Assembly: GCA_041737125.1 (NCBI GenBank)
Contig: JBGSSJ010000014.1
Coordinates: 68,375 to 132,374 of the forward strand
Source of the DNA: Minisyncoccia bacterium
GTDB lineage: Bacteria; Patescibacteriota; Minisyncoccia; Phycocordibacterales; UBA9973
Length of the DNA: 64,000 nucleotides
Direction: 5' to 3'
In this document: positions 1 through 64,000 of the stretch, in pieces
Numbering within the stretch: the first letter of the stretch is position 1
Layout: each line of letters opens with the position of its first letter
Translations under genes and position numbers: made by a program
The notes under the pieces: generated by a model
The model's database searches: none
The model's input: only the letters and a program-made list of their open reading frames with translations
Told to the model about the DNA's origin: nothing

Positions 1-565
1 GTCTTGGTATTTCAATTTGCTCAGTTCTTTTGGATCTTTGAGATTTATGATTTATTTCTTGCTCACGAATTGGTCTGTAAACAGAAAGTGCTTTACCAAT
101 TACACTACTCAAAACACTATTTACTTTTAAGAAATCATTTACGATGATGTGATAGATTTGTAATCGCTGTTCTTTAAGTAGCCCAAGAAGCCACACATTT
201 AAGGCGGTTTTTAATTTACCCCAAGAACGCTCTGGAGCAAACTTTTTATCCTCATCAATTTGTTTAGATATGATATTAAAACAGAAAAGATTATATAATC
301 TCTCTAAATCGTGCTGTGACATCTCTTGTTCATAACTGCTTCCCTCAGAAAGAAGCTCCTGCTTGAAATTATCATAGTCATCAATCTCAACATCAACAAT
401 AAGCCCATTTGTGACTTTTTTATCTAAAGAAAGTTTTTTATCATTAAACTTTTTTATAACATTTGCTTTTGTATCTTTTTCTATAATACCAAAATAATTA
501 TTTGCTACCTTTTTGAAAGTTTCTTGGAAGCTATCACCTAAATCGTTATAGTCAGTACGGCTCAT
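1..565 (-). CDS. hypothetical protein, partial (runs off window start); N-terminus MSRTDYNDLGDSFQETFKK
   Basis: Manual translation of the minus strand gives an open frame from ATG at 565..563 to the window edge with no stops. It is divergent from the 586..1806 ORF. Confidence 0.4.
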   Translation of the reverse strand, partial: MSRTDYNDLGDSFQETFKKVANNYFGIIEKDTKANVIKKFNDKKLSLDKKVTNGLIVDVEIDDYDNFKQELLSEGSSYEQEMSQHDLERLYNLFCFNIISKQIDEDKKFAPERSWGKLKTALNVWLLGLLKEQRLQIYHIIVNDFLKVNSVLSSVIGKALSVYRPIREQEINHKSQRSKRTEQIEIPR

Positions 566-585
566 AAACACTGAGTCAAGAACAA

Positions 586-1806
586 TTGGGTTCCTTGAAA
601 TACACCGACAACATAAAAATTACTATGGATACAGTTATTATTAAAATATATAGCCCTCATAATTTTAGGATTTCAAATTGGTCTTTATTTTTACCAGAAA
701 TTGTAAAAAGAAAATACGAAGATTTATCACCTACAGAGCGTTCGTCTACTCATCCCTATCTTAGACGATTTGTACTTCATCCTAAATCGCAAGAAGAGTA
801 TTTACCTCGTGTTGAGTTATTTGAAGCACTGACTGAAGACCGTAAAGATATACGTCATATTCTCAAGATTGAGTTTTCTGTCCCAAAGTTACTTTATTGG
901 AATAGTTTACAAGAAGCTGGAGAAAATGACGAGCAAAGAGTTTATTTATACTTAAAGTCAGCATTAGAAAGAGTTAGTATTTATGTAGAGATTGAAACAA
1001 TTAAAAACGCAACATTGTCATCAGTACACGCTTGTAAAAATATACCTCTACCTAAAACAATAAAAATGAGAGAAGTCATTAACGAACTTGCAAAGATGGA
1101 TATAAATAAAGCATTTGATATAAGTGATAAACAGTGCAAAAAAGGGGCTAGAGTTCTTAATATATATTCTGGGACGATAGATTGGTCTTTTTATGACAAG
1201 ATTTCTGACTCTCTTAGACCTAAGAATAAAAGAAGTGATAAAGGTCGTATAAATCAAGAAAGGGTTGTTATAGAAAGATATGGTTTACAGAATAGAGAGG
1301 TATTTCGTTATGAATACCGAATAAAGAAATCTCAAACAATCAAAAGAGAAATAAACGGTTTGCTTAATAGAAAATACGAAACTAAAGTTACTTTCAAAGA
1401 CCTATTTACTCCAAACTTATTAAAAACCCTAGTTCTTAATTCTTGGCATTCACTTATAGACCGACCTGAAAATCAATTGTCTCTTTTTAACACAATTGAT
1501 AAATTAGGACTTTTTCTGCATATATTGTCCGAAGCAAAAAAGAAGGGAGAAAAAGCTCACAGTATGAATAATGCTCTCATTTCATACGGATTAGCAACTG
1601 CCATAAGAGACCACGGAGTAAAGGAGGTTCGTGGAGCAATGTTTGATATATGGGATACAGACCATCCAGAAAGATTAACAAAGAAAATACGAACAGCTTC
1701 AGAACTAACCAAGGGCTTACCATATTCCAATAGTATCTCTTATCTTGATACAGCACTTAAAAGGTTTGAACTTATCAACTTAACTTCCTTGGAGAAAGGT
1801 ATATAA
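586..1806 (+). CDS. hypothetical protein (406 aa in ORF track; true start may be the internal Met near 625); cargo gene next to a serine recombinase
   Basis: Long uninterrupted ORF with no recognisable motif; lies immediately upstream of the recombinase gene. Confidence 0.45.
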   Translation: MGSLKYTDNIKITMDTVIIKIYSPHNFRISNWSLFLPEIVKRKYEDLSPTERSSTHPYLRRFVLHPKSQEEYLPRVELFEALTEDRKDIRHILKIEFSVPKLLYWNSLQEAGENDEQRVYLYLKSALERVSIYVEIETIKNATLSSVHACKNIPLPKTIKMREVINELAKMDINKAFDISDKQCKKGARVLNIYSGTIDWSFYDKISDSLRPKNKRSDKGRINQERVVIERYGLQNREVFRYEYRIKKSQTIKREINGLLNRKYETKVTFKDLFTPNLLKTLVLNSWHSLIDRPENQLSLFNTIDKLGLFLHILSEAKKKGEKAHSMNNALISYGLATAIRDHGVKEVRGAMFDIWDTDHPERLTKKIRTASELTKGLPYSNSISYLDTALKRFELINLTSLEKGI

Positions 1807-1947
1807 TGTATACATCTACCCGTTTTATGCAAAAGCATTTTTATTTAGACAACTTAATTGTTTTCTGTACAAATGGGCACCCTTGTCCGCTTTGCTTTTG
1901 CAAAATGGGTAGAGCAAGGTTGCCCTTTTGTGCCTTTATAAATAATT

Positions 1948-3591
1948 ATGGAAAATAAAAATACAATTAAATACTTTATCTATGCTCGTAAATCATCTGA
2001 GTCAGATGAAAAGCAAGTTCAATCTATTGATGACCAGATACTTGTTATGAATGGAATTGCAAAAAGTTATGGCTTTAAGATTGTAGATATTATTTCGGAG
2101 TCAAAATCAGCAAAAGAACCTCACGGACGACCAGAGTTTGAAAAAATGATTGAGCGTTTTCAAAAAGGTGAAGCACAGGGTGTACTTGTTTGGAAAATAG
2201 ACCGTCTCTCACGTAATCCAATAGATAGTGCAACTATTCAATGGTTTTTACAGAAAGGAGTTATTGCTTCAATTCGTACACCAGATAGAGAATACCGTCC
2301 AGAAGATAATGCTTTGCTTTTGAGTGTGGAGAGTAGTATGGCAAATCAATATATAAGAGATTTAAGTACAAATGTGAAGCGTGGTCTTAAAAGTAAACTA
2401 GAGAAAGGTTGGATGCCTTGTACTGCTCCACTTGGTTATTTGAATACAAAAACAGAAATACGGGGTGAGAATTATATTATTAAAGATACAGAACGTTTTG
2501 ATTTAATTCGTAAAGGTTGGGATTTATTACTTACTGGAAATTATAATGTAGTACAAGTAATGAGGAAACTTAATGAGTGGGGTTTTCGTACTAGAGCTTG
2601 GAAAAGGAGAGGTAACAAACCACTTGCTAAAAGCACTGTATATAAGATTTTTAATAACGTATTTTATGCTGGAATTATTCCGTATAAAGATTTATATGTT
2701 CAAGGCAAACACGACACAATGATTACTATTGAGGAGTTTGATAGAGTTCAAGTATTACTCGGTAAAAAAGGTAAGCCACGCCCACATAATTATGAATATG
2801 CTTATACAGGGCAAATAGTTTGTGGTGATTGTGGGGGTGTTGTTTCAGCTACATTCAAAGAAAAAATTATTAAGAAAACAAATAAACTCCAAAGTTATAT
2901 TTTGTATTATTGTATTTGTGCTCGTAAGCATAGTGATAAATGCCCAGACCAAAAACATTATACTAATTCAGATAAGATAGATGAAAAAATTGAGAAAGAA
3001 CTCATCTCCTTGACCATTTTACCAGAGTTCAAAGATTGGGCTCTTGCTATTATTGCTGAAAAGAATGATGAAGAAATTACAAACAGAACGAAGATTTATG
3101 AGACCCAACAAAAAGCTGTAAACGAAACACAGAAACAAATTGATAACCTCACACAACTACGTTTGAAAGATATGATAGATGATGATGAATATACGAAAGA
3201 AAAAACACGATTAAAAAATGAATTGGCTCTTTTAAGAACAAAGATGAAGGGTACAGAAGAAAGAGCTGATAATTGGCTAAAACTAACAGAACAAACATTT
3301 GAGTTCGCTTGTTATGCTCATAAGGCATTTATGTTTGGTGATATACAAACTAAGAGAGAAATACTAGGAACCATATCTCGTTTGAACTCAACATTAAAAG
3401 ACCACATACTCAATGTTACCAAAGTAGAATGGCTAGTACCCATAGAAAAACAGTATCCTTTGATAAAAGAGAAGTATGATGCGTTTGAACTGAAAAATAA
3501 GCATAACCCACAAAGACAAAAGGACGCTTTCGCGTCCTTGAGTCCCTTAATGCGCAGTCGAAGGGACTTGAACCCTCAACCTCCCACGTGA
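1948..3591 (+). CDS. large serine recombinase (resolvase/invertase-type catalytic domain, recombinase domain, zinc ribbon)
   Basis: N-terminal YARKSSESDEKQVQSIDDQ...VWKIDRLSRN serine-recombinase catalytic motif; CGDCGG Cys cluster; coiled-coil C-terminus. The 3' end reads through the antisense of tRNA-Asp. Confidence 0.85.
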   Translation: MENKNTIKYFIYARKSSESDEKQVQSIDDQILVMNGIAKSYGFKIVDIISESKSAKEPHGRPEFEKMIERFQKGEAQGVLVWKIDRLSRNPIDSATIQWFLQKGVIASIRTPDREYRPEDNALLLSVESSMANQYIRDLSTNVKRGLKSKLEKGWMPCTAPLGYLNTKTEIRGENYIIKDTERFDLIRKGWDLLLTGNYNVVQVMRKLNEWGFRTRAWKRRGNKPLAKSTVYKIFNNVFYAGIIPYKDLYVQGKHDTMITIEEFDRVQVLLGKKGKPRPHNYEYAYTGQIVCGDCGGVVSATFKEKIIKKTNKLQSYILYYCICARKHSDKCPDQKHYTNSDKIDEKIEKELISLTILPEFKDWALAIIAEKNDEEITNRTKIYETQQKAVNETQKQIDNLTQLRLKDMIDDDEYTKEKTRLKNELALLRTKMKGTEERADNWLKLTEQTFEFACYAHKAFMFGDIQTKREILGTISRLNSTLKDHILNVTKVEWLVPIEKQYPLIKEKYDAFELKNKHNPQRQKDAFASLSPLMRSRRDLNPQPPT

Positions 3592-3626
3592 CAGGCGGGT
3601 GCTCTAACCAGTTGAGCTACGACTGC
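3553..3626 (-). tRNA. tRNA-Asp (anticodon GTC)
   Basis: Manual cloverleaf: acceptor GCAGTCG/CGACTGC, D-arm GCTC..GAGC, anticodon loop CTGTCAC, T-arm GAGGG-TTCAAGT-CCCTT; CCA not encoded. Confidence 0.8.
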
Positions 3627-3671
3627 ATTTAATTTACTACTCAAGCCTAACTTAATTTACGAATATTGCCT

Positions 3672-3716
3672 AGGTGGGTGCTCGCTATATTCTAATTGAG
3701 TTGAGCTACGACTGCA
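3672..3716 (-). pseudogene. partial copy of the tRNA-Asp 5' half (acceptor 5' strand, D-arm and start of anticodon stem)
   Basis: The gggtgctc and agttgagctacgactgca blocks are identical to tRNA-Asp positions, but the D-loop is replaced and no 3' half is present. Confidence 0.4.
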
Positions 3717-3744
3717 AATTATTTTCCCGGCCAATTCCGGACTG

Positions 3745-3817
3745 TGTCGGCGACAGGGAATGATCCTGTGACCTCGGGCTTATGAGTCCCGCGCTCTACC
3801 AACTGAGCTACGCCGAC
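3745..3817 (-). tRNA. tRNA-Met-like (anticodon CAT)
   Basis: Acceptor GTCGGCG/CGCCGAC, D-arm GCTC-AGTTGGTA-GAGC, anticodon loop CTCATAA, unusual T-loop ATCATTC. Flanked by a CCGG..CCGG hairpin 3' of the gene. Confidence 0.7.
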
Positions 3818-3848
3818 ATATATTCTCGTGTCACTTGTCGCGACCTTG

Positions 3849-3919
3849 TTGCGGGGCCTAGAATCGAACTAGGGTCTTAAGGTTATGAGCCTTACGAGAT
3901 ACCATTTCTCTACCCCGCT
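3849..3919 (-). tRNA. tRNA with CAT anticodon (Met, initiator or Ile2/lysidine type), with A1/A72 mismatch
   Basis: Acceptor AGCGGGG/CCCCGCA, D-arm GAGA-AATGGTA-TCTC, anticodon loop CTCATAA, T-arm CCTAG-TTCGATT-CTAGG. Confidence 0.65.
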
Positions 3920-4048
3920 ATATAAAATAAGACATAAAAACGCTCAAACGAGCATAATAGCTATTATACTTAAAATAGAGAATTTTGCAATCATAGAATA
4001 TAATCCTTTGACTTTAATCCTAAATAGGTTTAGTCTATTTATGGTAAC

Positions 4049-4288
4049 TTGATTTTTTACAATCTAAACTCCCAAGTAATGATATGGCAAATATCTAACA
4101 TAACACGGCATCTTCTTTCTTGGGAATCAAATTATTCCCTAGATATATCACCAGACCTTGATTTTTATCATGGTATGGAAGATGAAGACTACTATTCACA
4201 AACTTATGATCTTTTCGATGAATTAGGCTATGCAAACGCCAAATCGATAGGGGAAGTAGGCATTGCGAGATTCTGTAGTGATTTATGA
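4049..4288 (+). CDS. hypothetical small protein
   Basis: ORF only; no motif recognised. Confidence 0.2.
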   Translation: MIFYNLNSQVMIWQISNITRHLLSWESNYSLDISPDLDFYHGMEDEDYYSQTYDLFDELGYANAKSIGEVGIARFCSDL

Positions 4289-4390
4289 TAATAAAAGTTT
4301 TCTCGGCCACCCAAAAGGTGGTCTTTTATATGGTATAAACATACCGTTTGACATTATTCTCAAATGGGTGCATTATGTTCCTAAGCGATT

Positions 4391-4801
4391 TTGCGAATAT
4401 TAAAAATAAATTTTATGTACGTTTTAATTCCTAACCGAAAGGTGGATATCATATTTAAATGGAATAAGTTGGGATTTTCTCTGGAAGAAGATCTGGAACT
4501 TTTTAAAAGAGAAAATAGTTTCGAGGAGCCGGAAAGTTTAGGGCTTCAAAAAATTAATTTTTCATACTTGTATTTAGAGGGATTGACTCTTCCAGTATGT
4601 AGTATTTGGGGGCAAACTTTCCAAATATCCTACGGGGATGTAGTAGTCCCGGAAGAGTTCTTTCAAACTAATTATTTTGAAATGGATAAAATATATCCAG
4701 GGCAAATAGTTAGTCCCAACTATCAAAAATTCGTTCTAACAGAAGATTGGCGAAAAATTGATCCAGATCTAAAGATTGTTTATATTTTTAGACCTTCCTA
4801 A
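4391..4801 (+). CDS. hypothetical protein
   Basis: ORF only; no motif recognised. Confidence 0.3.
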   Translation: MRILKINFMYVLIPNRKVDIIFKWNKLGFSLEEDLELFKRENSFEEPESLGLQKINFSYLYLEGLTLPVCSIWGQTFQISYGDVVVPEEFFQTNYFEMDKIYPGQIVSPNYQKFVLTEDWRKIDPDLKIVYIFRPS

Positions 4802-4903
4802 TTGCCTGTACTTTAAAAAATTTAACAAGGCTGTACTCTACATGAGGCAGCCTTTTTGTTTGGAAATAAACTTTAATTATAGTATTATCAGCATTATCTG
4901 CAC

Positions 4904-4978
4904 GCCGTCGTAGCTTAGTGGTAAAGCACTGTCTTGGTAAGACAGAGACCATGAGTCCGATTCTCATCGACGGCTCCA
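4904..4978 (+). tRNA. tRNA-Thr (anticodon GGT), CCA encoded
   Basis: Acceptor GCCGTCG/CGACGGC, D-arm GCTT-AGTGGTA-AAGC, anticodon loop TTGGTAA, T-arm ATGAG-TCCGATT-CTCAT, followed by TCCA. Confidence 0.85.
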
Positions 4979-4984
4979 AAATAA

Positions 4985-5030
4985 AAGGCCTCTTCTTATA
5001 AAAGAAGGGGCCTTAAGGGTTTGTTTTTTT
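4985..5030. terminator. bidirectional rho-independent terminator
   Basis: AAGGCCTCTTCTT-ataaa-AAGAAGGGGCCTT hairpin followed by a T-run; sits between the tRNA-Thr gene and the convergent proC-like gene. Confidence 0.55.
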
Positions 5031-6033
5031 ATTGCCAGAGGGGTAGCGCGTAAGGTTTAATGCTTTGCCCAGAAAGATTATCCGAATTGTTTTTCCTTCT
5101 CCATTCATTAAAATCATTGTTTATTTTACGTTTCATTGATTTAACCTTCTTGTACATAGCATCAAATGCTTTTGAAAGTTTTTCAACAGAGAGTATATCC
5201 TCAAGTGAGTTACATAAGGTTAATCCTCTCTCTGTGCATCCACCAGGTGTAGCTACAATCTTAATATAATCTTCAAGCTTGTCGCACCCATCATCCATAC
5301 CAATAGAAAGACATAGGGTGTAGTAAGTACTATCGAAGCTTAATCGAGCTGTTTGATGAAAACCCGAGCCAAATATTTTTAAAGTTGCCTCCTTTTTGGC
5401 GGTTAAATATTTTTCTATCAGGCCTTGTCTTGATTTCAATTGTCTCAGAAATACACCAAATGATTTATCTCCCCCTTCTATTTCATATCGAAGTTTTATG
5501 TATTGGGAATCAAACGCTGCCATTGATGCACATAACACTATGTATTTTTCAATATCTCCAGTAGAAACATCGAGCATTACTTGGTGTTTTAATTGTGGAA
5601 AAATTTTTTTCATTAATGAGACCTGATCTTCTTTTATGGCTCGATAGCAAATAATCCCATAACCATAAGCAATGTTTACATTTACTGTCGCTTTAACAAC
5701 ACTCTCCTCTGATATTTTTATTATCCTAGAAATTATTGTGATGTTAAGTCCTGTTACAAAGCTTATAATCTTAGCATCAGGGTTTATTCTACCTCTAAGA
5801 TCAACCAAAAGATTTACAGCATCAACTGGCCTTACAGCCAAAATAATATGTTTATAATCCTTTAGGTCGGGTGAGTTAATTTCCAGATTCCTTGCGTCTG
5901 GATTTTGAGGGTTGAAGTAGTCACGTTTTACTACAAAAATGTTTTCTTTTTTGTAGCCTGCGTAATTTATCAAGCCTTGAACAATTTCTTTACCAAGTTT
6001 ACCGTTGCCAATGATGGCGATTTGCTTACTCAT
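5029..6033 (-). CDS. proC: pyrroline-5-carboxylate reductase-like NAD(P)-binding oxidoreductase with a C-terminal extension
   Basis: N-terminal Rossmann motif IAIIGNGKLGKEI and C-terminal ATPGGCTERGL motif typical of ProC. Confidence 0.5.
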   Translation of the reverse strand: MSKQIAIIGNGKLGKEIVQGLINYAGYKKENIFVVKRDYFNPQNPDARNLEINSPDLKDYKHIILAVRPVDAVNLLVDLRGRINPDAKIISFVTGLNITIISRIIKISEESVVKATVNVNIAYGYGIICYRAIKEDQVSLMKKIFPQLKHQVMLDVSTGDIEKYIVLCASMAAFDSQYIKLRYEIEGGDKSFGVFLRQLKSRQGLIEKYLTAKKEATLKIFGSGFHQTARLSFDSTYYTLCLSIGMDDGCDKLEDYIKIVATPGGCTERGLTLCNSLEDILSVEKLSKAFDAMYKKVKSMKRKINNDFNEWRRKNNSDNLSGQSIKPYALPLWQ

Positions 6034-6304
6034 TTTTTCAGCCTCCTCTGGCTGTGTTTATTTGATTTTTAATGAACAAAAAAGAGCCCCACATTATGTA
6101 GAGCTCTTTTTTATAATTTAATCTTAGAAGGAGAATTACATTACAAAAAACAACCCTACATGTTTGTTCCATGGAGTACAGAAGGGAGTGTTATATTTTT
6201 GTATGTTTCTCGACATATTTTTAATGTATCATACACGTTTTCATATTGCAACAGTTGTGATAATCTATGTTTATCAGTTGGTAGACCTGCCCGCCATCGC
6301 CTAA

Positions 6305-6377
6305 GCCCATGTAGCTCAATTAGTAGAGCATCGGTATCGTAAACCGAAGGTTAGGAGTGCAATTCTCCTCGTGGGCT
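6305..6377 (+). tRNA. tRNA-Thr (anticodon CGT) embedded between GC-rich inverted-repeat arms
   Basis: Acceptor GCCCATG/CGTGGGC, D-arm GCTC-AATTAGTA-GAGC, anticodon loop ATCGTAA, T-arm AGGAG-TGCAATT-CTCCT (atypical T-loop). Confidence 0.65.
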
Positions 6378-6448
6378 CAGGCGTAGGCAGGCGGGGCGAC
6401 CCCTTCGTAAGGGGTAGGTCCGCAGTTCGATTCTGCGAGGTGGCTCCA
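6378..6448 (+). pseudogene. 5'-truncated tRNA-like element (anticodon arm with CGT, canonical T-arm TTCGATT, acceptor 3' strand plus encoded CCA) lacking a matching 5' acceptor strand or D-arm
   Basis: ACCCC-TTCGTAA-GGGGT anticodon arm, CGCAG-TTCGATT-CTGCG T-arm, AGGTGGC-T-CCA. No GCCACCT partner found upstream. Confidence 0.35.
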
Positions 6449-6467
6449 TATTTGCTATACTAGTCTG

Positions 6468-7352
6468 ATGGATACAGAAGAAATAAAAAGAGAAATAGAC
6501 AAGCTAGAGGAGGAAATAACAGCTCCAGATTTCTGGAATAATAAATTAGAAGCACAAACTAAGATAAAGAAATTAGGGGAACTGAAAGACGCTTTACTTG
6601 GTAGTCAGAAGTATGACAAAGGTAATGCAGTACTCTCTATTTTATCTGGGGCAGGGGGTGATGATGCAGAGGACTTCTCCTCTATGCTTCTTACTATGTA
6701 TCTCAAATATATGGCAAGAAAAGGTTGGCAAGTGAATCTCATCCATGAGAATAAGAATGATGTGGGTGGCTTCCGCAACATATCTATAGAAGTCGCAGGG
6801 AAGAACGCTTATGGCACGCTGAAGAACGAGTCTGGAGTACATAGACTGGTACGTATATCACCATTTAATGCGAAGTCTCTTCGTCATACATCATTCTCTC
6901 TCGTAGAGGTGATACCGAAGCTCACAGTGAACGATAGTGTAATAGAAATACCACCCGAAGACATGAAGATCGAGTTCTCCAAGTCTGGAGGTCCAGGAGG
7001 CCAGAATGTCAACAAGAGGGAGACAGCAGTTCGCATAGTCCATATACCGACCAATCTATCCGTTCACGTCGCTACCGAGCGTTCCCAAGAGCAGAATCGC
7101 GAACGAGCGCTTGAAATGCTTAAAGGCAAGCTTTTTAAGAAGCGCCAAGAGGATGAGGCCAAGCTAAAAGCCGGTCTTTCTGTGTCTACGAAGTCAACCG
7201 AGATAGAGTGGGGCAGTCAGATTCGCTCATATGTACTCCATCCTTATAAACAAATAAAAGATCATAGGACCGATGTCGAAGTTCGTGATGTTGACAGCGT
7301 ACTTCTGGATGGTGAACTAGATGTCTTCATTGAAGCGGAAGCTCATTTGTGA
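6468..7352 (+). CDS. prfB: peptide chain release factor 2, short form (N-terminal domain reduced)
   Basis: SPF tripeptide motif (RISPFNAKSLRHTSF) and GGQ motif (GGQNVNKRETAVRIVHIPT); TGA stop. Confidence 0.85.
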   Translation: MDTEEIKREIDKLEEEITAPDFWNNKLEAQTKIKKLGELKDALLGSQKYDKGNAVLSILSGAGGDDAEDFSSMLLTMYLKYMARKGWQVNLIHENKNDVGGFRNISIEVAGKNAYGTLKNESGVHRLVRISPFNAKSLRHTSFSLVEVIPKLTVNDSVIEIPPEDMKIEFSKSGGPGGQNVNKRETAVRIVHIPTNLSVHVATERSQEQNRERALEMLKGKLFKKRQEDEAKLKAGLSVSTKSTEIEWGSQIRSYVLHPYKQIKDHRTDVEVRDVDSVLLDGELDVFIEAEAHL

Positions 7353-7368
7353 TATCCTTAGTAAGTAA

Positions 7369-8046
7369 ATGATTTATTTCAATAACGTCACAAAGAAATA
7401 TACGGACAGTATGTCACTTGATAATGTGACTATCTCTATATCTGCCGGTGAGTTTGTCGCTATTGTTGGTCACTCTGGTGCAGGGAAGACTACGTTGACG
7501 AAGCTTATCCTCGCTGAAGAGAATCCGACCGAAGGAACTATATTCTTTGAATCTACTGACATCCACAAGCTATCTAGTCGTGATCTGACTAACTTCCGTC
7601 GCAAGGTGGGTGTTGTTTTCCAAGATTTCCGCTTACTTTCGAATAAGACAGCATATGAGAATATAGCATTTGCCATGGAAGCTACGGGCAAAGACGATGA
7701 AGAAATAAGAGAAGACATACCGCATGTACTCGACCTTGTCGACTTATCTCATCGTGCTACACATTTCCCTCATCAACTCTCAGGTGGAGAGAAGCAGCGC
7801 CTCGCTATCGCCCGCGCAATTATTACACAGCCAGAGCTTATCATTGCGGATGAACCTACGGGCAATCTCGACCCAGTGAATGCCCATGAAGTTATAAATA
7901 TTCTAAAGAAGATTAATGATCTAGGTACTACTGTTATACTCACTACTCATAACCGCGCTATTATCGACTCACTGAAGAAGAGGGTAATTACTCTTGATAA
8001 TGGGAAAGTTATTAGAGATGATAAAGACGGCAAGTATGTGATATAA
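7369..8046 (+). CDS. ftsE: cell-division ABC ATPase FtsE
   Basis: Walker [13 protein letters not shown] signature LSGGEKQR, Walker [12 protein letters not shown]; followed by ftsX. Confidence 0.85.
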
Positions 8047-8054
8047 TAAATTTT

Positions 8055-8978
8055 ATGTTCTGGACCCACACCAAAAGAATTATACGCTCAGGATATCGCA
8101 GTTTCGTGCGTAGTGGCTTCACCTCTCTTTCTTCTATCCTTATGATGGTAATAACTCTATTTGTTATTACTAGCCTTATCTTTGTAAAAACTACACTAAC
8201 TACAGCCCTCGGTAATATAAAAGACAAAGTTGATGTCACTGTTTACTTTATTCCAGATGCGAATGAAGAAGTGATTACTGATATAAAGACGGGCCTCGAG
8301 AAGCTACCAGAAGTAAAAGAAGTTTCTTATACTTCTGCAGATGAAGCATTAGAATCTTTCCGTGCAAGGCATGCGAACGACTATCTCGCCCTTCAGTCTC
8401 TAGATGAGCTCGGTGATAATCCATTAGGTGCGACACTCAATGTCAAAGCCAAAGACCCTTCACAATACGAAGGTATTGCAAGCTACCTAGGTAATGGCGA
8501 CGCACTATCCAAGGGTGCACTTACTATTATAGACAAGATAGATTACCATCAGAATAAAGTAGTTATAGATAGACTTACTGCAATTATCGCCGGAGCTGAA
8601 CGTTTAGGCTTCGTTATATCATTGGTACTCGTAATAATATCTATTATCATTACATTCTCTACAATACGCCTGATTATATATATGTCTCGTGAAGAGATCG
8701 GTGTCATGCGCCTTGTTGGTGCAGGTACAAGGTATATACAGGGACCTTTCGTTGTATCCGGAATACTCGTTGGTATTAGTGCGAGTATTATAAACTTGCT
8801 TTTGTTCATCCCTATTTCTATTTGGCTAGGGAACAAAGTCACCGACTTCATAGGGCTCAACCTATTCACTTATTTTAAAGATAATTTCTTTCAATTATTT
8901 ATTATTATGCTTGGTTCTGGAATTATCCTTGGTGGTATATCTAGTGCCTTTGCTATTGCCCGCTATCTGAAGAAATAA
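8055..8978 (+). CDS. ftsX: cell-division permease-like protein FtsX
   Basis: N-terminal TM segment, large extracytoplasmic loop, three C-terminal TM helices; position after ftsE. Confidence 0.8.
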   Translation: MFWTHTKRIIRSGYRSFVRSGFTSLSSILMMVITLFVITSLIFVKTTLTTALGNIKDKVDVTVYFIPDANEEVITDIKTGLEKLPEVKEVSYTSADEALESFRARHANDYLALQSLDELGDNPLGATLNVKAKDPSQYEGIASYLGNGDALSKGALTIIDKIDYHQNKVVIDRLTAIIAGAERLGFVISLVLVIISIIITFSTIRLIIYMSREEIGVMRLVGAGTRYIQGPFVVSGILVGISASIINLLLFIPISIWLGNKVTDFIGLNLFTYFKDNFFQLFIIMLGSGIILGGISSAFAIARYLKK

Positions 8979-8980
8979 AA

Positions 8981-10663
8981 ATGAAGAAGACGAAACCAAT
9001 AATTCCAAAGGAAGAAAAACAATGCAAATATATCTTTGTTATCGGTGGAGTCATCTCTGGTGTAGGTAAAGGAGTCGCAGCTTCTTCTATTGCTCGTATT
9101 TTACAAGACAGGGGACAGAAGGTAACTGCCATAAAAGTAGATCCATATATAAACCTTGATGCAGGTACTATGAACCCGACTGAGCACGGCGAAGTCTTTG
9201 TTCTGGATGATGGAGATGAATGCGACCAAGATATGGGTAACTACGAGAGATTTCTAGGTATTAATCTCTCTCGCATAAATTACATGACCACGGGCCGTGT
9301 ATATCAGACTGTTATAGAGAAGGAGCGCAACCTAGAGTATGCGGGTAAGTGTGTAGAAGTTGTGCCTCATATACCGCTCGAAGTAATTCGTCGTATAGAG
9401 CTTGCTCGTGATAATGCAGGCGCTGATGTAGTCGTCATAGAGATAGGGGGTACTGTCGGTGAGTATCAGAATATGCTTTTCCTCGAAGCTGCTCGTATGA
9501 TGAAGATCAAGCACAGAAGAGATGTATTCTTCGTCATGGTGTCCTATCTTCCTATACCTAGTAAAGTAGGAGAAATGAAAACAAAGCCGACTCAGTACGC
9601 TGTGCGCACACTTAATGCTTCAGGAATTCAGCCAGACATTATAATCGCTCGTAGTGTCATGCCACTAGATGATAGGCGCAAAGAGAAGCTCTCAATGTTC
9701 TGTAATCTTCCACCTGAGAATATTATATCTGCGCCCGATGTAGATAGCATATATGACATACCACTGAACTTCGAGAAGGAAGGTCTAGGTGACATGATTT
9801 GTGATGTCGTCGATATGAAATGTGAACCTACAGGCGGGGAAGGCTATAATAAATGGCGCAAATTCGCGAAAGCCACTCACTCTGCGAAAGAGAATTTAAA
9901 TATAGCTATCATTGGTAAGTATTTTAATACTGGTGATTTTACTTTATCTGATTCATATCTATCTGTTATAGAAGCTGTAAAATACTCTGCTTATACCCAA
10001 GGCAGAAAACCAGTCCTCACATGGATATCAGCAGTAGATTACGAGAAAGATCCGAAGAAGCTTAAAGAACTTAGTAAATACGATGGCATAATTGTGCCGG
10101 GTGGGTTCGGTTCACGCGGAGTAGAGGGTCTTATAATGGCTGTATCTTACGCTCGCACAAACAAGATTCCATACTTTGGGCTTTGCTACGGCATGCAACT
10201 TATGGTTATAGAGTATGCTCGTAATGTTCTCAAATACAAAGATGCCAATACACGTGAGATAAATCCGAATGGTGATCACTTGGTTATAGATGTAATGGAA
10301 GACCAGAAAGATAAAATCGAGAATAAGAAGATGGGTGGTACTATGAGACTTGGTGCATATGATGCAGTCCTCAAAAAGGGAAGCATAGCATATAAATCTT
10401 ACGGTAAAGATTTGATATCCGAGCGTCATCGCCACCGCTATGAAGTAAGTAATGTTTATAGGAGTGATATAGAGAAAGCCGGACTCATATTCTCAGGGCT
10501 CTCACCTGATGGCCACTTAGCTGAGATAGCAGAGCTGCCTACATCTGTACATCCATTCTTCCTTGGCACACAATTCCACCCAGAGTTCAAAGCACGGCCT
10601 CTTGATCCACACCCACTTTTCTCTGCCTTTGTGAAAGCTTGTGTAATTAATAAAAAGAAATAG
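8981..10663 (+). CDS. pyrG: CTP synthase
   Basis: N-terminal synthetase motif FVIGGVISGVGKG and C-terminal glutamine amidotransferase motif GLCYGMQ. Confidence 0.9.
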   Translation: MKKTKPIIPKEEKQCKYIFVIGGVISGVGKGVAASSIARILQDRGQKVTAIKVDPYINLDAGTMNPTEHGEVFVLDDGDECDQDMGNYERFLGINLSRINYMTTGRVYQTVIEKERNLEYAGKCVEVVPHIPLEVIRRIELARDNAGADVVVIEIGGTVGEYQNMLFLEAARMMKIKHRRDVFFVMVSYLPIPSKVGEMKTKPTQYAVRTLNASGIQPDIIIARSVMPLDDRRKEKLSMFCNLPPENIISAPDVDSIYDIPLNFEKEGLGDMICDVVDMKCEPTGGEGYNKWRKFAKATHSAKENLNIAIIGKYFNTGDFTLSDSYLSVIEAVKYSAYTQGRKPVLTWISAVDYEKDPKKLKELSKYDGIIVPGGFGSRGVEGLIMAVSYARTNKIPYFGLCYGMQLMVIEYARNVLKYKDANTREINPNGDHLVIDVMEDQKDKIENKKMGGTMRLGAYDAVLKKGSIAYKSYGKDLISERHRHRYEVSNVYRSDIEKAGLIFSGLSPDGHLAEIAELPTSVHPFFLGTQFHPEFKARPLDPHPLFSAFVKACVINKKK

Positions 10664-10675
10664 AAGTGATACAAA

Positions 10676-10703
10676 TTAAAAGAGGCTCGCATGAGCCTCT
10701 TTT
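10676..10703. terminator. bidirectional terminator hairpin between pyrG and the LOG-family gene
   Basis: Perfect hairpin AAAGAGGCTC-gcat-GAGCCTCTTT. Confidence 0.65.
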
Positions 10704-10713
10704 AATTTGTATA

Positions 10714-11442
10714 TTATTGTAATGCGTCTTGACCGTCGCGCATTCGGCTATCTGCTATGATATTTAGTATTTCATCTTCATTATCTGTGATTGTGTATAG
10801 GTTCATATCATTCGCACTGACGACTCCATACTTCTCTACGAGGACTTCTTTGATTATGTTCTGAATCGGAGTCCAGAATTCTACACCAAGGAGGATGATA
10901 GGTATTCTGCCAATTTTCTCTGTCTGTTGAAGTGTTAGCATTTCGAATAATTCATCAAGAGTACCGAATCCACCAGGGCAGAATACGCAAACTTCTGTTG
11001 TGTATGACATGGATACTTGGCGTGCAAAGAAGAAGTAGAAAGGTATCTCATCGGTTACGTACGGGTTCGTATGTTGCTCGTGGGGTAGGGTGATAGTCAG
11101 TCCTACAGATTTGCCTCCTGCTTCATAGGCCCCTCTGTTTGCAGCTTCCATGATGCCTCCTCCTCCACCAGAGAGTACTATGTAGCCTAGTTCCTTCGAT
11201 ATGCGGTAAGCAAGTGACCGAGCTTGCTTGTAAGCAGGGTGATCTTCATGAAGTCTTGCTGAGCCATAGAACGTGACAGAGGGGGTGAACTCACTTATCA
11301 TGTCTATTCCTTGGCGGAATTCTTCTTGAATCATGCAGAGCTTTGTCTCTTCTTTGCCTGCTCCATAGAGAGTCACACAGCCAGATTTTATATCATCGAT
11401 TGTTAATTTCTTCGGTCTATATACTTGTTTATTTGGTTCCAT
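10714..11442 (-). CDS. LOG-family (TIGR00730) Rossmann-fold nucleotide-binding protein / cytokinin riboside 5'-monophosphate phosphoribohydrolase-like
   Basis: GGGGGIMEAANRGAYEAGG and PGGFGTLDELFE motifs. Confidence 0.8.
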   Translation of the reverse strand: MEPNKQVYRPKKLTIDDIKSGCVTLYGAGKEETKLCMIQEEFRQGIDMISEFTPSVTFYGSARLHEDHPAYKQARSLAYRISKELGYIVLSGGGGGIMEAANRGAYEAGGKSVGLTITLPHEQHTNPYVTDEIPFYFFFARQVSMSYTTEVCVFCPGGFGTLDELFEMLTLQQTEKIGRIPIILLGVEFWTPIQNIIKEVLVEKYGVVSANDMNLYTITDNEDEILNIIADSRMRDGQDALQ

Positions 11443-11544
11443 ATCGTATGATTGTACCTTAAATTATTATTCTCAGCAATTTTGCATAAAAAAAGCCCAT
11501 TCGATTTGCATCGTAGGGCGGGGAATAAGGGTTAGCTTTGGATT

Positions 11545-11892
11545 TTAAGCTTTTCTAAGATCACGAATTGTACGTATTTTAGCCAGAACTATGGTAATTA
11601 TACATAGAACAGCGATAGTGCCGTTCATTATTGTTTCAGCCACAAATTTTTCTGTGTGACCTACGAAAACCATCCCTGTAAAAGCTAAAATCATAATAGC
11701 AAAATTAGTGATTCTTTCTTTCTCGAAAAGAATTCCTCTACCAGAGATAAAGATAACTGCTATATCCAGCAACCATCTAATAGCAGAAGAGTTGGAATGT
11801 GCATTATTCTTTTCTTGTTCGTGGAACAAGATAGCAATAGCTAATTCTAGGATTACCAATCCTAAAATTAAAAAATAATAATTTTTTTTCAT
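11545..11892 (-). CDS. small membrane protein, hypothetical
   Basis: Three hydrophobic helices; no motif recognised. Confidence 0.4.
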   Translation of the reverse strand: MKKNYYFLILGLVILELAIAILFHEQEKNNAHSNSSAIRWLLDIAVIFISGRGILFEKERITNFAIMILAFTGMVFVGHTEKFVAETIMNGTIAVLCIITIVLAKIRTIRDLRKA

Positions 11893-11983
11893 TTTTTCCC
11901 TAAACGGGTGTTTTATTTTTTTTCGAAATGTTCTTTGTCGGTTTTATTATAACCGATATGGCTCGCATTGTCAAGCAAAAAAA

Positions 11984-12066
11984 CTACACGTTTTTATGTT
12001 TTTTGTCGGCTTGTTTTTCGAGAATTTCTAGCTTTTTAGAGATTATTATCATTTCTTCTTTTATGT
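11984..12066 (-). pseudogene. ghost 3' gene fragment encoding ...IISKKLEILEKQADKKHKNV*, near-identical to the 3' end of the 15962..16411 gene
   Basis: About 60 bp matches 15986..16044 with roughly 5 mismatches. The minus-strand frame reproduces that gene's C-terminal peptide with its own stop, but there is no upstream coding body. Confidence 0.45.
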
Positions 12067-12117
12067 TTATGGTGGCCTAAAATATAATATTAATTCAAGT
12101 TATGATATAATTTTAAA

Positions 12118-15100
12118 ATGAAGTCTAAATATAACATTTTGTTGGGCCGTAAGCTTTTTTTAACAATAATAACACTATTGCTTTTCGTTCCATCCCTTAC
12201 TCATGCAGCACTCACGGACAACCTCATATCTTTCTGGAACTTAAATGAGAGCAGTGGTACTAGAAATGATGTAATAAGCACAAATCACCTAGCTGAGGTT
12301 GGTGGTGCTATCCCATCTGCAATAGGGGTAATAAATAACGCACCTGCTTTCTCTTCAAGTAAATATCTTTCTATTAACGATAATGCAGAACTCAGTACCG
12401 GTGACATTGATTTTACCGTTGCGGGATGGGTATACCTGGACTCTAAAGCTTCACCACAAGGTATTGTTTCTAAATATGACGGTTCATCAAACAGTGAATT
12501 TATGCTCTACTACGCATCCGGTACTGATAGACTTACCTTTTTAGTAACTTCCAGTGGGTCATCTGCAACTCAAGTGTCAGTTGCTGCTGAGGATCTCGGA
12601 TCTCCTGCGATCAACACATGGTACTACGTTGTGGGGTGGCATGACTCAGTAAATAATACGATTAATATTCAAGTTAATAACGGTGCTGTAAACAGTACCG
12701 CAACGACACTTGGAGTTTTTGATGGAACAGCTCCGTTTCTCATAGGTTCGTATTCTGGAGGGACAAGACCGCTGAGTGGTCGCGTCGACTCAGTAGGATT
12801 ATGGAAGCGAGTCTTAACAACAAATGAAAAAAATGAATTATATGCTAGCGGAGCAGGGTTTGAGCATCCATTTCTTCCTGCTACTGCTCCTGGAGCTCCG
12901 ACAGGCATAACATTTCAACCCAAAGATAATAGTGTTGCGCTACGATGGTTTGCTCCTGACAGTGGGAACAGTGCTATCACAGATTATATTATTCAATATA
13001 AACTAACAGCAAGTGGTTCATGGACAACCTTTAGTGATGGCACTAGTGTTTTGTCATCTACAACGGTTACTGGTCTTACAAATGAAAATAGTTATGATTT
13101 TAGAATCGCCGCTGTGAATAATGTTGGTACAGGTGAATACTCAACCCCAATGACGGGAACTATTCTTGCGACAACTCTCGATGATGATCTTATATCTTTT
13201 TGGAATTTAAATGAGACGAGTGGCGTTCGGTATGATGTGGTAAATTCAAATGATGTATCTCAGGTTGGTGGTACAATCTCATCAACAGTAGGAGTTATAG
13301 GCAATGCTCCCGCATTCTCTTCTGATAAATATCTTTCTATTAATGATAATGCAGAACTCAGTACCGGGAACATTGATTTTACCGTTGCGGGATGGGTGTA
13401 CCTGGACTCTAAAGCTTCACCACAAGGTATTGTTTCTAAATATGACGGAACAACGAACCGTGAATTTATGCTCTACTACGCATCCGGTACCGATAGACTT
13501 ACCTTTTTAGTAACCTCAGGAGGGTCAGTAGCAACACAGGTATTAGCTGCTGCAAATGATCTCGGATCTCCTGCGATCAACACATGGTACTACGTTGTGG
13601 GGTGGCATGACTCAGTAAATAATACGATTAATATTCAAGTTAATAATGGTGCTGTAAACAGTACCGCAACGACACTTGGAGTTTTTGATGGAACAGCTCC
13701 TTTTCGCATAGGTTCGTATTCTGGGACGACAGGACCACTTAATGGTCGCGTCGACTCAGTAGGATTATGGAAGCGAGTCTTAACAACACAGGAACGCACA
13801 GACCTTTATTTTGGTTCTTTAGGTGTTCAATACCCATTCGATCCTGATGCTTCAAATACAATTACTATTATAGGCCCGTTACAATATCAAACATTTCAGA
13901 GAAGTTCAGAAAGTAGCGGCTCAATACCCATCAGTGGTACCTATAGCGGAACCCCTACTACTATTGAAGCTAGTTGGAACGGGGGTGCGTATCAAGTAAT
14001 CGATAATTCATTGAGCAACGGGTTCTTTTCAGGTACACTTACAAGTCAAACCCCAGGACAGGGAACACTCACTGTGAGATTTACAAATGATACTGCAGTG
14101 ACTGCTACACAAACATACGTTGGACTCGGAGACGTGTATGTTGTTGCTGGTCAGTCAAATGCGATGGGACGTGGAGCATTCGCTCAACTATACACACACC
14201 CTACTCTAAAGGCATCAATTTTCAATCAAAATGATCAATGGCTAGAAGGGAATGATCCTACAGATATTGACACCAACGATGGATCTCCATGGCCACTTCT
14301 CTCAACATATATTATGGATGATCAATCCGTGCCAGTCGCATTTATTACTACCGCCACAGGGGGCACAGGTCTTGTTAGTCCAAACGACTGGGAAAAAGGT
14401 GGTGGAGGTGGAGAATATGAAAGAATGATTACACAAATTACAGATTCGGGCGTCAATAGCGTCAAAGCAGTTCTCTGGCACCAAGGAGAACAAGATGTAA
14501 ACAGCGGTGTATCACGGGCAACATATAATGCCGCAATAGATACACTTGCAGGTCATATGGCAGCTGATATTGTTGGTGCGCCTAAATTGGTGTTAGCACA
14601 AATAGGATACAAGACAACAAGTGGTGCAGTTCGTGACAATGTTGACGCAGTCAGATTAGCACAGTCAGACGCGTGGGATGATAATCCAGGAGTTGTCGCA
14701 GGCCCTATTCTCTATGACATTGGACCTCTCAGTGATGGTGTACACTTTAGTACAAACGAAGAAATAGAGGCTTTAGCAGAGCGATGGTGGGCGTCTCTAA
14801 ATAAAGAGTACTATGGTGGGACTGATGGGCGTGGTCCAATACTTACTGCCGCTGAACACAACGAAGCAAAATCAGAGATCACACTTACATTTTCAGATGA
14901 TTCTTTGCCGATTACCCCGTCAACAGGCTTAAGCGGGTTTAGGGTTGAGGAAGATACAGTGAGTGTTCCTATTAGTAGTGTCACACGAATTGCTAATAAT
15001 AAATTGAGAATAGTGCTTACCTCTGCAGCAACAGGAGCTTTGACTGTATCGCTCGGGAGTTTTAATGACGGTGCTGGTGTGACGATTCCTAAAGACTCTA

Positions 15101-15864
15101 GCGCATACGCACTTCCTGCTGAGATTTTTGTTGACTATCCAACAACACTTGCTGTTGATACCGGAGCGCCAACTATAGATTCTGTAACTTCAAATAAAAC
15201 TACAGGAACATATGGCGTAGGAGAAGTCATTGATATTGATGTGACGTTTTCTGAAGCCGTGACATCTGCGTCTGTAACTGTTACCTTAGAAACAGGGGAT
15301 ATTGATCGCACTTGTACGTTTTCAATATCTAATTCTTCTACGGGTTCGTGTGACTATACTGTTCAGGTAGGGGACACAAGTGCTGTGCTCACTGTAGCTA
15401 GTATCTCAGGGTCTATTGTTGATGAGGCAAATAATGCAATGACAGATTTTGAACCAACTATCAATCTCTTTAATAACCCCTTACTCGTGATTGATACGAC
15501 TACCTCATTTCGTTCTGCATATGGTTCGTATTCTAAAACATCTCCATTCTTTATCCAGAATCAAGTTATATCAAATTCTCCATTACAAAATATACAGAAA
15601 TATATATTTACAAGAAATTTTAAAATTATAATACCTAGAATAAAAGGGGAGGATGTGAAGGTGTTACAAGAATTCTTAAACTTTAAAGGCTATACTATAC
15701 CTCAGACTGCATATGAGAAAGCAAATAATATTCCATCCTCTGATGGCGTGTTTGGTCCTTTGACTAAGAAAGCCGTTATTTCCTTCCAGCTGGCCAATGG
15801 CCTAGTGCCAGATGGTATCGTAGGACCGAAGACTTTGGCGAAAATAAAGGAGTTAGCTCATTGA
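12118..15864 (+). CDS. large secreted multidomain protein: signal peptide, two LamG/ConA-like lectin repeats, FN3 domain, SGNH/sialate-O-acetylesterase-like (DUF303-like) domain, Ig-like domains, C-terminal peptidoglycan-binding (PG_binding_1-like) domain
   Basis: N-terminal hydrophobic leader; FN3-like APGAPTGITFQP...YDFRIAAVNNVGTGEYS; esterase-like GLGDVYVVAGQSNAMGRG and VLWHQGEQD; C-terminal LQEFLNFKGY...VFGPLTKKAVISFQ...PDGIVGPKTL. Confidence 0.8.
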   Translation: MKSKYNILLGRKLFLTIITLLLFVPSLTHAALTDNLISFWNLNESSGTRNDVISTNHLAEVGGAIPSAIGVINNAPAFSSSKYLSINDNAELSTGDIDFTVAGWVYLDSKASPQGIVSKYDGSSNSEFMLYYASGTDRLTFLVTSSGSSATQVSVAAEDLGSPAINTWYYVVGWHDSVNNTINIQVNNGAVNSTATTLGVFDGTAPFLIGSYSGGTRPLSGRVDSVGLWKRVLTTNEKNELYASGAGFEHPFLPATAPGAPTGITFQPKDNSVALRWFAPDSGNSAITDYIIQYKLTASGSWTTFSDGTSVLSSTTVTGLTNENSYDFRIAAVNNVGTGEYSTPMTGTILATTLDDDLISFWNLNETSGVRYDVVNSNDVSQVGGTISSTVGVIGNAPAFSSDKYLSINDNAELSTGNIDFTVAGWVYLDSKASPQGIVSKYDGTTNREFMLYYASGTDRLTFLVTSGGSVATQVLAAANDLGSPAINTWYYVVGWHDSVNNTINIQVNNGAVNSTATTLGVFDGTAPFRIGSYSGTTGPLNGRVDSVGLWKRVLTTQERTDLYFGSLGVQYPFDPDASNTITIIGPLQYQTFQRSSESSGSIPISGTYSGTPTTIEASWNGGAYQVIDNSLSNGFFSGTLTSQTPGQGTLTVRFTNDTAVTATQTYVGLGDVYVVAGQSNAMGRGAFAQLYTHPTLKASIFNQNDQWLEGNDPTDIDTNDGSPWPLLSTYIMDDQSVPVAFITTATGGTGLVSPNDWEKGGGGGEYERMITQITDSGVNSVKAVLWHQGEQDVNSGVSRATYNAAIDTLAGHMAADIVGAPKLVLAQIGYKTTSGAVRDNVDAVRLAQSDAWDDNPGVVAGPILYDIGPLSDGVHFSTNEEIEALAERWWASLNKEYYGGTDGRGPILTAAEHNEAKSEITLTFSDDSLPITPSTGLSGFRVEEDTVSVPISSVTRIANNKLRIVLTSAATGALTVSLGSFNDGAGVTIPKDSSAYALPAEIFVDYPTTLAVDTGAPTIDSVTSNKTTGTYGVGEVIDIDVTFSEAVTSASVTVTLETGDIDRTCTFSISNSSTGSCDYTVQVGDTSAVLTVASISGSIVDEANNAMTDFEPTINLFNNPLLVIDTTTSFRSAYGSYSKTSPFFIQNQVISNSPLQNIQKYIFTRNFKIIIPRIKGEDVKVLQEFLNFKGYTIPQTAYEKANNIPSSDGVFGPLTKKAVISFQLANGLVPDGIVGPKTLAKIKELAH
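12220..13800 (+). repeat. intragenic tandem duplication (about 620-bp unit at roughly 12220-12840 and 13177-13797) encoding the two lectin-like repeats
   Basis: Long stretches are nearly identical at nucleotide level between the two units (for example around 12380-12830 versus 13337-13790). Confidence 0.8.
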
Positions 15865-15961
15865 TTGATATGACTCTTATTAAATTTTAAAATTATTATA
15901 AATTCATTAATTTGATTTATTTTTTCGGCCTTCCTTCAAAAACCTTATACGAATCATAAAA

Positions 15962-16411
15962 CTATATATTTTTGTGGTTTTTATAAGCTTGTTTTTCGAG
16001 AATTTCGAGTTTTTTAGAGATTATTATCAGTTCTTCTTTTATGTCTGAAATAGCTGATACTTCACTTTTGAGTTCTGCGTCTGTTTTCTCTGTAAGCTTC
16101 CTTTCGCCTTTTAGACCTGCAAGTATAAGCTCATTACCAATGAAGCTTGAAGTGAAAGCTCCTGTTATATAGAGTGTGAAGGCCCCCACTACGAATGATA
16201 CTGGTCCATCCCACCAGTATGAATCTTTTAAGCTCAGCGAATGACTTTGCGCCAAATAGCCTATTGTGTCATGCATAACGTCCACAGTGTGCCAGACTCC
16301 TCTCCAGAAGAGCACAATACCTACTCCGACGATAAGTGCGTAGAGGGTAGGGTGGTGACTAAGGTGGCTTTGTATTTTGTGTTTTAATTCTTTCATCTCT
16401 CGATTATACAA
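15962..16411 (-). CDS. membrane protein with coiled-coil C-terminus, hypothetical
   Basis: Two TM helices followed by a charged helical tail; its 3' end is duplicated at 12008..12066. Confidence 0.5.
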   Translation of the reverse strand: MYNREMKELKHKIQSHLSHHPTLYALIVGVGIVLFWRGVWHTVDVMHDTIGYLAQSHSLSLKDSYWWDGPVSFVVGAFTLYITGAFTSSFIGNELILAGLKGERKLTEKTDAELKSEVSAISDIKEELIIISKKLEILEKQAYKNHKNI

Positions 16412-16423
16412 TATTTATAATTT

Positions 16424-17170
16424 TTAGAAAAATAGCATCTTTACTGCGGTTATGAGTATGACTATACCGAGCAGTGGTTTCAAAAATGCATCGCCTTTCT
16501 TTACTGCATAGCTTGTGCCCATATAGCCTCCGATTACCATACCCAAGAATAGTATTATAGCCACACGAAAATTTACAAAATCTGACTTTATAAATATAAT
16601 TACACTTCCAATAGTAGCAAGAATATGAGGAATTCGAGTAACAGCTTTTCCTTGTAGTATGGTATAGCCATATCCTCGCATTTTAATATAAGTTTCTGTT
16701 ATCCCTGACCCAGGAGAGAAGAATCCAGCCCATACACGAGCGAAGAAGAATGCTATGTGCGATACGACCCGCTTCCTGCCTACAGCTCTATCCTCTTTTA
16801 TGCCTAGATTTTTATTTATAAATAATAGCGGGATAATAATTAGAAGTATAACTCCTATTAATTTATTCAAAATTTCTGGATTAATAGATACTACCAAGCT
16901 CGCCCCAATTGCTGTAGCAGGCACAGCTATCAGTGTTAGGATTATTACATCCCTCCTTTTTATCCCTAGGTTTTTAATCTGAGCGAATTTAATTATGTTA
17001 CCAATTTTAAATCCTATATCACCAAAGTTGTAAGAGCCTAGGGCAATTTGTGTAGGTAGCCCTAGTGCTAGAAGTAGAGGCATAGCAACAAGCCCAGCTC
17101 CACCAGATACACTACCGACAAAGGCGCTAATAATACCGATTATGAAGAATAGGATATCGTTTAAGAACAT
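16424..17170 (-). CDS. TSUP-family (TauE/SafE, DUF81) membrane transporter
   Basis: Gly-rich repeated TM motifs GGAGLVAMPLLLALGLP. Confidence 0.7.
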   Translation of the reverse strand: MFLNDILFFIIGIISAFVGSVSGGAGLVAMPLLLALGLPTQIALGSYNFGDIGFKIGNIIKFAQIKNLGIKRRDVIILTLIAVPATAIGASLVVSINPEILNKLIGVILLIIIPLLFINKNLGIKEDRAVGRKRVVSHIAFFFARVWAGFFSPGSGITETYIKMRGYGYTILQGKAVTRIPHILATIGSVIIFIKSDFVNFRVAIILFLGMVIGGYMGTSYAVKKGDAFLKPLLGIVILITAVKMLFF

Positions 17171-17539
17171 CTATCTTGTTTGATTTAGTTTATGGAAAGA
17201 ATAATAAGACACAAAGAGTACGATAAGTGCGATGACAGGGAACAGTAAGTATACAGTGAATCCAGTCACTACCCACATGCTTATGAATGCTGCTATGAAG
17301 TCAAAAGTAAATCCAGCATATGCCCACTCTTTTATAGTTTTAGGAATATTAGGAATGATCAGCGCTATTCCTCCGAGGACTTTTGCGACTACGAGCATGA
17401 CTGCAAAGTAAGCCGGATATCCGAAGGATACTATCCCACTAACTGCTGCACCATTAAAATAGGCAACCAATTCAAGTACTACTTGTGTAATGAATATTAA
17501 TGAAGTCGCAACCCAGAACATGATTTTGTATTTTTTCAT
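17171..17539 (-). CDS. DoxX-family membrane protein
   Basis: Four TM helices and a GGIALIIP motif. Confidence 0.5.
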   Translation of the reverse strand: MKKYKIMFWVATSLIFITQVVLELVAYFNGAAVSGIVSFGYPAYFAVMLVVAKVLGGIALIIPNIPKTIKEWAYAGFTFDFIAAFISMWVVTGFTVYLLFPVIALIVLFVSYYSFHKLNQTR

Positions 17540-17563
17540 ATACTTTTATTATACATAATTTTT

Positions 17564-18178
17564 TTAATTTAATATTTTCTTCAGAGCTTCTATTACAGGT
17601 CCCATTTCTGTTATTTCATCTTCTTGTGTGTGCTGAATAGCTGGTTTACCTGTCGTCTTCGAGTAATACAGACATCGAACTGGCATATGTATATGTGGTG
17701 TACCAAATTCTTGGTTTGTTAGGACTACCTCTCTCCTAGATTCGATTTTCTTGACTTCACCGTTTGGATGTACCAATGCGAAAGCTTCTATCCAGGCAGC
17801 ATCCACTTGTCCTCCATGCCTAGTGGCAACTCCTTTCCAGAAGTTTAATAACTGCTTAGATATTTCTTCAGGGGATAAATTTTGTTCATCAATGCCTTCT
17901 AGGGCTTTTCTTTTGGGTACATCAGTGAAGCCATCACCTTCTACATAGAACCCCGTGTCGTTCGATATAATAGGGAAGTCTACTTTACCCAGGTAAGCTT
18001 GAGCTTTCAGAATAGCATTGTCCATTAAAGTTGTTCCATTCTCCTCTGTATCTAGAGTCTCGATTCCTAGTTCATCGGGGGAGAATAATTCAATATTAGG
18101 ATCAATATAATTTATCAATTTCCTAAATCTTTCTATTTTGCCTCCGTTATTAGTTGCAAGTAATACTTTCATCTTCAT
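17564..18178 (-). CDS. non-canonical purine NTP pyrophosphatase (RdgB/Ham1/ITPase family)-like
   Basis: N-terminal VLLATNNGGKIERF motif. Confidence 0.5.
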   Translation of the reverse strand: MKMKVLLATNNGGKIERFRKLINYIDPNIELFSPDELGIETLDTEENGTTLMDNAILKAQAYLGKVDFPIISNDTGFYVEGDGFTDVPKRKALEGIDEQNLSPEEISKQLLNFWKGVATRHGGQVDAAWIEAFALVHPNGEVKKIESRREVVLTNQEFGTPHIHMPVRCLYYSKTTGKPAIQHTQEDEITEMGPVIEALKKILN

Positions 18179-18205
18179 ATTGTAGCATTTTTATAAATTT
18201 CTAAT

Positions 18206-18240
18206 AAAATTAAAAAGAGCAGGCTTTAACCTTGCTCTTT
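18206..18240 (-). terminator. rho-independent terminator after the SIMPL-like gene
   Basis: AAAAGAGCAGG-ctttaac-CTTGCTCTTTTT hairpin with a T-run. Confidence 0.55.
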
Positions 18241-18264
18241 TTAATGATATTTTCTGAAAACTTC

Positions 18265-18948
18265 CTACTTTAGCAAGAATCTAAGTGTAGAAACAAGACG
18301 AATCTTCTTGTATTCAGGAGAGCCTGGATCTTTGTCTGTGATGTCGAATACTCCCTGATTACCCCGAGTGACACTACCAACAGATGAAGATGAATTCTCT
18401 GCGAATTGGTCAGCTGTAGCACGTGCGTTCTTGATGGCCTCGGCTAGCATTTCAGGCTTGATACTGTTTAAGTCAGAGAACTCGAAGGATATACTGTTCT
18501 GACTGAGTACAACACCTTTCTTCACTAATAGCAAAGTTTCATTTGATACTGATTTTGCTAGATCTACTTTTTTTGTATAGACAGAGACTTGGTTGTTCGA
18601 ATTGTATCTGAATGCTGCATCTCTGTATGTATCTTGGTAGATGTTCACTGGAGCTACATTTATCTCACTGTCTTCGAAACCTTTCTCTTTGAGGAAAGTT
18701 TTGATTGTGACTATATTCTTCTCTATACCTCCGTAGAGTGAATCTACATCATTGGTCTTCACATCAAAGCTCATAGACCAGATGGCAGTATCTGCCTTTA
18801 CTATCCTCTCTGATAATCCCTTCACTTCTACATACGCACCCTGATCAGAGAAGTCATGCGCTGATATATAGAATGCTCCTGAGAGCAAAATTGCGAGTAC
18901 TAATATCGCCCCACCTATAAAGTTGTAATTGTTTTTTGTATTTTCCAT
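18265..18948 (-). CDS. SIMPL-domain (DUF541)-like secreted or membrane-anchored protein
   Basis: N-terminal TM segment; VEVKGLSERIVKADTAIWSMSF pattern typical of SIMPL. Confidence 0.4.
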   Translation of the reverse strand: MENTKNNYNFIGGAILVLAILLSGAFYISAHDFSDQGAYVEVKGLSERIVKADTAIWSMSFDVKTNDVDSLYGGIEKNIVTIKTFLKEKGFEDSEINVAPVNIYQDTYRDAAFRYNSNNQVSVYTKKVDLAKSVSNETLLLVKKGVVLSQNSISFEFSDLNSIKPEMLAEAIKNARATADQFAENSSSSVGSVTRGNQGVFDITDKDPGSPEYKKIRLVSTLRFLLK

Positions 18949-19031
18949 ATGTTAAGTATAGCACATAAAAAATTTTATTCTGTAAAGCTTTTTTGTGCAA
19001 GGCATAATTACTTTTCTGTTATAATATTTCT

Positions 19032-19655
19032 ATGGAACAATTAAGTATATACCTAGAGCAATTATTTTTCCTCGTATCTCCCACAGCTCGCATTGTGCTT
19101 ATATTCTTATCATCCTTCGTAGAAGGACTACCTATCATAGGCTCGATACTTCCTGGCGGAACTATTGCGCTTCTTGTAGGCACACTTGCAAAAGATGGCT
19201 TTATATCTATACCTCTCTCTATAGCTATGATAGGTATCGGAGGATTCCTGGGCGACATAACTGGTTACTTGATAGGCCGGCGCTTTAAGGATTCGAAGTG
19301 GCTCCATAAACTTGTTTTCCAAGAGAAGCATCAGACCAAGTGGGACGTCTTCGACAGGCACCTAGCTATTATTGTAATCTTCGGCAAGCTCATCCCTGTG
19401 GTTCGTTCTACTCCATCAATATTTGCAGGAGCTCGCAATATCCATGTAAGGAAATATTTATTCCTGAGCTTCATTGGGTCATTCATTTGGGCATTTTTTG
19501 GAGTATATGGGGGAGTATTACTTGCTAAATTCTTTGGCCCTTCAGCTGTGGGTATCATTATCGGCATACTTATAATTACTGGAATTATCGCGCTTATAGT
19601 GAACCGTAGAAAGAATAAGCGAAAATCAAAGAAGCAAGAGGAAATTATTAAATAG
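19032..19655 (+). CDS. DedA/VTT-family membrane protein
   Basis: DedA core GGFLGDITGYLIGRRF. Confidence 0.7.
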   Translation: MEQLSIYLEQLFFLVSPTARIVLIFLSSFVEGLPIIGSILPGGTIALLVGTLAKDGFISIPLSIAMIGIGGFLGDITGYLIGRRFKDSKWLHKLVFQEKHQTKWDVFDRHLAIIVIFGKLIPVVRSTPSIFAGARNIHVRKYLFLSFIGSFIWAFFGVYGGVLLAKFFGPSAVGIIIGILIITGIIALIVNRRKNKRKSKKQEEIIK

Positions 19656-19674
19656 ATAATTTTTTATTTTCTTA

Positions 19675-21528
19675 TTATTTAAATAAATATAGATACTTTT
19701 CATATCCTTGCGCTCTCATCTCTTCTTTTGGAATAAAGAGAAGTGATGCTGAATTAGTACAGAATCTGCGACCGCCTTCTGTAACTGGGCCGTCATTAAA
19801 TACATGTCCTACGTGTCCAGCGTCGCTACGTACTTCAGTACGGGTTGTGGACAAAGAATTATCCTCATGGAGTGTCACCGAGTCATCATCAATTGTTCTC
19901 CAGAAGCTCGGCCAACCAGTACCAGAGTCGTACTTATGCGTACTAGAAAAGAGGGGCTTTTTGGTAATGATATCTACATAAATTCCTTCTGCTTTATTGT
20001 CCCAATATTTGTTATTAAACGGAGATTCAGTACCATTTTCTGCGACGACGTGATACGCAAGCGGATCGAGATTCTTGAGCAGCAACGCTATCTCTTCTTC
20101 TGTATAGTCATAATCATTTTTTACTTCTTTTTTTAGAGAAGCAGTTTGTTCATCTTTTAGGAATTTGATCGCTGCATCTTTTGCCCATGTTTCTTCGACA
20201 AAGTCGGCTCTACCTGATCCTTTTTTGTATCTCTCGTAATGATCGGAAGCTTTTTTGTAATAGTCCTGATGATATTCTTCAGCTTTGAAGAAATGAGTAA
20301 ATGGTAAAATCTCTGTCGCTACAGGCTTTGCGAAAAGTTTACTTTTTTGAAGTCGTACTTTAGAATCTAACGCTACTTCTTTCTGTGTATTATTATGATA
20401 GAGGATTGCAGTAGTGTATTGGAATCCTTTATCTGCAAATTGACCTTCAGCGTTTGTAGGATCGATATGTGACCAGTAGATGTCTAGTATTTCTTCAGTG
20501 GAAATAATGGTAGGGTCATATGTTATCTGCACAGCCTCTCGGTGCATGGTAGTACCTTTTGAAACTTTGAGATATGTCGCATCTTGTTCCTTTCCGCCTG
20601 TATACCCGGAGACTGCATCTATGACACCTCCATTTTCTTGAAAATACGCTTCAGTACACCAGAAGCATCCACCAGCCAAAGTGATTGTTTCGTAGCCTTC
20701 AGTATTCACTACACTTTCTTTTACTAAAGATTCGTCTTCACGTATTTCTTTTGGTGCAAACTTTTCTATCAACTTATCTTCTAGTTGTATAGTTGCTCCG
20801 TATCCTGAATCGAGGATTAAGGTCTGAATCTTTTTGTCGTAGCCAGTGAGTATAAGAACACCGACGATAACAATAATTATTCCGAATACTCGTTTTATCT
20901 TTCCGGTTGATTGCATATGAGTATTTATTTTATTTATAATTTTTTGTCCGAAGTATGCAATAAGCAGTAGTGCAAGTGCAAGCCCAAATGTAAATCCGAG
21001 AAGATATATAATTCCAACAATAAAGCTTGCCGGTAGTGTGGTCGCAATGATGAATAGATATGTCGGAGAGCATGTCGTAAATACTGGCCCAAGTGCAAGA
21101 CCTATCAGCATATCACCCTTGTAACTTTTCTTTTGATATCCAGCCCCGACTACTTTATTGCTCGCTATACTAAGCTTCTCTACGAAAGGTATATTTGCCC
21201 AAAGTGATGGAAATACTATTGCCAAACCAACCAAGATGATAATTACCCCTGAAAAGCTAGTCCAGAATACTTGAGGAATGTTTATGAACAGTGTCGTCGC
21301 CTTCAGGAGAAGAGTGAACAGAATCACCGATAAAGAAAGTGATCCGATAACGGTAATTGCTCGCTTTGATATACGCTGTTCACCTGCCTCCGAAGCGCCA
21401 ATAACAATCGGAAGGAGTGGCAATATGCACGGAGCTACTACTGTGAATATTCCTGCTAGTACAGCTATAAGAAAGAAAATCATACTACTGTATTTGGGAA
21501 AGGAGGCTATCGAGACTTCCGCTTCCAC
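19675..21528 (-). CDS. msrAB: fusion protein: CcdA/DsbD-like thiol-disulfide transporter, peptide methionine sulfoxide reductase MsrA and MsrB (likely start at internal Met near 21483)
   Basis: CcdA Cys motifs APCILP and TTCSP; MsrA GGCFWC; MsrB HVGHVFNDGP and RFC. Confidence 0.85.
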   Translation of the reverse strand: MEAEVSIASFPKYSSMIFFLIAVLAGIFTVVAPCILPLLPIVIGASEAGEQRISKRAITVIGSLSLSVILFTLLLKATTLFINIPQVFWTSFSGVIIILVGLAIVFPSLWANIPFVEKLSIASNKVVGAGYQKKSYKGDMLIGLALGPVFTTCSPTYLFIIATTLPASFIVGIIYLLGFTFGLALALLLIAYFGQKIINKINTHMQSTGKIKRVFGIIIVIVGVLILTGYDKKIQTLILDSGYGATIQLEDKLIEKFAPKEIREDESLVKESVVNTEGYETITLAGGCFWCTEAYFQENGGVIDAVSGYTGGKEQDATYLKVSKGTTMHREAVQITYDPTIISTEEILDIYWSHIDPTNAEGQFADKGFQYTTAILYHNNTQKEVALDSKVRLQKSKLFAKPVATEILPFTHFFKAEEYHQDYYKKASDHYERYKKGSGRADFVEETWAKDAAIKFLKDEQTASLKKEVKNDYDYTEEEIALLLKNLDPLAYHVVAENGTESPFNNKYWDNKAEGIYVDIITKKPLFSSTHKYDSGTGWPSFWRTIDDDSVTLHEDNSLSTTRTEVRSDAGHVGHVFNDGPVTEGGRRFCTNSASLLFIPKEEMRAQGYEKYLYLFK

Positions 21529-22045
21529 TCCATTTCTTTATTAAATTGCCATTCTTATCAACTTGCACGAGTGTGTGTTGGTAGGTCACACCATATTTCT
21601 TCTTTAGCTCTGTTTCTTTATCATAGTCAGTTTTCAGAATAGTTACGTCTGCTGGAATCGACTTCGTATTACTTTCTATATTTGTATTCAGTCCACGACA
21701 TGAAGGACACCATGAAGCGTGGAAGAAGAGTACGACATCGCCATCTTCTGCACGAGCTATCTTCTCGGCACTATACGCCTCATATTTACCGACGTTCATC
21801 ACTGTGTCTTGGTTCTCTATCGTGCTTGTCTCATTCTTTTTCATCATGCTCTCGTTTGAAGTCACATCATCTTTCTCCATTACCACTTCATCTTTTTGCA
21901 TTACTGCTTTGTCTTCCATACTTTTCTGCTCCATAGCCTCTTTTGTGAGCGCATTATTCTCCTTATCATTCATTGATGCATATACACCTCCGACAATTAC
22001 TAACAATATGATAATCCCGATGATAACACTTGTGTTTTTATTCAT
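21485..22045 (-). CDS. membrane-anchored thioredoxin-like protein (TlpA/ResA-like)
   Basis: N-terminal TM segment and WCPSC active site; directly upstream of the CcdA-MsrAB gene. Confidence 0.75.
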   Translation of the reverse strand: MNKNTSVIIGIIILLVIVGGVYASMNDKENNALTKEAMEQKSMEDKAVMQKDEVVMEKDDVTSNESMMKKNETSTIENQDTVMNVGKYEAYSAEKIARAEDGDVVLFFHASWCPSCRGLNTNIESNTKSIPADVTILKTDYDKETELKKKYGVTYQHTLVQVDKNGNLIKKWSGSGSLDSLLSQIQ

Positions 22046-22145
22046 ACAATATATTCTTAAATTATTTATATGTATTTAGTATAAATAAAAGAAAAATAAA
22101 TGTAAAGTTTACTTTACATTTACTATGTGGATAACTTATAGAATA

Positions 22146-22550
22146 TTATAAATTCTTTTCACTCCAGTAGCGTGTAATGAATTTAACAACTACCATTCCG
22201 ATAAGAGCAACGACCAACCATGGATCTACTGTATGAGTGTAGCCTTGTACTATAATACCTATCATAAGTATTCCAGAACCAGCGAGGAACGCATTTCTCC
22301 CTGCTAGGGATTTGTGTTGGTGCTCTCTTTCATCAGTTGATTTCTCTTGAATAATATAACTCGCAAATATTCCAAATAGTGCTAATGCTGTGGCAAGCAT
22401 GCATATGACCATCATATCTGGCATCCAGAAATGAAAAGGATTAAGTAGTAGGATAGCGATTGCTATGAGAGCGGCAGTAACAATTGTTTCTTTTATATTA
22501 TTTTTCATATGATATTTTAAATATTTTTTCGACTGGCACCTTGAAGACAC
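22146..22550 (-). CDS. small membrane protein (DUF2178-like partner of an XRE regulator), hypothetical
   Basis: Four TM helices; overlaps the 3' end of the XRE gene (likely start at Met near 22511). Confidence 0.4.
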   Translation of the reverse strand: MSSRCQSKKYLKYHMKNNIKETIVTAALIAIAILLLNPFHFWMPDMMVICMLATALALFGIFASYIIQEKSTDEREHQHKSLAGRNAFLAGSGILMIGIIVQGYTHTVDPWLVVALIGMVVVKFITRYWSEKNL

Positions 22551-22710
22551 CAGCGATTTTTAGAGCTAGTAATATCGACGGGGTGTAATTCCCTTTTTCC
22601 AATGCGATAATAGTCTGTCTACTAACATTCACTTTGGAAGCTAGATCTTCTTGTGTTACACCCATATCAGACCTGTATTTAACTACTTCATTTTTTATCT
22701 TTTCTTGCAT
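22498..22710 (-). CDS. XRE-family helix-turn-helix transcriptional regulator
   Basis: GVTQEDLASKVNVSRQTIIALEKG HTH motif. Confidence 0.8.
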   Translation of the reverse strand: MQEKIKNEVVKYRSDMGVTQEDLASKVNVSRQTIIALEKGNYTPSILLALKIAGVFKVPVEKIFKISYEK

Positions 22711-22790
22711 ATGCTTATGTTAAGTTGATTATACATAGAATAAATAACAATGCAAAATAATTCTCTTTTTGAGATCAGAGTATCTATTAA

Positions 22791-23813
22791 TCAAAACCCC
22801 ATAAGATAATTTTTCACATTTTCTATTGATTGCATTTTGTTCTTCTTGTGGAAAATAGGGAATTTCGTATATGCGATAAATATTAGGAAGTTCTTTAAGA
22901 CCGCTCTGTCATAGATACCACGATCAGCACTGAAGTAGCCCTCGATTATCTGCTCGGATACTCTTGGATCTGCATACTGATCAAGAGTCTGGATTATGCT
23001 TTTGCTCAAGTCTATATATGGATGATTAACTACGCATACTGGATCAAATACTGTAATAGGACCAGTGTTGAATATATTATACGGAGAGAAGTCGAAGTGA
23101 CAGTAAGTACTTCTATTATCTTTATCTACATAGTTAACCATGGTATTTATAATCTCATCGATTGAGCCATAGACTTCTATAGGTAGCAGATTGTGCTCTT
23201 TTACATATGCCTTTTGATTGTTCACATATTTATCATGAGTAAGCCAGTCACTAAATGTCGCATATTTTGCTACTTCATCCTCTGTCCATAGTCCGAAGCC
23301 TTGTGCCTCGAGATTGTGCATTTTCCGCAGTGTTTGCCCCATAGAGAAGAATATATTCTTCTCTATAAGTTCTTCCTCTGTGTATGCTTGTGCGAGAGTA
23401 TCCGCCTCGATGTATTCCATCAGTGTATAGTTATATCCATCTATCTTACCGTATTCATATATATGAGGAACTTTTATGATACTTGCCCACTTCTTTAGAA
23501 AGCTTGCTTCCATGTTTGTATCACTCGGACGGAGCTTCATTTTCAAGATATATTTATCTGAATCTGTACTAAGTAATGCGACGAGCGAAGACACTCCTCC
23601 GGTAGGGAACGATACTGATACATTTTTGTTTTGGAATAATGGGTTACTCTCGATAAAGCCCTCTATCTTTGGGGCGAGTATAACTCTTACTTCATTGAGC
23701 TCTTTGTCTGTAATGTGCCCTGAGAGTTTCGGTTGATTCAAAAATGTCACAGTGGATGTATTTGCCATAAGGTTAATTATATACAAAAATATTGTATTTG
23801 TATAAACCCTCAA
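22791..23813 (-). CDS. aminoglycoside/choline kinase-like phosphotransferase (APH family)
   Basis: Brenner motif HFDFSPYNIF (HxDxxxxN) and downstream FDP. Confidence 0.6.
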   Translation of the reverse strand: MRVYTNTIFLYIINLMANTSTVTFLNQPKLSGHITDKELNEVRVILAPKIEGFIESNPLFQNKNVSVSFPTGGVSSLVALLSTDSDKYILKMKLRPSDTNMEASFLKKWASIIKVPHIYEYGKIDGYNYTLMEYIEADTLAQAYTEEELIEKNIFFSMGQTLRKMHNLEAQGFGLWTEDEVAKYATFSDWLTHDKYVNNQKAYVKEHNLLPIEVYGSIDEIINTMVNYVDKDNRSTYCHFDFSPYNIFNTGPITVFDPVCVVNHPYIDLSKSIIQTLDQYADPRVSEQIIEGYFSADRGIYDRAVLKNFLIFIAYTKFPIFHKKNKMQSIENVKNYLMGF

Positions 23814-23919
23814 TATAAATCATATGGTTCCAAGAGGAATTTTTTCGTCTTATTTGAGTAATAAAAAAAGCACCAAATACTTTGTGTACTGGTGCTTCCA
23901 TGTTTTCTTGGTTGCGACG

Positions 23920-24264
23920 CTATGCGTTATTTTGTTTTTCGATGTCCGTTAGCTTCGATATTCTAGGATGAAAAACTTTTCTTAAAATAGCATAAAGCTC
24001 TTCAAGGGTTATTTCCGTTAAGTCAAAACGAAAATCGTCGGGGTCACATTCATCGTAATCAATAAGAATCCTAAAAAGTTTTTCAAGTTTCTCTATGAGA
24101 TGAAAGGATTCAAATTGTATTTGAATTCTAGATCTAGGGTCATGAGCTTCAGGTTGGAATATCGTTAACTGATATTTTTTTCTGTATACACTAAATATGT
24201 CCGTTACGCGTTTTTCCTTTTCTGTCAACTCCCGGTCGACGAGAAAGATAGTTAAATCTTCCAT
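23920..24264 (-). CDS. hypothetical protein
   Basis: ORF only. Confidence 0.35.
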   Translation of the reverse strand: MEDLTIFLVDRELTEKEKRVTDIFSVYRKKYQLTIFQPEAHDPRSRIQIQFESFHLIEKLEKLFRILIDYDECDPDDFRFDLTEITLEELYAILRKVFHPRISKLTDIEKQNNA

Positions 24265-24372
24265 ATTTTTTGATTTTATGTTTTAGAATAACAATACAAT
24301 TAGGAATACCTTATAACATATATAGTTCAATGTCAATTTTTTCATAATACAGATTCTTTTCAGTATCTATCA

Positions 24373-25062
24373 ATGCTGTCCAAAAAGCGAAAATGTAGTA
24401 CAATTTACCCATTCATGGACTTTCAGGTATCGGCACAATTTCTTTCTGCTTTTCCTCCCGCATTTATATATGTAGGGGTCCTTGTCGCTGGATTCTTGTC
24501 GAACATGGTAATTCCTGTTCCGGAGGAAATTGTGTTCATAGGGCTTGGCTACCTGGTAGGGAGTGGAAGTCTGGCATACTTGCCTACAGTACTATTTATT
24601 ATCCTCGGATTACTTTTCAACGATGCACTACTGTACTACTTGGCACGAAAGGGGAACAAATTTACCCGCTCCATATACAATAGACTTTTTGCTGATATTC
24701 TTCCGCTTGATTCTCCATTCCTACACAGGCATTTACGTACAGTTATCATATCCTCACGCTTTCTCATGCAGTTCCGATTTCTTGGGCCGTTCTTTGCAGG
24801 GACGCTCCATGTGCCGCTGAAGACATTTTTAAAATGGGATTTGATTGCACTCATAGTGTATGTGCCACTTTTCGTAGGGCTTGGTGCATTCTTCCAATCG
24901 CGAGTAGAGCGCGTCATCGGCGGGCTTGGAAGCTTTCATAATATCCTCTTCATTTTCGTGGGATTAATTGTGGTTATTGCACTCCTCAAATATATCAAGA
25001 AGTTTGCATTTAGGATGTATAAAAAGGTGAGAGACGAAGAGGGTATACGAAACGATTTGTAA
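24373..25062 (+). CDS. DedA-like membrane protein
   Basis: IPVPEEIVFIGLGYLVGSG motif and multiple TM segments. Confidence 0.45.
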   Translation: MLSKKRKCSTIYPFMDFQVSAQFLSAFPPAFIYVGVLVAGFLSNMVIPVPEEIVFIGLGYLVGSGSLAYLPTVLFIILGLLFNDALLYYLARKGNKFTRSIYNRLFADILPLDSPFLHRHLRTVIISSRFLMQFRFLGPFFAGTLHVPLKTFLKWDLIALIVYVPLFVGLGAFFQSRVERVIGGLGSFHNILFIFVGLIVVIALLKYIKKFAFRMYKKVRDEEGIRNDL

Positions 25063-25203
25063 ACTTAGATTAGCGAGGACTGCCTTAGCCATTTTGAAAT
25101 TATAAATTACTTTACATTTTTTTATTCTACTGTTACTCTTTAAGTAAGTACCGTCGGAAAAACAAAAAAACACGCTACCGTCTTATGATGGGAAACGTGT
25201 TTT

Positions 25204-25536
25204 TTATTTTAGTGGTTCGAATTCGAATGCTATAATTTTTACTTCGGTATCTTCGTTTACTTTGTCGCCGTAAAAGTTCCTATAATTCGCATACATCGCT
25301 TCGTTAGAAGGGAACTTCTCATGACCTACCCAGTCCTCATCTGTTAGTGTGCCGAGTGTCTTCGTGTGTAGGGAAGTGATAACTGCGGTGCCGAATGGCT
25401 CTAGTGTTGCTTTATTTATAAAAGTTAATTCGTCTCCCACTTTCAAATCCTTATCGTCGAACAGCCTCCAGGTTATCGTCTTCTCTCCTTGGAGTATCAT
25501 TTGCGCTAGGCTTGGCATAAATTTGAGGGATTTCAT
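25204..25536 (-). CDS. ASCH-domain (PUA-like) protein
   Basis: MILQGEKTITWR motif. Confidence 0.6.
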   Translation of the reverse strand: MKSLKFMPSLAQMILQGEKTITWRLFDDKDLKVGDELTFINKATLEPFGTAVITSLHTKTLGTLTDEDWVGHEKFPSNEAMYANYRNFYGDKVNEDTEVKIIAFEFEPLK

Positions 25537-25655
25537 GTTTTTTATTATAGCAAAAAAATAAAGACTAGCTAGTCATAGATAGTCATTACCCGAGCCATAT
25601 CTTGACAAGTTGGTATTTATTTGTTAGTGTAAGACGAATTAAAAAAATCAAATCA

Positions 25656-25829
25656 ATGAAGCAAATCAAAAAATTTGTAGCAGCAGTAGTACTTTTGTCG
25701 TTCTTATCTTTGAGCGAAAAATCGTTCGCGACCGAGCCGGTGAAGGTGCCACCACCTCCACCGCAAAAGTCAGAGCCACAGCCAAAGCCAGGTCGTGGGC
25801 GAACAATCATACCCATAATAGTGGTTTAA
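25656..25829 (+). CDS. small secreted proline-rich peptide, hypothetical
   Basis: Signal-peptide-like MKQIKKFVAAVVLLSFLSLS followed by a PPPPPQKSEPQPKP tract; terminator downstream. Confidence 0.3.
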   Translation: MKQIKKFVAAVVLLSFLSLSEKSFATEPVKVPPPPPQKSEPQPKPGRGRTIIPIIVV

Positions 25830-25879
25830 ACCATATATGGTGTTTGGACTTTGGAAATATCCTAAGGTCAAAAAATTAG

Positions 25880-25912
25880 TATAAATAGCAGGCATCTTTA
25901 TGATGTCTGCCT
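25880..25912 (+). terminator. rho-independent terminator
   Basis: GCAGGCATC-tttatg-ATGTCTGCC hairpin followed by TTTTTTT. Confidence 0.6.
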
Positions 25913-26142
25913 ATTTTTTTATTATTTTTCTTAGATTATATTAAAACTAATTATTTGGAACGTTCTTCCTTTAACCTCGATTTAATTATCTTGGTTATGA
26001 GGGGAAGTGGGAGAGATTTGTCGTAAGGGAACCTGATGCACCCCTTGGAGAAACTGATTCCTTTTTTCGTAAGTTCGTTCTCGAAAGGCTTTATTCTGGA
26101 CGAGAGTAGTAAGGATGGTACTTGCTACTCATTCGCTAGTTG

Positions 26143-26180
26143 AATTAAAAAAGGCACCTCAAGATTGCTCTCAAGGTGCC
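26143..26180 (-). terminator. terminator of the Na+/H+ antiporter gene
   Basis: GGCACCT..AGGTGCC stem followed by a T-run on the minus strand. Confidence 0.5.
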
Positions 26181-26188
26181 ATATAAAA

Positions 26189-27490
26189 TTAAATCCTTTT
26201 CTTCCTACCCAAAAAATAGGCAAGAATAGGTGGAGTCAGAAGTGTCGTCATAATGACCATTATGACGATAACCGAAAATAGGTTATCGTTCAGCACCCCC
26301 AATTCTCTACCTGCTGTGGCGAAGATAAGACCCACTTCTCCGCGGGGAACCATTCCGAACCCGATAATATTCTTATCGAGCCCTTTAGTCCCCAATGAGG
26401 AAACATATTTGCCGATAAAGGCAAATAGGGTTACCACTAGTGCGACAAGTAGGACCTGTGGGTCAAATAAGACCCGTAAATCTACCTGTAACCCAGTGTA
26501 GACGAAGAATACAGGGACAATAAAGTGCCCGATGGGCTCGATCAGTTTATCGACATGTTCCTCCTTCGCTTTCTCTCTTTCGTTTTTAAAGAAAGTTCTG
26601 AAGTGCACGGGATCAAGCACAAGTCCCGCAGCGAATGCCCCTATTATCGGATCTAAGCCAATCCATCCAGCAATTGCTGAGTAAATAAAGCATAAGGTCA
26701 GACATAAGGTTACCCTCGACCCTAGTCCGTCGTGCATTCTAGAAAAGATTGACCCCAAGTATGGCGCAGCTTTTGTGCCTAGGTATATTGATCCTACTAG
26801 GAACAATAACGCCTTGCCCGTGATAAGTGCTACTGTCATAGGACTTACTGTTCCCAATGTCACAATCGCCGAAACAACGGCGAGTATGATGAGTCCAAAG
26901 ACGTCATCAATAACCGCAGCCCCCAATACAATTTTAGCTTCTTTTGTATTGAGCTTCCCGAAGTCTTTAAAGACCCGAGATGTTATCCCCACTGAAGTTG
27001 CCGTTAAAGCAGCCCCAAGGAATAAATGGGTTTCAAACCTAGACCCTGGGAAGAGCCATGGGCCTGCAACCCAGGTACCCAACACGAAGGGGACTATTAC
27101 CCCTACAGTGGCCACTTTAAAGGCGCTACCACCAACCTTCCTCATTTCTCCCAGGTTAGACTCAAGTCCAACTTGGAACAGTAGGATTAACAGACCCACT
27201 TGTCCTAGAAAGGACACATATTGATCTTCTTTTATTCCTTCGAAGAAAGATAGACCCACTAATCCTAGATTCCCCAGAAGTACCCCTATAAGGAGCTCTC
27301 CTAAGACTCCTGGTTGTTTGAACTTTTCGACTAACCTGCCAATTATGGCAAGCAGCAGTATCAAACCGATCCAAAAGAATGTCTGGGTAGGGCCATGCCC
27401 TCCACCCTCATTACCTCCATTCGCAAATGTTTGCGATGAAGTAACAAGTAAACATGCGGTGGCCAGTATGGCCGTTTTTTTATTCTTCAC
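26189..27490 (-). CDS. cation:proton antiporter (Na+/H+ exchanger family)
   Basis: 10-12 TM helices, N-terminal signal-like segment, typical CPA composition. Confidence 0.75.
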   Translation of the reverse strand: MKNKKTAILATACLLVTSSQTFANGGNEGGGHGPTQTFFWIGLILLLAIIGRLVEKFKQPGVLGELLIGVLLGNLGLVGLSFFEGIKEDQYVSFLGQVGLLILLFQVGLESNLGEMRKVGGSAFKVATVGVIVPFVLGTWVAGPWLFPGSRFETHLFLGAALTATSVGITSRVFKDFGKLNTKEAKIVLGAAVIDDVFGLIILAVVSAIVTLGTVSPMTVALITGKALLFLVGSIYLGTKAAPYLGSIFSRMHDGLGSRVTLCLTLCFIYSAIAGWIGLDPIIGAFAAGLVLDPVHFRTFFKNEREKAKEEHVDKLIEPIGHFIVPVFFVYTGLQVDLRVLFDPQVLLVALVVTLFAFIGKYVSSLGTKGLDKNIIGFGMVPRGEVGLIFATAGRELGVLNDNLFSVIVIMVIMTTLLTPPILAYFLGRKKRI

Positions 27491-27672
27491 TATCCCAGCC
27501 CTCCTAGGCCGTTATTATTGGTTTTTTAAAATCAAATTCAGGCTAATATAAACATATTTTTCTACAAAAGTCGAGAAAAGGTTCTATTGGGTAGCAAGGA
27601 CTGTACTTGTTAGTTATGTTTGACTTTAAGGGTTTTATAATGTAGTTTAACTATAAACAAAGGAGGTTTTTA

Positions 27673-28059
27673 TTGAAACAAAAATTATTACAAATCGGAC
27701 GCTTCCTTATTGGTGGACACACTGCTGTACTTATTTACTATGCAATTCTGTACTTCCTTACGGAACACATGAGGGTCTGGTATCTATTGTCATCGGTCAT
27801 AGGCTTTTTGGGTTATGTAGGAATAAATTTCTACATCCAAAAAAACTGGGTTTTCAAGAATAGTGAGAAGGGAATGAAAACAAAGGCACAGATTATAAGA
27901 TACTTTATAATGATGATTATTTTCTTCGTTGTGAATACTATTCTTATGTATTTACTTGTTGAAGGTCTTCATTTGAAGTATTTACTTGCCCAAGTTTTCC
28001 TCACTATTTTTTTAAGCGCGATAAGTTTCGTGCTTACCAAGAAGATCTTAAGCAAATGA
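27673..28059 (+). CDS. GtrA-family polysaccharide-biosynthesis membrane protein
   Basis: Four TM helices and GtrA-like FLIGGHTAVLIYYAILYFL. Confidence 0.65.
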   Translation: MKQKLLQIGRFLIGGHTAVLIYYAILYFLTEHMRVWYLLSSVIGFLGYVGINFYIQKNWVFKNSEKGMKTKAQIIRYFIMMIIFFVVNTILMYLLVEGLHLKYLLAQVFLTIFLSAISFVLTKKILSK

Positions 28060-28424
28060 ATCACATACGTAACCCGCGTGTGATTTTTTTATTGAATTTA
28101 AAGTTTAGGAAAATCTTCTTCAGGTAAAGGCAAAGAATTATTTATTCTAAATGAAATAAATCTATCAATAATCATCCAGCTTCTTTTAAGTATTCCTCTC
28201 CTCTCTTCGCCACTTAATAGAATACCTATATGTCCATGTCTAATTTTTTTCATTTCGTCTGAATAAATTATTTGAATGAAATCGTCAGTTATCCTTAATG
28301 TTTCTTTAAATTTTATCCACGCTTTTTCTTCTTTTTCATATGGATATAATGAATTTCTTAGCCTTTCAATAGCCCGATGACATCCCGATATATCAGTAGT
28401 GCCGTCTCTTAAATTAGGGACTAT

Positions 28425-28859
28425 TTAAGATATTGATAAAAAAAGCTGAGGTTCTTTCCTTACCAAGTTAAGTGCTAAGTGAAAACCGCTTGTATTTTCA
28501 ATAGAGAAAGATTTACAACTATCTTTTAAATACCCATTTTTTGAAAAATTACATTCTATGTTATTTGGAGTGATTACTCTATTTAAAAAAACATCAAAAT
28601 AAATACCAAGAGAAAAACTATATAGCTGAACAATTGTACGTACAAAATCTGAAGCATAATCCAAATAATAGCCTAAATTTTCTTCTTTATATAGATCGAT
28701 TTCACAGCGAACTGTTACAATAGAATTTTCTATGCTTATCAAATAACTAATTGTTTGATTAATTGGTTGAATTGTATAAATTATTTTTGGTATTTCTTTT
28801 ACAATTAAAATTTTTTCATCATTAGGGAATATTCGTCCTGTAAATTTGAATGTTTGCAT
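28425..28859 (-). CDS. hypothetical protein (last gene of the LexA-headed operon)
   Basis: ORF only; co-directional with the upstream defense-like genes. Confidence 0.3.
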   Translation of the reverse strand: MQTFKFTGRIFPNDEKILIVKEIPKIIYTIQPINQTISYLISIENSIVTVRCEIDLYKEENLGYYLDYASDFVRTIVQLYSFSLGIYFDVFLNRVITPNNIECNFSKNGYLKDSCKSFSIENTSGFHLALNLVRKEPQLFLSIS

Positions 28860-29015
28860 GTTTATTGTGAATTAAGATAACATCCTCCAGATTCCTTTTC
28901 TTATTGCTAATTTTATATACAAAGCTGGCGTCTTTGAGCCAGAACGGTGCTCGGTCAAGCCCTGCAAGGACATTTTCAATACTTTTAGACCATGATTTCG
29001 ACGATCTTTGAGCAC

Positions 29016-29207
29016 CTATAAAGTTACCTCGTTTCCATGTCCGTCTAACACCACTCCTTTTGGAAGCTTATACAGATCAGGGTTCTGCTTCTTATCCATT
29101 TTGATCAGCAGATCAAACAGACCAACGACTCTATCTCGTTCTTCCTCAGTCCAGTTATTAGGATTTTTCTTATCTTCTTGATTCATAAAAAGTGACAAAA
29201 GTGACAC
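29016..29207 (-). CDS. hypothetical small protein
   Basis: ORF only. Confidence 0.2.
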   Translation of the reverse strand: MSLLSLFMNQEDKKNPNNWTEEERDRVVGLFDLLIKMDKKQNPDLYKLPKGVVLDGHGNEVTL

Positions 29208-29243
29208 GGATTAGGCTTATAAAATTACAGTCATGTGTCACTT

Positions 29244-29969
29244 TCAACCTAGTGGATGATTCTTCATATCCTCCTCCGCTTTCTTTGGGTTTGTAGCAAA
29301 AAACACTTGCCCAATATACCCAGGTTCATCAATCAGCATAATGCCACCATCCAGATCGTATTTAGTGCAGACTTCTTTCAAGCTCATTAGTGTAATGACA
29401 CAAGTGTCTGCTCTGACTATTCTCTTCAAGTTCTCAACAAAAGGTCTCTTCTCTTTAAAATCAATCTTTGATGGTCTGTACGTTGGGTGAATAAACTCTG
29501 ACAACCTTTGATATGACGTTAGGTATTGGGACTCAGAATTTACGGCTGTAAACTTCTCACGAATCTTAGTCTCCTTGTAGCCTTTCAGTTGCTCCTTAAA
29601 AAATTCATACATTTCCTTTGCCTCAGGTGTGTATTCATCTAGTGCTTCGAACTTTTTCGCCATGCCTTTGACTTGTGTCAGCTTAAAGTTTGTCGCTCTC
29701 TTTTCAGTGTCCTCCTTGTAGATGTATTGGAGATTGATTGAGTTTTCTAAGATTGATCTAGATAGCTTTATACACCCCTCAAAATCATTTCTCATGATCA
29801 ACGTGTCCATTGATTCAAATATCCCAATGAACTCTTCTATAGAAAATTTGGTCACATCAAAAACGTCCTCGGGTATGGATTTCCGCTTTTCCTGAATCTG
29901 CTCCAGATGATCCTGAAGAATCGACTTCATGGCTCCGAACACTGTCTTTTTCTTGAAGAGGTTAAACAT
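29244..29969 (-). CDS. hypothetical protein (operon member, unknown function)
   Basis: ORF only; tightly packed with neighbours. Confidence 0.4.
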   Translation of the reverse strand: MFNLFKKKTVFGAMKSILQDHLEQIQEKRKSIPEDVFDVTKFSIEEFIGIFESMDTLIMRNDFEGCIKLSRSILENSINLQYIYKEDTEKRATNFKLTQVKGMAKKFEALDEYTPEAKEMYEFFKEQLKGYKETKIREKFTAVNSESQYLTSYQRLSEFIHPTYRPSKIDFKEKRPFVENLKRIVRADTCVITLMSLKEVCTKYDLDGGIMLIDEPGYIGQVFFATNPKKAEEDMKNHPLG

Positions 29970-29983
29970 TGTTTTACTATTAA

Positions 29984-30199
29984 TTACTTTCCGTTAGTCT
30001 TTTCAAATTTCTCTAGCTCCTGTTTGATCACATTCCTACAAAGGACTTCGAGGTAATTCAATCTTTTCAATATCTGTTCTTCGGTACTTGTTTCGTCAGA
30101 CATTATTTTCCTATACTCCTCTATAGAGATCGACATGTTAAATGAGTACGATAAGTTGAAGTATGAATCCACTAAGAAGTAGTACGCCTCCAATAACAC
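29984..30199 (-). CDS. hypothetical small protein (likely start at internal Met near 30136)
   Basis: ORF overlaps the upstream gene unless the internal Met is used. Confidence 0.2.
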   Translation of the reverse strand: MLLEAYYFLVDSYFNLSYSFNMSISIEEYRKIMSDETSTEEQILKRLNYLEVLCRNVIKQELEKFEKTNGK

Positions 30200-30929
30200 C
30201 CCATTTTCTTTGAGTCAGACGATCTTGAACTTGCGGTAGTTTTAGATTCTCTTCATCAGTACCACCCCAACGAGAAACACCCAATCGTAGTGCTTCTTTT
30301 TGAGAAATAAACAAACCTTTTGCAAAAGCGATACTTCCTAGAAAGCTCAATGTGAGTCCAGCGATATTTAAGTACCCATCAATACCAGTCAATTGAACTG
30401 TAGGTATATCAAAGAAACCAGACAAAGCTGACCACGGGATAACCGACAGGATCAATGCGAGATAAATAACGATGAATATTTTTGGAACATATAATTCGAT
30501 GTGACTGAACGGCCAGTAAACTTTCTTATCTTCTCCACGACCCAACATTTCCCATTCCGTATCGTACAGAGCAAGTGGTAGTCGCATTTCAATCGCGTGG
30601 ACTACTTTGAATTTCGCACTGTTCAGCCCCTTGTATGATGCGATGATTCTGTACCACAAGTAACAGATGGTTATACCTGCAATCGAAGATACACCAAGCA
30701 TAAGACTTATTTCGGACTGACTTGTCTTTGTTGCAATAAATCCCAAAAGAGCAACAAGTGCGGTATTCAAACCAAGAAAGAACTCGTTAGTCTTTTGTCT
30801 GCGATCACTTATCTTCTCAGTAGCGTTGATATAAATCTTGTACTGATCCAAAAGGTGCTCAATATACTTATCACCGTATTTTTCCGATGCAGAGATAAAT
30901 AATATTTTTTCAATATCTTCTTTTTGCAT
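30138..30929 (-). CDS. multi-TM membrane protein with short N-terminal cytoplasmic helix; SLATT/DUF4231-like putative pore-forming effector
   Basis: N-terminal KYIEHLLDQYKIYINATEKISDRRQKTNEFFLGLNTAL pattern followed by about 5 TM helices; 4-bp gap to the TIR-like gene. Confidence 0.45.
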   Translation of the reverse strand: MQKEDIEKILFISASEKYGDKYIEHLLDQYKIYINATEKISDRRQKTNEFFLGLNTALVALLGFIATKTSQSEISLMLGVSSIAGITICYLWYRIIASYKGLNSAKFKVVHAIEMRLPLALYDTEWEMLGRGEDKKVYWPFSHIELYVPKIFIVIYLALILSVIPWSALSGFFDIPTVQLTGIDGYLNIAGLTLSFLGSIAFAKGLFISQKEALRLGVSRWGGTDEENLKLPQVQDRLTQRKWGVIGGVLLLSGFILQLIVLI

Positions 30930-30932
30930 AAA

Positions 30933-31340
30933 TTATGACAGCTCACGGATACCAGCCACGATAGAACTTGTGTTCCATTTGACTATTTTGTCCGCATTTT
31001 TCTTTACGACCAATGATGTTTTTTCACTCGCCCAAGGTTCGATAGCAAGAATCGGTTTCGGATTTGTGAACCCTTTTGCAAGTGCAATCTCTTTATTAAT
31101 CCAATCGCTGTAACTTGAGTATACTCCCGCAAGAATTATGATCACATCACAAAAACGCATCTGATCTTGTATAGCTCGTGATAAAGCAATAGAGCTTGGA
31201 GCGTTGTGAATGGGATCATTCTTCGGTACAGAATAGTCCTTAAAATTAAATCGTGGGTCTGCGTTGAGCATTTTAATGAGCTTATCGTATGCATCACCGT
31301 ACGCCCAAGAGTGACTTATGAATATGTTGTAGTGTCTCAT
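30933..31340 (-). CDS. TIR-like domain protein (DUF1863/ThsB-type)
   Basis: N-terminal YNIFISHSWAYGD and conserved W..KEIALAKG glutamate region; 135 aa. Confidence 0.6.
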   Translation of the reverse strand: MRHYNIFISHSWAYGDAYDKLIKMLNADPRFNFKDYSVPKNDPIHNAPSSIALSRAIQDQMRFCDVIIILAGVYSSYSDWINKEIALAKGFTNPKPILAIEPWASEKTSLVVKKNADKIVKWNTSSIVAGIRELS

Positions 31341-31343
31341 ATA

Positions 31344-32285
31344 TTATATCTTTCCCTCCTTAACTAACCTCCAATAATGGTAACCGAGCGCCGTTAACTT
31401 ACATGTCTTTGAATTTTGAGCAACATAATACATATGCTCCTCTCCCACAGGCATCACCAAACCTATGCTCACCAACTTCTGCAGATTTTTTAGTATCGCG
31501 ACTTTTTCAGGAACAGCGATATCCTTATTATCAAATTCATAGGTTGGATCGAGTTGATACTCTTGCTCTGGTACCGAAAAATACTCCGTCATCTTTCTTA
31601 AGACTTCTACTGGTACCTGCGGACTAATGGTTCGCAAAGAAGTGAATCTTGTGACATTTGTTTTAAAAACTGGTCGCTGATCCCATGGACCAAGAGCTTG
31701 ATCAATATAGGCGTAGACACTGCCTGGTGTTATGTGACCACGCAAATCCGCCGCACCCCCTTGTAGTGCGTCAATAAGTAAATTAGTGAAGATGCCATGA
31801 CCATTAACCTCAATAGCACTTTCCGCAGACCTGCTCGCAGTCAGAATTACTACACCTTCGATTATTTGAGCAGAACCATTTCCAATTATCGCAGGAGATC
31901 CAAATGCTCCAGAATGACAACAATCCAAAATTATCACCTTATCTTTCGCTTTGGATTTATTTGCCAAAGTAAGTATTTCGTCCATTGAAACACCCTCATC
32001 ATTCTGCTGGTAATCTGGTGTCACTATATAACCACCAAGATCATTGAAGAATCCGTGACCTGAAAAGTAAAACAAGGCAATGTCACTATCACCCTCAAAC
32101 AATTCTCTGACCATGGTTTTTAGCTGTGACTTTGTTGTAACATCAGTCTCCAATTTCACGGCAAAATTAGGAGCGCCGTCACCATTCTTCTCAATTGTGG
32201 TAGCAAAGGCTGTGGCATCATTAACACACCCCTTAAGAGGTGCTGTTGGATAGTTATTTATACCGATAACAAGTGCCTTTCTCAT
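31344..32285 (-). CDS. caspase-family (peptidase C14, metacaspase-like) cysteine protease
   Basis: ALVIGINNY...GCVNDA, FYFSGHG (His) and ILDCCHSG (Cys) catalytic dyad motifs. Confidence 0.75.
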   Translation of the reverse strand: MRKALVIGINNYPTAPLKGCVNDATAFATTIEKNGDGAPNFAVKLETDVTTKSQLKTMVRELFEGDSDIALFYFSGHGFFNDLGGYIVTPDYQQNDEGVSMDEILTLANKSKAKDKVIILDCCHSGAFGSPAIIGNGSAQIIEGVVILTASRSAESAIEVNGHGIFTNLLIDALQGGAADLRGHITPGSVYAYIDQALGPWDQRPVFKTNVTRFTSLRTISPQVPVEVLRKMTEYFSVPEQEYQLDPTYEFDNKDIAVPEKVAILKNLQKLVSIGLVMPVGEEHMYYVAQNSKTCKLTALGYHYWRLVKEGKI

Positions 32286-32289
32286 GTTG

Positions 32290-32661
32290 TTAAAGTTTGC
32301 TCAAGAATGATTTTATGTTTGTCCAACTCCAAACATTAATAAGTCGTGTGTTCAGAGGATATGAAAGTGTAGGACGATCACTGGTTGAGTACATCAACAT
32401 TGTCGGGATCTTTTCTTCCTCTGCGGTTTTAATTTCAAATAGCTGACCTGTTGCTGATGGCGTATTTTTACTTATGAGTGCAATAACGCCGTCACAGCCT
32501 TTGATTTTTGTTCGACACTTCGATTCCCAGTCTGTCTCCCATGGTGTCTTTACAGACATATCAACAAACTCAAATGGTGAGTTGTCGTTTTTTGCTTGCC
32601 CTACAAGAAAATCTCGAGATGTCTTGTCTTCAATAGCGAATGCGATAAATATTCTTTTCAT
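32290..32661 (-). CDS. TIR-like domain protein (DUF1863/ThsB-type), second copy
   Basis: MKRIFIAFAIEDK N-terminus and GVIALISKNTPSATGQLFEIKTAEEE conserved Glu region. Start moved to the internal Met, which leaves a 4-bp gap to the LexA stop. Confidence 0.6.
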   Translation of the reverse strand: MKRIFIAFAIEDKTSRDFLVGQAKNDNSPFEFVDMSVKTPWETDWESKCRTKIKGCDGVIALISKNTPSATGQLFEIKTAEEEKIPTMLMYSTSDRPTLSYPLNTRLINVWSWTNIKSFLSKL

Positions 32662-32665
32662 AATT

Positions 32666-33283
32666 TTAATAGAGATCTCCGGGAAGTACCGCAACTACTA
32701 CTCCTTGGATCATGCAGTTATCTGTTAATACGATCGGCTTGTAGGTTTTGTTGCTCGACTTTGGTCTGAGAACAACTACGCCGTCTGCCTTTTCAAAAAC
32801 CTTCACAGTAGCCTCGTCATTGATGAGTGCAACTACTTTGTCTCCGTCCTGTGCAGTATCTTGCTGACGAATCAGTAAGAGATCGCCACTGTCGATACCT
32901 GCCTCATTCATTGAGTCGCCAACCGCACGCAGAATAAAATACTTTGAACCTTTCTTTGCCAGACCTGTAGAGACTGGGATATAGGTTTGTATATTCTCTT
33001 CTGCAAGCGCTGGAGTACCGCAGGTAACAGCTCCGATCAGAGGAACATTCACAGTGCTTACTGAAGCTACCGACTGTGTACCAATGATCACGAGCTGTCT
33101 CCCGATCTTCTTTACCAATCCTGCTTCGATCAAACGATCAATCACAAGACTAGCGGAGCGTGGAGATTTTCCTCCCGTTACCTCGTTTATTTCACGAAGC
33201 GATGGGCTTTCACCATAATGGATAATCTTGTTGCGGATAAGGGCAAAAGCTTTTTTGTCTTTGTCACTAAGGTTATTTGTCAT
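32666..33283 (-). CDS. lexA: LexA-like repressor (winged HTH plus S24 peptidase); likely start at Met of MTNNLSDKDKKAFALIRNKI
   Basis: LexA-like N-terminal domain, cleavage-site region VTCGTPALAEEN, Ser motif VGDSMNEAGI and Lys in ATVKVF. Confidence 0.75.
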   Translation of the reverse strand: MTNNLSDKDKKAFALIRNKIIHYGESPSLREINEVTGGKSPRSASLVIDRLIEAGLVKKIGRQLVIIGTQSVASVSTVNVPLIGAVTCGTPALAEENIQTYIPVSTGLAKKGSKYFILRAVGDSMNEAGIDSGDLLLIRQQDTAQDGDKVVALINDEATVKVFEKADGVVVLRPKSSNKTYKPIVLTDNCMIQGVVVAVLPGDLY

Positions 33284-33373
33284 GGTATAAACAGTATAAA
33301 ATATCGTATACAAAAAAGCAAGACTCCCTACTGAGGGGGAGAACACTGTCAAGGATTCTTTTGACTCTTCCAC

Positions 33374-33607
33374 TTTTAAAGCGTCAGAATCTTCACGACT
33401 GCAAATAACTCAAAGAACGTTTATATCCTTTATTACAAGGATATTTTTATGCTGACGCATTCAGCGTGCGTACACGCAGGAGCTTGCACATTACTTTCCC
33501 CAAAAATCCAAACGCACTTTCTTAGTATCGTGACTATGTAACACAGTGCTGTCATTTTCTAGAGATGACACCCCTGATTACATCATTATCACTAATTCAC
33601 ACACATT
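33374..33607. promoter_or_regulatory. divergent control region between the LexA-like gene and the ParB-MTase/terminase genes, with several palindromes (candidate operators)
   Basis: TATCCTT-attac-AAGGATA, ACACAGTGCTGTCA, GCTGACGCATTCAGCGTGCG and GAACGTTT-like elements in a 234-bp non-coding gap between divergent genes. Confidence 0.4.
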
Positions 33608-34888
33608 ATGAAAAAAGAAACATTGGAATGGATTTCAGGAATTGAGGACGTTAAAAAGTTAAAGCCTTGGAAAGACAATCCCAGGGACATAACGAATGCA
33701 GGGTTTGAAAGATTGAAAGACAGAATCAGACTGCGTGGTTTTCACAGTTCGATAGTTGTTGATATTGATAACACCATCCTCTCAGGAAACATGAGATGGC
33801 GGGCACTTAATGCACTCGGTATTAAAAGGGTCAATATTCTCAGACCGAATAGAAAACTAACGAACGAGGAGCGAAAAAAGATTGCACTCGAAAGTAATTT
33901 GAACGACGGCGAGTGGAACATGGAAGCCTTGAAGTCATTTAACTTGGAGCTACTGACTGATGTCGGGTTCGATCAGATGAAGCTCGTGGAGTTCTGGGAC
34001 AAGGATGCGAAGGTTGCGAATGAACCTTTTGATCTTGAGAAAGAAATCAAGATTGCTCAGAAGACTGATATTAAACACGGGAACATGTATCAGCTCGGTC
34101 GCCACAGATTAATTTGCAGTGACGCTACGGATCCAAATACCGTCATCAGGTTGATGAACGGAGCAAAGGTAGACCTCATCAATCAAGATCCACCTTTTAA
34201 TATAGGGCTGTCATACGACAAAGGAGTTGGTGGAAAGAAGAGCAACAAGAACTACGGCGGTGGAACGAACGACAACATGAGCGATGAGGGATACAAGGAC
34301 TTCATCAGGAAGATGATCACGAATGCGTTGTCCGTCAGTAAGAAGGACTGTCATGTTGCCTATTGGGCAGATGAGAGGTTCGTCTGGATTTTTCAAACCT
34401 TATACAAAGAATTGGGTGTCGCTTCCAAGAGACTTCTCATATGGGTTAAGAACAATGCGAGTCCGACACCTAGAACTGCTTTTAACAAAGCAACGGAATA
34501 CATTATCTATGGCACAGTTGGCTCTCCGTACCTTTCTCCAAATGTCCACAATGCCAATGAAATAATAAATCCCGATACGACAACGGGAAATGATCTGCTC
34601 GACGAGTTGAGTAACATCATTCTCCAAAAGAGATTGCCGAGCAACCAATATAATCACCCCACACAAAAGGATCCTCAGGTGCACACCAAGATACTCAAAC
34701 GCTGTACCAAGATCGGTGATGTGGTGCTTGATCTAACCGCTGGTTCTGGAAGTATCATGTCCGCCTGTGAGCAGTTAGGCAGAGTCGCCTACATGTGTGA
34801 CTACGAGCCTATTTTCTGCCAAGTAATCCTGAATAGATACAAGAAGATGACTGGACTTAATCCTGTACAGATATATGAAGAAAAATAA
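33608..34888 (+). CDS. ParB-like nuclease domain fused to a beta-class DNA (N6-adenine or N4-cytosine) methyltransferase
   Basis: N-terminal ParB/Srx-like region; motif IV DPPF (LINQDPPFNIG) precedes motif I VVLDLTAGSGS, the order typical of beta-class amino-MTases. Confidence 0.7.
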   Translation: MKKETLEWISGIEDVKKLKPWKDNPRDITNAGFERLKDRIRLRGFHSSIVVDIDNTILSGNMRWRALNALGIKRVNILRPNRKLTNEERKKIALESNLNDGEWNMEALKSFNLELLTDVGFDQMKLVEFWDKDAKVANEPFDLEKEIKIAQKTDIKHGNMYQLGRHRLICSDATDPNTVIRLMNGAKVDLINQDPPFNIGLSYDKGVGGKKSNKNYGGGTNDNMSDEGYKDFIRKMITNALSVSKKDCHVAYWADERFVWIFQTLYKELGVASKRLLIWVKNNASPTPRTAFNKATEYIIYGTVGSPYLSPNVHNANEIINPDTTTGNDLLDELSNIILQKRLPSNQYNHPTQKDPQVHTKILKRCTKIGDVVLDLTAGSGSIMSACEQLGRVAYMCDYEPIFCQVILNRYKKMTGLNPVQIYEEK

Positions 34889-35264
34889 GATACAGGATAA
34901 ATTTTTTGAAGAACTCAAAACTATCCCGATCGTTCAGGTCGCTTGTGAAAAATCAGGGGTTTCCAGAAACAGCGTGTATCGTTGGAAGAAAGAAGATAAG
35001 TCGTTCTCAAAGAAAATGGATCAGGCGCTTGCTGACGGCGTGGCATTCGTGAGTGATATGAGTGAAAGCCAGCTCCTCACGCTAATCAAAGAAAAGAGTT
35101 TCCCTGCACTTAGCTTTTGGCTACGGCACAGGAATGACAACTACAAAACCAAGGTCGAAGTATCGGGATCAATATCAACAAAAGAAGATCCGCTCACCAA
35201 AGAACAGAAGAATCTCGTACGGCAAGCACTGAAATTATCTTCTCTCAAACACCATGAGAAATGA
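34875..35264 (+). CDS. phage terminase small subunit-like HTH protein
   Basis: HTH CEKSGVSRNSVYRWKKED, and position immediately upstream of the terminase large subunit with an overlapping start. Confidence 0.5.
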   Translation: MKKNKIQDKFFEELKTIPIVQVACEKSGVSRNSVYRWKKEDKSFSKKMDQALADGVAFVSDMSESQLLTLIKEKSFPALSFWLRHRNDNYKTKVEVSGSISTKEDPLTKEQKNLVRQALKLSSLKHHEK

Positions 35265-36696
35265 AAGTAAGCAGATCTTCGAGCGAGTCCTGAAAGATCA
35301 GCGGTTTCGGCAAGAAGTCGTTAGAAAAAGTTTGGAGTTTTTCTTTCCTATATATCTGCACGAATACATCAAGTACGAAACACCACCCTTTCACAATGAG
35401 ATATTTCGTATTCTTCAAAATGAGAAAAACAAGCTTGCTGTCATCGCTGCATTTCGAGGTTCAGCAAAATCAACTATCGTAACAACCGCATATGTTCTGT
35501 GGTCTATCTTAGGAGTACAACAAAAAAAGTTCATCATCGTATGTTCACAGACTGAAGCAAAAGCAAGACAACATCTGAACAATATTAAATATCAACTTCT
35601 CAATAATGAACTCTTAAAGAAAGACCTTGGACCATTCGAAGAAGAGAAGAATAATCTTGGGAATGCCACTGCTCTGATTATTAAACGAATGAATGTGAAG
35701 ATTATGATCTGCTCCATTGAGCAGAGTATTCGTGGTATGCGACATAATGAGCATCGTCCTGATCTTATTATTCTCGATGACATTGAAGATATGAACTCAG
35801 TCAAAACAAAGGAGGGTCGAAACAAAACATTTGACTGGCTCACTGGCGATATTATCCCTGCAGGTACCCGAAAGACTCGGATCATCGCTATCGGCAACCT
35901 GCTCCACGAAGACTGTGTATTGAAACGACTGGAGAAGAAGATTGAAAAAGGTGAAGTGAAATTAATGAATGGTATCTATCGCGAGTATCCAATTATAGAC
36001 AACAAAGGCAACGCACTTTGGGCTGGTAAATACCCAACCACTGAATCTATTGAGGAAGAGCGAGAAAAGGCTCTGAACGATATTGCGTGGCATCGAGAGT
36101 ACCTACTCAAGATCATTTCAAGCGATGAGCAGATCGTAAAACCAGAATGGATAAAGTTGTATGACAAATTTCAAACTGATGGATTCAGGGGTATCTATAT
36201 TGGCGTAGACTTGGCTATCGGCGAGAAAGAAACGAATGATTGCACAGCTATGGTTATCGGGTATGTCTTTGGTATCGGAAAGAAGATGAAAATATACATC
36301 CGTCCAAAACCATTTAATGCCAGAGTTCCATTTCCTGAGCAAGCTGAGTATTTAGCAAATTTGATTGCAAGGGAAAAAATCACACACAATAGAGTCAAAG
36401 TATACGTCGAGGACGTTGGGTATCAGCGAGCACTTGTGCAGTACTTCGATAGCAACAAGTACGATATCGAAGCTGTGCCAGTTGGCAGAATGAGTAAGTC
36501 ATTGCGACTGCAATTGACCACACCACTCCTCAAAGAAAGTAGAGTTCTCTTTCCAGAGGAAGGGTGCGAAGAACTTATTGAGCAGTTACTTGGATTTGGA
36601 AAAGAAAAGCATGACGATCTGGTCGATGCGTTTTCTTTGCTAGTGATGAAAGTGATCGATAATAACCCGAGTAACGCAGGAATAATATTTGGATAG
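35254..36696 (+). CDS. phage terminase large subunit
   Basis: ATPase Walker A-like AFRGSAKST, Walker B-like LIILDDIED, and C-terminal nuclease motif EKHDDLVDAFSLLV. Confidence 0.7.
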   Translation: MRNESKQIFERVLKDQRFRQEVVRKSLEFFFPIYLHEYIKYETPPFHNEIFRILQNEKNKLAVIAAFRGSAKSTIVTTAYVLWSILGVQQKKFIIVCSQTEAKARQHLNNIKYQLLNNELLKKDLGPFEEEKNNLGNATALIIKRMNVKIMICSIEQSIRGMRHNEHRPDLIILDDIEDMNSVKTKEGRNKTFDWLTGDIIPAGTRKTRIIAIGNLLHEDCVLKRLEKKIEKGEVKLMNGIYREYPIIDNKGNALWAGKYPTTESIEEEREKALNDIAWHREYLLKIISSDEQIVKPEWIKLYDKFQTDGFRGIYIGVDLAIGEKETNDCTAMVIGYVFGIGKKMKIYIRPKPFNARVPFPEQAEYLANLIAREKITHNRVKVYVEDVGYQRALVQYFDSNKYDIEAVPVGRMSKSLRLQLTTPLLKESRVLFPEEGCEELIEQLLGFGKEKHDDLVDAFSLLVMKVIDNNPSNAGIIFG

Positions 36697-36700
36697 ATTT

Positions 36701-37618
36701 TTATTCGTTTATCTTAAAAGAGACAATCGCAAGCAGTAGCTCAAAGTCATTCATTGAAATAATAAATGGAGCTTCTTTTCCTTTCTTGAATAGATACAAA
36801 AATCCATCTCTAATATCCAAAGAAGATATTTTATCGTAAGGAATACTAAGATGTTTATTAAGACCAATGTACCCAAGATTATCTGTGGTTAGATATAGAG
36901 TACCTGCATCATCAGTCATCATCACATTCACTTTTTGTGGATTAATTTTGATGTTACCAACTCGATACCTTAATCCCTTGGCGATCTTTATAGATGCAGA
37001 AAAGCCACTATAGTTGTAACTCTTCGTTATTGATTTGTTTTTAACAATAAATGCCTTATTTACACAGTGCAGTTTTTCACCTGCCTTTAAATTGACATTC
37101 AGATTTGGAACATCAATGGTCGGTAGCTTTCCCTCGTCTATTAAATAAAGCGTATGGTATTTATTAAAATCACTTTGATTATACGCAAGATTATCTGTAG
37201 AGAGATTCAGATCAGAATAAATTTTAACAAGCTCTTTTCTCTCGGCTTCTGTAATTCTTGAGTCGTCCGTAATTTTATCAAAGAAAGTTTTGAATCCTAT
37301 GAGATTATATTTTTCGACATCCTTGTCAGACAAATTATGATCTTTTTTAATTCCCTCTAAAACTACCTTGTCGTCTTCTGACAGGTTTCCATCAATCAGT
37401 AATTCTTTGATTTTTTCTGAATATAAACTTAACGCTTTTCTTTTAGGTGATCTAAATACTTTTGTAAATAGAAAATAAACTGCACCTATGGCGATACCTA
37501 TGTAGAGGAGATCTTTAAATAAACTGAAATTGACGATGATTATCGTGAGCACTATAAGAGTAAGTATTATCTGCTTGGCAAGAGATAAATCCTTAAACTT
37601 TTGTAAAAGATTTTTCAT
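36701..37618 (-). CDS. membrane-anchored hypothetical protein
   Basis: Two N-terminal TM helices and an unknown C-terminal domain. Confidence 0.4.
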   Translation of the reverse strand: MKNLLQKFKDLSLAKQIILTLIVLTIIIVNFSLFKDLLYIGIAIGAVYFLFTKVFRSPKRKALSLYSEKIKELLIDGNLSEDDKVVLEGIKKDHNLSDKDVEKYNLIGFKTFFDKITDDSRITEAERKELVKIYSDLNLSTDNLAYNQSDFNKYHTLYLIDEGKLPTIDVPNLNVNLKAGEKLHCVNKAFIVKNKSITKSYNYSGFSASIKIAKGLRYRVGNIKINPQKVNVMMTDDAGTLYLTTDNLGYIGLNKHLSIPYDKISSLDIRDGFLYLFKKGKEAPFIISMNDFELLLAIVSFKINE

Positions 37619-37977
37619 TAACTTTGGACGGTTTTTCTAATAATGAACTGGGCAGGTAGCAAAAAACTCCTAGCCAGATCCGACATACCCCGTGAGGTAT
37701 GCCCACATCAGTTTCCCGATGTGACCGTCCAAAGTAGACCCCTGACTAGGAGATCTTTGCTTTGGACGGATTTGCAACCATATCCTTTGGCGAACCAAAG
37801 GGGTTAGGTCGACTGATATTCAGTTGTAAATGAATAATAACATTTTCAGAGTTATTACTCTAGATTGATTGTATCGCTGATACGTGGTTTTGCTAAGGAT
37901 AGTATCGCGAGTATGCGACGTATTTCTTAGTCTGCATAGTCTTAGCAAAATAGATGATCTGCGTCATTAATTAATAT
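37619..37977. promoter_or_regulatory. palindrome-rich non-coding region upstream of the second serine recombinase (candidate attachment site and promoter)
   Basis: CTTTGGACGG at 37621 and 37758 with its inverse CCGTCCAAAG at 37725; CTCCTAG / CTAGGAG inverted pair; TTGCTAAG..CTTAGCAA inverted pair. Confidence 0.35.
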
Positions 37978-39300
37978 ATGGAAACGCAGTACATAAGTAA
38001 CCTTGGTGTTAAGACGGAGGTAATTCAAGCGAAAGTAAGATATGTCTTATACGCCAGAAAATCAACTGAATCTGATGAGAAGCAAGCCCTTTCGATTGAG
38101 TCTCAAGTAAAGGAGATGTTAACTATCGCAGATCGAGACGGTTTAACAGTCGTCGATATTAGGCGTGAATCTCATTCTGCAAAAGAGTCAGGGCAACGAC
38201 CAGTATTTAAAGAATTACTTGAGGATATTCGGCGAGGTAGATATACAGGAATTCTGACCTGGGCACCTGATCGTCTTTCTCGAAATGCCGGTGATCTTGG
38301 TTCAGTTGTTGACCTTATGGACGAAAACAAGCTTATAGAGATTAGGACATATGGACAACACTTTAAGAATTCACCAAACGAGAAGTTTCTTTTAATGATT
38401 TTATGCTCACAAGCAAAACTCGAGAACGATAATAAAAGTATCAATGTAAAACGAGGATTACGGACAAGATGTGAAATGGGGCTTCGCCCAGGTCCTGCAA
38501 TATTTGGATATTTAAACGAAAAGCATGTAGATAAAAAATGTGAAGTTATTATCGACACAGAGCGAGCACCTGTAGTTAAAAAGATATTTGAAAAAGTAGC
38601 ATATGAAAAATGGAGTGGGAGAAAAATATATCACTGGTTAAAGTTTGAGTTAAATCTAAAAACTCGTAACGGAAACAAAGGACTTACCCTCAGCAACATC
38701 TATATGATTTTAGAAAACCCCTTTTACTACGGGGTTTTTGAATATCCCAAGAAAAGTGGAAATTTTTATAAAGGTAGACACGAACCAATCATCACAAAAG
38801 AACTGTTTGATACTGTGCAAGAACAAGTTAAATCACAAACTCTTCGTACTCAAGAGCCAAAAGAATTCGCTTTTATTAAAATGATGAATTGTGGTCTTTG
38901 TGGATCAGGAATTACCGCAGAAGAAAAATTTAAGAAACTTAAAGACGGCAGCATAAACAGACATGTGTATTATGGCTGTGCCAAATCTAAGGATAGATTT
39001 TGTAAGTGTGGGTATATTAATGAGAATGATTTGATTCAACAATTTGAAAAACTAATTGATCAAATTGATATCAATGAAATTGGAATGAAAGAAAAAATTA
39101 AATACGAAGTTGAGCGAATTAAAAGATTTAACCATTCTGTATTAAATATAAAACAACAAATACAGATAAAAGATGTGGATGTAAGGGACTACGCCAAGTT
39201 TATTTTGAAAGATAGCTCGATTGAAGACAAGCGAGAATTACTCATGTGCTTTAAAAACAACATTTTGTTAGATAATAAAACTATTAGGTTGAGTTATTAA
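37978..39300 (+). CDS. large serine recombinase (paralog of 1948..3591)
   Basis: YVLYARKSTESDEKQALSIESQ...WAPDRLSRN catalytic domain and a Cys cluster CGLCGS...CAKSKDRFCKCG. Confidence 0.85.
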   Translation: METQYISNLGVKTEVIQAKVRYVLYARKSTESDEKQALSIESQVKEMLTIADRDGLTVVDIRRESHSAKESGQRPVFKELLEDIRRGRYTGILTWAPDRLSRNAGDLGSVVDLMDENKLIEIRTYGQHFKNSPNEKFLLMILCSQAKLENDNKSINVKRGLRTRCEMGLRPGPAIFGYLNEKHVDKKCEVIIDTERAPVVKKIFEKVAYEKWSGRKIYHWLKFELNLKTRNGNKGLTLSNIYMILENPFYYGVFEYPKKSGNFYKGRHEPIITKELFDTVQEQVKSQTLRTQEPKEFAFIKMMNCGLCGSGITAEEKFKKLKDGSINRHVYYGCAKSKDRFCKCGYINENDLIQQFEKLIDQIDINEIGMKEKIKYEVERIKRFNHSVLNIKQQIQIKDVDVRDYAKFILKDSSIEDKRELLMCFKNNILLDNKTIRLSY

Positions 39301-39379
39301 CAGTGTATTATCATAAAGCTTAGACTTTCGGTTTTATTTCGGATATAATTGAATTGTAGCAAATTAGATTTCTAAACAA

Positions 39380-40957
39380 ATGACCACACTAACCAAAAAA
39401 CAAAAAGAAGTATTTGATTATATAAGCACATATATCGCTGAAAATGGTATTTCTCCAACCATTGATCAGATTCGTAAAAAATTAAAGCTGAAGGCAGTCT
39501 CTACTGTTCATGAACATATCGCTTCCCTAAGAGAAAAAGGATACCTTTCAAAGTCAGATAGTACAGATCGAGGGATGACACCAAAAAAAGAAATCAAATC
39601 GGTAATTGAGATTCCTATAGTTGGTAAAATTGCTGCTGGTCAACCAATTGAGGCATTAGAAGATCATCAGGCTACTATTTCAATAATAAATCCCTCTATT
39701 AAGAGTGCTAAGGATCATTATGCTTTACGAGTAGTTGGTGACAGTATGATCGATGAAGGTATTTTTAATGGAGATATTGTGGTTATTAAAAAACAATCCG
39801 TAGCAGAGAATGGACAAACTGTTGTCGCGATTATTGACGATAACCAAGCAACCCTCAAAAAATTATATAAGGAGGATAAAAAAATAAGGCTACAGCCTGG
39901 AAATCCTGACATGAAGCCTTTGTTTAGAGTAGATGTTGAGATCAGAGGTGTTGTTGTTCAAGTTATAAGAAATATCGATAATGAAGCAGAAGTGTTACCT
40001 ACAAAGAAACAGAAGCATGGTTTTAGAACAATAGACTTATTTGCTGGAGTAGGAGGCATCCGAAAAGGATTTGAAAATGCAGGTTTTAAAACAGTCTTTG
40101 CAAATGATTTTGATGCCCCTTGTAAGCAGACATATGATTTGAATTTTAAAGATTCTAAATTAATAATTGAAGACATTAGAAAAATTGGTATCAATGATTT
40201 ACCAGAGTTTGACTTTATACTCGGAGGTTTTCCTTGTCAGGCATTTTCTATAGCAGGCTATCGCAAAGGCTTTGATGATCCTAAAAATAGAGGTAACCTG
40301 TTTTTTGATATTGCGAAGATTATTGAAGCAAGAAAACCAGCAGGCTTCATGTTGGAAAATGTTAAAAATCTAAAAAGCCATGATGATGGAAATACTTTTA
40401 GAATTATCGAAGAGACCCTCAGAGATCTTGGTTACCATGTAAAATCCAAAGTACTAAACACTATGGAATATGGAAATGTTCCCCAAAATCGTGAGAGAAT
40501 TTATATTGTAGGATTTAGAAATAAAGATTACTTTGATAGGTTTAACTTTCCAGAACCAGTAAAACTCACAAAAAAAATAACAGATCTCTTAGAGAAAAAT
40601 GTTCCTGAAAAATACTATTACAATGGCAAACCTCTTTTTGATAAATTAAAGAAAGACGTAAAAGAAGAAGGTAAGGTATACCAATGGCGAAGGCAATATG
40701 TTCGCGAAAATAAAAGTGGGGTTTGCCCTACTCTCACAGCAAATATGGGAATGGGTGGACACAATGTACCAATTATCAAAGATAAGAAAGGTATCAGAAA
40801 ACTTACGCCATTAGAGTGCTTTAGAATACAAGGATTTCCTGCAACTTATATTTTACCCAAGATCGCAGACTCTTCTTTGTATAAACAAGCTGGCAATTCA
40901 GTTAGTGTCCCTGTTATTGAAGCCGTTGCTAAAAAAATGATGGAGGCAATGAAGTAG
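39380..40957 (+). CDS. fusion of a full-length LexA repressor (wHTH plus S24 autopeptidase) to a cytosine-5 DNA methyltransferase
   Basis: LexA part: LTKKQKEVFDYI, cleavage site KIAAGQP, VGDSM Ser, TLKKL Lys. MTase part: motif I DLFAGVGG, motif IV GFPCQAFS (PCQ), ENV, C-terminal QAGNSVSVPV. Confidence 0.85.
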   Translation: MTTLTKKQKEVFDYISTYIAENGISPTIDQIRKKLKLKAVSTVHEHIASLREKGYLSKSDSTDRGMTPKKEIKSVIEIPIVGKIAAGQPIEALEDHQATISIINPSIKSAKDHYALRVVGDSMIDEGIFNGDIVVIKKQSVAENGQTVVAIIDDNQATLKKLYKEDKKIRLQPGNPDMKPLFRVDVEIRGVVVQVIRNIDNEAEVLPTKKQKHGFRTIDLFAGVGGIRKGFENAGFKTVFANDFDAPCKQTYDLNFKDSKLIIEDIRKIGINDLPEFDFILGGFPCQAFSIAGYRKGFDDPKNRGNLFFDIAKIIEARKPAGFMLENVKNLKSHDDGNTFRIIEETLRDLGYHVKSKVLNTMEYGNVPQNRERIYIVGFRNKDYFDRFNFPEPVKLTKKITDLLEKNVPEKYYYNGKPLFDKLKKDVKEEGKVYQWRRQYVRENKSGVCPTLTANMGMGGHNVPIIKDKKGIRKLTPLECFRIQGFPATYILPKIADSSLYKQAGNSVSVPVIEAVAKKMMEAMK

Positions 40958-40959
40958 GG

Positions 40960-41523
40960 TTACCAAACCTTTACATCAGTCGCGATTGGCTTAAGGTCAT
41001 ATTTTGCAATCACATCTTTTTTGATACAAAATCTAGGTCGTCTCTTTTCTTCTTGTTGCTGTTTTAGCGTTTGAAGTTTATTGACCGGGTTATCATAGAT
41101 AAAATTATTAGGTATTTTATATACCTTAAAAGTTCCGTCGACTCTGCCGTCAGCATAAAAATCTAAAAAATATAAATCGTCCCACTTAGATTTTGGACCA
41201 AAAGAAGTAAGATCATTTTCTACACTACAAGCTTTGATTTGTTCTGCTCTCTTTGTTTTAGTATTAAACGTATCAAATGATGTATTAGAAAGTTTTTTAG
41301 CACTTATTAATCTTGTGGATCCAGACCATAAACAAAAAGCAACCTCAGATAATCCTTCAGGAAAATTTGGTTCACGCGATTTATAATCACGCATTCCCAT
41401 CTTTAATCCTTTCCATAGATCAAATAGTGTTTTCCATTTTTTTCCATCAGAAGAATCAAACTCCATTAGATCAACGGTGCAGTCTTCATCAAAAATAGTA
41501 GTGTTTACTTTAACTAAGTTCAT
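40960..41523 (-). CDS. putative type II restriction endonuclease partner of the C5-MTase (small, possibly Bsp6I-like)
   Basis: Convergent with only a 3-bp gap to the C5-MTase gene; 187 aa with acidic/Lys clusters compatible with a PD-(D/E)xK enzyme. The call rests on context only. Confidence 0.35.
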   Translation of the reverse strand: MNLVKVNTTIFDEDCTVDLMEFDSSDGKKWKTLFDLWKGLKMGMRDYKSREPNFPEGLSEVAFCLWSGSTRLISAKKLSNTSFDTFNTKTKRAEQIKACSVENDLTSFGPKSKWDDLYFLDFYADGRVDGTFKVYKIPNNFIYDNPVNKLQTLKQQQEEKRRPRFCIKKDVIAKYDLKPIATDVKVW

Positions 41524-41628
41524 GATGTATTTATACTATATTTTTATCAATTTCTCAAACAAAAACACCTTTTTAATTAAAGGTGTTTTTGTTTTAAAAC
41601 TAGCTATCTTTGAGCTAGCTCTTGTTTG

Positions 41629-41728
41629 CTGCCAGACCTGGACTCGAACCAAGGAAGTGTCCTACCCGCCCGCCATTGCAAGCATGAGCTTGCTCAGGCG
41701 TTGCGGGCGGGCCATTAGACGATCACTG
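41629..41728 (-). pseudogene. degenerate tRNA-Gln paralog: T-arm and acceptor 3' strand intact, anticodon arm deleted, 47-nt GC-rich palindrome inserted in the D-loop, 5' acceptor mutated
   Basis: Aligns base-for-base with tRNA-Gln at 41743..41813 except for the missing anticodon arm and the inserted CCCGCCCGCC...GCGGGCGGG hairpin (41665..41711). Confidence 0.45.
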
Positions 41729-41742
41729 ATTTCTGCACAAAG

Positions 41743-41813
41743 CTGCCAGACCTGGACTCGAACCAAGATAACCTCCTCCAGAGGGAGGTGTCCTACCATT
41801 AGACGATCTGGCA
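41743..41813 (-). tRNA. tRNA-Gln (anticodon CTG)
   Basis: Acceptor TGCCAGA/TCTGGCA, D-arm GTCT-AATGGTA-GGAC, anticodon arm CCTCC-CTCTGGA-GGAGG, T-arm CTTGG-TTCGAGT-CCAGG. Confidence 0.8.
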
Positions 41814-41828
41814 GCTTTGTGCATAAAT

Positions 41829-42065
41829 TTATATTCTCTCTTTTAAAAATCTTCTCCCAAAACCTGTTTTAAAATACTTTTCTCTTTTCAATGCTTTTTC
41901 TTTACTATTACAAGCTTCATAATATAAAATTTCTAAAGGTCTTCTATTCTCAGTAGCTGGTACTTTGCCTGCAGAATGAAGATTAAATCTATTCTTCAGG
42001 TCTTCGGTATAACCTACATATAAATCACCATCCTTTAAACTTTTTAATACATATGTGTAATACAT
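41829..42065 (-). CDS. GIY-YIG nuclease superfamily small protein (YhbQ/UPF0213-like)
   Basis: YTYVLKS...GDLYVGYTEDLKNRFNLHSAG GIY-YIG motif and C-terminal REKYFKTGFGRRFL. Confidence 0.75.
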   Translation of the reverse strand: MYYTYVLKSLKDGDLYVGYTEDLKNRFNLHSAGKVPATENRRPLEILYYEACNSKEKALKREKYFKTGFGRRFLKERI

Positions 42066-42073
42066 AAATTAAA

Positions 42074-42136
42074 GTCCTACCCGCCCGCCATCGCAAGTAT
42101 GAGCTTGCTCAGGCGTTGCGGGCGGGCTATTAGACG
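42074..42136. repeat. second copy of the GC-rich ~47-nt palindromic element with tRNA D-arm-like flanks (gtcctac...attagacga)
   Basis: 42079..42125 matches 41665..41711 with 3 substitutions; the flanks gtcctac and c(t/c)attagacga are conserved. Confidence 0.55.
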
Positions 42137-42162
42137 AGCCGGCAATGCGATCGGCAAATACT

Positions 42163-42213
42163 GCTCAATGTCGATATATTACCACAAAAAAGCTAAAAAA
42201 CAATTAAAAATAT
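42163..42213. repeat. ~50-bp direct repeat, copy 1 (CTCAATGTCGATATATTACCACAAAA...TAAAAAACAATTAAAAATA); copy 2 at 43586..43636
   Basis: Two near-identical copies bracket the 42264..43523 gene. Confidence 0.7.
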
Positions 42214-42263
42214 GCTCTTGAATCAATTCCTAGAATAACTATTCATACTAACTTACAGTTAGG

Positions 42264-43523
42264 TTATTCTTGTTTAGGTTCGTAAATTACAGTACCTTTT
42301 GCTATCTTATTATTTTTTTCATCTTCTTCATCTACGGTATTAAATAAAATGTTAAATTCTAAATTATCACCAGTAGAATTTTTTTGAATATCCACAGACT
42401 TTGGCTCTCCCTCTGTTGGCTTATCAGATGCAATCACTTTTACATTATAAACCTTGGACATTTCCTCTGCGAGTCCACCCTCAACACCTGTAAGACAACT
42501 CGATAATACTAGTTCCGCATTATTTTCAAATAATTCTTTGACTCTCTGTATACCTTTACCACTTAAATCTTTTTGCTGGAGCATGCGGTTATCACCCTCT
42601 CTATCGCCAAATCCTACAACATCTGTATTGCCATGAACATGCATATACATGAACTTTATTTTTTGATTATATTTATCTCGAAGATATAGTAGTCGTTTTG
42701 CTAAATCAATTTTTCCATTTGACTCAATAATTCTTATCATAAAGGAATTTTCTTCCACTTTCTCTCTGATACCTTCTGATTGATTCGATTGGGAGAAGGA
42801 ACCATTCCAATCCATAACTGCCTGAAAAAATAAACCATAAGGACCTTTCGCATCTCTCTCCTCATACTGTTTTTTAAGTTCATGTATTGTATATCTCCCA
42901 AAACCACGAATACCAAAATTATCAAATAAATACTTTACAGATCCTTTTTCAAAATTTTGAAGAAATCTTATTTTTCTAAATGTTTCATATATGTACCAGT
43001 CAGCTATTTCGTCATCCTTAACTGTAAGCCAGCTCTGAATAAGATCTTCTGCTTCGTGTTCAGAAAAACCAAACTGTTTTAATATGTAATCAGCCAAATA
43101 CTCTTTATACTCTAAATCTTTTTCTTTTGAAGTATATAATTCTCTCTTTCTTAAAATATCGCGAGCTAGTGTATGATCAATATCATTTGATATCATATAC
43201 AATCTTGCAGTTATTTCTTTATTTGAATCAGTAAGCAAATCAAGTTTATCAATAAGTTCAAAATAAAACTCGTATTCTCGGGATATACTAAAATGTAATT
43301 CTCCTGTTTCTTCTCTTTCTATATATTTTCGAATTTCACTTTCAACTACCGGTTGAATTTTTATAAAATTTTCTTTTATTTCATTAAACTTTCTGGTTCC
43401 AGGTGAAGATTTTAAAATATCTTTTGCTAATACCTCTAGTTTAGACTTTATATCTTCAGGAGTTTTCATCTCTTCAAGATCTATGCTTCCTGTTTTTATT
43501 ATATTAGGGTTAGGTTCTTTCAT
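42264..43523 (-). CDS. hypothetical 419-aa protein bracketed by 50-bp direct repeats; possible His/Cys-dyad hydrolase in its C-terminal half
   Basis: Long ORF; HVHGNTDVVGFGD and LVLSSCLTGVEGG segments about 45 residues apart (weak caspase-like His...Cys spacing); no firm motif. Confidence 0.45.
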   Translation of the reverse strand: MKEPNPNIIKTGSIDLEEMKTPEDIKSKLEVLAKDILKSSPGTRKFNEIKENFIKIQPVVESEIRKYIEREETGELHFSISREYEFYFELIDKLDLLTDSNKEITARLYMISNDIDHTLARDILRKRELYTSKEKDLEYKEYLADYILKQFGFSEHEAEDLIQSWLTVKDDEIADWYIYETFRKIRFLQNFEKGSVKYLFDNFGIRGFGRYTIHELKKQYEERDAKGPYGLFFQAVMDWNGSFSQSNQSEGIREKVEENSFMIRIIESNGKIDLAKRLLYLRDKYNQKIKFMYMHVHGNTDVVGFGDREGDNRMLQQKDLSGKGIQRVKELFENNAELVLSSCLTGVEGGLAEEMSKVYNVKVIASDKPTEGEPKSVDIQKNSTGDNLEFNILFNTVDEEDEKNNKIAKGTVIYEPKQE

Positions 43524-43585
43524 GTCTCTTTACTTATAGATTTATTACTAAAGTTTTAATATGATATATTGTTTCTCACAAGAAT

Positions 43586-43636
43586 CCTCAATGTCGATAT
43601 ATTACCACAAAATTAGTAAAAAACAATTTAAAAATA
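43586..43636. repeat. ~50-bp direct repeat, copy 2; also carries promoter-like elements for the CDF transporter gene
   Basis: Matches 42163..42213; followed by an extended -10 TGCTATAAT at 43641..43649. Confidence 0.7.
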
Positions 43637-43654
43637 AAAGGAAAATTTGCTATA

Positions 43655-44668
43655 ATGGGTGACATGGCAACAAAAACTCATGGGAAGAAATCAGTTATAG
43701 CAGCATTGCTCGGGAATACATTCGTCACTATCATCAAAGGAACAATATTCTTCATTACAGGCTCGGCTAGTATGTTCGCGGAGAGCGTGCACTCATTGGC
43801 AGACACTCTCAACCAATCACTCCTCCTCATCGGCCTTAACCGTTCGAAAAGACCAGCTGACCATATACGAGGTTATGGCTATGGTATCGAGAGGTTCTTC
43901 TGGTCACTCATATCTGCTTGCGGAATATTATTCATCGGTGCAGGGGTGACTATATACCACTCGATAGATTCACTGATGCATGTAGATAAAGAATTACATC
44001 CTTTCAGTTACCTCAGTATGATAGTGCTATTCGTCGCTCTTATTATCGAAGGTATTACTCTATGGCTTGCAATTAAAGAATTGAAAAAGGGTAGAAAGTT
44101 TTCGAAAGAAATATTCCGAGATGCAGATCCTGTAATACTTGCTATAGTATATGAAGACGGTGCCGCAGTGCTCGGTGTGCTCATAGCTTTGCTTGCACAA
44201 TGGCTCGCTTACCTTACTGGCAATGTGGTGTATGATGCAATAGGAGGAATAGTCGTAGGACTTATACTTGGCTTCCTCGCAGTAATACTGATAATTAAGA
44301 ACCATCAGTATATAATAGGTAAGGCCTTGGATGAGGAGATAACAGAGGAGATAGTAGAATTCCTAGGCCAAGATCCTTGTATAGAACGAATACTCGAATT
44401 CAAATCAGTAGCAGTCGATGTCGGTAAGTATAGAATATTCGCAACTGTTGAGTGGAACGGCTCGCCCCTCTATGAAGAGATATACGAAGCAGGGGATTTG
44501 CAAGAAGAGTGGATAAATATTAAAGACGATTTTGGTGAATTTGCTAAACTAATGTTCAAGACGACAGATCGCATACCACGCCTCGTCGGTAGCCACATAG
44601 ATGAGATAGAGAAAGAGATAGTGAATAAATTCCCACAAGTAGCTTATGTAGATATAGAAATTAATTAA
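43655..44668 (+). CDS. cation diffusion facilitator (CDF) family divalent-cation efflux transporter
   Basis: SASMFAESVHSLADTLNQ signature; six TM helices plus a cytoplasmic C-terminal domain. Confidence 0.8.
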   Translation: MGDMATKTHGKKSVIAALLGNTFVTIIKGTIFFITGSASMFAESVHSLADTLNQSLLLIGLNRSKRPADHIRGYGYGIERFFWSLISACGILFIGAGVTIYHSIDSLMHVDKELHPFSYLSMIVLFVALIIEGITLWLAIKELKKGRKFSKEIFRDADPVILAIVYEDGAAVLGVLIALLAQWLAYLTGNVVYDAIGGIVVGLILGFLAVILIIKNHQYIIGKALDEEITEEIVEFLGQDPCIERILEFKSVAVDVGKYRIFATVEWNGSPLYEEIYEAGDLQEEWINIKDDFGEFAKLMFKTTDRIPRLVGSHIDEIEKEIVNKFPQVAYVDIEIN

Positions 44669-44675
44669 TTATTTT

Positions 44676-45806
44676 ATGAGTAACATCACACGATTCATAT
44701 ATAAGAATATAGTCAAACGGATACTTTTCTTATTTCCGGCTGATAGTGTGCATAGCTTATTCCTTCGTACTGGGCGGTATCTAGGAGCGAGTGACTTTGC
44801 GAAGAATTTTATAAGGCGCATTTGGCACTATGGTGACCCGCGACTCGTGCAAGAAATATCCGGACTCAAATTCGATAATCCGATCGGGCTATCGGCAGGC
44901 TTCGACTATAATGCTGACCTAGGCGCGATACTTCCTCATGTAGGCTTTGGTTTCCATACTGTTGGCACACTTTCTTATGAGCGATATGAAGGGAACCCGA
45001 TGCCTATGCTTGCAAGATTACCGAAGTCAAAGTCCTTACTCGTGAATAAGGGATTTAAGAATGAAGGAGTGGCGAAAGTGCTTGCCAATATGAGCGAAGG
45101 GAAGAGGCGCGCTATTCGCGGAGTAAGTATAGGAGTCACCAATAAGTCATACGAATCTTTCGAGGAGATGGTGGATAACTTGATTGCCGGGTTCAAAGAA
45201 GCGGATAAGTTCGCGAACTTCGACTACTATGAATTTAATATTAGCTGTCCTAACTTACGCAATGTGAAAGGCTTCGCTACTGATTTAGGCTCACCTGAAG
45301 GGCTCAAGCATGCACTACAGAGGATACATACACTCGGACTCAAGCGCCCAGTATGGATGAAGATGCCACTCGAGCGCTCCAATCAAGACATGATCAAACT
45401 TATCGACACTATTAAGCTCTTCTCATTCGTCGAAGGATTAATATTCTCGAACTTAGTGAAAGACCGCACGAATAAAGCATTCGATAGGTGCGAGGTAGAG
45501 AATGCAGGCGCAGGGAACTTCAGCGGTAAGCCAGTCGAGAGTCAGTCCAATATCCTCATTCGTTTTGCTTATAAATTATACGGCGATCGATTTGTAATTA
45601 TAGGTACTGGCGGAGTGTTCTCTGCAGAGGATGCGTATATGAAGATCCGAAGTGGTGCAAGCTTGGTGCAACTTATTACAGGTATGGTCTACGAAGGACC
45701 ACAATTAATAGGTGATATAAATCGGGGACTCGCTCAAATGCTTGAGCGTGATGGGTACAATCATATAAATGAGGCGATAGGTGTAGATGTCCTTCTTGAT
45801 AGGTAG
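44676..45806 (+). CDS. pyrD: dihydroorotate dehydrogenase (class 2-like)
   Basis: GLSAGFDYNADL and IIGTGGVFSAEDAYMKIRSGASLVQLITGMVYEGPQLI motifs. Confidence 0.75.
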   Translation: MSNITRFIYKNIVKRILFLFPADSVHSLFLRTGRYLGASDFAKNFIRRIWHYGDPRLVQEISGLKFDNPIGLSAGFDYNADLGAILPHVGFGFHTVGTLSYERYEGNPMPMLARLPKSKSLLVNKGFKNEGVAKVLANMSEGKRRAIRGVSIGVTNKSYESFEEMVDNLIAGFKEADKFANFDYYEFNISCPNLRNVKGFATDLGSPEGLKHALQRIHTLGLKRPVWMKMPLERSNQDMIKLIDTIKLFSFVEGLIFSNLVKDRTNKAFDRCEVENAGAGNFSGKPVESQSNILIRFAYKLYGDRFVIIGTGGVFSAEDAYMKIRSGASLVQLITGMVYEGPQLIGDINRGLAQMLERDGYNHINEAIGVDVLLDR

Positions 45807-45846
45807 GTCTTTCAATTTATCCAAAAACAATGTATTGTAGTAACAC

Positions 45847-47319
45847 ATGGCACACGGCGAAGTAGTAATACGTTTCGAGAACGTATCATTTGAATATGGA
45901 CACAATAAACACATTCTAGATAATGTGGATTTTTCTATTCGTCGTGGTATGAAGGTGACTATCATGGGGCAGAATGGTGCAGGGAAGAGTACAATCTTCT
46001 CTCTTATTACCGGCGCGAATACTCCTGAAGATGGCCAAGTGCACCTCGCTCAGAGGACTACTATCGCACACTCTCGCCAAGTCATCCCTCGCGATGAACT
46101 CGACCTCACAGTCCGCGCATTCTTCGAGAAATGCTTCAAAGAGAAAGTTTACGACATAGATCCACGTATTGATGAAGTGCTCGAAGTTGTGAACCTAAAA
46201 GGCCACGAAAAGGTCCATGACCGCATAGTGAAGTCTTTCTCTGGTGGCCAGCAAGCACGCCTACTCCTCGCATCTGCACTTATCCAAGCACCAGACATAC
46301 TACTACTCGATGAGCCGACGAATAATCTCGACAAAGCAGGTATTGCACACTTAACAGACTTCCTCGTTAAATACAAGAAGACCGTTCTAGTCATTTCTCA
46401 CGATGCGCATTTCTTAAATGCATTTACTGACGCCGTGCTGTATCTCGATGTATACACAAGGAAGATCGAGCAATACGTCGGGAACTATACAGATGTACGC
46501 GATCAGATAGCCGCTCGTATGGAGCGCGAGAATAGGAAGAATGCACTCCTATCGAAAGAAATTCAAGCGAAGAAAGATCAAGCGAATGCTTTCGCGATGA
46601 AAGGAGGTAATCTCCGTGCAGTAGCGAAAAGAATGCGCGACCTAGCCGAAGAACTCGAAGAAGAGAAGGTGGACGTAAGGAAAGAAGACAAAACTATTAA
46701 AAATTTTATTATTCCTGCACAGCCCGACCAGATAGGTGACATAGTAGTGCTCACTTCTGTAGGGATATTAAAAAACGGCAAACCAAAGAAAGTGAAAGTA
46801 AATATAAAGCTCAGGAAGAACAAGCACTTACTACTCTCAGGTCCAAACGGCATAGGGAAGAGTACATTACTCGAAGCTCTCGCAAGTGGGAAGGCTGAAG
46901 GTGCAGACATTACAGCTGGGGTCCGAGTCGGCTACTATAGGCAGGATTTCTCGACGCTTAATTTCAATGACACTGTCTATGAATCACTTGCTGATGTATC
47001 TCGCAAAGTCACAGGTAGAGTAGACGAAGAGAAGATCCGTGCAGTAGCCGCAGGATTCCTGATAGTAGGGGATATGGTTCATACGAAAATAGGAAGCCTA
47101 TCCGAAGGGCAGAAGGGCTTGGTGGCATTCGCACGACTAGTACTCGAAGCACCCGGATTACTCATACTCGATGAGCCGACGAATCATATAAACTTCCGTC
47201 ACTTACCAGTGATAGCTAAAGCTCTCGACTCCTACATGGGTGCGATGATCCTAGTATCGCACGTGCCAGAATTCGTAGAACAGATTCGCATAGATGAGAC
47301 ACTCGATCTCGATAAATAA
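45847..47319 (+). CDS. ABC-F family ATPase (two tandem ABC domains, no TM domain)
   Basis: Two Walker A motifs (GQNGAGKST; GPNGIGKST), two ABC signatures (FSGGQQARL; LSEGQKGL), and a charged inter-domain linker. Confidence 0.85.
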   Translation: MAHGEVVIRFENVSFEYGHNKHILDNVDFSIRRGMKVTIMGQNGAGKSTIFSLITGANTPEDGQVHLAQRTTIAHSRQVIPRDELDLTVRAFFEKCFKEKVYDIDPRIDEVLEVVNLKGHEKVHDRIVKSFSGGQQARLLLASALIQAPDILLLDEPTNNLDKAGIAHLTDFLVKYKKTVLVISHDAHFLNAFTDAVLYLDVYTRKIEQYVGNYTDVRDQIAARMERENRKNALLSKEIQAKKDQANAFAMKGGNLRAVAKRMRDLAEELEEEKVDVRKEDKTIKNFIIPAQPDQIGDIVVLTSVGILKNGKPKKVKVNIKLRKNKHLLLSGPNGIGKSTLLEALASGKAEGADITAGVRVGYYRQDFSTLNFNDTVYESLADVSRKVTGRVDEEKIRAVAAGFLIVGDMVHTKIGSLSEGQKGLVAFARLVLEAPGLLILDEPTNHINFRHLPVIAKALDSYMGAMILVSHVPEFVEQIRIDETLDLDK

Positions 47320-47830
47320 AAATATGAAAAAAATTGTCGTAAACGATGCATTCCAGAAGAATTATTCTTACACACTTTCCGAACCTATGGGGAAGAATTT
47401 CGATAAGGAATTTAAGCCTGACTTAACTCCGAAGCAAATGCTTGGGCTTGGTGTGTTTGGTGGTGTATATTTCCATGATGAACCGAAAGAGATACCAAAG
47501 GCGTGGTTTAAAAAAGCGAAGCAGTCGCCCGATGGCAAACAGCATAAAGAATTAAATTACTTTGGAGTGCTCGCAAGTCAACCCCTCTCTGTCTGGCAGA
47601 AGAAAGGATGGATATACAAAGATGATCCACGTGGATGGTTCCAGTGGTATGTGCGATATTATCTAGGTAGGAGAATAAAGGAAGAAGATGCTCGCCAAAT
47701 AAAAAGATGGAAAGCTATAAGTAGGCATGTAGCTCAAGTAGCAAAGAATTGTAGAGTAGGGGACATTAATTGCCGTCCACGCCAACGCCAAGCCCTCCTC
47801 CATTGGGCTTATGATAGTAGGAAGATATAG
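47294..47830 (+). CDS. hypothetical protein
   Basis: ORF only (likely start at MKKIVVND). Confidence 0.35.
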   Translation: MRHSISINKNMKKIVVNDAFQKNYSYTLSEPMGKNFDKEFKPDLTPKQMLGLGVFGGVYFHDEPKEIPKAWFKKAKQSPDGKQHKELNYFGVLASQPLSVWQKKGWIYKDDPRGWFQWYVRYYLGRRIKEEDARQIKRWKAISRHVAQVAKNCRVGDINCRPRQRQALLHWAYDSRKI

Positions 47831-49882
47831 TTATTTATTACCTTTTGCTAAGCCATCTTGGTACATTTTTGTATCGGCTGATCTACTGTAACGAGGTCCT
47901 ACGTGTTCTGGTAGTTTTTCAAGACCTGTAATACTAATACTAGTATTATTTTTTAATTTTTTTTCATAAGTATTTACTAACGCATATTCCTGAGTTGCTA
48001 TCTCTTCTTTTAATAGATCTATATTTTTGTTTTTATTATTACCAAGGGTGTTAATAATTCCTTGTATCTTTATTTTATTTTCTCTATAATTTTTGTTTAG
48101 GGCTGTCATTGCTTTTTGTAATGCTGTTTTGTCTTCTTGATATCTTGTATTTAGTTTTTGAATTTCCATAATTAAGACATCTCTATTTAAACTCTCTTCT
48201 CCTGTTTGCACTTCATCAGGTGTGCTAATTTTTTTAGCAGAAATTTTTTCTTTTAAAGATTCTTCAATTACCTTATATTCTTTATCTAATTTTTCAATCT
48301 TTTGTTCCAAATTTTCCTTATTTATTTTGTATGATGAATCGTATGCTGCAATTTTTTCATTTAGATTTTTTTCTATATTTTTCTCATCTTCAATATAACT
48401 TTTTAATTCAGATATATATTTTTTTGTATCCTCTACATTTGCTGTTAATCTCGTTATGTTTTCCTTAAGCTTTTCTTGATAATAAGTATCAAAGATTGTT
48501 CTTATATCTTCAAGAGATAATACTTTGATACCTTCTTTTGTTCTCATTCTTATTTCAAAATTTATATTTTGTTCTCTTGCTATTGATTCTAAACGAGTAA
48601 GATTATCATTTGTTACATTCTGCAATTCTTCATCAGTTTGCCATATCATTAAGTTGTTTTCATTTGATTTGAAGCTAAATTCGTTCTTCTCGGACAAAAC
48701 TTTAATCGCAATATCAATAGCGTATTCTTTACCATCTCTAGAAGATTTTAGTTCAAGAATCTTCTGTGCTGCTTCTTTAGAATTTTTCACCGTAAATCTA
48801 CCTTCAATTGTAGAAGCAAATCCTATTATTTCGAAAGGCTTTTCTTGGTTTAAACTCTCTATCTCTTTTGCAACAGCCTGTCTGTCATTATTCATAGAAC
48901 TACTGAGGTCCAAAAGCAATTTTACATTCTGGGCTTTCTCTAAGCTTGTAGAATCTTTTACTTCCGGAGTTTTCTGGTTGGGGATAGCAAGCTCGAGCGT
49001 GACAAAGCGCATGTTCTTATAAGCTTCTAAAAGCTTGGATTCATTACCTGGTTTATTTAATTCTGCCCATTGTTCAGTGCTATAATTTAGTTGATGATAA
49101 TCAATTACTCCACCAGGTGGTATATCTACTCCTATGTTTTGCAATTTCTCTTTAACACTTTTTAGTTTTTCTTGAGTTAAATTACTATTTTCTATATTAT
49201 AACTTTTTATTATTCCCATAGCCTCCTTCGCGCGAGCTTCTGCTAGTCCAACGTTTCCATTCTCGTATGAATTAGTCGGTCTTGGGTCACAACTTACACG
49301 CAAAGTAACTTCTTTTTTTAAGAATTCATCTACATTACTCATATCTAAATTATCTGTATATTGGGATATAAGTCTAAGCATTTCTTTTGCATCCTCGGGT
49401 GAGATGTTTGCTTTATCTGTCTCGAAATAATTTGCTAGTTTTATCTGTACTCTGTCTGCTGTTTTAACAACCTCAGCTTTTAATTTATTTATATCATCCC
49501 TGTTTTCTACTTTATTTTTCTCTTTACCTGTAAAAGTCTCGTCGGCTGTGGCTCCTTTAGCAAGGTTGGGGAATAGACTGGAAATTAATACACTAGCAGC
49601 AACTGACATGTTAGTAAATTTTTTAAAAAGTTTTGCCACTTTGCCAGTCTCTGATTTTACACCTGGAGTTTTTGCTTTTTCAATATTGGTATTTACTATA
49701 ACAGGCTCATCAGGAGGATATTTTTCAATTACGCCTTGTTTTGCTATAGCAATTGCTTGTTCTTTTTCTAATTTACTTAAAACAGCCTCAGGTTTTGCTC
49801 CAGATTCATTTTTTTTAGGAGATTCTTTGTTTCTAGCAACTTTATTTTCTCCATGCTCTAAATTTTTTTTCTTTTCTATCAT
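47831..49882 (-). CDS. large coiled-coil protein with a vWA-like domain, hypothetical
   Basis: DxSxS-like MIDAS motif LLLDLSSSM and an extensive Lys/Glu-rich coiled-coil C-terminal half. Confidence 0.45.
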   Translation of the reverse strand: MIEKKKNLEHGENKVARNKESPKKNESGAKPEAVLSKLEKEQAIAIAKQGVIEKYPPDEPVIVNTNIEKAKTPGVKSETGKVAKLFKKFTNMSVAASVLISSLFPNLAKGATADETFTGKEKNKVENRDDINKLKAEVVKTADRVQIKLANYFETDKANISPEDAKEMLRLISQYTDNLDMSNVDEFLKKEVTLRVSCDPRPTNSYENGNVGLAEARAKEAMGIIKSYNIENSNLTQEKLKSVKEKLQNIGVDIPPGGVIDYHQLNYSTEQWAELNKPGNESKLLEAYKNMRFVTLELAIPNQKTPEVKDSTSLEKAQNVKLLLDLSSSMNNDRQAVAKEIESLNQEKPFEIIGFASTIEGRFTVKNSKEAAQKILELKSSRDGKEYAIDIAIKVLSEKNEFSFKSNENNLMIWQTDEELQNVTNDNLTRLESIAREQNINFEIRMRTKEGIKVLSLEDIRTIFDTYYQEKLKENITRLTANVEDTKKYISELKSYIEDEKNIEKNLNEKIAAYDSSYKINKENLEQKIEKLDKEYKVIEESLKEKISAKKISTPDEVQTGEESLNRDVLIMEIQKLNTRYQEDKTALQKAMTALNKNYRENKIKIQGIINTLGNNKNKNIDLLKEEIATQEYALVNTYEKKLKNNTSISITGLEKLPEHVGPRYSRSADTKMYQDGLAKGNK

Positions 49883-50104
49883 TTATTTTTCAGGTTCCTT
49901 ATAAAACACTGATTTTATTTTTTCTAAGTCGTCTGCCTCTGGAAGAGGATTTTCGTAATATATATCAGAATCTTTGAGTGGTTCAGGAATCTCTGCTGGG
50001 GCACTTTGTGATACGTATTCATTATTACCACCATTCTTTCTATCTTCTGGTGATATTTTTTTTTCTGGGCCACTTGTATTAAAAAAATTCTCAAATATAG
50101 ACAT
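49883..50104 (-). CDS. hypothetical small protein
   Basis: ORF only. Confidence 0.2.
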   Translation of the reverse strand: MSIFENFFNTSGPEKKISPEDRKNGGNNEYVSQSAPAEIPEPLKDSDIYYENPLPEADDLEKIKSVFYKEPEK

Positions 50105-50188
50105 ATTATTATAAGATTATATTGTAATGTGCATATTATATCACGCTATTATTAGCTTGGCTAGTAAGGTGTATGATATAATCTCTAC

Positions 50189-50803
50189 ATGAAAGACGAG
50201 AAGAAACATTTAAAAAGAGAGAAGAACATCCTCTATACCGGCTTTGGCGATAAAGGTACGACTACTCTTTATGGCAAGAACAGGGAGCGCGTATCGAAAA
50301 GCTCACATATTATAGAGGCCCTGGGCTCCGTAGATGAACTAAATGCATATCTGGGTGTAGTTAAGGTTTATTCAGAGAAAGATAATCTCTCCATAAAGAT
50401 AGGATCTAAAAAAGTTATGTATACGAGTATTATAGGTGACATACAGCAAGTGCTATTCATCGTGCAAGCCGAGCTTGCAGGTTCTGATATGACAGTAGGT
50501 AAAGCGCCACTAAATGATATAGAGAAAGTTATCGAGAGTATAAGCGACTTACTACCTCCGATCACTTCATTCACTATCTCAGGTGGGACTATTGCCGGGG
50601 CGAAGCTCGATGTCGCTCGCACACTTGCACGAAGAGCCGAGCGTAGAATAGTATCTGTTCTTGAAGATAAGATAAGGATAATGGGTGAGGGGACTATTGC
50701 ATACCTCAATCGTTTATCAAGTGTATTATTTGCATTATCTAGATATGCGAACCATTTATCATCTGTTACTGAAGAGCATCCAACTTATTTAAAGAAAAAA
50801 TAA
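50189..50803 (+). CDS. ATP:cob(I)alamin adenosyltransferase, PduO-type
   Basis: ILYTGFGDKGTTTL N-terminal motif and overall PduO-type fold signature. Confidence 0.7.
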   Translation: MKDEKKHLKREKNILYTGFGDKGTTTLYGKNRERVSKSSHIIEALGSVDELNAYLGVVKVYSEKDNLSIKIGSKKVMYTSIIGDIQQVLFIVQAELAGSDMTVGKAPLNDIEKVIESISDLLPPITSFTISGGTIAGAKLDVARTLARRAERRIVSVLEDKIRIMGEGTIAYLNRLSSVLFALSRYANHLSSVTEEHPTYLKKK

Positions 50804-50804
50804 T

Positions 50805-51728
50805 ATGAAAATTTTCAAAAATATAAACGGTCCACTGCTTATTATTATTGCTGCGACCCTGTGGGCTCTTGATGGGGTAATCCGAAGGAATCTCTACAGT
50901 CTGCCACCTATCACTATTATATTCTTCGAACATATTATAGGGCTTGCTATACTTCTACCTTTTGTAATTAAAAGTCTGAAAATTGAACGACCGAGCAAGC
51001 GTGAAATGTGGCTACTACTTCTCATTGCCGTACTAAGCGGACTACTTGGTACGCTATGGTTTACAACAGCATTACTCAAAGTGCATTTCATATCATTCTC
51101 CGTCGTCTTCCTCATACAGAAGCTCCAGCCAATATTCGCTATAACTACAGCTTCTATATTCCTCAAAGAGAAGCTAGATCGGCGCTATATAAAGTGGGCA
51201 GTGCTCGCACTCATTGGTGCATTCTTCGTGACATTCCCGAACGGTCAGGTGAACTTATCTACAGGAGAGGGTACAATCATCGCTGCTCTCTACGCGCTAG
51301 GGGCTGCATTTGCTTGGGGGTCTTCTACTACATTTTCTAAAATGGTGCTTACGAAGCTATCCTACAAAGTCAGCACTTTCTACCGCTTCCTCTTCACTAG
51401 TATCATCGCGTTCATCATCATAATGGTCCTGGGTTATAGTCCGTCACTATCTCTGCCGACGATGCCACAGCTAGGATTGTTCTTCGTCATTGCTTTATCG
51501 ACGGGGCTTGTGGCACTTATGATATACTACAGAGGACTTTCGAAAACTTCAGTTCATGTCGCTACAATTCTTGAGCTTATGTTCCCACTCATCGCAATCA
51601 TCATAGATATGACTATCTATGACACCACACTTTCATTCTCACAATACCTTGCAACTTGTGTATTATTAATATCTATTTATAAAATCTCTAAATTAAAGTC
51701 CGATGATATTCGTTTCCAAGCAAATTAA
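50805..51728 (+). CDS. EamA/DMT-family transporter
   Basis: Ten TM helices arranged as duplicated EamA halves. Confidence 0.7.
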   Translation: MKIFKNINGPLLIIIAATLWALDGVIRRNLYSLPPITIIFFEHIIGLAILLPFVIKSLKIERPSKREMWLLLLIAVLSGLLGTLWFTTALLKVHFISFSVVFLIQKLQPIFAITTASIFLKEKLDRRYIKWAVLALIGAFFVTFPNGQVNLSTGEGTIIAALYALGAAFAWGSSTTFSKMVLTKLSYKVSTFYRFLFTSIIAFIIIMVLGYSPSLSLPTMPQLGLFFVIALSTGLVALMIYYRGLSKTSVHVATILELMFPLIAIIIDMTIYDTTLSFSQYLATCVLLISIYKISKLKSDDIRFQAN

Positions 51729-52077
51729 AGGCAAAGGCAGGGGAGTCAAAATCGGCTTTCCTACTATTAACATGCGCATACCCGATGACTTTATACTTGA
51801 TGAAGGTATCTATTCTGCATGGGTAGCAATTCACAATAAGACATACAAAGGCGCCCTTCACTATGGACCAGTACCGACTTTCGGTGAGAAAGAGGTGAAC
51901 TTGGAAGTTTTCTTGATTGATGTCACAAGTAGTGACTTCCCAGATATAGACAAGGATACGGATATAGAGGTAGATATTGTTTCTTTTGTTCGTGATGTGA
52001 AGAAGTTCACAAATGTAGAAGATCTCACTATACAGATAGATTATGATGTGAATAATATTCGTAGCATTCTAAGCTAA
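51703..52077 (+). CDS. riboflavin kinase domain protein
   Basis: GKGRGVKIGFPTINM motif, matching the RibF C-terminal GxGRG..GFPTAN. Confidence 0.6.
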   Translation: MIFVSKQIKGKGRGVKIGFPTINMRIPDDFILDEGIYSAWVAIHNKTYKGALHYGPVPTFGEKEVNLEVFLIDVTSSDFPDIDKDTDIEVDIVSFVRDVKKFTNVEDLTIQIDYDVNNIRSILS

Positions 52078-53724
52078 TTACTTATTACACCCTTCGTCCA
52101 CCGGTACTTTCACGAAAGTGAATAATTGTTTACACAAATCTTGTATCGTATCTTTCCTTTTATACACATGATCTTCCCCAACGTATGCCACTAGTTCTAC
52201 CTTTTTCTTTTCTTCTTTTAATTTGTCATACATGAGTGTCGCTTGAGTGTAAGGGATAGTCCTATCTGAGACGCCTGAGATAATAGAGATCCTCTGCTTC
52301 TTTATATTGTCTACTTTGTCTAATATTGAGGCTTTCTTGTATAAATCTTTGTTAGCTTCATTTGGTGCACCATTAAAATGCACGTTGAATATTGAAGTTT
52401 GCATATCATTTAGTAATTTCTCCCAATCAGTGACACCATTTATAGATACAACTCCAGCAAATGCACTCGGATGCTCAACTAGTGCTCGGAGTGCCATGTA
52501 CCCACCATAGCTATTACCCATGAGGTATACATCAGTTACTCCGTACTTATTCTTTGTATAAGTGATAGCTGTCATGATATCTTCTGTATCTCCTATACCA
52601 ACTGTATTCTTGATACCTTCAGAATATGTACGACCGAAGCCAAAGCTTCCTCTGTAGTCGAGTTTGAGAACCATCACATCATTCTTCCGGAGTAATTCTA
52701 GGATAGAATCATAAGTACCATAACTATGAAATGGGTGATAGCCGTAGCTCGTCTGCCTATATGGTCCACCGTGTAGCCATATGACGAGTGGGTAGCTTCG
52801 AGCAAAAGTATCAGGATCGGGCTTCATGATCACTCCTTTGATTGTGTCATGTTTTATAATTTCTTGCTTTAGGATATTTGTATTTTGTTTTATGTAGGGA
52901 GTTTGGAATTGTTTGATAGCTTTCGTCTTTACATTGTATGCTTTCGGACTATAGCCATCCTCTTGGAGGTGATTGTATATAATATTGGAACCAATTTTTA
53001 CCAATGGATCACTATAAGACACCATTGTGTCTAGTACTGTCTCTTCCTTTCTACTTAAATCATAACGATAAAGCGACCACATGTAAGGATTACTCTTATC
53101 ATTACCGATATAGTATATAGTGTCGTTATCAGTAAAAATGAAGTCGTCTACTTGTAATGCACTAGTATTTATCTTCGTACTGTTCCAGCCTTCAGTTTTC
53201 AATCTAGTAGTATCTACGATGTATAGAGCAAAGGCTCCATCTGTATCATCTGTATAAATGAGTTTCTTGTCATTGGGGGAGAATGCATAGACTCTTGCTT
53301 GCTCGGAAACTAGATCCCAGTAAGTGGAAGTTTTAGTTTGGGTATATTCCTTCTTTGTCTTTACATCTTTTATACCGAAAGTACGAGTATCTCTACCTTC
53401 TTTATTCCTTATATAGTATGCGACCCATTTGGAAGTATTAGAGAGAGTGAGGTGGTTCGCTCCTTTATTATAGAGCTCACGTCGTAATGTGGTAGAGATG
53501 GATGAAGGTTTGCTTTTGCTTATCGTCTCTTTGGTCGTCTTTGTACATACGAAAGTATTTACATTACATAGATATCTCTCTTTGGCTTCTATCTTGTTGT
53601 ATTCTACTAATATGTGGGTATTATTTTTGTCTATTATCGTGCTGTAATTTATATCTAGAGCTTCGCTTTTGTTATATACAAAAAGTATGAGGGCTATTAT
53701 AAGTAGGTATTTGTATTTAATCAT
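52078..53724 (-). CDS. S9-family serine peptidase (prolyl oligopeptidase / dipeptidyl-peptidase-like) with N-terminal beta-propeller
   Basis: Nucleophile elbow LMGNSYGGYMA with downstream Asp/His; signal peptide. Confidence 0.8.
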   Translation of the reverse strand: MIKYKYLLIIALILFVYNKSEALDINYSTIIDKNNTHILVEYNKIEAKERYLCNVNTFVCTKTTKETISKSKPSSISTTLRRELYNKGANHLTLSNTSKWVAYYIRNKEGRDTRTFGIKDVKTKKEYTQTKTSTYWDLVSEQARVYAFSPNDKKLIYTDDTDGAFALYIVDTTRLKTEGWNSTKINTSALQVDDFIFTDNDTIYYIGNDKSNPYMWSLYRYDLSRKEETVLDTMVSYSDPLVKIGSNIIYNHLQEDGYSPKAYNVKTKAIKQFQTPYIKQNTNILKQEIIKHDTIKGVIMKPDPDTFARSYPLVIWLHGGPYRQTSYGYHPFHSYGTYDSILELLRKNDVMVLKLDYRGSFGFGRTYSEGIKNTVGIGDTEDIMTAITYTKNKYGVTDVYLMGNSYGGYMALRALVEHPSAFAGVVSINGVTDWEKLLNDMQTSIFNVHFNGAPNEANKDLYKKASILDKVDNIKKQRISIISGVSDRTIPYTQATLMYDKLKEEKKKVELVAYVGEDHVYKRKDTIQDLCKQLFTFVKVPVDEGCNK

Positions 53725-53746
53725 ATATACATAGTATTATATATGC

Positions 53747-54373
53747 ATGGATAATCAAAGCTTGAGGGACAAAGAATTAGTATTAGTTCAAATACTTTAT
53801 ATATTCATATTACCAATACTACTTCTGTACTATGGTGTCATCTCAGGTGATTATCGTATTGTATTACTCGTTAGTGTAACTGCACTGCTATTCGGCATCA
53901 TTCACCATGCACATTGGACCCATCAAGATTTGGGAATAAAGAAAGATTTTCTGAAAGATTTGATTCCGTACACCCTATTCACTATTGTAGGTGTTGTGTT
54001 TATCCTTTACTTGGGCAGTATTCTACCTACAAGTAGACCGATAGAACAATATAAATGGTGGGAAGATGTGCGATTCCTTTTACTATTTATTCCTATTAGT
54101 GTATTGCAAGAAGTTATCTTCCGTGGAGTGCTCATGCACATGCTACTTCGTGCTTTCCATAACATACCTTTTATTATTATCGTGAATGCTTCTCTTTTTG
54201 CTCTTATACATATTATATACCTCAATGTAAACATTGTATTACCAATTACATTTATTGGGGGGATAGGATTCGCTCTTATGTATTACAAATATCCGAACTT
54301 AATAATGATTTCTATCTCACACACCATATTGAATTTCACTGCAATGATACTAGGCTTCTTCGTCTTGCGTTAA
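53747..54373 (+). CDS. CPBP-family (CAAX protease-like) intramembrane metalloprotease
   Basis: EEVIFRGVLMHML motif and a second conserved His in a TM helix. Confidence 0.7.
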   Translation: MDNQSLRDKELVLVQILYIFILPILLLYYGVISGDYRIVLLVSVTALLFGIIHHAHWTHQDLGIKKDFLKDLIPYTLFTIVGVVFILYLGSILPTSRPIEQYKWWEDVRFLLLFIPISVLQEVIFRGVLMHMLLRAFHNIPFIIIVNASLFALIHIIYLNVNIVLPITFIGGIGFALMYYKYPNLIMISISHTILNFTAMILGFFVLR

Positions 54374-54441
54374 TATATTTATATTGACAACTTTTTCTAA
54401 ATTTTTAAAATTAATATGTTATCATAAGTTATAGATAAAAT

Positions 54442-55767
54442 ATGCAAAATTTCAATATAAACACATATAAAATAAAGAAAATATTTAGAAGTGCAATATT
54501 TCGTATTGCCCTGGTCAGTTTCATAACCATTATACTTACTTTAGGAATTATTTTCTCCATAGCTTGGCATTATCGAGAACAAGTTTTCGATGTTCTAGCT
54601 GTGCAATACAATAATAAATATAAGCCTGCTCCCCAAACTTTCGTCCTCGATGAAAAGGATGAGTTAGTAGTGGCAGATGAATCAATTATGGCAACTGATA
54701 TTCCAGTAGAAGAGGACACAGTAGTAGGCGCAGTGAAGAAAGCAAAGCCAGCGGTAGTATCTATTGTAGTAAGTAAAGAAATTCCTAAATACGAAATAGC
54801 GTACGAACAGAGGAATGCGACGAATCCATTTGGGGTGCCTATCCCTGATCTTTTCTTGCAGGTTCCGGTACAGAAGCAAGTGGGTACAGAGAGGAAGCAA
54901 ATAGGTAGTGGTTCCGGCTTTTTCATATCTTCCTCTGGCACTATTATTACAAACCGTCATGTGGTCAGTGATAAGACTGCTATATATGAAGTCCAGCTAA
55001 ATAACGGGAAGAAGTATGATGCAGAAGTGCTTGCTCGTGATGGAGTGCTCGATGTAGCTATGATGAAAATTAAAGGCTCCAACTTCCCATATCTAGAATT
55101 GGGTGATTCTGATACTCTCGATGTAGGTGAGAGTGTGATAGCGATAGGTAACTCGCTTGGAGAATTTAAGAACACAGTATCGGTTGGTGTAGTATCGGGG
55201 CTTTCTCGCTCGGTCACTGCGTCGGATAATTCTGGCCAAGTCGAAAGATTAGATAAAGTCATACAAACAGATGCAGCTATTAACCCAGGGAATTCCGGGG
55301 GACCTTTACTTAACCTGAAGGGCCAAGTGATAGGTATCAATGTGGCTATCATTAGAGGGTCTTCAAATGTAGGCTTCGCCTTACCAGTGAATAATGTGAA
55401 GAGTATTATTGATTCCGTAAATAAGACAGGGAAGATAGTGAGGCCTTATGTGGGAGTAAGATATGTAAATGTAACACCGGCACTTAAGACTAAGAATAAT
55501 TTATCTGTTGACTATGGTGTATTAATACAAAGAGGTGAGAATCCGGCTGATATAGCCATAGTTCCTGGTTCACCTGCTGTTAATGCAGGTATTGTGGAAG
55601 GGGATATAATACTTGCGATAGATGGAGTAAAAATTGATGAAGATAACAACTTCACCTCAGTAATTCGTTCGAAGAAAGTAGGTAATACAATAAAAGTTAA
55701 ATTATTATCAAATGGAGTGGAGAGGACCGTGTCTGTAAAGCTCGCCCAAGCCCCAGAAGATCTGTAG
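54442..55767 (+). CDS. HtrA/DegP-family serine protease with PDZ domain
   Basis: GNSGGPLLNLKGQVIGIN and a C-terminal PDZ-like domain. Confidence 0.85.
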   Translation: MQNFNINTYKIKKIFRSAIFRIALVSFITIILTLGIIFSIAWHYREQVFDVLAVQYNNKYKPAPQTFVLDEKDELVVADESIMATDIPVEEDTVVGAVKKAKPAVVSIVVSKEIPKYEIAYEQRNATNPFGVPIPDLFLQVPVQKQVGTERKQIGSGSGFFISSSGTIITNRHVVSDKTAIYEVQLNNGKKYDAEVLARDGVLDVAMMKIKGSNFPYLELGDSDTLDVGESVIAIGNSLGEFKNTVSVGVVSGLSRSVTASDNSGQVERLDKVIQTDAAINPGNSGGPLLNLKGQVIGINVAIIRGSSNVGFALPVNNVKSIIDSVNKTGKIVRPYVGVRYVNVTPALKTKNNLSVDYGVLIQRGENPADIAIVPGSPAVNAGIVEGDIILAIDGVKIDEDNNFTSVIRSKKVGNTIKVKLLSNGVERTVSVKLAQAPEDL

Positions 55768-55802
55768 TTTGATTATTCATAATAAAGGCATATAATAGTT
55801 CC

Positions 55803-56294
55803 ATGGTAGATCAAGATTCACATAAAAGACCTTCTTGGGATGAATACTTTCTTCAGATGGCTGAAATGATTGGTTCGCGTGGTACTTGTGACCGTGGACA
55901 CGCGGGCGCTGTTATTGTAAAAGATAAAAGAATCCTTTGCACAGGTTATGTGGGTGCTCCGGTAGGTCTTGCTCATTGTGATGATGTCGGCCATGAAATG
56001 CATACTGTTAAGCAAGAAGATGGCACTGAATCTCGCCACTGTATACGCACTGCACACGCAGAACAAAATGCTATAAATAATGCCGCTCGTGTCGGTGTTG
56101 CCGTGGAAGGCGGAACTATGTATTGCAAAATGATACCGTGTTATAAATGTGCGCAGAGTGTTTTAAATTCTGGTATAGTTAGAGTTGTGGCATTGAAAGA
56201 TTATCACGGAGCAGGTAGAACTAAAGAAATATTCAAAGAAGCAGGAATAGAATATGAAATTTTAGGAGAAATGGAAGTTTATAAAGATATGTAA
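55803..56294 (+). CDS. dCMP deaminase (cytidine/deoxycytidylate deaminase family)
   Basis: HAEQNAI and PCYKCAQ zinc-binding motifs. Confidence 0.8.
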   Translation: MVDQDSHKRPSWDEYFLQMAEMIGSRGTCDRGHAGAVIVKDKRILCTGYVGAPVGLAHCDDVGHEMHTVKQEDGTESRHCIRTAHAEQNAINNAARVGVAVEGGTMYCKMIPCYKCAQSVLNSGIVRVVALKDYHGAGRTKEIFKEAGIEYEILGEMEVYKDM

Positions 56295-56299
56295 ATATT

Positions 56300-56629
56300 A
56301 TGGTAGATCTCAAAGAACTTCAAAAAGAAGTAATGCGTAATAAAATAGAAAAAGGTTTTAATACTACAGACGTAGCGTTAGAATTTTGTCGTGCACATGA
56401 AGAACTTTCTGAAGCCTTTTCAAAACACAATAAGAATCAAGATGGTGTAGCAGAAGAGTTCGCAGATGTGGCTATATTCCTACTCGGCATGTGTGAGATA
56501 CTTGGTTATGATTTAGAAAAAGAGTTAGTAAGTAAAATGGAAACAAATAAAAATCGTAAATATAAGAAGCTTAAATCTCCAGATGGTAAAGACATTTTTA
56601 TAAGAGAAAAGACAGACATAGACCCATAA
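56300..56629 (+). CDS. MazG-like nucleotide pyrophosphohydrolase
   Basis: EExSE...EEFADVAIFLLG pattern. Confidence 0.55.
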   Translation: MVDLKELQKEVMRNKIEKGFNTTDVALEFCRAHEELSEAFSKHNKNQDGVAEEFADVAIFLLGMCEILGYDLEKELVSKMETNKNRKYKKLKSPDGKDIFIREKTDIDP

Positions 56630-56645
56630 AAAAACTGCTTAATAA

Positions 56646-57158
56646 TTAAGCAGTTTTTTTATAAATTACAAATGAGTAAGCGGGGTTTTGATCCATGCGA
56701 TCGTTTCTTGATGTTTCTTGCCAAATACTTTTATCAATAATAGGGAAGAGGGTGTCACCTTCAAAATCTTGATGAACTTCAGTGATGTAAAGCTTGTTTG
56801 CTTTATCCATGGCTTGTCTATATATCTCGCCTCCACCGATGATGAAGACTTCTACTTCATCTTGATTCTCTTCAAATTCTCTACCTTGTTCAAGGGAAGC
56901 TAAACGTAGTGCTTCCTCGAGTGATGTCACAACTTCAATCCCTTGTGCACCGTATGTAGCATCACGAGTGATAACAATATTCTTCCTTTTCGGCAAAGGT
57001 CTACCTATGCTTTCATAAGTCTTCCTTCCCATTATGACAGTGTGCCCACGTGTGGTATCTAAGAAGTACTTCATATCCTCGGGAATATCCCAAAGCAAAG
57101 TATTACCTCCACCTATAATATTATTCTTTGCAACTGCAGCAATGAGAGAGATGATCAT
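56646..57158 (-). CDS. folA: dihydrofolate reductase
   Basis: IAAVAKNNIIGGGNTLLW and VIMGRKTYESIG motifs. Confidence 0.85.
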   Translation of the reverse strand: MIISLIAAVAKNNIIGGGNTLLWDIPEDMKYFLDTTRGHTVIMGRKTYESIGRPLPKRKNIVITRDATYGAQGIEVVTSLEEALRLASLEQGREFEENQDEVEVFIIGGGEIYRQAMDKANKLYITEVHQDFEGDTLFPIIDKSIWQETSRNDRMDQNPAYSFVIYKKTA

Positions 57159-57160
57159 AA

Positions 57161-58033
57161 TTATATTGCAATCTCAAAAGGGATACGATCATAACTTTCA
57201 TAACCAGAAATTTTTGTATCTTCTGCTTTCCATTCAAATATTGATTTCCAATTATTTGTTTCTATTTTAGCTAATGGATATTTATTAGGGTCACGTGATA
57301 ATTGTTCTCTTGCTCCTTCAACATGATTTTCAAAAAGATGAACATCAGCTAGAAATCCCACAAGCTTGCCTTCTTTCAATCCTGCTTCTTTGGCAATCAA
57401 GTGAAGAAGTATTGCATAACTTGCAATATTAAAAGGAAGTCCAAGCATTGTATCGACAGATCTTTGATTCCAAAGTAAATTTACTCTTCCATTTATCGTG
57501 GTAACTTGAAAAGAGTAGTGGCAAGGTGGTAATCCCATTTCTTCTAGCTGTTGAGGATTCCAAGCATTCACAATCATTCGACGGTCTCTTGGATTTCTTT
57601 TTAAAGTATCTATTAATTTTTTTAATTGATCTATTCCTTGACCTGCATAATCTGTATCATAGTTTTCATATTTTGCATTGAAATGACGCCATTGGAATCC
57701 ATATATAGGACCAAGGTCACGCTCTTCTAGCATTCTTTTTTTGGATTCTTCATCGTGTCCATAAGGAGCTTTCTTCGGACTTGCCCACTCATCCCAAATA
57801 TGATTGTTTCTATCTAATAACCATTGTTTGTCTGTAATACCATTAATAAAAAATTCTAGCTCAGTAGAAATAAGTCTAAAGGGCATTTTTTTAGTTGTAA
57901 GCAAAGGAAAACCTTTGGACATATCATGTTCAAATATCGCTCCAGCCATGGTATATGCTTTAGTTCCTTGTCTTGTTTCTACTAATTCACCAGTTTCTAA
58001 TACTTTTTTTACAATGTCTAAATATGCTCTCAT
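57161..58033 (-). CDS. thyA: thymidylate synthase
   Basis: LPPCH motif with active-site Cys and overall ThyA similarity. Confidence 0.9.
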   Translation of the reverse strand: MRAYLDIVKKVLETGELVETRQGTKAYTMAGAIFEHDMSKGFPLLTTKKMPFRLISTELEFFINGITDKQWLLDRNNHIWDEWASPKKAPYGHDEESKKRMLEERDLGPIYGFQWRHFNAKYENYDTDYAGQGIDQLKKLIDTLKRNPRDRRMIVNAWNPQQLEEMGLPPCHYSFQVTTINGRVNLLWNQRSVDTMLGLPFNIASYAILLHLIAKEAGLKEGKLVGFLADVHLFENHVEGAREQLSRDPNKYPLAKIETNNWKSIFEWKAEDTKISGYESYDRIPFEIAI

Positions 58034-58084
58034 GTCCTCATTATACAGTTTTTATTTTCTTCTTCAACATGGTAAAATCTCTGT

Positions 58085-59344
58085 ATGAATTACATCAAAC
58101 TACAAGACGAGGAGGTATTACAAGCAATAGAGGGTGAGGCACGTCGTGAAGAGGATGGACTAGAACTTATCCCTTCCGAGAACTATGTGTCCATGGCAGT
58201 GCGCGAAGCGAACGGTTCTGTATTTACTAACAAATACTCTGAAGGTTATCCAGGTAAGCGCTACTACGGTGGGCAGGATTTCACTGACCAAGTAGAGAGG
58301 CTAGCTATAGCTCGCGCCTGTGAACTATTTAATTGTAAGTTTGCTAACGTCCAGCCTCACTCTGGTGCACCTGCGAACCTCGCTGTCTACTCTGCATTAC
58401 TTGAGCCGGGCGACACAGTGCTCGGTATGGATCTCTCACACGGTGGGCACCTTACTCATGGCCACCCGATGACACTACCTGCGAAGATTTATAATTTCGT
58501 CACTTATAAAATGAAGGACCCCGACACAGGAGAGATAGATTACGATGCCCTACGCCAGGTGGCTATTGAGACGAAGCCAAAAATTATCCTTGCTGGATTC
58601 TCTGCTTATTCCCGAACTCTGGATTACCAGAAGTTTGTAGATATTGCAAAAGAAGTCGGAGCTATAACTATGGCTGACATGGCGCACATTGCAGGGCTGA
58701 TAGCTGCGAAAGCACTTCCAAATCCATTTGATTTCGGTTTCGATATTATTACCACTACTACACACAAGACACTTCGTGGTCCACGCGGAGGTATGATACT
58801 GACAAGAGAGAATGAAGATATAGCAAAGAAGATCGACAAATCTATCTTCCCAGGTATCCAAGGTGGCCCACATATGCACACGATAGCTGCGAAAGCTATT
58901 GCTTTCGGTGAAGCATTGAGACCTGAATTTAAAAAATATGCACAGCAAATATTAAAAAATGCGAAAGCTATGGAAGAAGTTTTGCGAGAGAGTGGTGTCC
59001 GTATGATTGGTGGAGGTACAGACAATCACCTTATACTTGCTGATGTCTTCGGCTCACTCGGAGTCACAGGTAAAGAAGCACAAACAGTGCTTGATGAAGT
59101 AGGTATTACACTCAATATGAACTCTATAGCAGGTGACACAAGGAAGCCTCTTGATCCATCCGGCATACGCTTCGGTACTCCAGCTATAACTACACGAGGT
59201 TTCAAAGAAGAAGATTGCAAAGAAGTAGCAAGGCTCCTCATCGAGACGTTGAAGAACAAAGATGATTCCACAAAGAAAGCAGAAATAAAAGCAAAAATTA
59301 AAACCCTCGCCCACGCCCACCCAATACCTGAAAGCTTCATATAA
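58085..59344 (+). CDS. glyA: serine hydroxymethyltransferase
   Basis: PLP-lysine region TTTTHKTLRGPRGG. Confidence 0.9.
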   Translation: MNYIKLQDEEVLQAIEGEARREEDGLELIPSENYVSMAVREANGSVFTNKYSEGYPGKRYYGGQDFTDQVERLAIARACELFNCKFANVQPHSGAPANLAVYSALLEPGDTVLGMDLSHGGHLTHGHPMTLPAKIYNFVTYKMKDPDTGEIDYDALRQVAIETKPKIILAGFSAYSRTLDYQKFVDIAKEVGAITMADMAHIAGLIAAKALPNPFDFGFDIITTTTHKTLRGPRGGMILTRENEDIAKKIDKSIFPGIQGGPHMHTIAAKAIAFGEALRPEFKKYAQQILKNAKAMEEVLRESGVRMIGGGTDNHLILADVFGSLGVTGKEAQTVLDEVGITLNMNSIAGDTRKPLDPSGIRFGTPAITTRGFKEEDCKEVARLLIETLKNKDDSTKKAEIKAKIKTLAHAHPIPESFI

Positions 59345-59347
59345 TTT

Positions 59348-59722
59348 ATGGGATCATTTATTGAAATAAACGACACATTGCAAATAAACAAGGAACAAGG
59401 TTTCCCCGTTGATGTTTTAGATATTCATAAGCATTTAGAAGATCCATACACTACAGAGCAGTTTGTAGATAAAGTTTTTAGTTTTAAAGATAAGCCACAA
59501 ATCCGTTTATATAAAGTACCACCTGTTAGGAATTTTCTGGTAGAGAATAGAGATTGTAAATGGATTTACTGGGGTCTGTGTCATATAACAGAAACAACTT
59601 GTGATTATGTAAACAAAATAACTTCAGGTAAATTCAAAATAATATACATAAACACACCCGAGGAAATGAAGAAAGCACATGAATTAATAGATCGAAACCC
59701 AGATACTAACTACTTTAGTTAA
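59348..59722 (+). CDS. hypothetical protein
   Basis: ORF only. Confidence 0.35.
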   Translation: MGSFIEINDTLQINKEQGFPVDVLDIHKHLEDPYTTEQFVDKVFSFKDKPQIRLYKVPPVRNFLVENRDCKWIYWGLCHITETTCDYVNKITSGKFKIIYINTPEEMKKAHELIDRNPDTNYFS

Positions 59723-59740
59723 GTAAAGTATATAAATAAT

Positions 59741-60343
59741 ATGATTGAAGTAGAAAAGAAAACTCAACCCACAGAAGAACAACTTGAGGTCTTACTAAAA
59801 GAAGCAGAGTTTATCCAAGAAAAAATAATACACGATATGTATTATGATTTTCCAGATTATAGTTTATTTAAAAAAGGTATCAGATTACGTAAACGTGACT
59901 CAGGATTTGAATTAAAAGGATATTTAGGTAATTCGGACTCTGTATCTATAAGAGCTGCAAGAGAAATAGAAGATGAATCTGAAATTAAAAAACATTTAAA
60001 CATGGGTGACGATAAATCTCTTGAAGAAATAATAAATAAAGATTTTATATTATTGTGTGGATACACAACAAAAAGAAAAAAATATAAAAAAGAGGGTTTT
60101 ATTATCGACGTGGATGAAACAGATTTTGGGTACAATATGACTGAAATTGAAATACCCGTAGAAGATGAAACTAAAATTAAAGAAGCTGAGGATAGATTAA
60201 TATCTTTTGCTAAGAAATATAATTTAGAAATACTAGACCTGCCGATTAAGCCTGATGAATATTTAAGAAGACTAAAGCCTGAAATATATAATCTTATTCA
60301 CAGGAAGGAGGATGAAAAAAGTAAAGAGTTTAAAATGAAATGA
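59741..60343 (+). CDS. CYTH-domain (triphosphate tunnel metalloenzyme) protein
   Basis: N-terminal EVEKK (ExExK) motif and C-terminal EIEIPVEDE acidic motif. Confidence 0.5.
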   Translation: MIEVEKKTQPTEEQLEVLLKEAEFIQEKIIHDMYYDFPDYSLFKKGIRLRKRDSGFELKGYLGNSDSVSIRAAREIEDESEIKKHLNMGDDKSLEEIINKDFILLCGYTTKRKKYKKEGFIIDVDETDFGYNMTEIEIPVEDETKIKEAEDRLISFAKKYNLEILDLPIKPDEYLRRLKPEIYNLIHRKEDEKSKEFKMK

Positions 60344-61029
60344 ACAATATGAACCTAAAAGATAAAATTGTAGTAATAACAGGAGGGGTAAGTGGCTTAG
60401 GCAGATATATGGCCGAAGTATTTATTTCTCGTGGGGCTATAGTTATCGTCACTACACATAGCGAGGTATCAGAGGCTTCTACAGACAAACTTATTATTAT
60501 GCAGTCCGATATTCGGAATGAGGACGATGTGAACAAATTAGCAGATGAAGTCGTAGCGAAATTCGGCCGGACAGATATCTGGGTGAATAATGCCGGTATC
60601 TGGTACCCGAATATGCCTATTGAAGAAGTTGATATGAATCGCGCACATGACGTATTCGAGACGAATGTGTTCGGCACTATGTACGGCTCTCGGTCTGCGA
60701 TGATTCAAATGCGTAAACAACAATCTGGGGCTATTGTGAATATAGTGTCGACGGCTGTTTTAAAGCTGCGACTGATGACTTCTATCTATACTGCTAGTAA
60801 GTGCGCAGTCGATGGATTTACGAAAGGCTTGCGCATGGAGCTTGAAGGTAGTGGTGTGAAGGTGTTTAGTATTTACCCAGGAGGAATGAAAACAAATCTT
60901 TTCGACGAGAAGAAGCCTGCGGACTTCGATGACTATATGGACCCAAATGATATCGCAAAAAAAATTGTAGATAATATAGAATCTGAGAATGGAGAGCTTG
61001 AGTTAATTATCAGAAGACCGAAAAAGTAA
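60340..61029 (+). CDS. SDR-family short-chain dehydrogenase/reductase
   Basis: TGGVSGLGRYMA cofactor motif and YTASK catalytic motif. Confidence 0.8.
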   Translation: MNNMNLKDKIVVITGGVSGLGRYMAEVFISRGAIVIVTTHSEVSEASTDKLIIMQSDIRNEDDVNKLADEVVAKFGRTDIWVNNAGIWYPNMPIEEVDMNRAHDVFETNVFGTMYGSRSAMIQMRKQQSGAIVNIVSTAVLKLRLMTSIYTASKCAVDGFTKGLRMELEGSGVKVFSIYPGGMKTNLFDEKKPADFDDYMDPNDIAKKIVDNIESENGELELIIRRPKK

Positions 61030-61613
61030 TGCTACCGAATTACTTCGCCTATATATCCATAGTCACTTCGCTCATAGGCGGGATTTCATATATTCGGTCG
61101 ACTTTGAAAGGTGACACTAAGCCGAATCAAGCAAGCTGGCTTATATGGTTCCTAGCGGCGACCACTGCGTCATTCGTACAGCTCGCTTATGGAGCGAAAG
61201 CTTCATTTATACCAATATTCATGGCTGGGTTCATACCACTCATTGTCCTTATTGCTTCATTTAGGAATAAGAATTCATACTGGGAAGCGGGTAGATTAGA
61301 ATATGTTTGTCTTGTCTTAGCAATACTTTCTATTATTATGTTTGTAGTTTTCAAGACGGGGATTTGGGCTACAGTGTTCGCTATCCTTGCTGATGGATTG
61401 GGCTTTATACCTACATTCGTGAAATCTTGGCGCGAGCCGAAGACGGAGAACCTTGGTCCTTTTGTTTCCGGTATATTTAATCCTACTGTTACGATGCTGA
61501 CACTTCCTATATTGTCGTTTAACACAGCAGGATTTGCTATCTATCTATTCTTTGGGAACTTGATGGAGATTATTATTGTTTTATACAGAAAAAGAGTATT
61601 ATATAAATCATAA
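61029..61613 (+). CDS. membrane protein, hypothetical
   Basis: Five to six TM helices. Confidence 0.4.
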   Translation: MLPNYFAYISIVTSLIGGISYIRSTLKGDTKPNQASWLIWFLAATTASFVQLAYGAKASFIPIFMAGFIPLIVLIASFRNKNSYWEAGRLEYVCLVLAILSIIMFVVFKTGIWATVFAILADGLGFIPTFVKSWREPKTENLGPFVSGIFNPTVTMLTLPILSFNTAGFAIYLFFGNLMEIIIVLYRKRVLYKS

Positions 61614-61617
61614 ACAT

Positions 61618-62079
61618 ATGGCTCACATACACGACAAAATAGATTTCACTGTAGAAGTATTTATTGTTCACAAGAACAAAGTTCTTCTTCGTATGCATGA
61701 CAAGCATAATATCTGGCTATCTGTCGGTGGGCATATAGAGCTCGATGAAGATCCAATAGAGGCAGCCTATAGAGAAGTGAAAGAAGAGGTAGGCTTGGAT
61801 ATAAAGATTGCAGGTGAAGCGCTTTCTTTCGGCGAAGATGATTATTCATACCTAGTAACTCCGAAGTATTTAGGTCGCCACAAAGTAAATGATAATCATG
61901 AGCATGTAGTGTTCGTATATTTTGCTACTGCAAATACAGATATACTTACTGACTCTACTCTCGAACACGAGAAAGGAGCAGAGACGAAGTGGGCGACACT
62001 TGCTGATCTACAAAGTATGAACTTACGACCCAATATCCTACACTTGGCAACTGAAGCATTAAAAGAATTAGGAGAATAA
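61618..62079 (+). CDS. NUDIX hydrolase
   Basis: NUDIX box GGHIELDEDPIEAAYREVKEEVGL; start moved to Met of MAHIHDK. Confidence 0.75.
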   Translation: MAHIHDKIDFTVEVFIVHKNKVLLRMHDKHNIWLSVGGHIELDEDPIEAAYREVKEEVGLDIKIAGEALSFGEDDYSYLVTPKYLGRHKVNDNHEHVVFVYFATANTDILTDSTLEHEKGAETKWATLADLQSMNLRPNILHLATEALKELGE

Positions 62080-62185
62080 TTAATTTATTTTTTTAATTAC
62101 ACTTAAAACAGGGGAACCAAGTTTTTCTGGATCCATTTCTTTTTCGAATAGTATATAAGGATTATTTTGATTGTCATATTTAATC

Positions 62186-62848
62186 TCAGCATTTAATTCT
62201 TTTATTTTCAGGGTCAATAATTTCGTTTGGGACCCAATAAGGGTCCTTCATATAATTATCATGTTTTATTTGTATAGGTATCAGCGAGTATAAATTAGGA
62301 TCATTTAATCGATTTAAAATAAGATCAAGATTATCTACGGGTTGGTAGTTATTTTTTAAAAACCAATTTAAAACTCGTAGTTGTGATATTTCACCAAATA
62401 ATAAATGAGTATCTATTTTTTTATTTTTTATTAAAATTTTAAAATAATTTTCTATCCAAGAATAAATATCACTACCAGAAATACCCTCATTTTTTGCGTG
62501 AGCTAGTCTATGTTCTAAATCCCAGACTTCTTGTTCTTGATTATTAATTATTTTTTTCTTTTTATTAAAAGTGAATTCTGAAATATTTATATCATCACGT
62601 GCAAGTTCAAAAGTTATTTTTTCTAAATTATAATTATATTCTTGTGTGCTGATATAGTATTCAAATTCATTATCTATACCAAATTTCTTTTGGTATCTTT
62701 TTTTAAGTCCAAGTGATTCACCTCCCGGAACATTTGTAGAATTATTCCACTCAGATAAAACTTCTTTTTCTGGGGGTTGGCCTTTGAAAAAAGTCTCTAA
62801 ATCACTCTTCTTTTCTATTTTTGGGTTGGTTGATAAGTATTCTTTCAT
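62186..62848 (-). CDS. hypothetical protein
   Basis: ORF only. Confidence 0.35.
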   Translation of the reverse strand: MKEYLSTNPKIEKKSDLETFFKGQPPEKEVLSEWNNSTNVPGGESLGLKKRYQKKFGIDNEFEYYISTQEYNYNLEKITFELARDDINISEFTFNKKKKIINNQEQEVWDLEHRLAHAKNEGISGSDIYSWIENYFKILIKNKKIDTHLLFGEISQLRVLNWFLKNNYQPVDNLDLILNRLNDPNLYSLIPIQIKHDNYMKDPYWVPNEIIDPENKRIKC

Positions 62849-62903
62849 AATGCTTAGTTTAGCAGATTTTTATTTTTTGACTAATATGTAGTATAGTCTC
62901 TAT

Positions 62904-63623
62904 ATGAGAAAAGGCAAATTAATAGTCATAGACGGCACAGACGGCAGTGGTAAGGCTACGCAAGTGGAACTTTTGCGCAAGCGCTTGGTGGCAGAAGGGA
63001 ATAAGGTGCGAGTTATAGACTATCCAGAATACTACAAGAACTTTTTCGGTAAATTCATCGGGCACTGTCTGTCCGAGCAGTATTATAACTTCGTGAAAGT
63101 ACATCCGAAGATTGCATCAGTACTTTATGCTGCAGACAGATTTGAGTCGAAAGACGAGACGGTAGGCTGGCTTTCGAAAGGCTATGTCGTGATAGCGAAT
63201 CGTTATGTCTCTGCGAATCAGATTCACCAAGGAGGCAAGATAAAGAGTCCGAAGAAGCGCCAAGCATTCATAGAGTGGCTAGAAGAGATGGAGTATAAAG
63301 TTTTCAAAATTCCAAAGCCTGATGTGGTGTTCTATTTAGACTTGCCGATAAAGTTATCGAAAGCTCTCATCAAAGAGAGGAATAAGAATGCCGTACGTTC
63401 ATATCTAGGGAATAAAAAAGATGTTCACGAGAAAGATCTTGAGTTTCTCGAGAATTCTAGGAAGAGCGCTCTTTGGCTTGCCAAGACTCAGAAGAATTTC
63501 CTAAAGATAGATTGCGCACAGGGTGCCTCTATCCGCATGCGTGAAGACATACATGAAGAGATTTATAATAAAGTAAAGATTTTGGTAAAAAAAATCCAGC
63601 ACCAAAAGGTACTGGATCTGTGA
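62904..63623 (+). CDS. tmk: thymidylate kinase family protein
   Basis: P-loop IVIDGTDGSGKATQ and overall NMP-kinase layout. Confidence 0.7.
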   Translation: MRKGKLIVIDGTDGSGKATQVELLRKRLVAEGNKVRVIDYPEYYKNFFGKFIGHCLSEQYYNFVKVHPKIASVLYAADRFESKDETVGWLSKGYVVIANRYVSANQIHQGGKIKSPKKRQAFIEWLEEMEYKVFKIPKPDVVFYLDLPIKLSKALIKERNKNAVRSYLGNKKDVHEKDLEFLENSRKSALWLAKTQKNFLKIDCAQGASIRMREDIHEEIYNKVKILVKKIQHQKVLDL

Positions 63624-63829
63624 CATCAAAGAGTTACTTATTAACCCAAACTCTCTTCGATGCCAATTACTTTGGTTTTTTGCCAGCGTTCATCGCTGGT
63701 GTTACTTTTTTGGAGGGTGGGGTATTTTTTACCCTAACCCTTTTATGCCTTGTTTTTTCTGATCCACGCCCTTTAAGGCTTTGGGGCGTAGGACCGTACT
63801 TTTTGCCCATCGGTTTTTGTATTAGTTAA
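63620..63829 (+). CDS. hypothetical small membrane protein
   Basis: ORF only. Confidence 0.2.
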   Translation: MTSKSYLLTQTLFDANYFGFLPAFIAGVTFLEGGVFFTLTLLCLVFSDPRPLRLWGVGPYFLPIGFCIS

Positions 63830-63899
63830 AACCAAATTATCATGAATACCATTATTTGTCAAATAAATTCTTAAAACAAATTATGGTATATTTATAATA

Positions 63900-64000
63900 T
63901 GAAGATTCCAGTTATAAATGAAGATGGAGAAGTAATAGGCTATGAAGAAAGAACTATTGTTCACGAAAAAGGAATGCTTCATCCAGAAGTTTTCGTCCTT
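63900..64000 (+). CDS. partial CDS (N-terminus MKIPVINEDGEVIGYEERTIVHEKGMLH), possibly NUDIX/Idi-like; runs off window
   Basis: ATG at 63900, open to the window end. Confidence 0.25.

Follow-up and report, generated by a model that had tools for sequence, protein, structure and literature searches.

An accessory region beside tRNA-Gln in a Patescibacteria genome reads as a mosaic around a serine-recombinase element with terminases and defence-type cargo

Is the 15.6 kb of DNA between gtrA and a CDF gene in this Patescibacteria (Paceibacteria-like) genome a single island, or was it put together from several pieces? The initial annotation had described one island, and all the features it named were found, at or close to where it had placed them, by Pfam, PHROGs, PADLOC, ARAGORN and Rfam. 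Positions are counted in the window, by which we mean the whole stretch of 64,000 nucleotides analysed. The region is indeed accessory and derived from a mobile element, and as an island it is real, but it is a composite mosaic and not one unit. In our judgement it probably consists of an integrative element of about 12.7 kb (approximately 28.87–41.63 kb) beside tRNA-Gln, the chromosomal tRNA-Gln itself with scars and a GIY-YIG gene, and a cassette holding a 419-aa gene. Four features had been overlooked earlier: a LOOT RNA, an 8xMP gene, a DUF5677 gene and what reads as a single gene at 28098–28859 broken by an in-frame TAA codon.

The two limits of the proposed island carry the signals claimed for them. 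Downstream of gtrA (27673–28059, PF04138) lies a terminator-like hairpin on the plus strand, the left limit chosen originally (28064–28082 and a T-run to 28090), and the CDF gene (43655–44668, PF01545) has a promoter-like site at 43627–43656, a TG-extended TATAAT with 10/12 matches. Such signals, and the accessory character of everything between gtrA and CDF, favour an insertion of the 15.6 kb as one unit. Against this, gtrA is syntenic with nothing in the relatives and is not a conserved backbone flank; synteny with the nearest relatives puts CDF by pyrG, LOG and tRNA-Gln, and in the window pyrG and LOG are found at 8981–11442. The Na/H exchanger is not conserved backbone either, its best non-self match being 63% identical. 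The idea of ordinary housekeeping genes on both sides holds only in part: the left flank from 11.4 to 28 kb is made of non-syntenic accessory genes.

That the whole of 11.4–41.7 kb is unlike the relatives also fits another explanation, in which there was no discrete insertion and genes, those for the recombinase and terminase included, have long been gained and lost piecemeal in a hypervariable defence hotspot on the 3' side of tRNA-Gln. The composition is uniform as well: a distinct k-mer composition had been expected, and tetranucleotides do not set the region apart within the 64 kb. In L004 and L008, the two nearest genome-level relatives, tRNA-Gln lies near CDF and the element is absent, as a synteny comparison was expected to show; the distance from the tRNA to LOG is 1.4 kb in L004, and an AbiV gene lies next to the tRNA in L008, both of which would suit a hotspot. 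The collections searched held no relative above 78% amino-acid identity (CDF), and hence there is no species-level empty site. A hotspot is nevertheless very improbable, as backbone genes and their order are conserved as a unit beside many different tRNAs, and 3.9 kb of the region is 82.7% identical in DNA to a contig from an unrelated sample (L234), whereas CDF shares no more than about 69% DNA identity with its relatives.

The segment in common with L234, the closest relative, covers window positions 37768–41650 with the recombinase and restriction-modification genes, and at the protein level the recombinases are 92.7% identical, the methyltransferases 90% and the endonucleases 93.6%. The element in L234 ends at an intact tRNA-Gln(UUG), where the homology stops. 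Two hairpins at 41545–41621, including CTAGCT-ATCTTTG-AGCTAG at 41600–41618, are common to both, and in L234 they directly follow the intact tRNA. In the window, tRNA-Gln(CUG) is encoded on the minus strand at 41742–41813. This gene belongs to the chromosome and not to the element, since about 20 relatives have it no further than 10 kb from CDF. The right end of the element is accordingly predicted to be these hairpins, at approximately 41.63–41.73 kb.

Towards this end of the element is the gene for a large serine recombinase, the integrase (37978–39300, plus strand; Pfam, PHROGs). It has the Resolvase, Recombinase and zinc ribbon domains in one protein, an architecture of about 440–550 aa (PF00239, 2.9e-21; PF07508, 2.2e-17; PF13408, 4.5e-6; phrog_95, 6.8e-62), and the catalytic-serine segment R27-K28-S29 is invariant in an alignment of seven recombinase sequences. 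The tRNA-Gln gene stands 2.4 kb downstream on the opposite strand. At least 19 related loci have an opposite-strand tRNA (Ser, Gln, Glu, Asp, Arg, Asn or Trp) after the recombinase gene, and in L167 the order is recombinase, tRNA-Gln(CUG), pyrG. Together with the end point in L234, this bears out the earlier suggestion that tRNA-Gln marks an integration boundary. The recombinase thus appears to insert the element at the 3' flank of a tRNA gene, tRNA-Gln in this case, and its own gene stands at the tRNA-proximal end. No direct repeats of the tRNA 3' end bracket the element in the window or in the relatives, in contrast to classical tRNA islands, which is explained by the recombinase being a serine integrase. 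Palindromes adjoin the tRNA in most relatives, a position which is not proof of att sites; attL and attR were sought and none was definable.

The lone repeat of the tRNA 3' end, 26 nt at 41628–41653 and 114 nt away, is part of a pseudo-tRNA (41628–41730, minus strand), a tRNA-Gln-derived junction scar. It matches the real tRNA-Gln exactly over these 26 nt of the 3' end, the anticodon arm is missing, and the D-loop holds a 51-nt GC-rich hairpin. A second copy of the D-arm-plus-hairpin piece, 95% identical and also on the minus strand, is found at 42074–42137, and with the first copy at 41659–41722 it brackets tRNA-Gln and a gene for a 78-aa GIY-YIG nuclease (41829–42065, minus strand, Pfam). 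The GIY-YIG gene was never beside tRNA-Gln in the relatives examined, and is a separate small insertion. Upstream of CDF, 54-nt direct repeats with 85% identity (42157–42210 and 43580–43633) flank the minus-strand 419-aa gene (42264–43523), whose homologs sit in unrelated contexts; this cassette (42157–43633) is an independent accessory insertion, and the gene product is possibly a clan-CD protease. While the tRNA genes, the GIY-YIG gene and the repeat-flanked gene are all where they had been reported, they contradict, with L234 and gtrA, a one-unit island between gtrA and CDF, and we find that reading hardly credible.

What kind of element, then, is the 12.7-kb piece? The backbone is a plus-strand operon of a ParB_N protein with an N6/N4 DNA methyltransferase (33608–34888; phrog_498, 6e-77), a small terminase, TerS (34875–35264, PHROGs), and a full-length large terminase, TerL (35254–36696; phrog_38, 1.5e-81). 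A LexA/CI-like repressor with winged HTH and S24 peptidase (32666–33373, minus strand) diverges from it; this is one of two LexA-like genes, the other being the methyltransferase fusion described below. We found 72 family loci in IMG/VR with the recombinase, on contigs that are short and possibly trimmed, with homologs of TerS in 60, of the ParB-methyltransferase in 54 and of TerL in 52. The loci are colinear: ParB-methyltransferase, TerS and TerL come first, then a reverse-strand cargo slot with LOOT at its head, the recombinase, another cargo slot and finally the opposite-strand tRNA. The window element follows this order, with the backbone colinear on one strand and the recombinase last. 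The recombinase strand carries TerL upstream in 47 loci, and the gap between the two is below 330 nt in 20 of them; 0.9–9.3 kb is inserted in the others, of which the 1282 nt in the window is typical. Variable cargo occupies three positions, one to the left of the backbone, one separating TerL from the recombinase, and one from the recombinase to the end of the element. The cargo of relatives includes type I, IIG and III restriction-modification, OLD nuclease, KAP NTPase, reverse transcriptases and nucleases. Many members have a second methyltransferase, usual in the family, which the window copy lacks. The family is widespread in candidate-phyla-radiation (CPR) bacteria and apparently undescribed.

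Neither the window copy nor the relatives sampled gave a family match to virion genes (capsid, portal, tail) in Pfam or PHROGs, although such genes may be too divergent for these collections and many cargo ORFs match nothing. A replication gene (primase or replicase) or excision-directionality gene was not recognised in the ORFs of 28.1–41.6 kb. This could mean that a temperate phage with a serine integrase, once integrated by tRNA-Gln, lost its structural genes and left an immobile remnant to which the defence genes were added later; genes for a terminase, ParB-methyltransferase, repressor and integrase are typical of prophages, and a pseudogene at 28098–28859 and the tRNA scars show local decay. 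We consider such a remnant unlikely. Dozens of independent contigs, at 45–93% protein identity, show the same order without capsid genes, TerL directly adjoins the recombinase in the 20 loci with a short gap, and the cargo slots have fixed positions, which random decay would not reproduce. The backbone ORFs of the window copy are also full length. Furthermore, six contigs have two recombinases, and tandem elements in L173 recur every 11,958 nt, which suggests ongoing integration; this period also fits the size inferred for the window element.

As no virion structural gene was detected, the integrative element may instead be mobilised as a phage satellite, judging from which genes are present. 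It is conceivable that the repressor holds the backbone operon off until DNA damage, and that the terminase of the excised element then packages its DNA into the capsids of a helper phage. Like SaPI/PICI, PICMI and cf-PICI satellites, the element is about 10–15 kb, has an integrase at one end, a repressor facing the main operon, its own small terminase as a packaging-redirection gene, accessory and defence cargo and site-specific integration, with no tail genes and no full virion set. It differs from SaPI/PICI-type satellites in its large serine recombinase, where theirs is a tyrosine integrase, and in the added large terminase, ParB-methyltransferase and LOOT RNA and the CPR host; neither a primase or replicase of its own nor capsid-remodelling or AlpA-type genes were recognised in it. 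With tyrosine-integrase tRNA islands (P4-like islands, tycheposons) it shares the 3' side of a tRNA, an integrase by the tRNA, defence cargo and tandem accretion, but the recombinase is of the serine type and the lone tRNA-derived repeat is the scar. The large-serine-integrase phages phiC31, Bxb1, A118 and SPbeta have the same Resolvase, Recombinase and Zn_ribbon_recom domains and a recombinase at the end of the element; they are, however, complete phages that mostly target protein-coding genes, while the present family targets tRNA genes, with at least seven specificities.

The left end of the element could be at 28060, at about 28870 or further to the left. The minus-strand ORF at 28098–28859 has 144 aa and no family match, and since the reading frame runs on for about 105 codons past a single in-frame TAA, it is probably one broken gene; its GC content, 0.295, is the lowest of the window. 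The left-most sequence with family-level support is the non-coding block at 28921–29017, which matches the first ~155 nt of contig L178 in short colinear pieces and contains a hairpin, CTGGC-TCAAAGAC-GCCAG, at 28925–28942. Next to it, a small ORF of 63 aa (57 aa from ATG; 29016–29207, minus strand) matches no family, and L178 lacks it at that position. An operator- or promoter-like motif, TGACAAAAGTGACAC ... TATAAAATTACA ... GTGTCAC (29187–29242), recurs 160–190 nt from the starts of contigs L178 and L172.

The cargo of the window copy is of defence type. In the left slot, all on the minus strand, a DUF5677 protein (29244–29969, 7e-14) is followed by an 8xMP membrane protein (30138–30929, 4e-42), a short ThsB-like TIR protein (30933–31340, ThsB_TIR 1e-15), a caspase-like protease (31344–32285) with C14 at residues 1–180 and a C-terminal domain of ~130 aa, and a second short TIR-like protein with a weak match (32290–32694, 0.006). 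The 8xMP protein may be the membrane effector in a pair with the TIR gene beside it. In type IV Thoeris, N7-cADPR made by the TIR protein activates the protease, which gives phage defence. The short TIR in the window adjoins the caspase-like protease, and by this architecture the pair appears to be type IV Thoeris-like, in agreement with the TIR/caspase genes first reported. It resembles the described system, a short TIR protein with a caspase-like protease (bioRxiv 10.1101/2024.10.24.620036), in the extra C-terminal domain and the location on a mobile element, but the cluster holds two TIR genes and 8xMP, and the match of the upstream TIR is weak.

At the recombinase end, slot 2 holds a restriction-modification pair, also as first annotated. 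A LexA-like (HTH and S24) C5 cytosine methyltransferase fusion (39380–40957, plus strand, PF00145 2e-92) is convergent with its partner, a Bsp6I-family restriction endonuclease (40960–41523, minus strand, PF09504 1.4e-11). The two are adjacent and of matching families, as in type II systems, and they stay together in four other contexts. As in type II systems with a regulatory domain or C protein, an N-terminal DNA-binding domain may be available for autoregulation; in this case it is an entire LexA-like module, made up of winged HTH and S24 autopeptidase. Judged by eye, the module has kept its cleavage site and Ser/Lys dyad, and the domain would be DNA-binding and self-cleaving.

At the head of the slot that separates TerL from the recombinase is a LOOT RNA (37682–37810, minus strand), oriented toward the cargo gene and divergent from the recombinase gene; directly downstream is slot 1 with a 305-aa membrane-anchored protein (36701–37618, minus strand), function not assigned. 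LOOT (RF03000) was described as an RNA motif by Weinberg et al. 2017 (PMC5737381) and is a metagenome-derived sRNA in Rfam (PMC7779021); the literature searched gives no function. The window copy matches the model over its full length, positions 1–121, with 79 bits, well above the gathering score of 46.4. With the alignment fitted to the model, compensatory changes are seen in 27 of 30 base pairs, G-U pairs occur, 93% of the cells are paired, and the covariation score is 0.86, as compared to 0.24 for shuffles and at most 0.14 for slid partners, which backs the structure in the new copies. New is the defined context, next to an integrase in CPR integrative elements and leading a cargo gene. LOOT is linked to the backbone of ParB-methyltransferase, TerS, TerL and recombinase: with a model built in this analysis, loci selected by the recombinase (0.96 Mb) gave 19 distinct copies and control loci (1.41 Mb) one, and even this one was near a serine recombinase. 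Roughly one family locus in four had a detected copy, and LOOT is not exclusive to the backbone, as L244 has a tyrosine integrase and L246 no integrase within view. A co-oriented ORF, of varied families, closely follows LOOT in 19/19 loci, at a spacing of up to ~100 nt or with an overlap where the start codon is uncertain, and LOOT may work in cis as a leader for whichever cargo follows. Conversely, sequence patterns derived from LOOT matched 13 stretches, which lie on 12 contigs; for 10 of these the recombinase was known beforehand.

The interval between gtrA (27673-28059), which is followed by a hairpin and T-run at 28064-28082, and the CDF transporter gene (43655-44668), with a TG-extended TATAAT promoter-like site at 43627-43656, is best read as a mosaic. 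Its core belongs, on the best-supported reading, to a recurrent family of tRNA-targeting serine-recombinase/terminase elements with defence cargo and a LOOT RNA. The initial annotation had treated the whole interval as one accessory island, and all the genes it named there were recovered by domain, tRNA and repeat searches; its observation is confirmed, and its interpretation is partly supported. Seen just as an accessory island, the region is nothing unusual. The backbone of the core lies on the plus strand and consists of a ParB_N-methyltransferase (33608-34888), TerS (34875-35264), TerL (35254-36696) and a large serine recombinase (37978-39300).

When IMG/VR was searched with TerL and with the recombinase, the contigs retrieved shared the entire colinear gene set. 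An alignment-based recombinase search gave 69 loci, and 72 loci were collected in all, with TerS present in 60, the ParB-methyltransferase in 54 and TerL in 52 of the 72. TerL lies upstream on the strand of the recombinase in 47 loci; the gap between them is shorter than 330 nt in 20 of these, and the others have an insert of 0.9-9.3 kb, mostly of reverse-strand genes. The gap in the window, 1282 nt, falls within the range of these relatives and holds a 305-aa membrane protein with no assigned function (36701-37618, minus strand). The great majority of the inserted and flanking genes in the relatives are defence genes: type I, IIG and III restriction-modification, OLD nuclease, KAP NTPase, reverse transcriptases, nucleases and a PLD-SNF2 helicase. 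No capsid, portal or tail family was matched among them, and searches with PHROGs or Pfam found no hidden virion genes upstream of the backbone. The window TerL is about 26% identical to the terminases of cultured phages, chiefly Mu-like ones. The element is conserved and compact, with no detectable virion genes, and is not a randomly decayed prophage.

In one relative, L173, the TerS region recurs 11,958 nt apart at 93% identity (1-438 and 11959-12396), showing tandem elements, and two recombinase genes were found on each of six IMG/VR contigs, a sign of probable repeated integration at a single site. That L173 could be a circular contig was rejected, as it is this 93%-identical tandem repeat, and no other circular candidate was found. 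A second large serine recombinase of 547 aa, approximately 33-36% identical to that of the island, is encoded on the plus strand at 1948-3591, where it abuts opposite-strand tRNA-Asp and two tRNA-Met genes (tRNAs at 3552-3919). The geometry of recombinase and tRNA is the same as in the island, and the window therefore probably starts inside another element of this kind. Another contig, L188, has neighbours homologous to those of this second recombinase.

A minus-strand tRNA follows the plus-oriented recombinase in at least 19 loci, at a distance of 120 nt to 5.6 kb, and can be tRNA-Ser, Gln, Glu, Asp, Arg, Asn or Trp. The recombinase and the opposite-strand tRNA-Gln(CUG) of the window (41742-41813, minus strand) have the same geometry, which bears out the earlier suggestion of tRNA-targeted integration. 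In the related locus L167 the order is recombinase, tRNA-Gln(CUG) and pyrG. The right end could be placed with the help of L234, an ENA metagenome contig with 82.7% DNA identity to window 37768-41650 (recombinase 92.7%, methyltransferase 90% and endonuclease 93.6% at the protein level). The hairpins that it has in common with the window stand directly after an intact tRNA-Gln(UUG), and this comparison therefore puts the right end of the element at about 41.62-41.63 kb, and not at the CDF gene to which the island had been drawn.

Direct repeats of the tRNA 3' end marking the element ends were found neither in the window nor in 18 relatives; no relative has a second copy of the tRNA 3' end, which fits integration by a serine recombinase. 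Inverted repeats shared by the left and right ends were at chance level only. A palindrome stands 5-15 nt past the tRNA 3' end in most family members, and in many cases no T-run goes with it. The window (41600-41618) and L234 have CTAGCT-CAAAGAT-AGCTAG in common, and a hairpin with the same loop is present at the left end of the element, 28925-28942. The sequence TCTTTGAGC occurs in 4 copies in the window as compared to 0.8 expected, three of them at the element ends (28931, 29005 and 41607). It was set aside as a candidate att core: every copy lies within its own self-complementary hairpin, unlike hybrid att sites.

The closest relative on the left side is L178, with a recombinase 81% identical to that of the window. 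An operator-like motif, TGACAAAAGTGACAC...TATAAA.TTACA...GTCAC, is found at window 29187-29242, at 156-213 in L178 and at 183-240 in another relative, L172; it is made up of two GTGACA direct repeats, a TATAAA box and an inverted GTCAC, and may be either the left end of the element or a regulatory site. Both relatives start 160-190 nt to the left of it, and the first 155 nt or so of L178 have short colinear matches to window 28921-29017. Together, the motif and these matches give family-level support that would extend the element leftwards to about 28.87-28.92 kb. The implied size of approximately 12.7 kb fits the 11,958-nt tandem period of L173. Further left is a 144-aa ORF with no assigned function (28425-28859, minus strand), located in the lowest-GC kilobase of the window. 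Its reading frame runs on past a single TAA for about 105 codons, to 28098, and 28098-28859 is therefore probably a pseudogene, which may or may not belong to the element.

The LOOT RNA (Rfam RF03000) at 37682-37810 on the minus strand scored 79 bits against a threshold of 46.4, and had been missed in the initial annotation. A covariance model was built from four copies; with it, 19 distinct ones were detected in the recombinase-selected loci (0.96 Mb), as compared to one in 1.41 Mb of CDF-selected control loci, and this sole control copy is also near a serine recombinase. L234 has a copy by the same model. Patterns derived from the LOOT sequence matched 13 IMG/VR stretches spread over 12 contigs; for 10 of these contigs the recombinase had already been recorded. 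In the remaining two, LOOT is divergent from a tyrosine integrase (L244, about 10939-13105) or situated in a phage-like contig where HNH and glycine-rich genes are present and no integrase was seen (L246, about 3081-3120), and LOOT is therefore not strictly tied to serine recombinases.

Three positions of LOOT were observed: immediately before the recombinase gene and pointing away from it, which is the arrangement of the window; ahead of the backbone operon; and immediately after the recombinase gene. A co-oriented ORF stands closely behind it in all 19 loci, within approximately 100 nt or overlapping where the start codon is uncertain, and these ORFs come from many unrelated families, among them membrane-anchored proteins, nucleases, a protease and a methyltransferase. 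The new copies uphold the structure: 93% of their cells are paired, compensatory changes affect 27 of the 30 pairs, and G-U pairs occur. The strand is thereby fixed as that which reads into the cargo gene. We infer that LOOT serves the cargo slot as a leader acting in cis, the alternative being a trans-acting sRNA. The literature searched gives no function for LOOT.

Candidate-phyla-radiation (CPR) bacteria have tiny genomes and, to our knowledge, almost no characterised mobile elements. We infer a satellite-type mobilisation as well as the role of LOOT. A wider proposal, which we consider conceivable but rather doubtful, is that the ParB-methyltransferase/TerS/TerL/serine-recombinase units are previously unrecognised capsid-less, tRNA-targeting CPR phage satellites, which would rely on their own complete terminase for packaging and carry defence systems from host to host, and that LOOT would be their conserved cis-acting control element, a leader licensing expression of whatever cargo gene stands behind it, for instance by antitermination or signal sensing. 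The searched literature contained no description of such an element, and as far as it shows, neither the architecture of the family nor tRNA targeting by serine integrases nor the context of LOOT has been described. A recurrent 12-kb unit with Thoeris-like, restriction-modification, retron-like and Abi genes would be a main vehicle of the CPR defence repertoire, and serine integrases targeting the 3' side of many different tRNA genes could serve as tools. For LOOT, an orphan motif so far seen only in metagenomes, there are now a host clade, a strand and a genetic context to refer to, and hypotheses that can be tested.

On the minus strand to the left of the backbone, where part of the cargo of this copy lies, a DUF5677 gene (29244-29969), an 8xMP membrane protein (30138-30929), a short TIR (30933-31340), a caspase-like protease (31344-32285), a second TIR with a weak match (32290-32694) and a LexA-like S24 repressor (32666-33373) follow each other. 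The TIR and the caspase-like protease with its C-terminal domain have the published architecture of type IV Thoeris (10.1101/2024.10.24.620036). The second TIR together with 8xMP resembles the TIR-plus-membrane-effector systems described in 10.64898/2025.12.03.692087.

To the right of the recombinase, a LexA(HTH+S24)-C5 methyltransferase fusion (39380-40957, plus strand) is next to a Bsp6I-family endonuclease (40960-41523, minus strand). At least 120 protein clusters (about 525 aa) contain the fusion with all three domains; it is 77-90% identical across Parcubacteria and thus more conserved than the housekeeping CDF, and its NCBI name is "transcriptional repressor LexA". It adjoins a Bsp6I-like endonuclease in four of the four contexts examined, and is found with the recombinase in L234-L236 but also without it in L237; the pair is therefore an independent mobile module. 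This restriction-modification system may be under DNA-damage control, and the conservation of the fusion prompts one to ask what connects DNA-damage signalling with the control of restriction-modification in Parcubacteria.

Between the element and the CDF gene, all on the minus strand, are a tRNA-like fragment (41628-41730), the tRNA-Gln, a GIY-YIG gene (41829-42065) and a 419-aa ORF (42264-43523). The fragment is derived from tRNA-Gln and occupies the position of the L234 tRNA; its 3' end has 26 nt identical to the neighbouring real tRNA-Gln, the anticodon arm is missing, and the D-loop contains a 51-nt GC-rich hairpin, of which no further copy was found in the window or any fetched locus. 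Its 5' piece, 64 nt of D-arm plus hairpin, is present again at 42074-42137 with 95% identity, so bracketing the tRNA-Gln and GIY-YIG. We read these pieces as probable scars of repeated recombination at tRNA-Gln. GIY-YIG never adjoins tRNA-Gln in relatives. The 419-aa ORF is placed between 54-nt direct repeats (42157-42210 and 43580-43633, the whole cassette 42157-43633) and has about 45 homologs with 52-76% identity, which adjoin a different serine recombinase (L239, where the gene is likewise bracketed, by a repeat of about 50 nt) or UmuD/DinB/GIY-YIG (L241). The model of the protein (pLDDT 71.6) had no significant PDB match; invariant His-Gly and Cys residues and weak caspase/CHAT structural matches hint at a clan-CD protease.

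The relatives of CDF are all from Patescibacteria/Paceibacteria-type metagenome genomes, the best with 78% amino-acid identity in scans of genomes and metagenome contigs, and the top non-self match of the Na/H exchanger adjoining gtrA was 63%. Exact-protein look-up of CDF, DHODH, the methyltransferase fusion and the exchanger gave no matches; only ABC-F had one, on a 4.7-kb Logan contig identical to the window, the only trace of its own strain. The tetranucleotide profile within the 64-kb window does not single out the island, for which a check of composition had been suggested: its distance from the remainder does not exceed that of the pyrG or ABC-F blocks, housekeeping regions that deviate equally.

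Synteny at genus level gave a divided answer. The nearest genomes, L004 and L008, have no recombinase element at tRNA-Gln, in agreement with an insertion, but the gtrA flank is not shared, and in the closest genomes (L004, L014, L001 and L008) CDF adjoins pyrG, LOG and tRNA-Gln, with counterparts at window 8981-11442. About 20 loci have tRNA-Gln within 10 kb of CDF, and in L008 an AbiV gene sits at tRNA-Gln. Compared with L004, the segment from the tRNA to LOG looks inverted, and the 3' side of the tRNA is 30 kb in the window as compared to 1.4 kb. The pyrG-CDF segment as a whole also appears inverted relative to L004, and to have grown from about 4.5 to about 33 kb (window 8981-11442 against 41742-44668). 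The part at 11.4-28 kb holds accessory genes of an ordinary kind that are not syntenic: MsrAB-DsbD, thioredoxin, TauE, DedA, a kinase, the Na/H exchanger and GtrA. A predicted surface protein of 1248 aa is encoded on the plus strand at 12118-15864, with LamG, FN3, SASA-type sialate O-acetylesterase and peptidoglycan-binding domains.

What the first reader, a model, noticed from the sequence alone, without database searches (positions are those of the whole stretch)
28425..33373. LexA-headed operon with two TIR-like proteins, a caspase-like protease and a SLATT-like membrane protein: candidate undescribed Thoeris-like abortive-infection module
Nine co-directional minus-strand genes run with 0-4 bp gaps or overlaps from the LexA-like S24 repressor down to the 144-aa unknown at 28425..28859. 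The repressor stop is 4 bp from the first TIR-like gene's likely start. The two ~135-aa TIR-like proteins (FISHSW and FIAFAIEDK N-termini, each keeping the conserved W..E region where the catalytic Glu lies in ThsB-type TIRs) flank a caspase/metacaspase-like peptidase with an intact His (FYFSGHG) / Cys (DCCHSG) dyad. Next comes a ~5-TM protein whose N-terminal helix resembles SLATT/DUF4231 effectors. Four more unknown genes follow (71-aa, 241-aa, 63-aa and 144-aa ORFs). Known Thoeris pairs ThsB-type TIR with SIR2/SLOG or Macro-TM ThsA; a paired-TIR plus caspase plus membrane-effector layout under an SOS-type autocleaving repressor is not a described architecture to my knowledge. Placement directly downstream of a CI/LexA-like repressor mirrors lambda cI-rexAB, suggesting a lysogeny-expressed or DNA-damage-tuned exclusion system.
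Basis: partly seen in the sequence, partly recalled or inferred. Interest (0 to 1): 0.85.

Follow-up and report, generated by a model that had tools for sequence, protein, structure and literature searches.

The report
LexA-led double Thoeris defence operon
This is a phage-defence gene cluster that joins a published TIR-plus-caspase system (type IV Thoeris) to a predicted but untested TIR-plus-membrane-protein system, both behind a LexA-type repressor on a small mobile element, so the parts are known and only the combination and its regulation are new.

Summary

The architecture is not undescribed. TIR-A is 40% identical to the validated Pseudomonas sp. 1-7 type IV Thoeris TIR. TIR-B is 56% identical to the validated E. 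coli 328 TIR. The TIR-A of a sister locus (L008) is listed verbatim as "Caspase - Type IV" in Yirmiya et al. 2025.

The membrane protein is not SLATT. It belongs to Pfam 8xMP (PF24838). By exact sequence matches, this is the "3TM" putative Thoeris effector of the same preprint, predicted but untested.

What remains new:
- Both effectors sit in one operon, as also in L100.
- The operon is headed by an autoregulated LexA-like repressor with a conserved GTATAC-N6-GTATAC operator.
- It sits in the cargo slot of a compact integrase-TerL-TerS-ParB/methylase element of Patescibacteria.

Neighbourhood swaps and strong purifying selection on "orphan" TIRs suggest that the two TIRs and two effectors share one signal. 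That is inferred, not shown. The distal genes (DUF5677, the 144-aa ORF) are variable cargo. I rate this a new variant of a known kind, of moderate interest.

The parts
33293..33321 (-). Promoter of the operon: -35 TTGCTT (33321-33316), 17-nt spacer, -10 TATACT (33298-33293). The ATG lies 9 nt after the -10, so the mRNA is probably near-leaderless.
   Evidence: Read from the sequence. Both hexamers and the spacing are conserved in six orthologous loci. The simple sigma-70 scan did not list it; function not tested.
33294..33311 (-). Candidate operator GTATAC-N6-TTATAC, a palindromic half-site pair overlapping the spacer and the -10.
   Evidence: Conserved at the same place in L006, L009, L010 and L094. 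It is the only site in the 64-kb window. Binding is inferred.
32666..33283 (-). LexA-type autocleaving repressor (205 aa from the ATG at 33283; the ORF is open back to a GTG at 33373).
   Evidence: PF00717 8.6e-29 and PF01726. TIGR00498 142.5 bits, above the cutoff.
32290..32661 (-). TIR-A (ThsB, 123 aa); putative catalytic Glu76 at 32434-32436.
   Evidence: 40% identical (E 3e-32) to the validated Pseudomonas sp. 1-7 type IV TIR. The family profile hits PDB TIR/ThsB entries. Glu76 is invariant in the 29-sequence alignment and at least 97% conserved in 94 homologues.
31344..32285 (-). Caspase-like protease (ThsE-type, 313 aa): His77 (32055-32057), Cys123 (31917-31919), and a conserved C-terminal domain of about 110 aa.
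   Evidence: PF00656 2.8e-21. PADLOC caspase model 2e-23. phrog_18397 2e-89. The dyad and the C-terminal domain are conserved in 83 homologues. Next to TIRs in 72 of 80 loci.
30933..31340 (-). TIR-B (ThsB, 135 aa); putative catalytic Glu84 at 31089-31091.
   Evidence: PF08937 1e-15. 56% identical to the E. coli 328 type IV TIR. 68% identical to a '3TM'-associated TIR, and 79-94% identical to TIRs directly upstream of 8xMP elsewhere.
30138..30929 (-). 8xMP-family membrane protein (263 aa, long form: a 3-TM core plus a 2-TM C-terminal extension). It is the putative second Thoeris effector, the '3TM' class.
   Evidence: PF24838 4e-42. 5 hydrophobic segments. 71 of 80 homologous loci have a TIR directly adjacent. 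Exact-match link to the '3TM' entries of Table S1.
29984..30136 (-). 50-aa ORF, 1 nt after 8xMP; function unknown. It recurs after 8xMP.
   Evidence: Homologues follow 8xMP in L091, L092 and in L095, L096, L097, L135.
29244..29969 (-). DUF5677 protein (241 aa). It is variable cargo and not shown to belong to the system.
   Evidence: PF18928 7e-14. It follows 8xMP in L098, L099 and L118 only. It is absent between the 50-aa and 63-aa ORF homologues in L091/L092.
29016..29207 (-). 63-aa ORF, probably an element backbone gene that marks the end of the cargo slot.
   Evidence: Homologues follow the caspase directly in L007 and follow 8xMP in L091-L093 and in L095, L097, L103, L127.
28425..28859 (-). 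144-aa ORF with no family match. It is 156 nt downstream, behind a terminator-like hairpin (28925-28942). Probably not part of the operon.
   Evidence: No Pfam, PHROG, PADLOC or NCBIfam hit. No homologue in any fetched locus. Hairpin.
33608..39300 (+). Element backbone, divergent from the repressor: ParB-N/N6-N4 methylase (33608-34888), TerS (34875-35264), TerL (35254-36696), a 305-aa minus-strand ORF, LOOT RNA (37682-37810, minus strand) and serine integrase (37978-39300).
   Evidence: Pfam and PHROG hits. The same module lies next to LexA-TIR cassettes in at least 20 loci and occurs in 5 IMG/VR contigs. LOOT RNA.

Best explanation
The locus is a composite Thoeris-type abortive-infection operon. 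It sits in the cargo slot directly downstream of the LexA/CI-type repressor of a compact integrative element (serine integrase, TerL, TerS, ParB-methylase). The host genome is probably a Patescibacteria one.

Shown by homology:
- TIR-A plus the caspase form a type IV Thoeris pair (ThsB + ThsE).
- TIR-B plus the 8xMP membrane protein form the '3TM' Thoeris type, which has been predicted but never tested.

Inferred mechanism:
1. On phage infection the TIRs turn NAD+ into an ADP-ribose-derived signal. For type IV this is N7-cADPR.
2. The signal binds the conserved C-terminal domain of the caspase and unleashes indiscriminate proteolysis.
3. The signal also drives the 8xMP protein to breach the membrane. 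Either way the infected cell is stopped before phage is released.

Two observations point to a shared signal. Near-identical TIR-A proteins sit with the caspase alone or with TIR-B+8xMP alone. 'Orphan' TIRs stay under strong purifying selection. The most likely wiring is therefore two sensors feeding one shared signal that is read by two effectors.

The whole set is transcribed from the repressor's own promoter. Its -10 is overlapped by a conserved GTATAC-N6-GTATAC palindrome. Expression should therefore be kept low by autorepression and rise when RecA-stimulated self-cleavage removes the repressor. This regulatory step is inferred.
For: Component identity:
- TIR-A is 40% identical to the validated Ps. 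sp. 1-7 TIR and TIR-B is 56% identical to the validated E. coli 328 TIR.
- The Table S1 'Caspase - Type IV' TIR 2623352462 is an exact match to the TIR-A of L008. That locus has the same backbone and a caspase 83% identical to the window's.
- The catalytic Glu, His and Cys are conserved.
- Five '3TM' TIR sequences are exact substrings of TIRs directly upstream of 8xMP.
- 71 of 80 8xMP loci and 72 of 80 caspase loci have an adjacent TIR.

The composite recurs: LexA-TIRA-CASP-TIRB-8xMP in L100; CASP-TIRB-8xMP in L091 and L151.

Shared signal:
- Both TIR classes pair with both effectors.
- TIR-A in caspase-less loci has dN/dS 0.02-0.13 at dS 0.8-1.6.
- By inspection of the sequences printed, it is about 93% identical to the TIR-A of caspase-only L006.
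- L004 keeps TIR-B next to the caspase without 8xMP.

Regulation:
- Gaps of 1-4 nt leave no room for separate promoters.
- The promoter and operator are conserved in 5 of 6 orthologous loci, and the operator is unique in the window.
- The LexA cleavage-site and dyad residues are intact.
- A same-strand LexA lies upstream of the cassette in 11 of 80 caspase loci and 19 of 80 8xMP loci.

Precedents:
- A one-operon Pycsar + type IV Thoeris hybrid shows synergy (PMC13069673).
- DNA-damage regulators CapK/CapS sit upstream of 12 type IV Thoeris systems (PMC13373217).
Against: - Nothing here is experimental for this locus. No signal molecule, defence phenotype or repressor binding has been measured.
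- 8xMP has never been shown to be an effector. Its model is of low confidence (pLDDT 65) and has no structural neighbour.
- Over the whole family, TIR-A subfamilies mostly sort by effector: 88 of 93 caspase-linked and 53 of 66 8xMP-linked TIR-As have a nearest neighbour with the same effector. The gene order TIR-effector-TIR-effector also fits two independent pairs.
- TIRs of the TIR-B cluster make canonical cADPR in types VII and VIII, so the signal cannot be read off from homology.
- In the Pycsar/Thoeris hybrid the effectors were not cross-activated.
- The operator motif at one mismatch is no more frequent in the window than chance (2 matches against 1.4 expected). Its support is conservation of position, not statistics.
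- LexA may simply be the element's own repressor, and co-transcription may be incidental.
Confidence: 0.75

Rival explanations
1. Two independent Thoeris systems merely sit side by side. TIR-A signals only to the caspase (N7-cADPR). TIR-B makes a different molecule that only 8xMP reads. Any benefit is additive or synergistic without cross-talk.
For: - The gene order is TIR-effector-TIR-effector.
- The closest relatives of TIR-B (88-94% identical) nearly all sit next to 8xMP, and the closest TIR-As sit next to the caspase.
- Yirmiya et al. file them as separate types.
- TIR-B-cluster TIRs make different signals in types VII and VIII.
- The effectors of the Pycsar + type IV hybrid operon are not cross-activated.
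Against: - TIR-A orthologues 81-85% identical to the window's persist under dN/dS 0.02-0.13 in at least 7 loci that lack the caspase.
- TIR-B persists next to the caspase without 8xMP in L004.
- TIRA-8xMP is the commonest 8xMP layout, in 49 of 80 loci.
- TIR-B-class TIR + caspase is a validated system in E. coli 328.
Confidence: 0.35
2. The LexA-type protein is only the lysogeny or maintenance repressor of the mobile element. The Thoeris genes are passenger 'morons' with no functional dependence on DNA damage. They are expressed constitutively at low level from the repressor's promoter, as rexAB is from lambda PRM.
For: - Most LexA-headed cassettes carry the divergent ParB/methylase-TerS-TerL-integrase module.
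- The slot after LexA holds at least five different gene sets.
- Caspase loci of other phyla have no detectable LexA homologue adjacent.
Against: - S24-TIRA-CASP-TIRB also occurs among housekeeping genes without the backbone, in L004.
- LexA-TIRA-8xMP occurs without detectable backbone in L105, L114 and L155.
- The only copy of the operator in the window is at this promoter.
- This rival is compatible with the main explanation in everything except the meaning of induction.
Confidence: 0.4
3. The cluster is not an immune system. It is the element's own host-killing or release module: a TIR NADase, a protease and a holin-like membrane protein, switched on when the repressor is cleaved.
For: - The cluster is under a LexA-type repressor on a terminase-bearing element that has no recognisable lysis genes.
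- 8xMP is a small multi-TM protein.
Against: - Homologous TIR+caspase pairs were shown to defend against phage and to need infection for signalling.
- The same pairs lie in defence islands with no element, in L002 and L087-L090.
Confidence: 0.05

Closest known systems
Type IV Thoeris (ThsB TIR + ThsE caspase-like protease; Rousset et al. 2025, bioRxiv 10.1101/2024.10.24.620036)
   Same: A short TIR with a catalytic Glu lies directly upstream of a caspase-like protease that has a His/Cys dyad and a conserved C-terminal domain. Both window TIRs are homologues of the two validated TIRs. A sister locus is listed as type IV in Yirmiya et al. Table S1.
   Different: Here there are two TIRs of different classes, a second (membrane) effector in the same operon, and a LexA-type repressor as first gene. 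The locus lies on a mobile element in a Patescibacteria-like genome. No experiment exists for this lineage.
'3TM' putative Thoeris type (Yirmiya et al. 2025, bioRxiv 10.64898/2025.12.03.692087, Fig. 1C and Table S1; predicted, not tested)
   Same: A TIR-B-class TIR lies directly upstream of a small 3-TM protein. Five Table S1 TIRs are sequence-identical to TIRs next to 8xMP genes fetched here.
   Different: The window protein is the rarer long form, with an extra 2-TM C-terminal extension of about 95 aa. Here it is identified as Pfam PF24838 (8xMP). In my sample it pairs more often with TIR-A-class TIRs (49 of 80 loci); the '3TM' rows I read in Table S1 carry TIR-B-like sequences.
Type VII Thoeris (TIR + SLATT membrane effector ThsH, canonical cADPR)
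   Same: A TIR of the same broad cluster (2734565194) is paired with a multi-TM effector that is thought to oligomerise and breach the membrane.
   Different: 8xMP gives no SLATT or DUF4231 match in any of 27 members, and it is a separate Pfam family. The signal is unknown.
Liu-DS6 hybrid operon (Clade F Pycsar PycTM+PycC with type IV Thoeris; NAR 2026, PMC13069673)
   Same: One operon joins a nucleotide-signalling system with a TM effector to a type IV Thoeris, and synergy was shown. The Salmonella houtenae locus L002 found here has that layout.
   Different: The second module here is TIR-based, not cyclase-based. The two modules could therefore share a signal, whereas DS6 effectors are not cross-activated.
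Lambda cI-rexAB, and DNA-damage regulators of immune operons (CapH/CapP, CapK/CapS; PMC13373217)
   Same: Defence genes are co-transcribed behind an element's autocleavable repressor, from a near-leaderless promoter. DNA-damage-responsive control of type IV Thoeris has precedent, with 12 CapK/CapS cases.
   Different: The regulator is a bona fide LexA-family S24 protein, not CapH/CapP, CapW or CapK/CapS. The cargo is Thoeris, not RexAB.

Membership tests
Type IV Thoeris | TIR-domain protein (ThsB) with a catalytic glutamate | tested here: met
   TIR-A is 40% identical and TIR-B 56% identical to the validated TIRs. TIR-B hits PF08937 at 1e-15. The TIR-A profile hits PDB TIR/ThsB entries. Glu76 is invariant in 29 aligned sequences and at least 97% conserved in 94; Glu84 is conserved in the 9 aligned TIR-B sequences.
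Type IV Thoeris | [quoted passage not shown] | tested here: met
   PF00656 2.8e-21. His77, Cys123 and the C-terminal 110 aa are conserved in 83 homologues. There was no direct comparison with the PsCaspase sequence, which was not available. The link is through L008, whose TIR is listed as type IV.
Type IV Thoeris | TIR and caspase genes adjacent in one operon, a conserved pairing | tested here: met
   4-nt gap. 72 of 80 caspase loci have an adjacent TIR.
Type IV Thoeris | The TIR makes N7-cADPR on infection, and this activates the protease | not testable with these tools
   Needs lysate and LC-MS assays.
Type IV Thoeris | Protects against phage by abortive infection | not testable with these tools
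   Needs plaque and growth assays.
'3TM' predicted Thoeris type (Yirmiya et al.) | TIR of cluster 2734565194/2556961318 directly next to a small 3-TM protein | tested here: met
   Exact matches of five Table S1 TIRs to TIRs upstream of 8xMP. The window TIR-B is 68% identical to '3TM' entry 2676542066 and, by eye, close to 90% to the entry for scaffold ga0208694 (not computed). The 8xMP core has 3 TM segments.
SLATT / DUF4231 effectors (type VII Thoeris ThsH, CBASS) | Sequence match to a SLATT or DUF4231 profile | tested here: not met
   Only PF24838 is significant. None of 27 family members hits a SLATT family at E<=10. The fold comparison was inconclusive because of the low-confidence model.
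LexA family (TIGR00498) | N-terminal winged-helix DNA-binding domain plus an S24 domain with a cleavage site and a Ser/Lys dyad | tested here: met
   142.5 bits against a cutoff of 111. Cys-Gly at the cleavage position; Ser and Lys align to S119 and K156.
LexA family (TIGR00498) | RecA-stimulated self-cleavage and control of an SOS regulon | not testable with these tools
   Only one candidate operator was found, at its own promoter. No regulon is evident in this window.
Functional temperate prophage | Capsid, portal, tail and lysis genes | tested here: not met
   Only ParB/methylase, TerS, TerL and integrase lie between 33.6 and 39.3 kb. The same compact set is found in at least 20 loci and in IMG/VR contigs, none with recognisable structural genes (the large ORFs of the IMG/VR contigs were not scanned against family libraries).

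The most novel reading that the evidence does not exclude
One TIR-made nucleotide, likely N7-cADPR or a close isomer, is read by two unrelated effectors in the same operon: a caspase-like protease and an octameric 3-TM membrane protein. Two different TIR sensors widen the range of phages detected. The whole network is gated at the transcriptional level by an SOS-type self-cleaving LexA repressor that belongs to a capsid-less, terminase-bearing integrative element of Patescibacteria. This element family uses the slot behind its repressor as an exchangeable Thoeris cassette site.
Probability: 0.3. Interest if true: 0.6.

Novelty: new variant of a known kind. Interest (0 to 1): 0.4.

Why it matters
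It gives the untested '3TM' Thoeris effector a family name (8xMP, PF24838) and a large, clean set of neighbourhoods. These suggest a concrete experiment: does 8xMP respond to the same signal as the type IV caspase? If so, effector swapping under a constant TIR would show how Thoeris diversifies.

It adds a LexA-type repressor to the known DNA-damage regulators of abortive-infection systems (CapH/CapP, CapW, CapK/CapS).

It shows that ultra-small Patescibacteria genomes obtain signalling immunity through a compact mobile element with an exchangeable cassette slot.

None of this overturns current understanding. The core biochemistry is already published.

Tried and rejected
- SLATT identity of the membrane protein: rejected.
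- KwaA (Kiwa) identity: only a weak PADLOC hit at E=0.0097, not pursued.
- PDB sequence search with 8xMP: nothing.
- AlphaFold2 model of 8xMP: pLDDT 65, pTM 0.47. Foldseek against the PDB gave no match below E=0.4, only generic helical bundles, so it was uninformative. No multimer prediction was possible, so the octamer implied by the Pfam name was not checked.
- Literature search for '8xMP' and 'octameric membrane protein': no relevant paper.
- Caspase against the PDB: only distant metacaspases at E of about 1e-3, so no solved ThsE relative was detectable by sequence.
- NCBIfam: the caspase is below the cutoff of 'caspase, EACC1-associated type' (108 against 140 bits), so it is not filed there.
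- Nine-gene co-conservation: rejected.
- DUF5677 as a defence gene: one study tested a DUF5677 ORF, and it is not among the ORFs reported as protective (PMC12632615).
- Sigma-70 and terminator scans: at chance level.
- Complete-prophage reading: rejected for lack of structural genes.
- Direct repeats that would bound the element: none convincing.
- LOOT RNA literature look-up: nothing useful in the main text.

Full report
**Observation.**
The nine minus-strand ORFs are present at the stated coordinates. With the most likely start codons, the gaps are 4, 4, 3, 3 and 1 nt between repressor, TIR-A, caspase, TIR-B, membrane protein and a 50-aa ORF. The gaps then widen to 14, 36 and 156 nt. A terminator-like hairpin lies before the last ORF.

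- The repressor has LexA DNA-binding and S24 domains. It passes NCBI's LexA equivalog model with 142.5 bits against a cutoff of 111.
Ser and Lys align to S119 and K156.
- An alignment of six orthologous upstream regions places the real start at the ATG at 33283.
- The protease is a C14 caspase-family protein (E=2.8e-21). His77 and Cys123 are conserved in 83 homologues, and so is its C-terminal domain of about 110 aa.
- TIR-B is a clear ThsB-type TIR (PF08937 1e-15).
- TIR-A falls just below Pfam's cutoff. However, a profile of 29 family members finds solved TIR and ThsB structures (8fz9 at 1.6e-6, then 8wcf, 8v6t, 9uv0, 6lhy, 9b7d), and Glu76 is invariant.
- The membrane protein has five hydrophobic segments. 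It is a strong member of Pfam PF24838, 'octameric membrane protein family (8xMP)' (E=4e-42). Neither it nor 26 relatives give any SLATT or DUF4231 hit.

**What it is: the TIR + caspase half.**
A two-gene TIR + caspase-like operon was published as type IV Thoeris. The TIR makes N7-cADPR on infection, and this activates the protease to degrade cell proteins indiscriminately. TIR E79Q and caspase C129A abolish defence (bioRxiv 10.1101/2024.10.24.620036).

Table S1 of Yirmiya et al. (10.64898/2025.12.03.692087) prints the TIR domains of the two validated systems.
- The window's TIR-A is 40% identical (E=3e-32) to the Pseudomonas sp. 1-7 TIR. Its Glu76 aligns to the glutamate of the QKWEIQ motif, consistent with the published catalytic E79.
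- TIR-B is 56% identical (E=9e-52) to the E. coli 328 TIR.

A scan of one genome per species found 168 relatives of the caspase. In the best 80 loci, 72 have at least one such TIR directly adjacent and about 28 have two. One Table S1 entry labelled 'Caspase - Type IV' (IMG 2623352462) is an exact match to the TIR-A of locus L008. That locus is a Patescibacteria MAG with the same gene backbone as the window, and its caspase is 83% identical. Three consecutive Table S1 entries (2617925702/705/707) are all labelled 'Caspase - Type IV' and include both TIR classes; their adjacent gene numbers suggest that they surround one caspase.

**What it is: the TIR + 8xMP half.**
Relatives of the membrane protein come in a common form of about 176 aa with 3 TM segments, and a rarer form of about 264 aa that has the window's 2-TM extension. 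In 80 metagenome loci, 71 have a TIR directly next to it:
- TIR-A-class alone in 49
- both classes in 12
- TIR-B alone in 8
- with a caspase in 2

Six of the nine loci without a TIR lack upstream sequence. The pair also lies in a defence island beside an Mrr-STAND NTPase, DpnI, a zeta toxin and an RM system, and on a Haematospirillum plasmid.

Yirmiya et al. list an untested putative effector class called '3TM'; the term occurs 100 times in the stored part of Table S1. Five of those TIR sequences are exact substrings of the TIRs that sit upstream of 8xMP in L098, L087-L090/L106, L122-L125, L134 and L173, and the scaffold names match. So '3TM' is 8xMP. It is a predicted but unvalidated Thoeris effector.

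**Context.**
Divergent from the repressor lie these genes:
- a ParB-N/N6-N4 methylase
- TerS
- TerL (phrog_38, 1.5e-81)
- one unknown minus-strand ORF
- a LOOT RNA
- a serine integrase

The same backbone flanks LexA-TIR cassettes in at least 20 loci and occurs in 5 IMG/VR contigs, with no capsid, portal or tail genes seen. The slot after the repressor holds any of the following:
- TIRA-CASP
- TIRA-CASP-TIRB
- TIRA-8xMP
- TIRA-TIRB-8xMP
- TIRB-8xMP
- the window's full set, which recurs in L100 and partly in L091 and L151

A homologue of the 63-aa ORF often closes the slot. DUF5677 follows 8xMP in three other loci, and the 144-aa ORF in none. The nine genes are therefore not one conserved system. 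The closest caspase and 8xMP relatives come from Patescibacteria/Parcubacteria MAGs.

**Regulation.**
Six orthologous loci share the layout TTGC(-35), 17 nt, TATACT(-10), 9 nt, ATG. A GTATA[CG]-N6-[GT]TATAC palindrome overlaps the spacer and the -10. The motif is found at that position in L006, L009, L010 and L094, and only once in the window.

I infer an autorepressed, near-leaderless promoter that drives the whole cluster, as lambda PRM drives cI-rexAB (own knowledge). Derepression would follow repressor self-cleavage. Binding and cleavage are not shown.

A same-strand LexA homologue precedes the cassette in 11 of 80 caspase loci, with a divergent one in two more. All of these are Patescibacteria-like. 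The figure for 8xMP loci is 19 of 80. In L004 the cassette lies among PBP, Mur-ligase and cmk genes without the backbone.

**Wiring.**
Two readings remain open.

For independent pairs:
- the gene order
- the nearest-neighbour sorting of TIR subfamilies by effector
- the different signals made by TIRs of the TIR-B cluster in types VII and VIII
- the lack of cross-activation in the published Pycsar + type IV hybrid

For a shared signal:
- Both TIR classes pair with both effectors.
- TIR-A orthologues 81-85% identical to the window's persist in at least 7 caspase-less TIRA-TIRB-8xMP loci, with dN/dS 0.02-0.13 at dS 0.8-1.6.
- The TIR-A of caspase-only L006 is, by inspection of the sequences printed, about 93% identical to that of caspase-less L097.
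- L004 keeps an intact TIR-B by the caspase without 8xMP.

I favour the shared-signal reading slightly, at about 0.5 against 0.35.

**Comparison and novelty.**
- Every protein family here is already catalogued in the Thoeris literature.
- Multi-TIR and multi-effector Thoeris islands are described.
- A one-operon TM-effector + type IV hybrid is validated.
- DNA-damage regulators upstream of type IV Thoeris are known.

Full-text searches for Thoeris together with LexA and prophage found three papers. Judged from their titles and abstracts, none describes a LexA-headed Thoeris system. The same holds for the twenty papers that mention type IV Thoeris.

What I could not find described:
- a LexA-family repressor as first gene of a Thoeris operon
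- the caspase and 8xMP effectors together in one operon
- the 8xMP identity of '3TM' and its long form
- the compact element with its cassette slot

This makes the locus a new variant of a known kind.

Noticed in passing
window 39380-41523: A single 525-aa ORF fuses a complete LexA module (DNA-binding plus S24; lexA model 186 bits) to a C5 cytosine methylase. It is convergent with a Bsp6I-like restriction enzyme gene. Similar LexA+S24+N6/N4-methylase fusions lie next to a BsaWI-like enzyme in L087-L090, and related hits lie next to TIR-8xMP in L106, L136, L139, L150 and L152. This may be a self-cleavable controller/methylase for RM systems.
   Followed up: partly
window 33608-39300; also L005, L006, L008-L010, L013, L014, L041, L086, L094, L098, L100, L101, L110, L113, L122, L124, L127, L134, L159, L161, L175-L179: A compact, recurrent element backbone of ParB-N/methylase, TerS, TerL and serine integrase, with no capsid, portal or tail genes. 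It carries variable defence cargo after a divergent LexA-type repressor. It may be a satellite-like or packaging-dependent integrative element of Patescibacteria.
   Followed up: partly
window 37682-37810 (minus strand); L086 2711-2833, L094 2246-2370, L176 6997-7111, L179 1287-1423: LOOT RNA (Rfam RF03000) scores 79 bits against a gathering score of 46.4. In the window, L086, L094 and L179 it lies close to the serine integrase gene; in L176 it lies just upstream of the ParB/methylase gene. This RNA of unknown function appears to be a component of the element family.
   Followed up: partly
window 41628-41653 and 41742-41767; 41659-41722 and 42074-42137: The 3' 26 nt of tRNA-Gln (41742-41813, minus strand) are repeated exactly 114 nt away, like an att-site remnant. 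A 64-nt GC-rich palindromic repeat (95% identical) occurs twice nearby.
   Followed up: no
L002 3235-6450 (Salmonella enterica subsp. houtenae, AGRM01000005.1): A TM protein, a nucleotide-cyclase-like protein (judged from its GDGILAFF motif; not scanned against family libraries), a TIR-B-class TIR, the caspase and a 149-aa ORF lie in a row. This is the layout published as the Pycsar + type IV Thoeris hybrid Liu-DS6.
   Followed up: partly
window 30138-30422 (C-terminal 95 aa of the 8xMP protein): The long form adds two TM helices and a conserved LKLPQVQDRL loop to the 3-TM core. Of the 120 best homologues listed, about 18 are long forms and the rest are about 176 aa. Its role is unknown.
   Followed up: no
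window 33544-33576: An inverted repeat TGTCAT-N9-ATGACA lies close to the start of the ParB/methylase gene. It may be an operator for the divergent backbone operon, distinct from the GTATAC palindrome.
   Followed up: no

What the first reader, a model, noticed from the sequence alone, without database searches (positions are those of the whole stretch)
39380..41523. Full-length LexA repressor covalently fused to a cytosine-5 DNA methyltransferase, paired with a small putative restriction enzyme
The 525-aa ORF has a complete LexA (wHTH, Ala-Gly cleavage site KIAAGQP, Ser GDSM, Lys TLKK) followed after a ~15-residue linker by a complete C5-MTase (motifs I DLFAGVGG, IV PCQ, VI ENV, X). A convergent 187-aa ORF ends 3 bp away, the classic tail-to-tail R-M arrangement. 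C5-MTases with small N-terminal HTH autoregulatory domains are known. A fusion to an entire autocleaving S24 LexA module would make methylase level or activity, and hence the R/M balance, directly responsive to RecA* and DNA damage. I am not aware of this being described. Without experiments it is unclear whether cleavage activates, releases or destabilises the MTase.
Basis: partly seen in the sequence, partly recalled or inferred. Interest (0 to 1): 0.8.

Follow-up and report, generated by a model that had tools for sequence, protein, structure and literature searches.

The report
LexA repressor fused to restriction-system methylase
A complete DNA-damage sensor protein (LexA) is fused to the protective methylase of a restriction-modification system and still sits behind a LexA-type promoter, a design conserved in hundreds of Patescibacteria species, which probably lets DNA damage raise self-protection against the cell's own restriction enzyme.

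Summary
ORF 39380-40957 encodes a full-length LexA joined by a roughly 18-residue linker to a complete C5 DNA methyltransferase. The convergent 187-aa ORF is a Bsp6I-family (GCNGC) PD-(D/E)XK restriction endonuclease.

The fusion is not an artefact. At least 567 species-representative genomes, nearly all Patescibacteria, encode it. All catalytic residues are invariant in 78 sequences and both halves are under strong purifying selection.

New findings:
- The promoter carries a direct repeat, TTCGG-N6-TTCGG, between the -35 and -10 boxes.
- The same box and promoter layout drive free-standing patescibacterial lexA genes with the same recognition helix, and one recA gene. So it is a real SOS box, and the methylase was appended to a lexA gene that kept its own promoter.
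- Box sequence and recognition helix co-vary across divergent fusions.
- The methylase backbone pairs tail-to-tail with at least 8 unrelated endonuclease families, often with a C-protein.
- In this window the module sits in a 3.9-kb serine-recombinase cassette beside a tRNA gene.

Best reading: a self-repressing, SOS-inducible methylase that lowers the restriction-to-methylation ratio during DNA damage. RecA-dependent cleavage and the fate of the cleaved methylase are untested. I found no published description. I rate it a new variant of a known kind.

The parts
37768..41650 (.). 3.9-kb mobile cassette: serine recombinase, LexA-methylase and endonuclease. It is shared with two other Patescibacteria contigs and abuts tRNA sequence.
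   Evidence: blastn shows 82.7% nucleotide identity over 3,888 bp with L003 and L006 (Candidatus Nomurabacteria), and the flanks differ.
37978..39300 (+). Large serine recombinase (440 aa), the probable integrase of the cassette.
   Evidence: Pfam Resolvase, Recombinase and Zn_ribbon_recom. It is 93% identical in L003 and L006, and homologues lie near the fusion in several other loci.
39320..39349 (+). Promoter of the fusion gene: -35-like TTAGAC/TAGACT at 39320-39326 and -10 TATAAT at 39344-39349.
   Evidence: This is the joint-best promoter-like call in 39200-41700 and the best on the + strand (10 of 12 matches). The same layout is conserved in 78 loci.
39326..39342 (+). LexA (SOS) box: direct repeat TTTCGG-ttttat-TTCGG with an 11-bp period, lying in the promoter spacer.
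   Evidence: It is the only such repeat in the 64-kb window, even allowing 1 mismatch. In 872 kb of related loci, 62 of 63 copies lie at this position. The same box precedes 8 free lexA genes and 1 recA. It co-varies with the recognition helix.
39380..40957 (+). LexA-C5 methyltransferase fusion gene (525 aa).
39380..39574 (+). LexA winged-helix DNA-binding domain (aa 1-65). The recognition helix is S41-T-V-H-E-H46.
   Evidence: Pfam LexA_DNA_bind, alignment to 1LEA and 1JHH, and helix/box covariation.
39614..39958 (+). S24 autoprotease and dimerisation domain (aa 79-193): cleavage site Ala86-Gly87 (39635-39640), Ser122 (39743-39745) and Lys160 (39857-39859).
   Evidence: Pfam Peptidase_S24. 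A86, S122 and K160 are invariant in 78 of 78 sequences and G87 in 77 of 78. dN/dS is about 0.075.
39968..40021 (+). Poorly conserved linker (aa 197-214) between LexA's natural C-terminus and methylase motif I.
   Evidence: It has the lowest column conservation (0.46) and the highest dN/dS (0.175). The LexA alignment ends at VIRNID.
40022..40942 (+). C5 cytosine DNA methyltransferase domain (aa 215-521): motif I DLFAGVGG, motif IV PCQ (Cys286, 40235-40237), motif VI ENV and motif X GNSV. It belongs to the M.Bsp6I/M.Fnu4HI-like clade, with predicted target GCNGC.
   Evidence: Pfam and TIGR00675. The motifs are invariant. The closest relatives include R.Bsp6I-methylase fusions and unfused viral methylases next to Bsp6I-like or NgoFVII-like endonucleases.
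40960..41523 (-). Bsp6I-family Type II restriction endonuclease (187 aa), convergent with the methylase gene.
41742..41813 (-). tRNA-Gln(CTG) just beyond the cassette end, a likely integration-site context.
   Evidence: ARAGORN. The cassette boundary at about 41650 lies in tRNA-like sequence. That it is an integration site is inference only.

Best explanation
This is a Type II restriction-modification module with predicted specificity GCNGC. Its methylase gene is a lexA gene with a C5 methyltransferase appended to its 3' end.

Shown from sequence:
- The protein is a whole SOS-type LexA (wHTH, Ala-Gly site, Ser/Lys dyad) plus a whole methyltransferase.
- The gene keeps a lexA-type promoter, with a direct-repeat LexA box (TTCGG-N6-TTCGG) between the -35 and -10 boxes.
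- The partner gene is a Bsp6I-family endonuclease that has no such box.

Inferred mechanism:
1. In undamaged cells the fusion dimerises through its S24 domain and binds the box, possibly together with any host LexA of the same specificity. It thereby represses its own synthesis. The repressor and the methylase are one polypeptide, so methylase concentration is held at a low set point. When the module enters a naive cell, the promoter is fully open.
2. When DNA damage produces RecA-ssDNA filaments, the S24 domain cuts at Ala86-Gly87. This releases the DNA-binding domain from the S24-methylase body.
3. The promoter is then derepressed and methylase synthesis rises, while endonuclease expression is unchanged.
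4. The restriction-to-methylation ratio falls during repair. Unmethylated GCNGC sites made by repair or recombination are protected. This would be a transcriptional Type II counterpart of the restriction alleviation known for Type I systems.

Carrying its own LexA makes the module portable between hosts whose LexA recognises other sequences.
For: - Architecture and integrity.
- Invariance: A86, S122, K160 and methylase motifs I, IV, VI and X are invariant in 78 sequences of 61-90% identity, and G87 is Gly in 77 of 78.
- Selection: dN/dS is 0.056 for the wHTH, 0.075 for S24 and 0.037 for the methylase, with dS about 1.3-1.5.
- Prevalence: at least 567 species genomes.
- Box position: the box lies in the spacer of the best promoter call on the + strand.
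- Box identity: the same box plus -10 layout drives 8 free 197-203-aa lexA genes with the same S-T-[IV]-H-E-H helix, and lies upstream of one recA gene.
- Covariation: box type and recognition helix co-vary without exception. ST[IV]H[EQ]H goes with TTCGG in 61 of 63 (the other 2 are a TTCGT variant and an inverted TTCGG copy). STAH[YH]Y goes with TTCTA in 9 of 9. ATVHKH goes with TTCGC and STAHHH with ATCGA.
- Precedent: direct-repeat LexA boxes are known in Alphaproteobacteria (GTTC-N7-GTTC, also an 11-bp period; PMC4951493). A later paper cites a Patescibacteria study among direct-repeat cases (PMC7739468).
- No box at R: there is no second box in the window, so R is not co-regulated.
- Methylase self-repression through an N-terminal DNA-binding domain is established for EcoRII, SsoII, Ecl18kI and ScrFI (PMC3874152).
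- Restriction alleviation after DNA damage is established for Type I systems and is noted as not observed in other classes (PMC4231737).
- GCNGC assignment: RE_Bsp6I family, fold nearest to the GCNGC-reading NhoI and Eco15I, R.Bsp6I-methylase fusions in the same methylase clade, and GCNGC as the most depleted palindrome tested (0.62 in the window, 0.54 pooled).
Against: Nothing here is experimental. DNA binding, RecA-stimulated cleavage, methylase activity and specificity are all inferred.

- No recA lies in the window or the fusion loci, so the inducer in this organism was not seen.
- In E. coli both LexA cleavage fragments are degraded (own knowledge; Neher et al. 2003 is listed in PMC4231737's references). 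If the S24-methylase fragment is unstable, damage could lower methylase activity rather than raise it.
- An SOS box alone would make an unfused methylase inducible, so the model does not fully explain why the fusion is covalent.
- The box is not private. The fusion might act mainly at other SOS promoters.
- One locus (L047) has the box inverted and displaced from the promoter.
- The AlphaFold model of the fusion was too poor to use (pLDDT 63).
Confidence: 0.55

Rival explanations
1. The fusion is, or doubles as, the cell's SOS master repressor. In genomes that carry it, it occupies the SOS boxes of recA and other damage genes. The primary function would then be LexA's, and the methylase and its endonuclease have become physically tied to the host's SOS regulator. 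That would make the restriction-modification module hard to lose and would couple genome methylation to the SOS state.
For: - The LexA half passes NCBI's lexA equivalog threshold, and PGAP names homologues 'transcriptional repressor LexA'.
- Its helix, box and whole promoter layout are those of free lexA genes, and the same box lies upstream of a recA gene.
- The only other LexA-like gene in the window (32666-33283) is 33% identical, has an unrelated helix and a different repeat (TATAC-N7-TATAC), and heads a caspase/TIR operon. It is therefore not an obvious SOS LexA.
Against: - Across 872 kb flanking the fusions, 62 of 63 boxes are at the fusion's own promoter.
- The gene travels with interchangeable endonucleases in unrelated genomic contexts, and here inside a recombinase cassette.
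- Two copies lie on one contig (L015 and L037).
- Free and fused LexAs form separate clades at about 50% identity.
- Genome-wide co-occurrence with a free lexA could not be tested.
Confidence: 0.2
2. The fusion is a damage- or infection-triggered suicide switch. Cleavage exposes degradation signals and the S24-methylase fragment is destroyed. Methylation then lapses and the stable endonuclease cuts the host chromosome, giving abortive infection or stronger post-segregational killing.
For: - LexA fragments are proteolysed after cleavage in E. coli (own knowledge; reference listed).
- The new C-terminus after cleavage would be ...I-A-A, which resembles a ClpX tag (inference).
- An unstable methylase strengthens post-segregational killing (PMC3874152).
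- The window's neighbourhood is rich in defence genes.
Against: - Cleavage derepresses the same gene at the same time, which would replenish the methylase.
- Hemimethylated DNA remains protected for a generation.
- About 19 related loci use a C-protein to delay R, the usual logic for protecting the host rather than killing it.
- No evidence on protein stability is available.
Confidence: 0.12
3. The LexA part serves only as a dimeric DNA-binding autorepressor, like the short N-terminal HTH of SsoII-type methylases. Self-cleavage is not used physiologically.
For: Self-repression alone explains the box position and the helix/box covariation. Known methylase autoregulators need no protease.
Against: Residues needed only for cleavage (Ala86-Gly87, Ser122, Lys160) are essentially invariant across 78 sequences that have diverged to near-saturated dS. 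Decayed relics that lost them also lost the methylase.
Confidence: 0.1
4. The fusion is a sequencing or assembly artefact, or a frameshifted pair of adjacent genes.
For: None. A few metagenome copies are frameshifted (L138 and L144).
Against: The same uninterrupted roughly 525-aa architecture is found in the 120 best clusters listed and among the at least 567 species genomes that encode a relative, from many independent assemblies. Both halves and the junction are under purifying selection.
Confidence: 0.01

Closest known systems
Self-repressing C5 methyltransferases with an N-terminal HTH (M.EcoRII, M.SsoII, M.Ecl18kI, M.ScrFIA)
   Same: A DNA-binding domain is fused to the N-terminus of a Type II C5 methylase. 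It binds an operator that overlaps the methylase's own promoter and sets the methylase level by negative feedback (PMC3874152).
   Different: Those enzymes carry a short HTH region with no protease and no known signal input, and their R genes are usually divergent and co-regulated. Here the regulator is an entire LexA with a conserved self-cleavage apparatus and a genuine SOS box, and R is convergent and carries no box.
LexA, the SOS repressor (TIGR00498; structures 1JHH, 3JSO, 3K2Z), including direct-repeat-binding LexAs
   Same: It is full length, with the cleavage site, Ser/Lys dyad and an autoregulated promoter. The box is a direct repeat with an 11-bp period, like GTTC-N7-GTTC of Alphaproteobacteria. 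Free patescibacterial LexAs share the helix, the box and the promoter layout.
   Different: A 310-residue enzyme is attached to the C-terminus. The gene is linked to a restriction endonuclease and moves horizontally. The fused clade is distinct from the free LexA clade, at about 50% identity, and uses Ala-Gly where the free ones use Cys-Gly.
Bsp6I / Fnu4HI restriction-modification systems (GCNGC)
   Same: The endonuclease belongs to the RE_Bsp6I family. The methylase clade includes R.Bsp6I-methylase fusions and unfused methylases next to Bsp6I-like enzymes. M.Fnu4HI methylates the inner C of GCNGC.
   Different: Those systems have plain methylases of about 315 aa. The specificity of this one is inferred, not measured.
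Restriction alleviation of Type I systems (EcoKI, ClpXP-dependent)
   Same: The proposed outcome is the same: less self-restriction when DNA damage or repair creates unmodified sites (PMC4231737; PMC11109961).
   Different: Type I alleviation is post-translational proteolysis of HsdR bound at unmodified sites and does not use LexA cleavage of a system component. Here the proposed route is transcriptional up-shift of the methylase through LexA self-cleavage. No membership is claimed; this is an analogy of function only.
C-protein-controlled Type II systems
   Same: About 19 related loci have an 80-aa HTH_3 C-protein gene directly upstream of R, across four endonuclease families.
   Different: The window's module has no C gene. 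Its R gene stands alone, with no confidently identified promoter.

Membership tests
LexA repressor (S24 family, TIGR00498) | N-terminal LexA-type winged-helix DNA-binding domain | tested here: met
   Pfam LexA_DNA_bind covers 1-65 at full profile length. Residues 1-86 align to 1LEA and 1-200 to 1JHH.
LexA repressor (S24 family, TIGR00498) | S24 domain with Ser/Lys catalytic dyad and Ala-Gly (or Cys-Gly) cleavage site | tested here: met
   A86-G87, S122 and K160 are in register with E. coli A84-G85, S119 and K156. A86, S122 and K160 are invariant in 78 of 78 homologues and G87 in 77 of 78.
LexA repressor (S24 family, TIGR00498) | Whole-protein score above the curated equivalog cutoff | tested here: met
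   186.4 bits against a cutoff of 110.95, profile positions 1-202 of 203.
LexA repressor (S24 family, TIGR00498) | LexA box in its own promoter (autoregulation) | tested here: met
   TTCGG-N6-TTCGG lies in the promoter spacer. The same box and layout occur at 8 free lexA genes, and the box also lies upstream of a recA gene. Helix and box co-vary. Physical binding was not tested.
LexA repressor (S24 family, TIGR00498) | RecA*-stimulated self-cleavage | not testable with these tools
   Only the conservation of the required residues is available.
LexA repressor (S24 family, TIGR00498) | Controls a regulon of DNA-damage genes | tested here: inconclusive
   The box precedes recA elsewhere. However, 62 of 63 boxes in 872 kb around the fusions are at the fusion gene, and whole genomes could not be read.
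C5 cytosine DNA methyltransferase (PF00145 / TIGR00675) | Conserved motifs I (FxGxG), IV (PCQ with catalytic Cys), VI (ENV), VIII, IX and X (GNSV) in canonical order | tested here: met
   Pfam profile positions 1-323 of 324 at E 2.1e-92; TIGR00675 at 339.8 bits. The motifs are invariant.
C5 cytosine DNA methyltransferase (PF00145 / TIGR00675) | Methylates a defined target (predicted G-m5C-NGC) | not testable with these tools
   Indirect evidence only: the partner family, relatives fused to R.Bsp6I and GCNGC depletion.
Type II restriction-modification system, Bsp6I type | Adjacent methylase and endonuclease genes | tested here: met
   The genes are convergent and 2 nt apart. A tail-to-tail partner is found in 71 of 74 related loci.
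Type II restriction-modification system, Bsp6I type | Endonuclease belongs to RE_Bsp6I and has a PD-(D/E)XK nuclease fold | tested here: met
Type II restriction-modification system, Bsp6I type | R and M act on the same sequence | not testable with these tools
   Inferred from linkage only.
SsoII/EcoRII-type autoregulated methylases | N-terminal DNA-binding region on the methylase that binds an operator overlapping its own promoter | tested here: met
   This is met in principle, but the domain is a full LexA, not the short HTH of that family. It works like them and is not a homologous member.
SsoII/EcoRII-type autoregulated methylases | Divergent R gene co-regulated from the same intergenic region | tested here: not met
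   R is convergent, and its upstream region has no box.
C-protein-controlled R-M systems | Small HTH controller gene upstream of R | tested here: not met
   It is absent in the window. It is present in 21 loci (about 19 distinct) among the relatives.

The most novel reading that the evidence does not exclude
In the genomes that carry it, the fusion is the only LexA of the SOS type. A horizontally moving restriction-modification module would then have captured, or would supply, the host's SOS master repressor. recA and the other damage genes would be controlled by a repressor covalently tied to a restriction-system methylase. Losing the module would deregulate the SOS response as well as expose the chromosome to restriction. 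Genome methylation would rise and fall with the SOS state.
Probability: 0.15. Interest if true: 0.85.

Novelty: new variant of a known kind. Interest (0 to 1): 0.68.

Why it matters
Restriction systems must avoid cutting their own host. How Type II systems cope when repair or recombination creates unmethylated sites is poorly understood. Damage-induced restriction alleviation is documented only for Type I enzymes, and one paper asks explicitly why other classes lack it (PMC4231737).

This fusion would be a direct hard-wiring of the universal damage signal (RecA filament to LexA cleavage) into the methylase of a Type II system. It is not rare: hundreds of Patescibacteria species carry it, with a conserved methylase backbone and interchangeable endonucleases.

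It also gives an experimentally easy handle on SOS regulation in an uncultivated phylum. One purified protein, one 30-bp operator and a cleavage assay would be enough. It is also a natural example of a repressor-enzyme fusion whose concentration is its own feedback signal.

If the rival reading is right and the fusion is the host's SOS repressor, it would show a selfish module taking over a core stress regulator.

Tried and rejected
1. 'Private operator' hypothesis. The local data suggested the box was unique to the methylase promoter (62 of 63 copies). A metagenome scan for box plus -10 overturned this: 8 free lexA genes, a recA and a few other genes carry it. About 30 of the 36 non-fusion hits were chance matches in high-GC or coding DNA.

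2. Operator-tethered or methylation-switched promoter. Rejected, because only 4 of 61 operators have a GCNGC within -60 to +76. The recurrent GCNGC about 300 nt downstream is simply the Ala-Ala codons of the cleavage site.

3. AlphaFold model of the whole fusion. Mean pLDDT was 63 and the S24 region was below 50, because the alignment was shallow. It was not used. Alignment to solved LexA structures replaced it.

4. Gram-positive-type LexA box GAAC-N4-GTTC in the window. Two hits, not above chance.

None found.

6. Exact-sequence look-up of the 525-aa product. It is not on record, and the R protein led only to a 5-kb contig, so the source record and organism name were not recovered.

7. Sanchez-Osuna, Barbe and Erill 2017 (Environ Microbiol, PMID 28618189), on the patescibacterial SOS network, is not held. 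Only a later paper's citation of it among direct-repeat LexA motifs could be used. Whether it mentions the fusion is unknown.

8. My last protein search was wasted on a 75-aa fragment of a free LexA, which returned nothing.

9. Literature searches for the fusion and a 2025 review of restriction-modification biology gave no description of it.

10. The conserved 5' UTR (AATTGTAGCGCAAA...GCAATATG) is shared only among close relatives. I treated it as shared ancestry rather than as a functional element.
Full report
**1. The observation**

The window has one uninterrupted 525-codon ORF at 39380-40957 (+). A 187-codon ORF at 40960-41523 (-) converges on it, with two bases between the stop codons.

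Pfam finds LexA_DNA_bind at residues 1-65, Peptidase_S24 at 79-193 and DNA_methylase at 215-521, each over essentially its full profile. NCBI's curated lexA equivalog model scores 186 bits against a cutoff of 111, over 202 of its 203 positions. The dcm model scores 340 bits.

The first 200 residues align end to end with solved LexA structures from T. maritima and E. coli. Ala86-Gly87, Ser122 and Lys160 are in register with E. coli Ala84-Gly85, Ser119 and Lys156. The alignment runs to LexA's natural C-terminus: VIRNID here against VIRNGD in E. coli. So a whole LexA is followed by a linker of about 18 residues and then a whole methyltransferase.

**2. Not an artefact**

The best 120 protein clusters listed, at 77-90% identity, all have the same three domains at about 525 aa, and they come from many independent assemblies. 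Nearly all are labelled Patescibacteria: Nomura-, Vogel-, Giovannoni-, Uhr-, Moran-, Shapiro- and Zambryskii-bacteria, and Paceibacterota.

In an alignment of 78 sequences at 61-90% identity, Ala86, Ser122, Lys160 and methylase motifs I, IV (PCQ), VI (ENV) and X are invariant, and Gly87 is Gly in 77 of 78. The linker is the least conserved segment.

dN/dS is 0.056 for the wHTH, 0.075 for S24, 0.175 for the linker and 0.037 for the methylase. dS is near saturation at about 1.3-1.5. The fusion is therefore old and both halves are maintained.

At 50% clustering the family collapses to very few representatives. A 777-aa variant carries an extra Eco57I-like methylase domain. No viral contig has the fusion.

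**3. The partner gene and the specificity**

The 187-aa protein matches Pfam RE_Bsp6I and PADLOC's Type II endonuclease model. NCBI names its homologues Bsp6I-family endonucleases.

Three further observations agree with this.
- The methylase clade includes R.Bsp6I-methylase fusions.
- It also includes unfused viral methylases, 70% and 64% identical, that are followed by Bsp6I-like or NgoFVII-like endonucleases.
- GCNGC is the most depleted of 13 palindromes tested, at 0.62 of expectation in the window and 0.54 across all loci.

GCNGC specificity is thus well supported but not measured.

**4. A conserved methylase with interchangeable endonucleases**

In 71 of 74 related loci with enough downstream sequence, a convergent ORF ends within a few bases of the methylase stop. 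These partners fall into at least eight unrelated families: Bsp6I-like, NgoFVII-like, PD-(D/E)XK_5 and five with no Pfam match.

Yet the methylase's target-recognition region is its most conserved part. About 19 loci, across four endonuclease families, also have the same 80-aa HTH_3 C-protein gene directly upstream of R. The conserved frame is LexA-M, then R in the opposite direction, then an optional C gene, with R swappable.

Flanking genes differ between loci. In this window the module lacks C. It lies in a 3.9-kb cassette (37768-41650) with a large serine recombinase. The cassette is shared at 83% nucleotide identity with two Nomurabacteria contigs and ends in tRNA sequence.

**5. The promoter**

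Upstream of the fusion gene, the best + strand promoter-like call in the region is TAGACT-17-TATAAT at 39321-39349. Its spacer holds a direct repeat, TTTCGG-ttttat-TTCGG (39326-39342). This layout is conserved in 78 loci.

Among the divergent members both half-sites change together, and the change tracks the LexA recognition helix.
- S-T-[VI]-H-[EQ]-H goes with TTCGG in 61 of 63. The remaining two are a TTCGT variant and an inverted TTCGG copy.
- S-T-A-H-[YH]-Y goes with TTCTA in 9 of 9.
- ATVHKH goes with TTCGC, and STAHHH with ATCGA.

This covariation is confounded by relatedness, but it involves several independent switches with no exception. It is the main evidence that the fused wHTH binds its own promoter.

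Direct-repeat LexA boxes have precedent. GTTC-N7-GTTC in Alphaproteobacteria has the same 11-bp period (PMC4951493). A later paper cites a Patescibacteria study among direct-repeat cases (PMC7739468). I could not read that study.

**6. The box is a real SOS box**

At first the box looked private. 62 of 63 copies in 872 kb of flanking DNA, and the only copy in the window, are at the fusion gene.

A metagenome scan for box plus -10 changed that. Of 80 loci examined:
- about 26 were fusions, whether whole, cut by a contig end, or frameshifted or decayed relics;
- 8 were free-standing lexA genes of 197-203 aa with the same recognition helix;
- one had the box 181 nt upstream of a recA gene;
- two preceded a shared 81-aa protein;
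- most of the rest were chance hits in high-GC or coding DNA.

The free lexA promoters share the entire layout. This includes a DnaA-box-like 9-mer just upstream of the -35: TTATCCACA there, and its reverse complement TGTGGATAA in 47 of 78 fusion promoters.

With E. coli LexA as outgroup, 76 of 78 fused LexA halves form one clade and the free LexAs another, at about 50% identity. The simplest history is a single ancient event in which a methylase was joined to the 3' end of an SOS-type lexA gene that kept its autoregulated promoter.

**7. Mechanism**

Shown from sequence: an intact cleavable LexA, an intact methylase, an SOS box in the promoter spacer, and no box at R.

Inferred:
1. The fusion, as an S24-mediated dimer, represses its own gene. 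Because repressor and enzyme are one chain, this is true feedback on methylase concentration. A naive host gives full expression on entry.
2. RecA filaments trigger cleavage at Ala86-Gly87.
3. The promoter opens and methylase synthesis rises, while endonuclease expression does not change.
4. The restriction-to-methylation ratio therefore falls during repair.

Self-repression by an N-terminal DNA-binding domain is established for EcoRII, SsoII, Ecl18kI and ScrFI methylases (PMC3874152). Damage-linked restriction alleviation is established for Type I systems and is stated not to have been seen in other classes (PMC4231737).

The covalent link also makes the module independent of the host's own LexA specificity. 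That fits its horizontal spread. It also fits this window, where the only other LexA-like protein has an unrelated helix and a different repeat.

I put about 0.55 on this overall. Confidence is much higher for self-repression and lower for the physiological purpose.

**8. Rivals**

- *The fusion is, or doubles as, the SOS master repressor (0.2).* It is favoured by the shared box, helix and promoter and by the absence of another SOS-type LexA in the window. It is disfavoured by the module's mobility, the swappable partners, two copies on one contig, and the lack of other boxes nearby. Whole genomes are needed to settle it.
- *Cleavage destabilises the methylase and turns the endonuclease on the host (0.12).* This is possible because LexA fragments are degraded in E. 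coli, but the same event derepresses the gene.
- *The protease is unused (0.1).* This fits poorly with the near-complete invariance of cleavage-only residues at saturated dS.
- *Promoter methylation switching or tethered methylation.* Rejected, because only 4 of 61 operators have a GCNGC nearby.

**9. Novelty and limits**

Databases hold these proteins under generic names such as 'transcriptional repressor LexA' and 'DNA (cytosine-5)-methyltransferase 1'. PADLOC's methylase models cover only residues 194-524.

Six literature searches and a 270,000-character 2025 review of restriction-modification biology gave no description of a LexA-methylase fusion or of SOS-coupled Type II methylase control. 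The one paper most likely to have noticed it could not be read.

I classify it as a new variant of a known kind: methylase autoregulation, here with a full signal-responsive LexA. All functional statements are computational inferences.

Noticed in passing
window 29244-33373 (- strand): A second LexA-like S24 repressor starts at about 33283 and has a Cys-Gly site (VTCGTP). It passes the TIGR00498 cutoff at 141.8 bits. It heads an apparent operon with a 134-aa ORF, an EACC1-type caspase (31344-32285), a ThsB-like TIR protein (30933-31340), an 8xMP membrane protein (30138-30929) and a DUF5677 protein. Its promoter has a TATAC-N7-TATAC repeat at 33294-33310. This is a candidate damage-regulated defence operon.
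   Followed up: partly
window 33608-36696 (+ strand): A ParB-like/N6-N4 DNA methylase (426 aa), a small HTH protein (129 aa) and a phage terminase large-subunit-like protein (480 aa) lie between the LexA-like/caspase operon and the recombinase cassette. This looks like a phage or satellite remnant. L003 has a similar N6_N4 methylase upstream of its recombinase.
   Followed up: partly
related loci L008-L085, about 80-90 nt upstream of the fusion start codon; free lexA loci L113-L183: A perfect DnaA-box 9-mer (TGTGGATAA) sits just upstream of the -35 in 47 of 78 fusion promoters, against 16 copies in the other roughly 870 kb of locus sequence. The reverse complement, TTATCCACA, sits at the same position in 7 of 8 free lexA promoters. 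It is absent from the window's own promoter. It may mean DnaA co-regulates lexA-type promoters in Patescibacteria.
   Followed up: partly
window 41620-41720 and about 42065-42095: A tRNA-like sequence next to the intact tRNA-Gln is interrupted by a GC-rich hairpin (cctacccgcccgcc...ggcgggcggg). The same GC-rich motif recurs after the GIY-YIG gene (41829-42065). It may be a disrupted tRNA at an integration site, or a small repeat element.
   Followed up: no
L015 and L037 (same contig, CAIRHC010000009.1, Candidatus Vogelbacteria): Two LexA-methylase fusions lie on one 85.7-kb contig. Both have the same operator type and helix, but their partners differ: one is Bsp6I-like and the other is an unannotated family of about 280-300 aa.
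   Followed up: no
P0228; P0197 and P0210 (protein representatives): There are other fusion designs in the same methylase clade. P0228 is a 777-aa LexA-S24-Dcm protein with an extra Eco57I-like N6 methylase domain. P0197 and P0210 are proteins in which a Bsp6I endonuclease domain is fused in front of the methylase.
   Followed up: no
L128, L145 and L177 (metagenome loci): Behind the same SOS box lie short LexA-like ORFs of 121-125 aa. They keep the recognition helix but, where S24 sequence remains (L128 and L145), they have lost the Ala-Gly site and the catalytic Ser (GNHM or GDHM). No methylase follows on the same strand. They are either decayed relics or non-cleavable mini-repressors.
   Followed up: partly
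L119 and L179 (metagenome loci): Two homologous small proteins of 81-82 aa, with no Pfam family above threshold, lie directly behind the same box plus -10. They are possibly an uncharacterised member of the patescibacterial SOS regulon.
   Followed up: partly
L087 (6189-7688) and L088 (7986-10734), IMG/VR viral contigs: Viral contigs carry unfused methylases of the same clade (70% and 64% identity). Each is followed co-directionally by a Bsp6I-like or an NgoFVII-like endonuclease. L088 also has a Vsr-like ORF downstream.
   Followed up: partly
window 39632-39636: The Ala85-Ala86 codons of the LexA cleavage site (GCN GCN) necessarily form a GCNGC site. This accounts for the conserved GCNGC about 300 nt downstream of the operator in 37 of 61 loci. 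It is probably a coincidence of the genetic code.
   Followed up: yes
free lexA loci L106-L183 compared with fusion loci: Free patescibacterial LexAs that use the TTCGG box have a Cys-Gly cleavage site (IACGEP), whereas the fused LexAs have Ala-Gly (IAAGxP).
   Followed up: no
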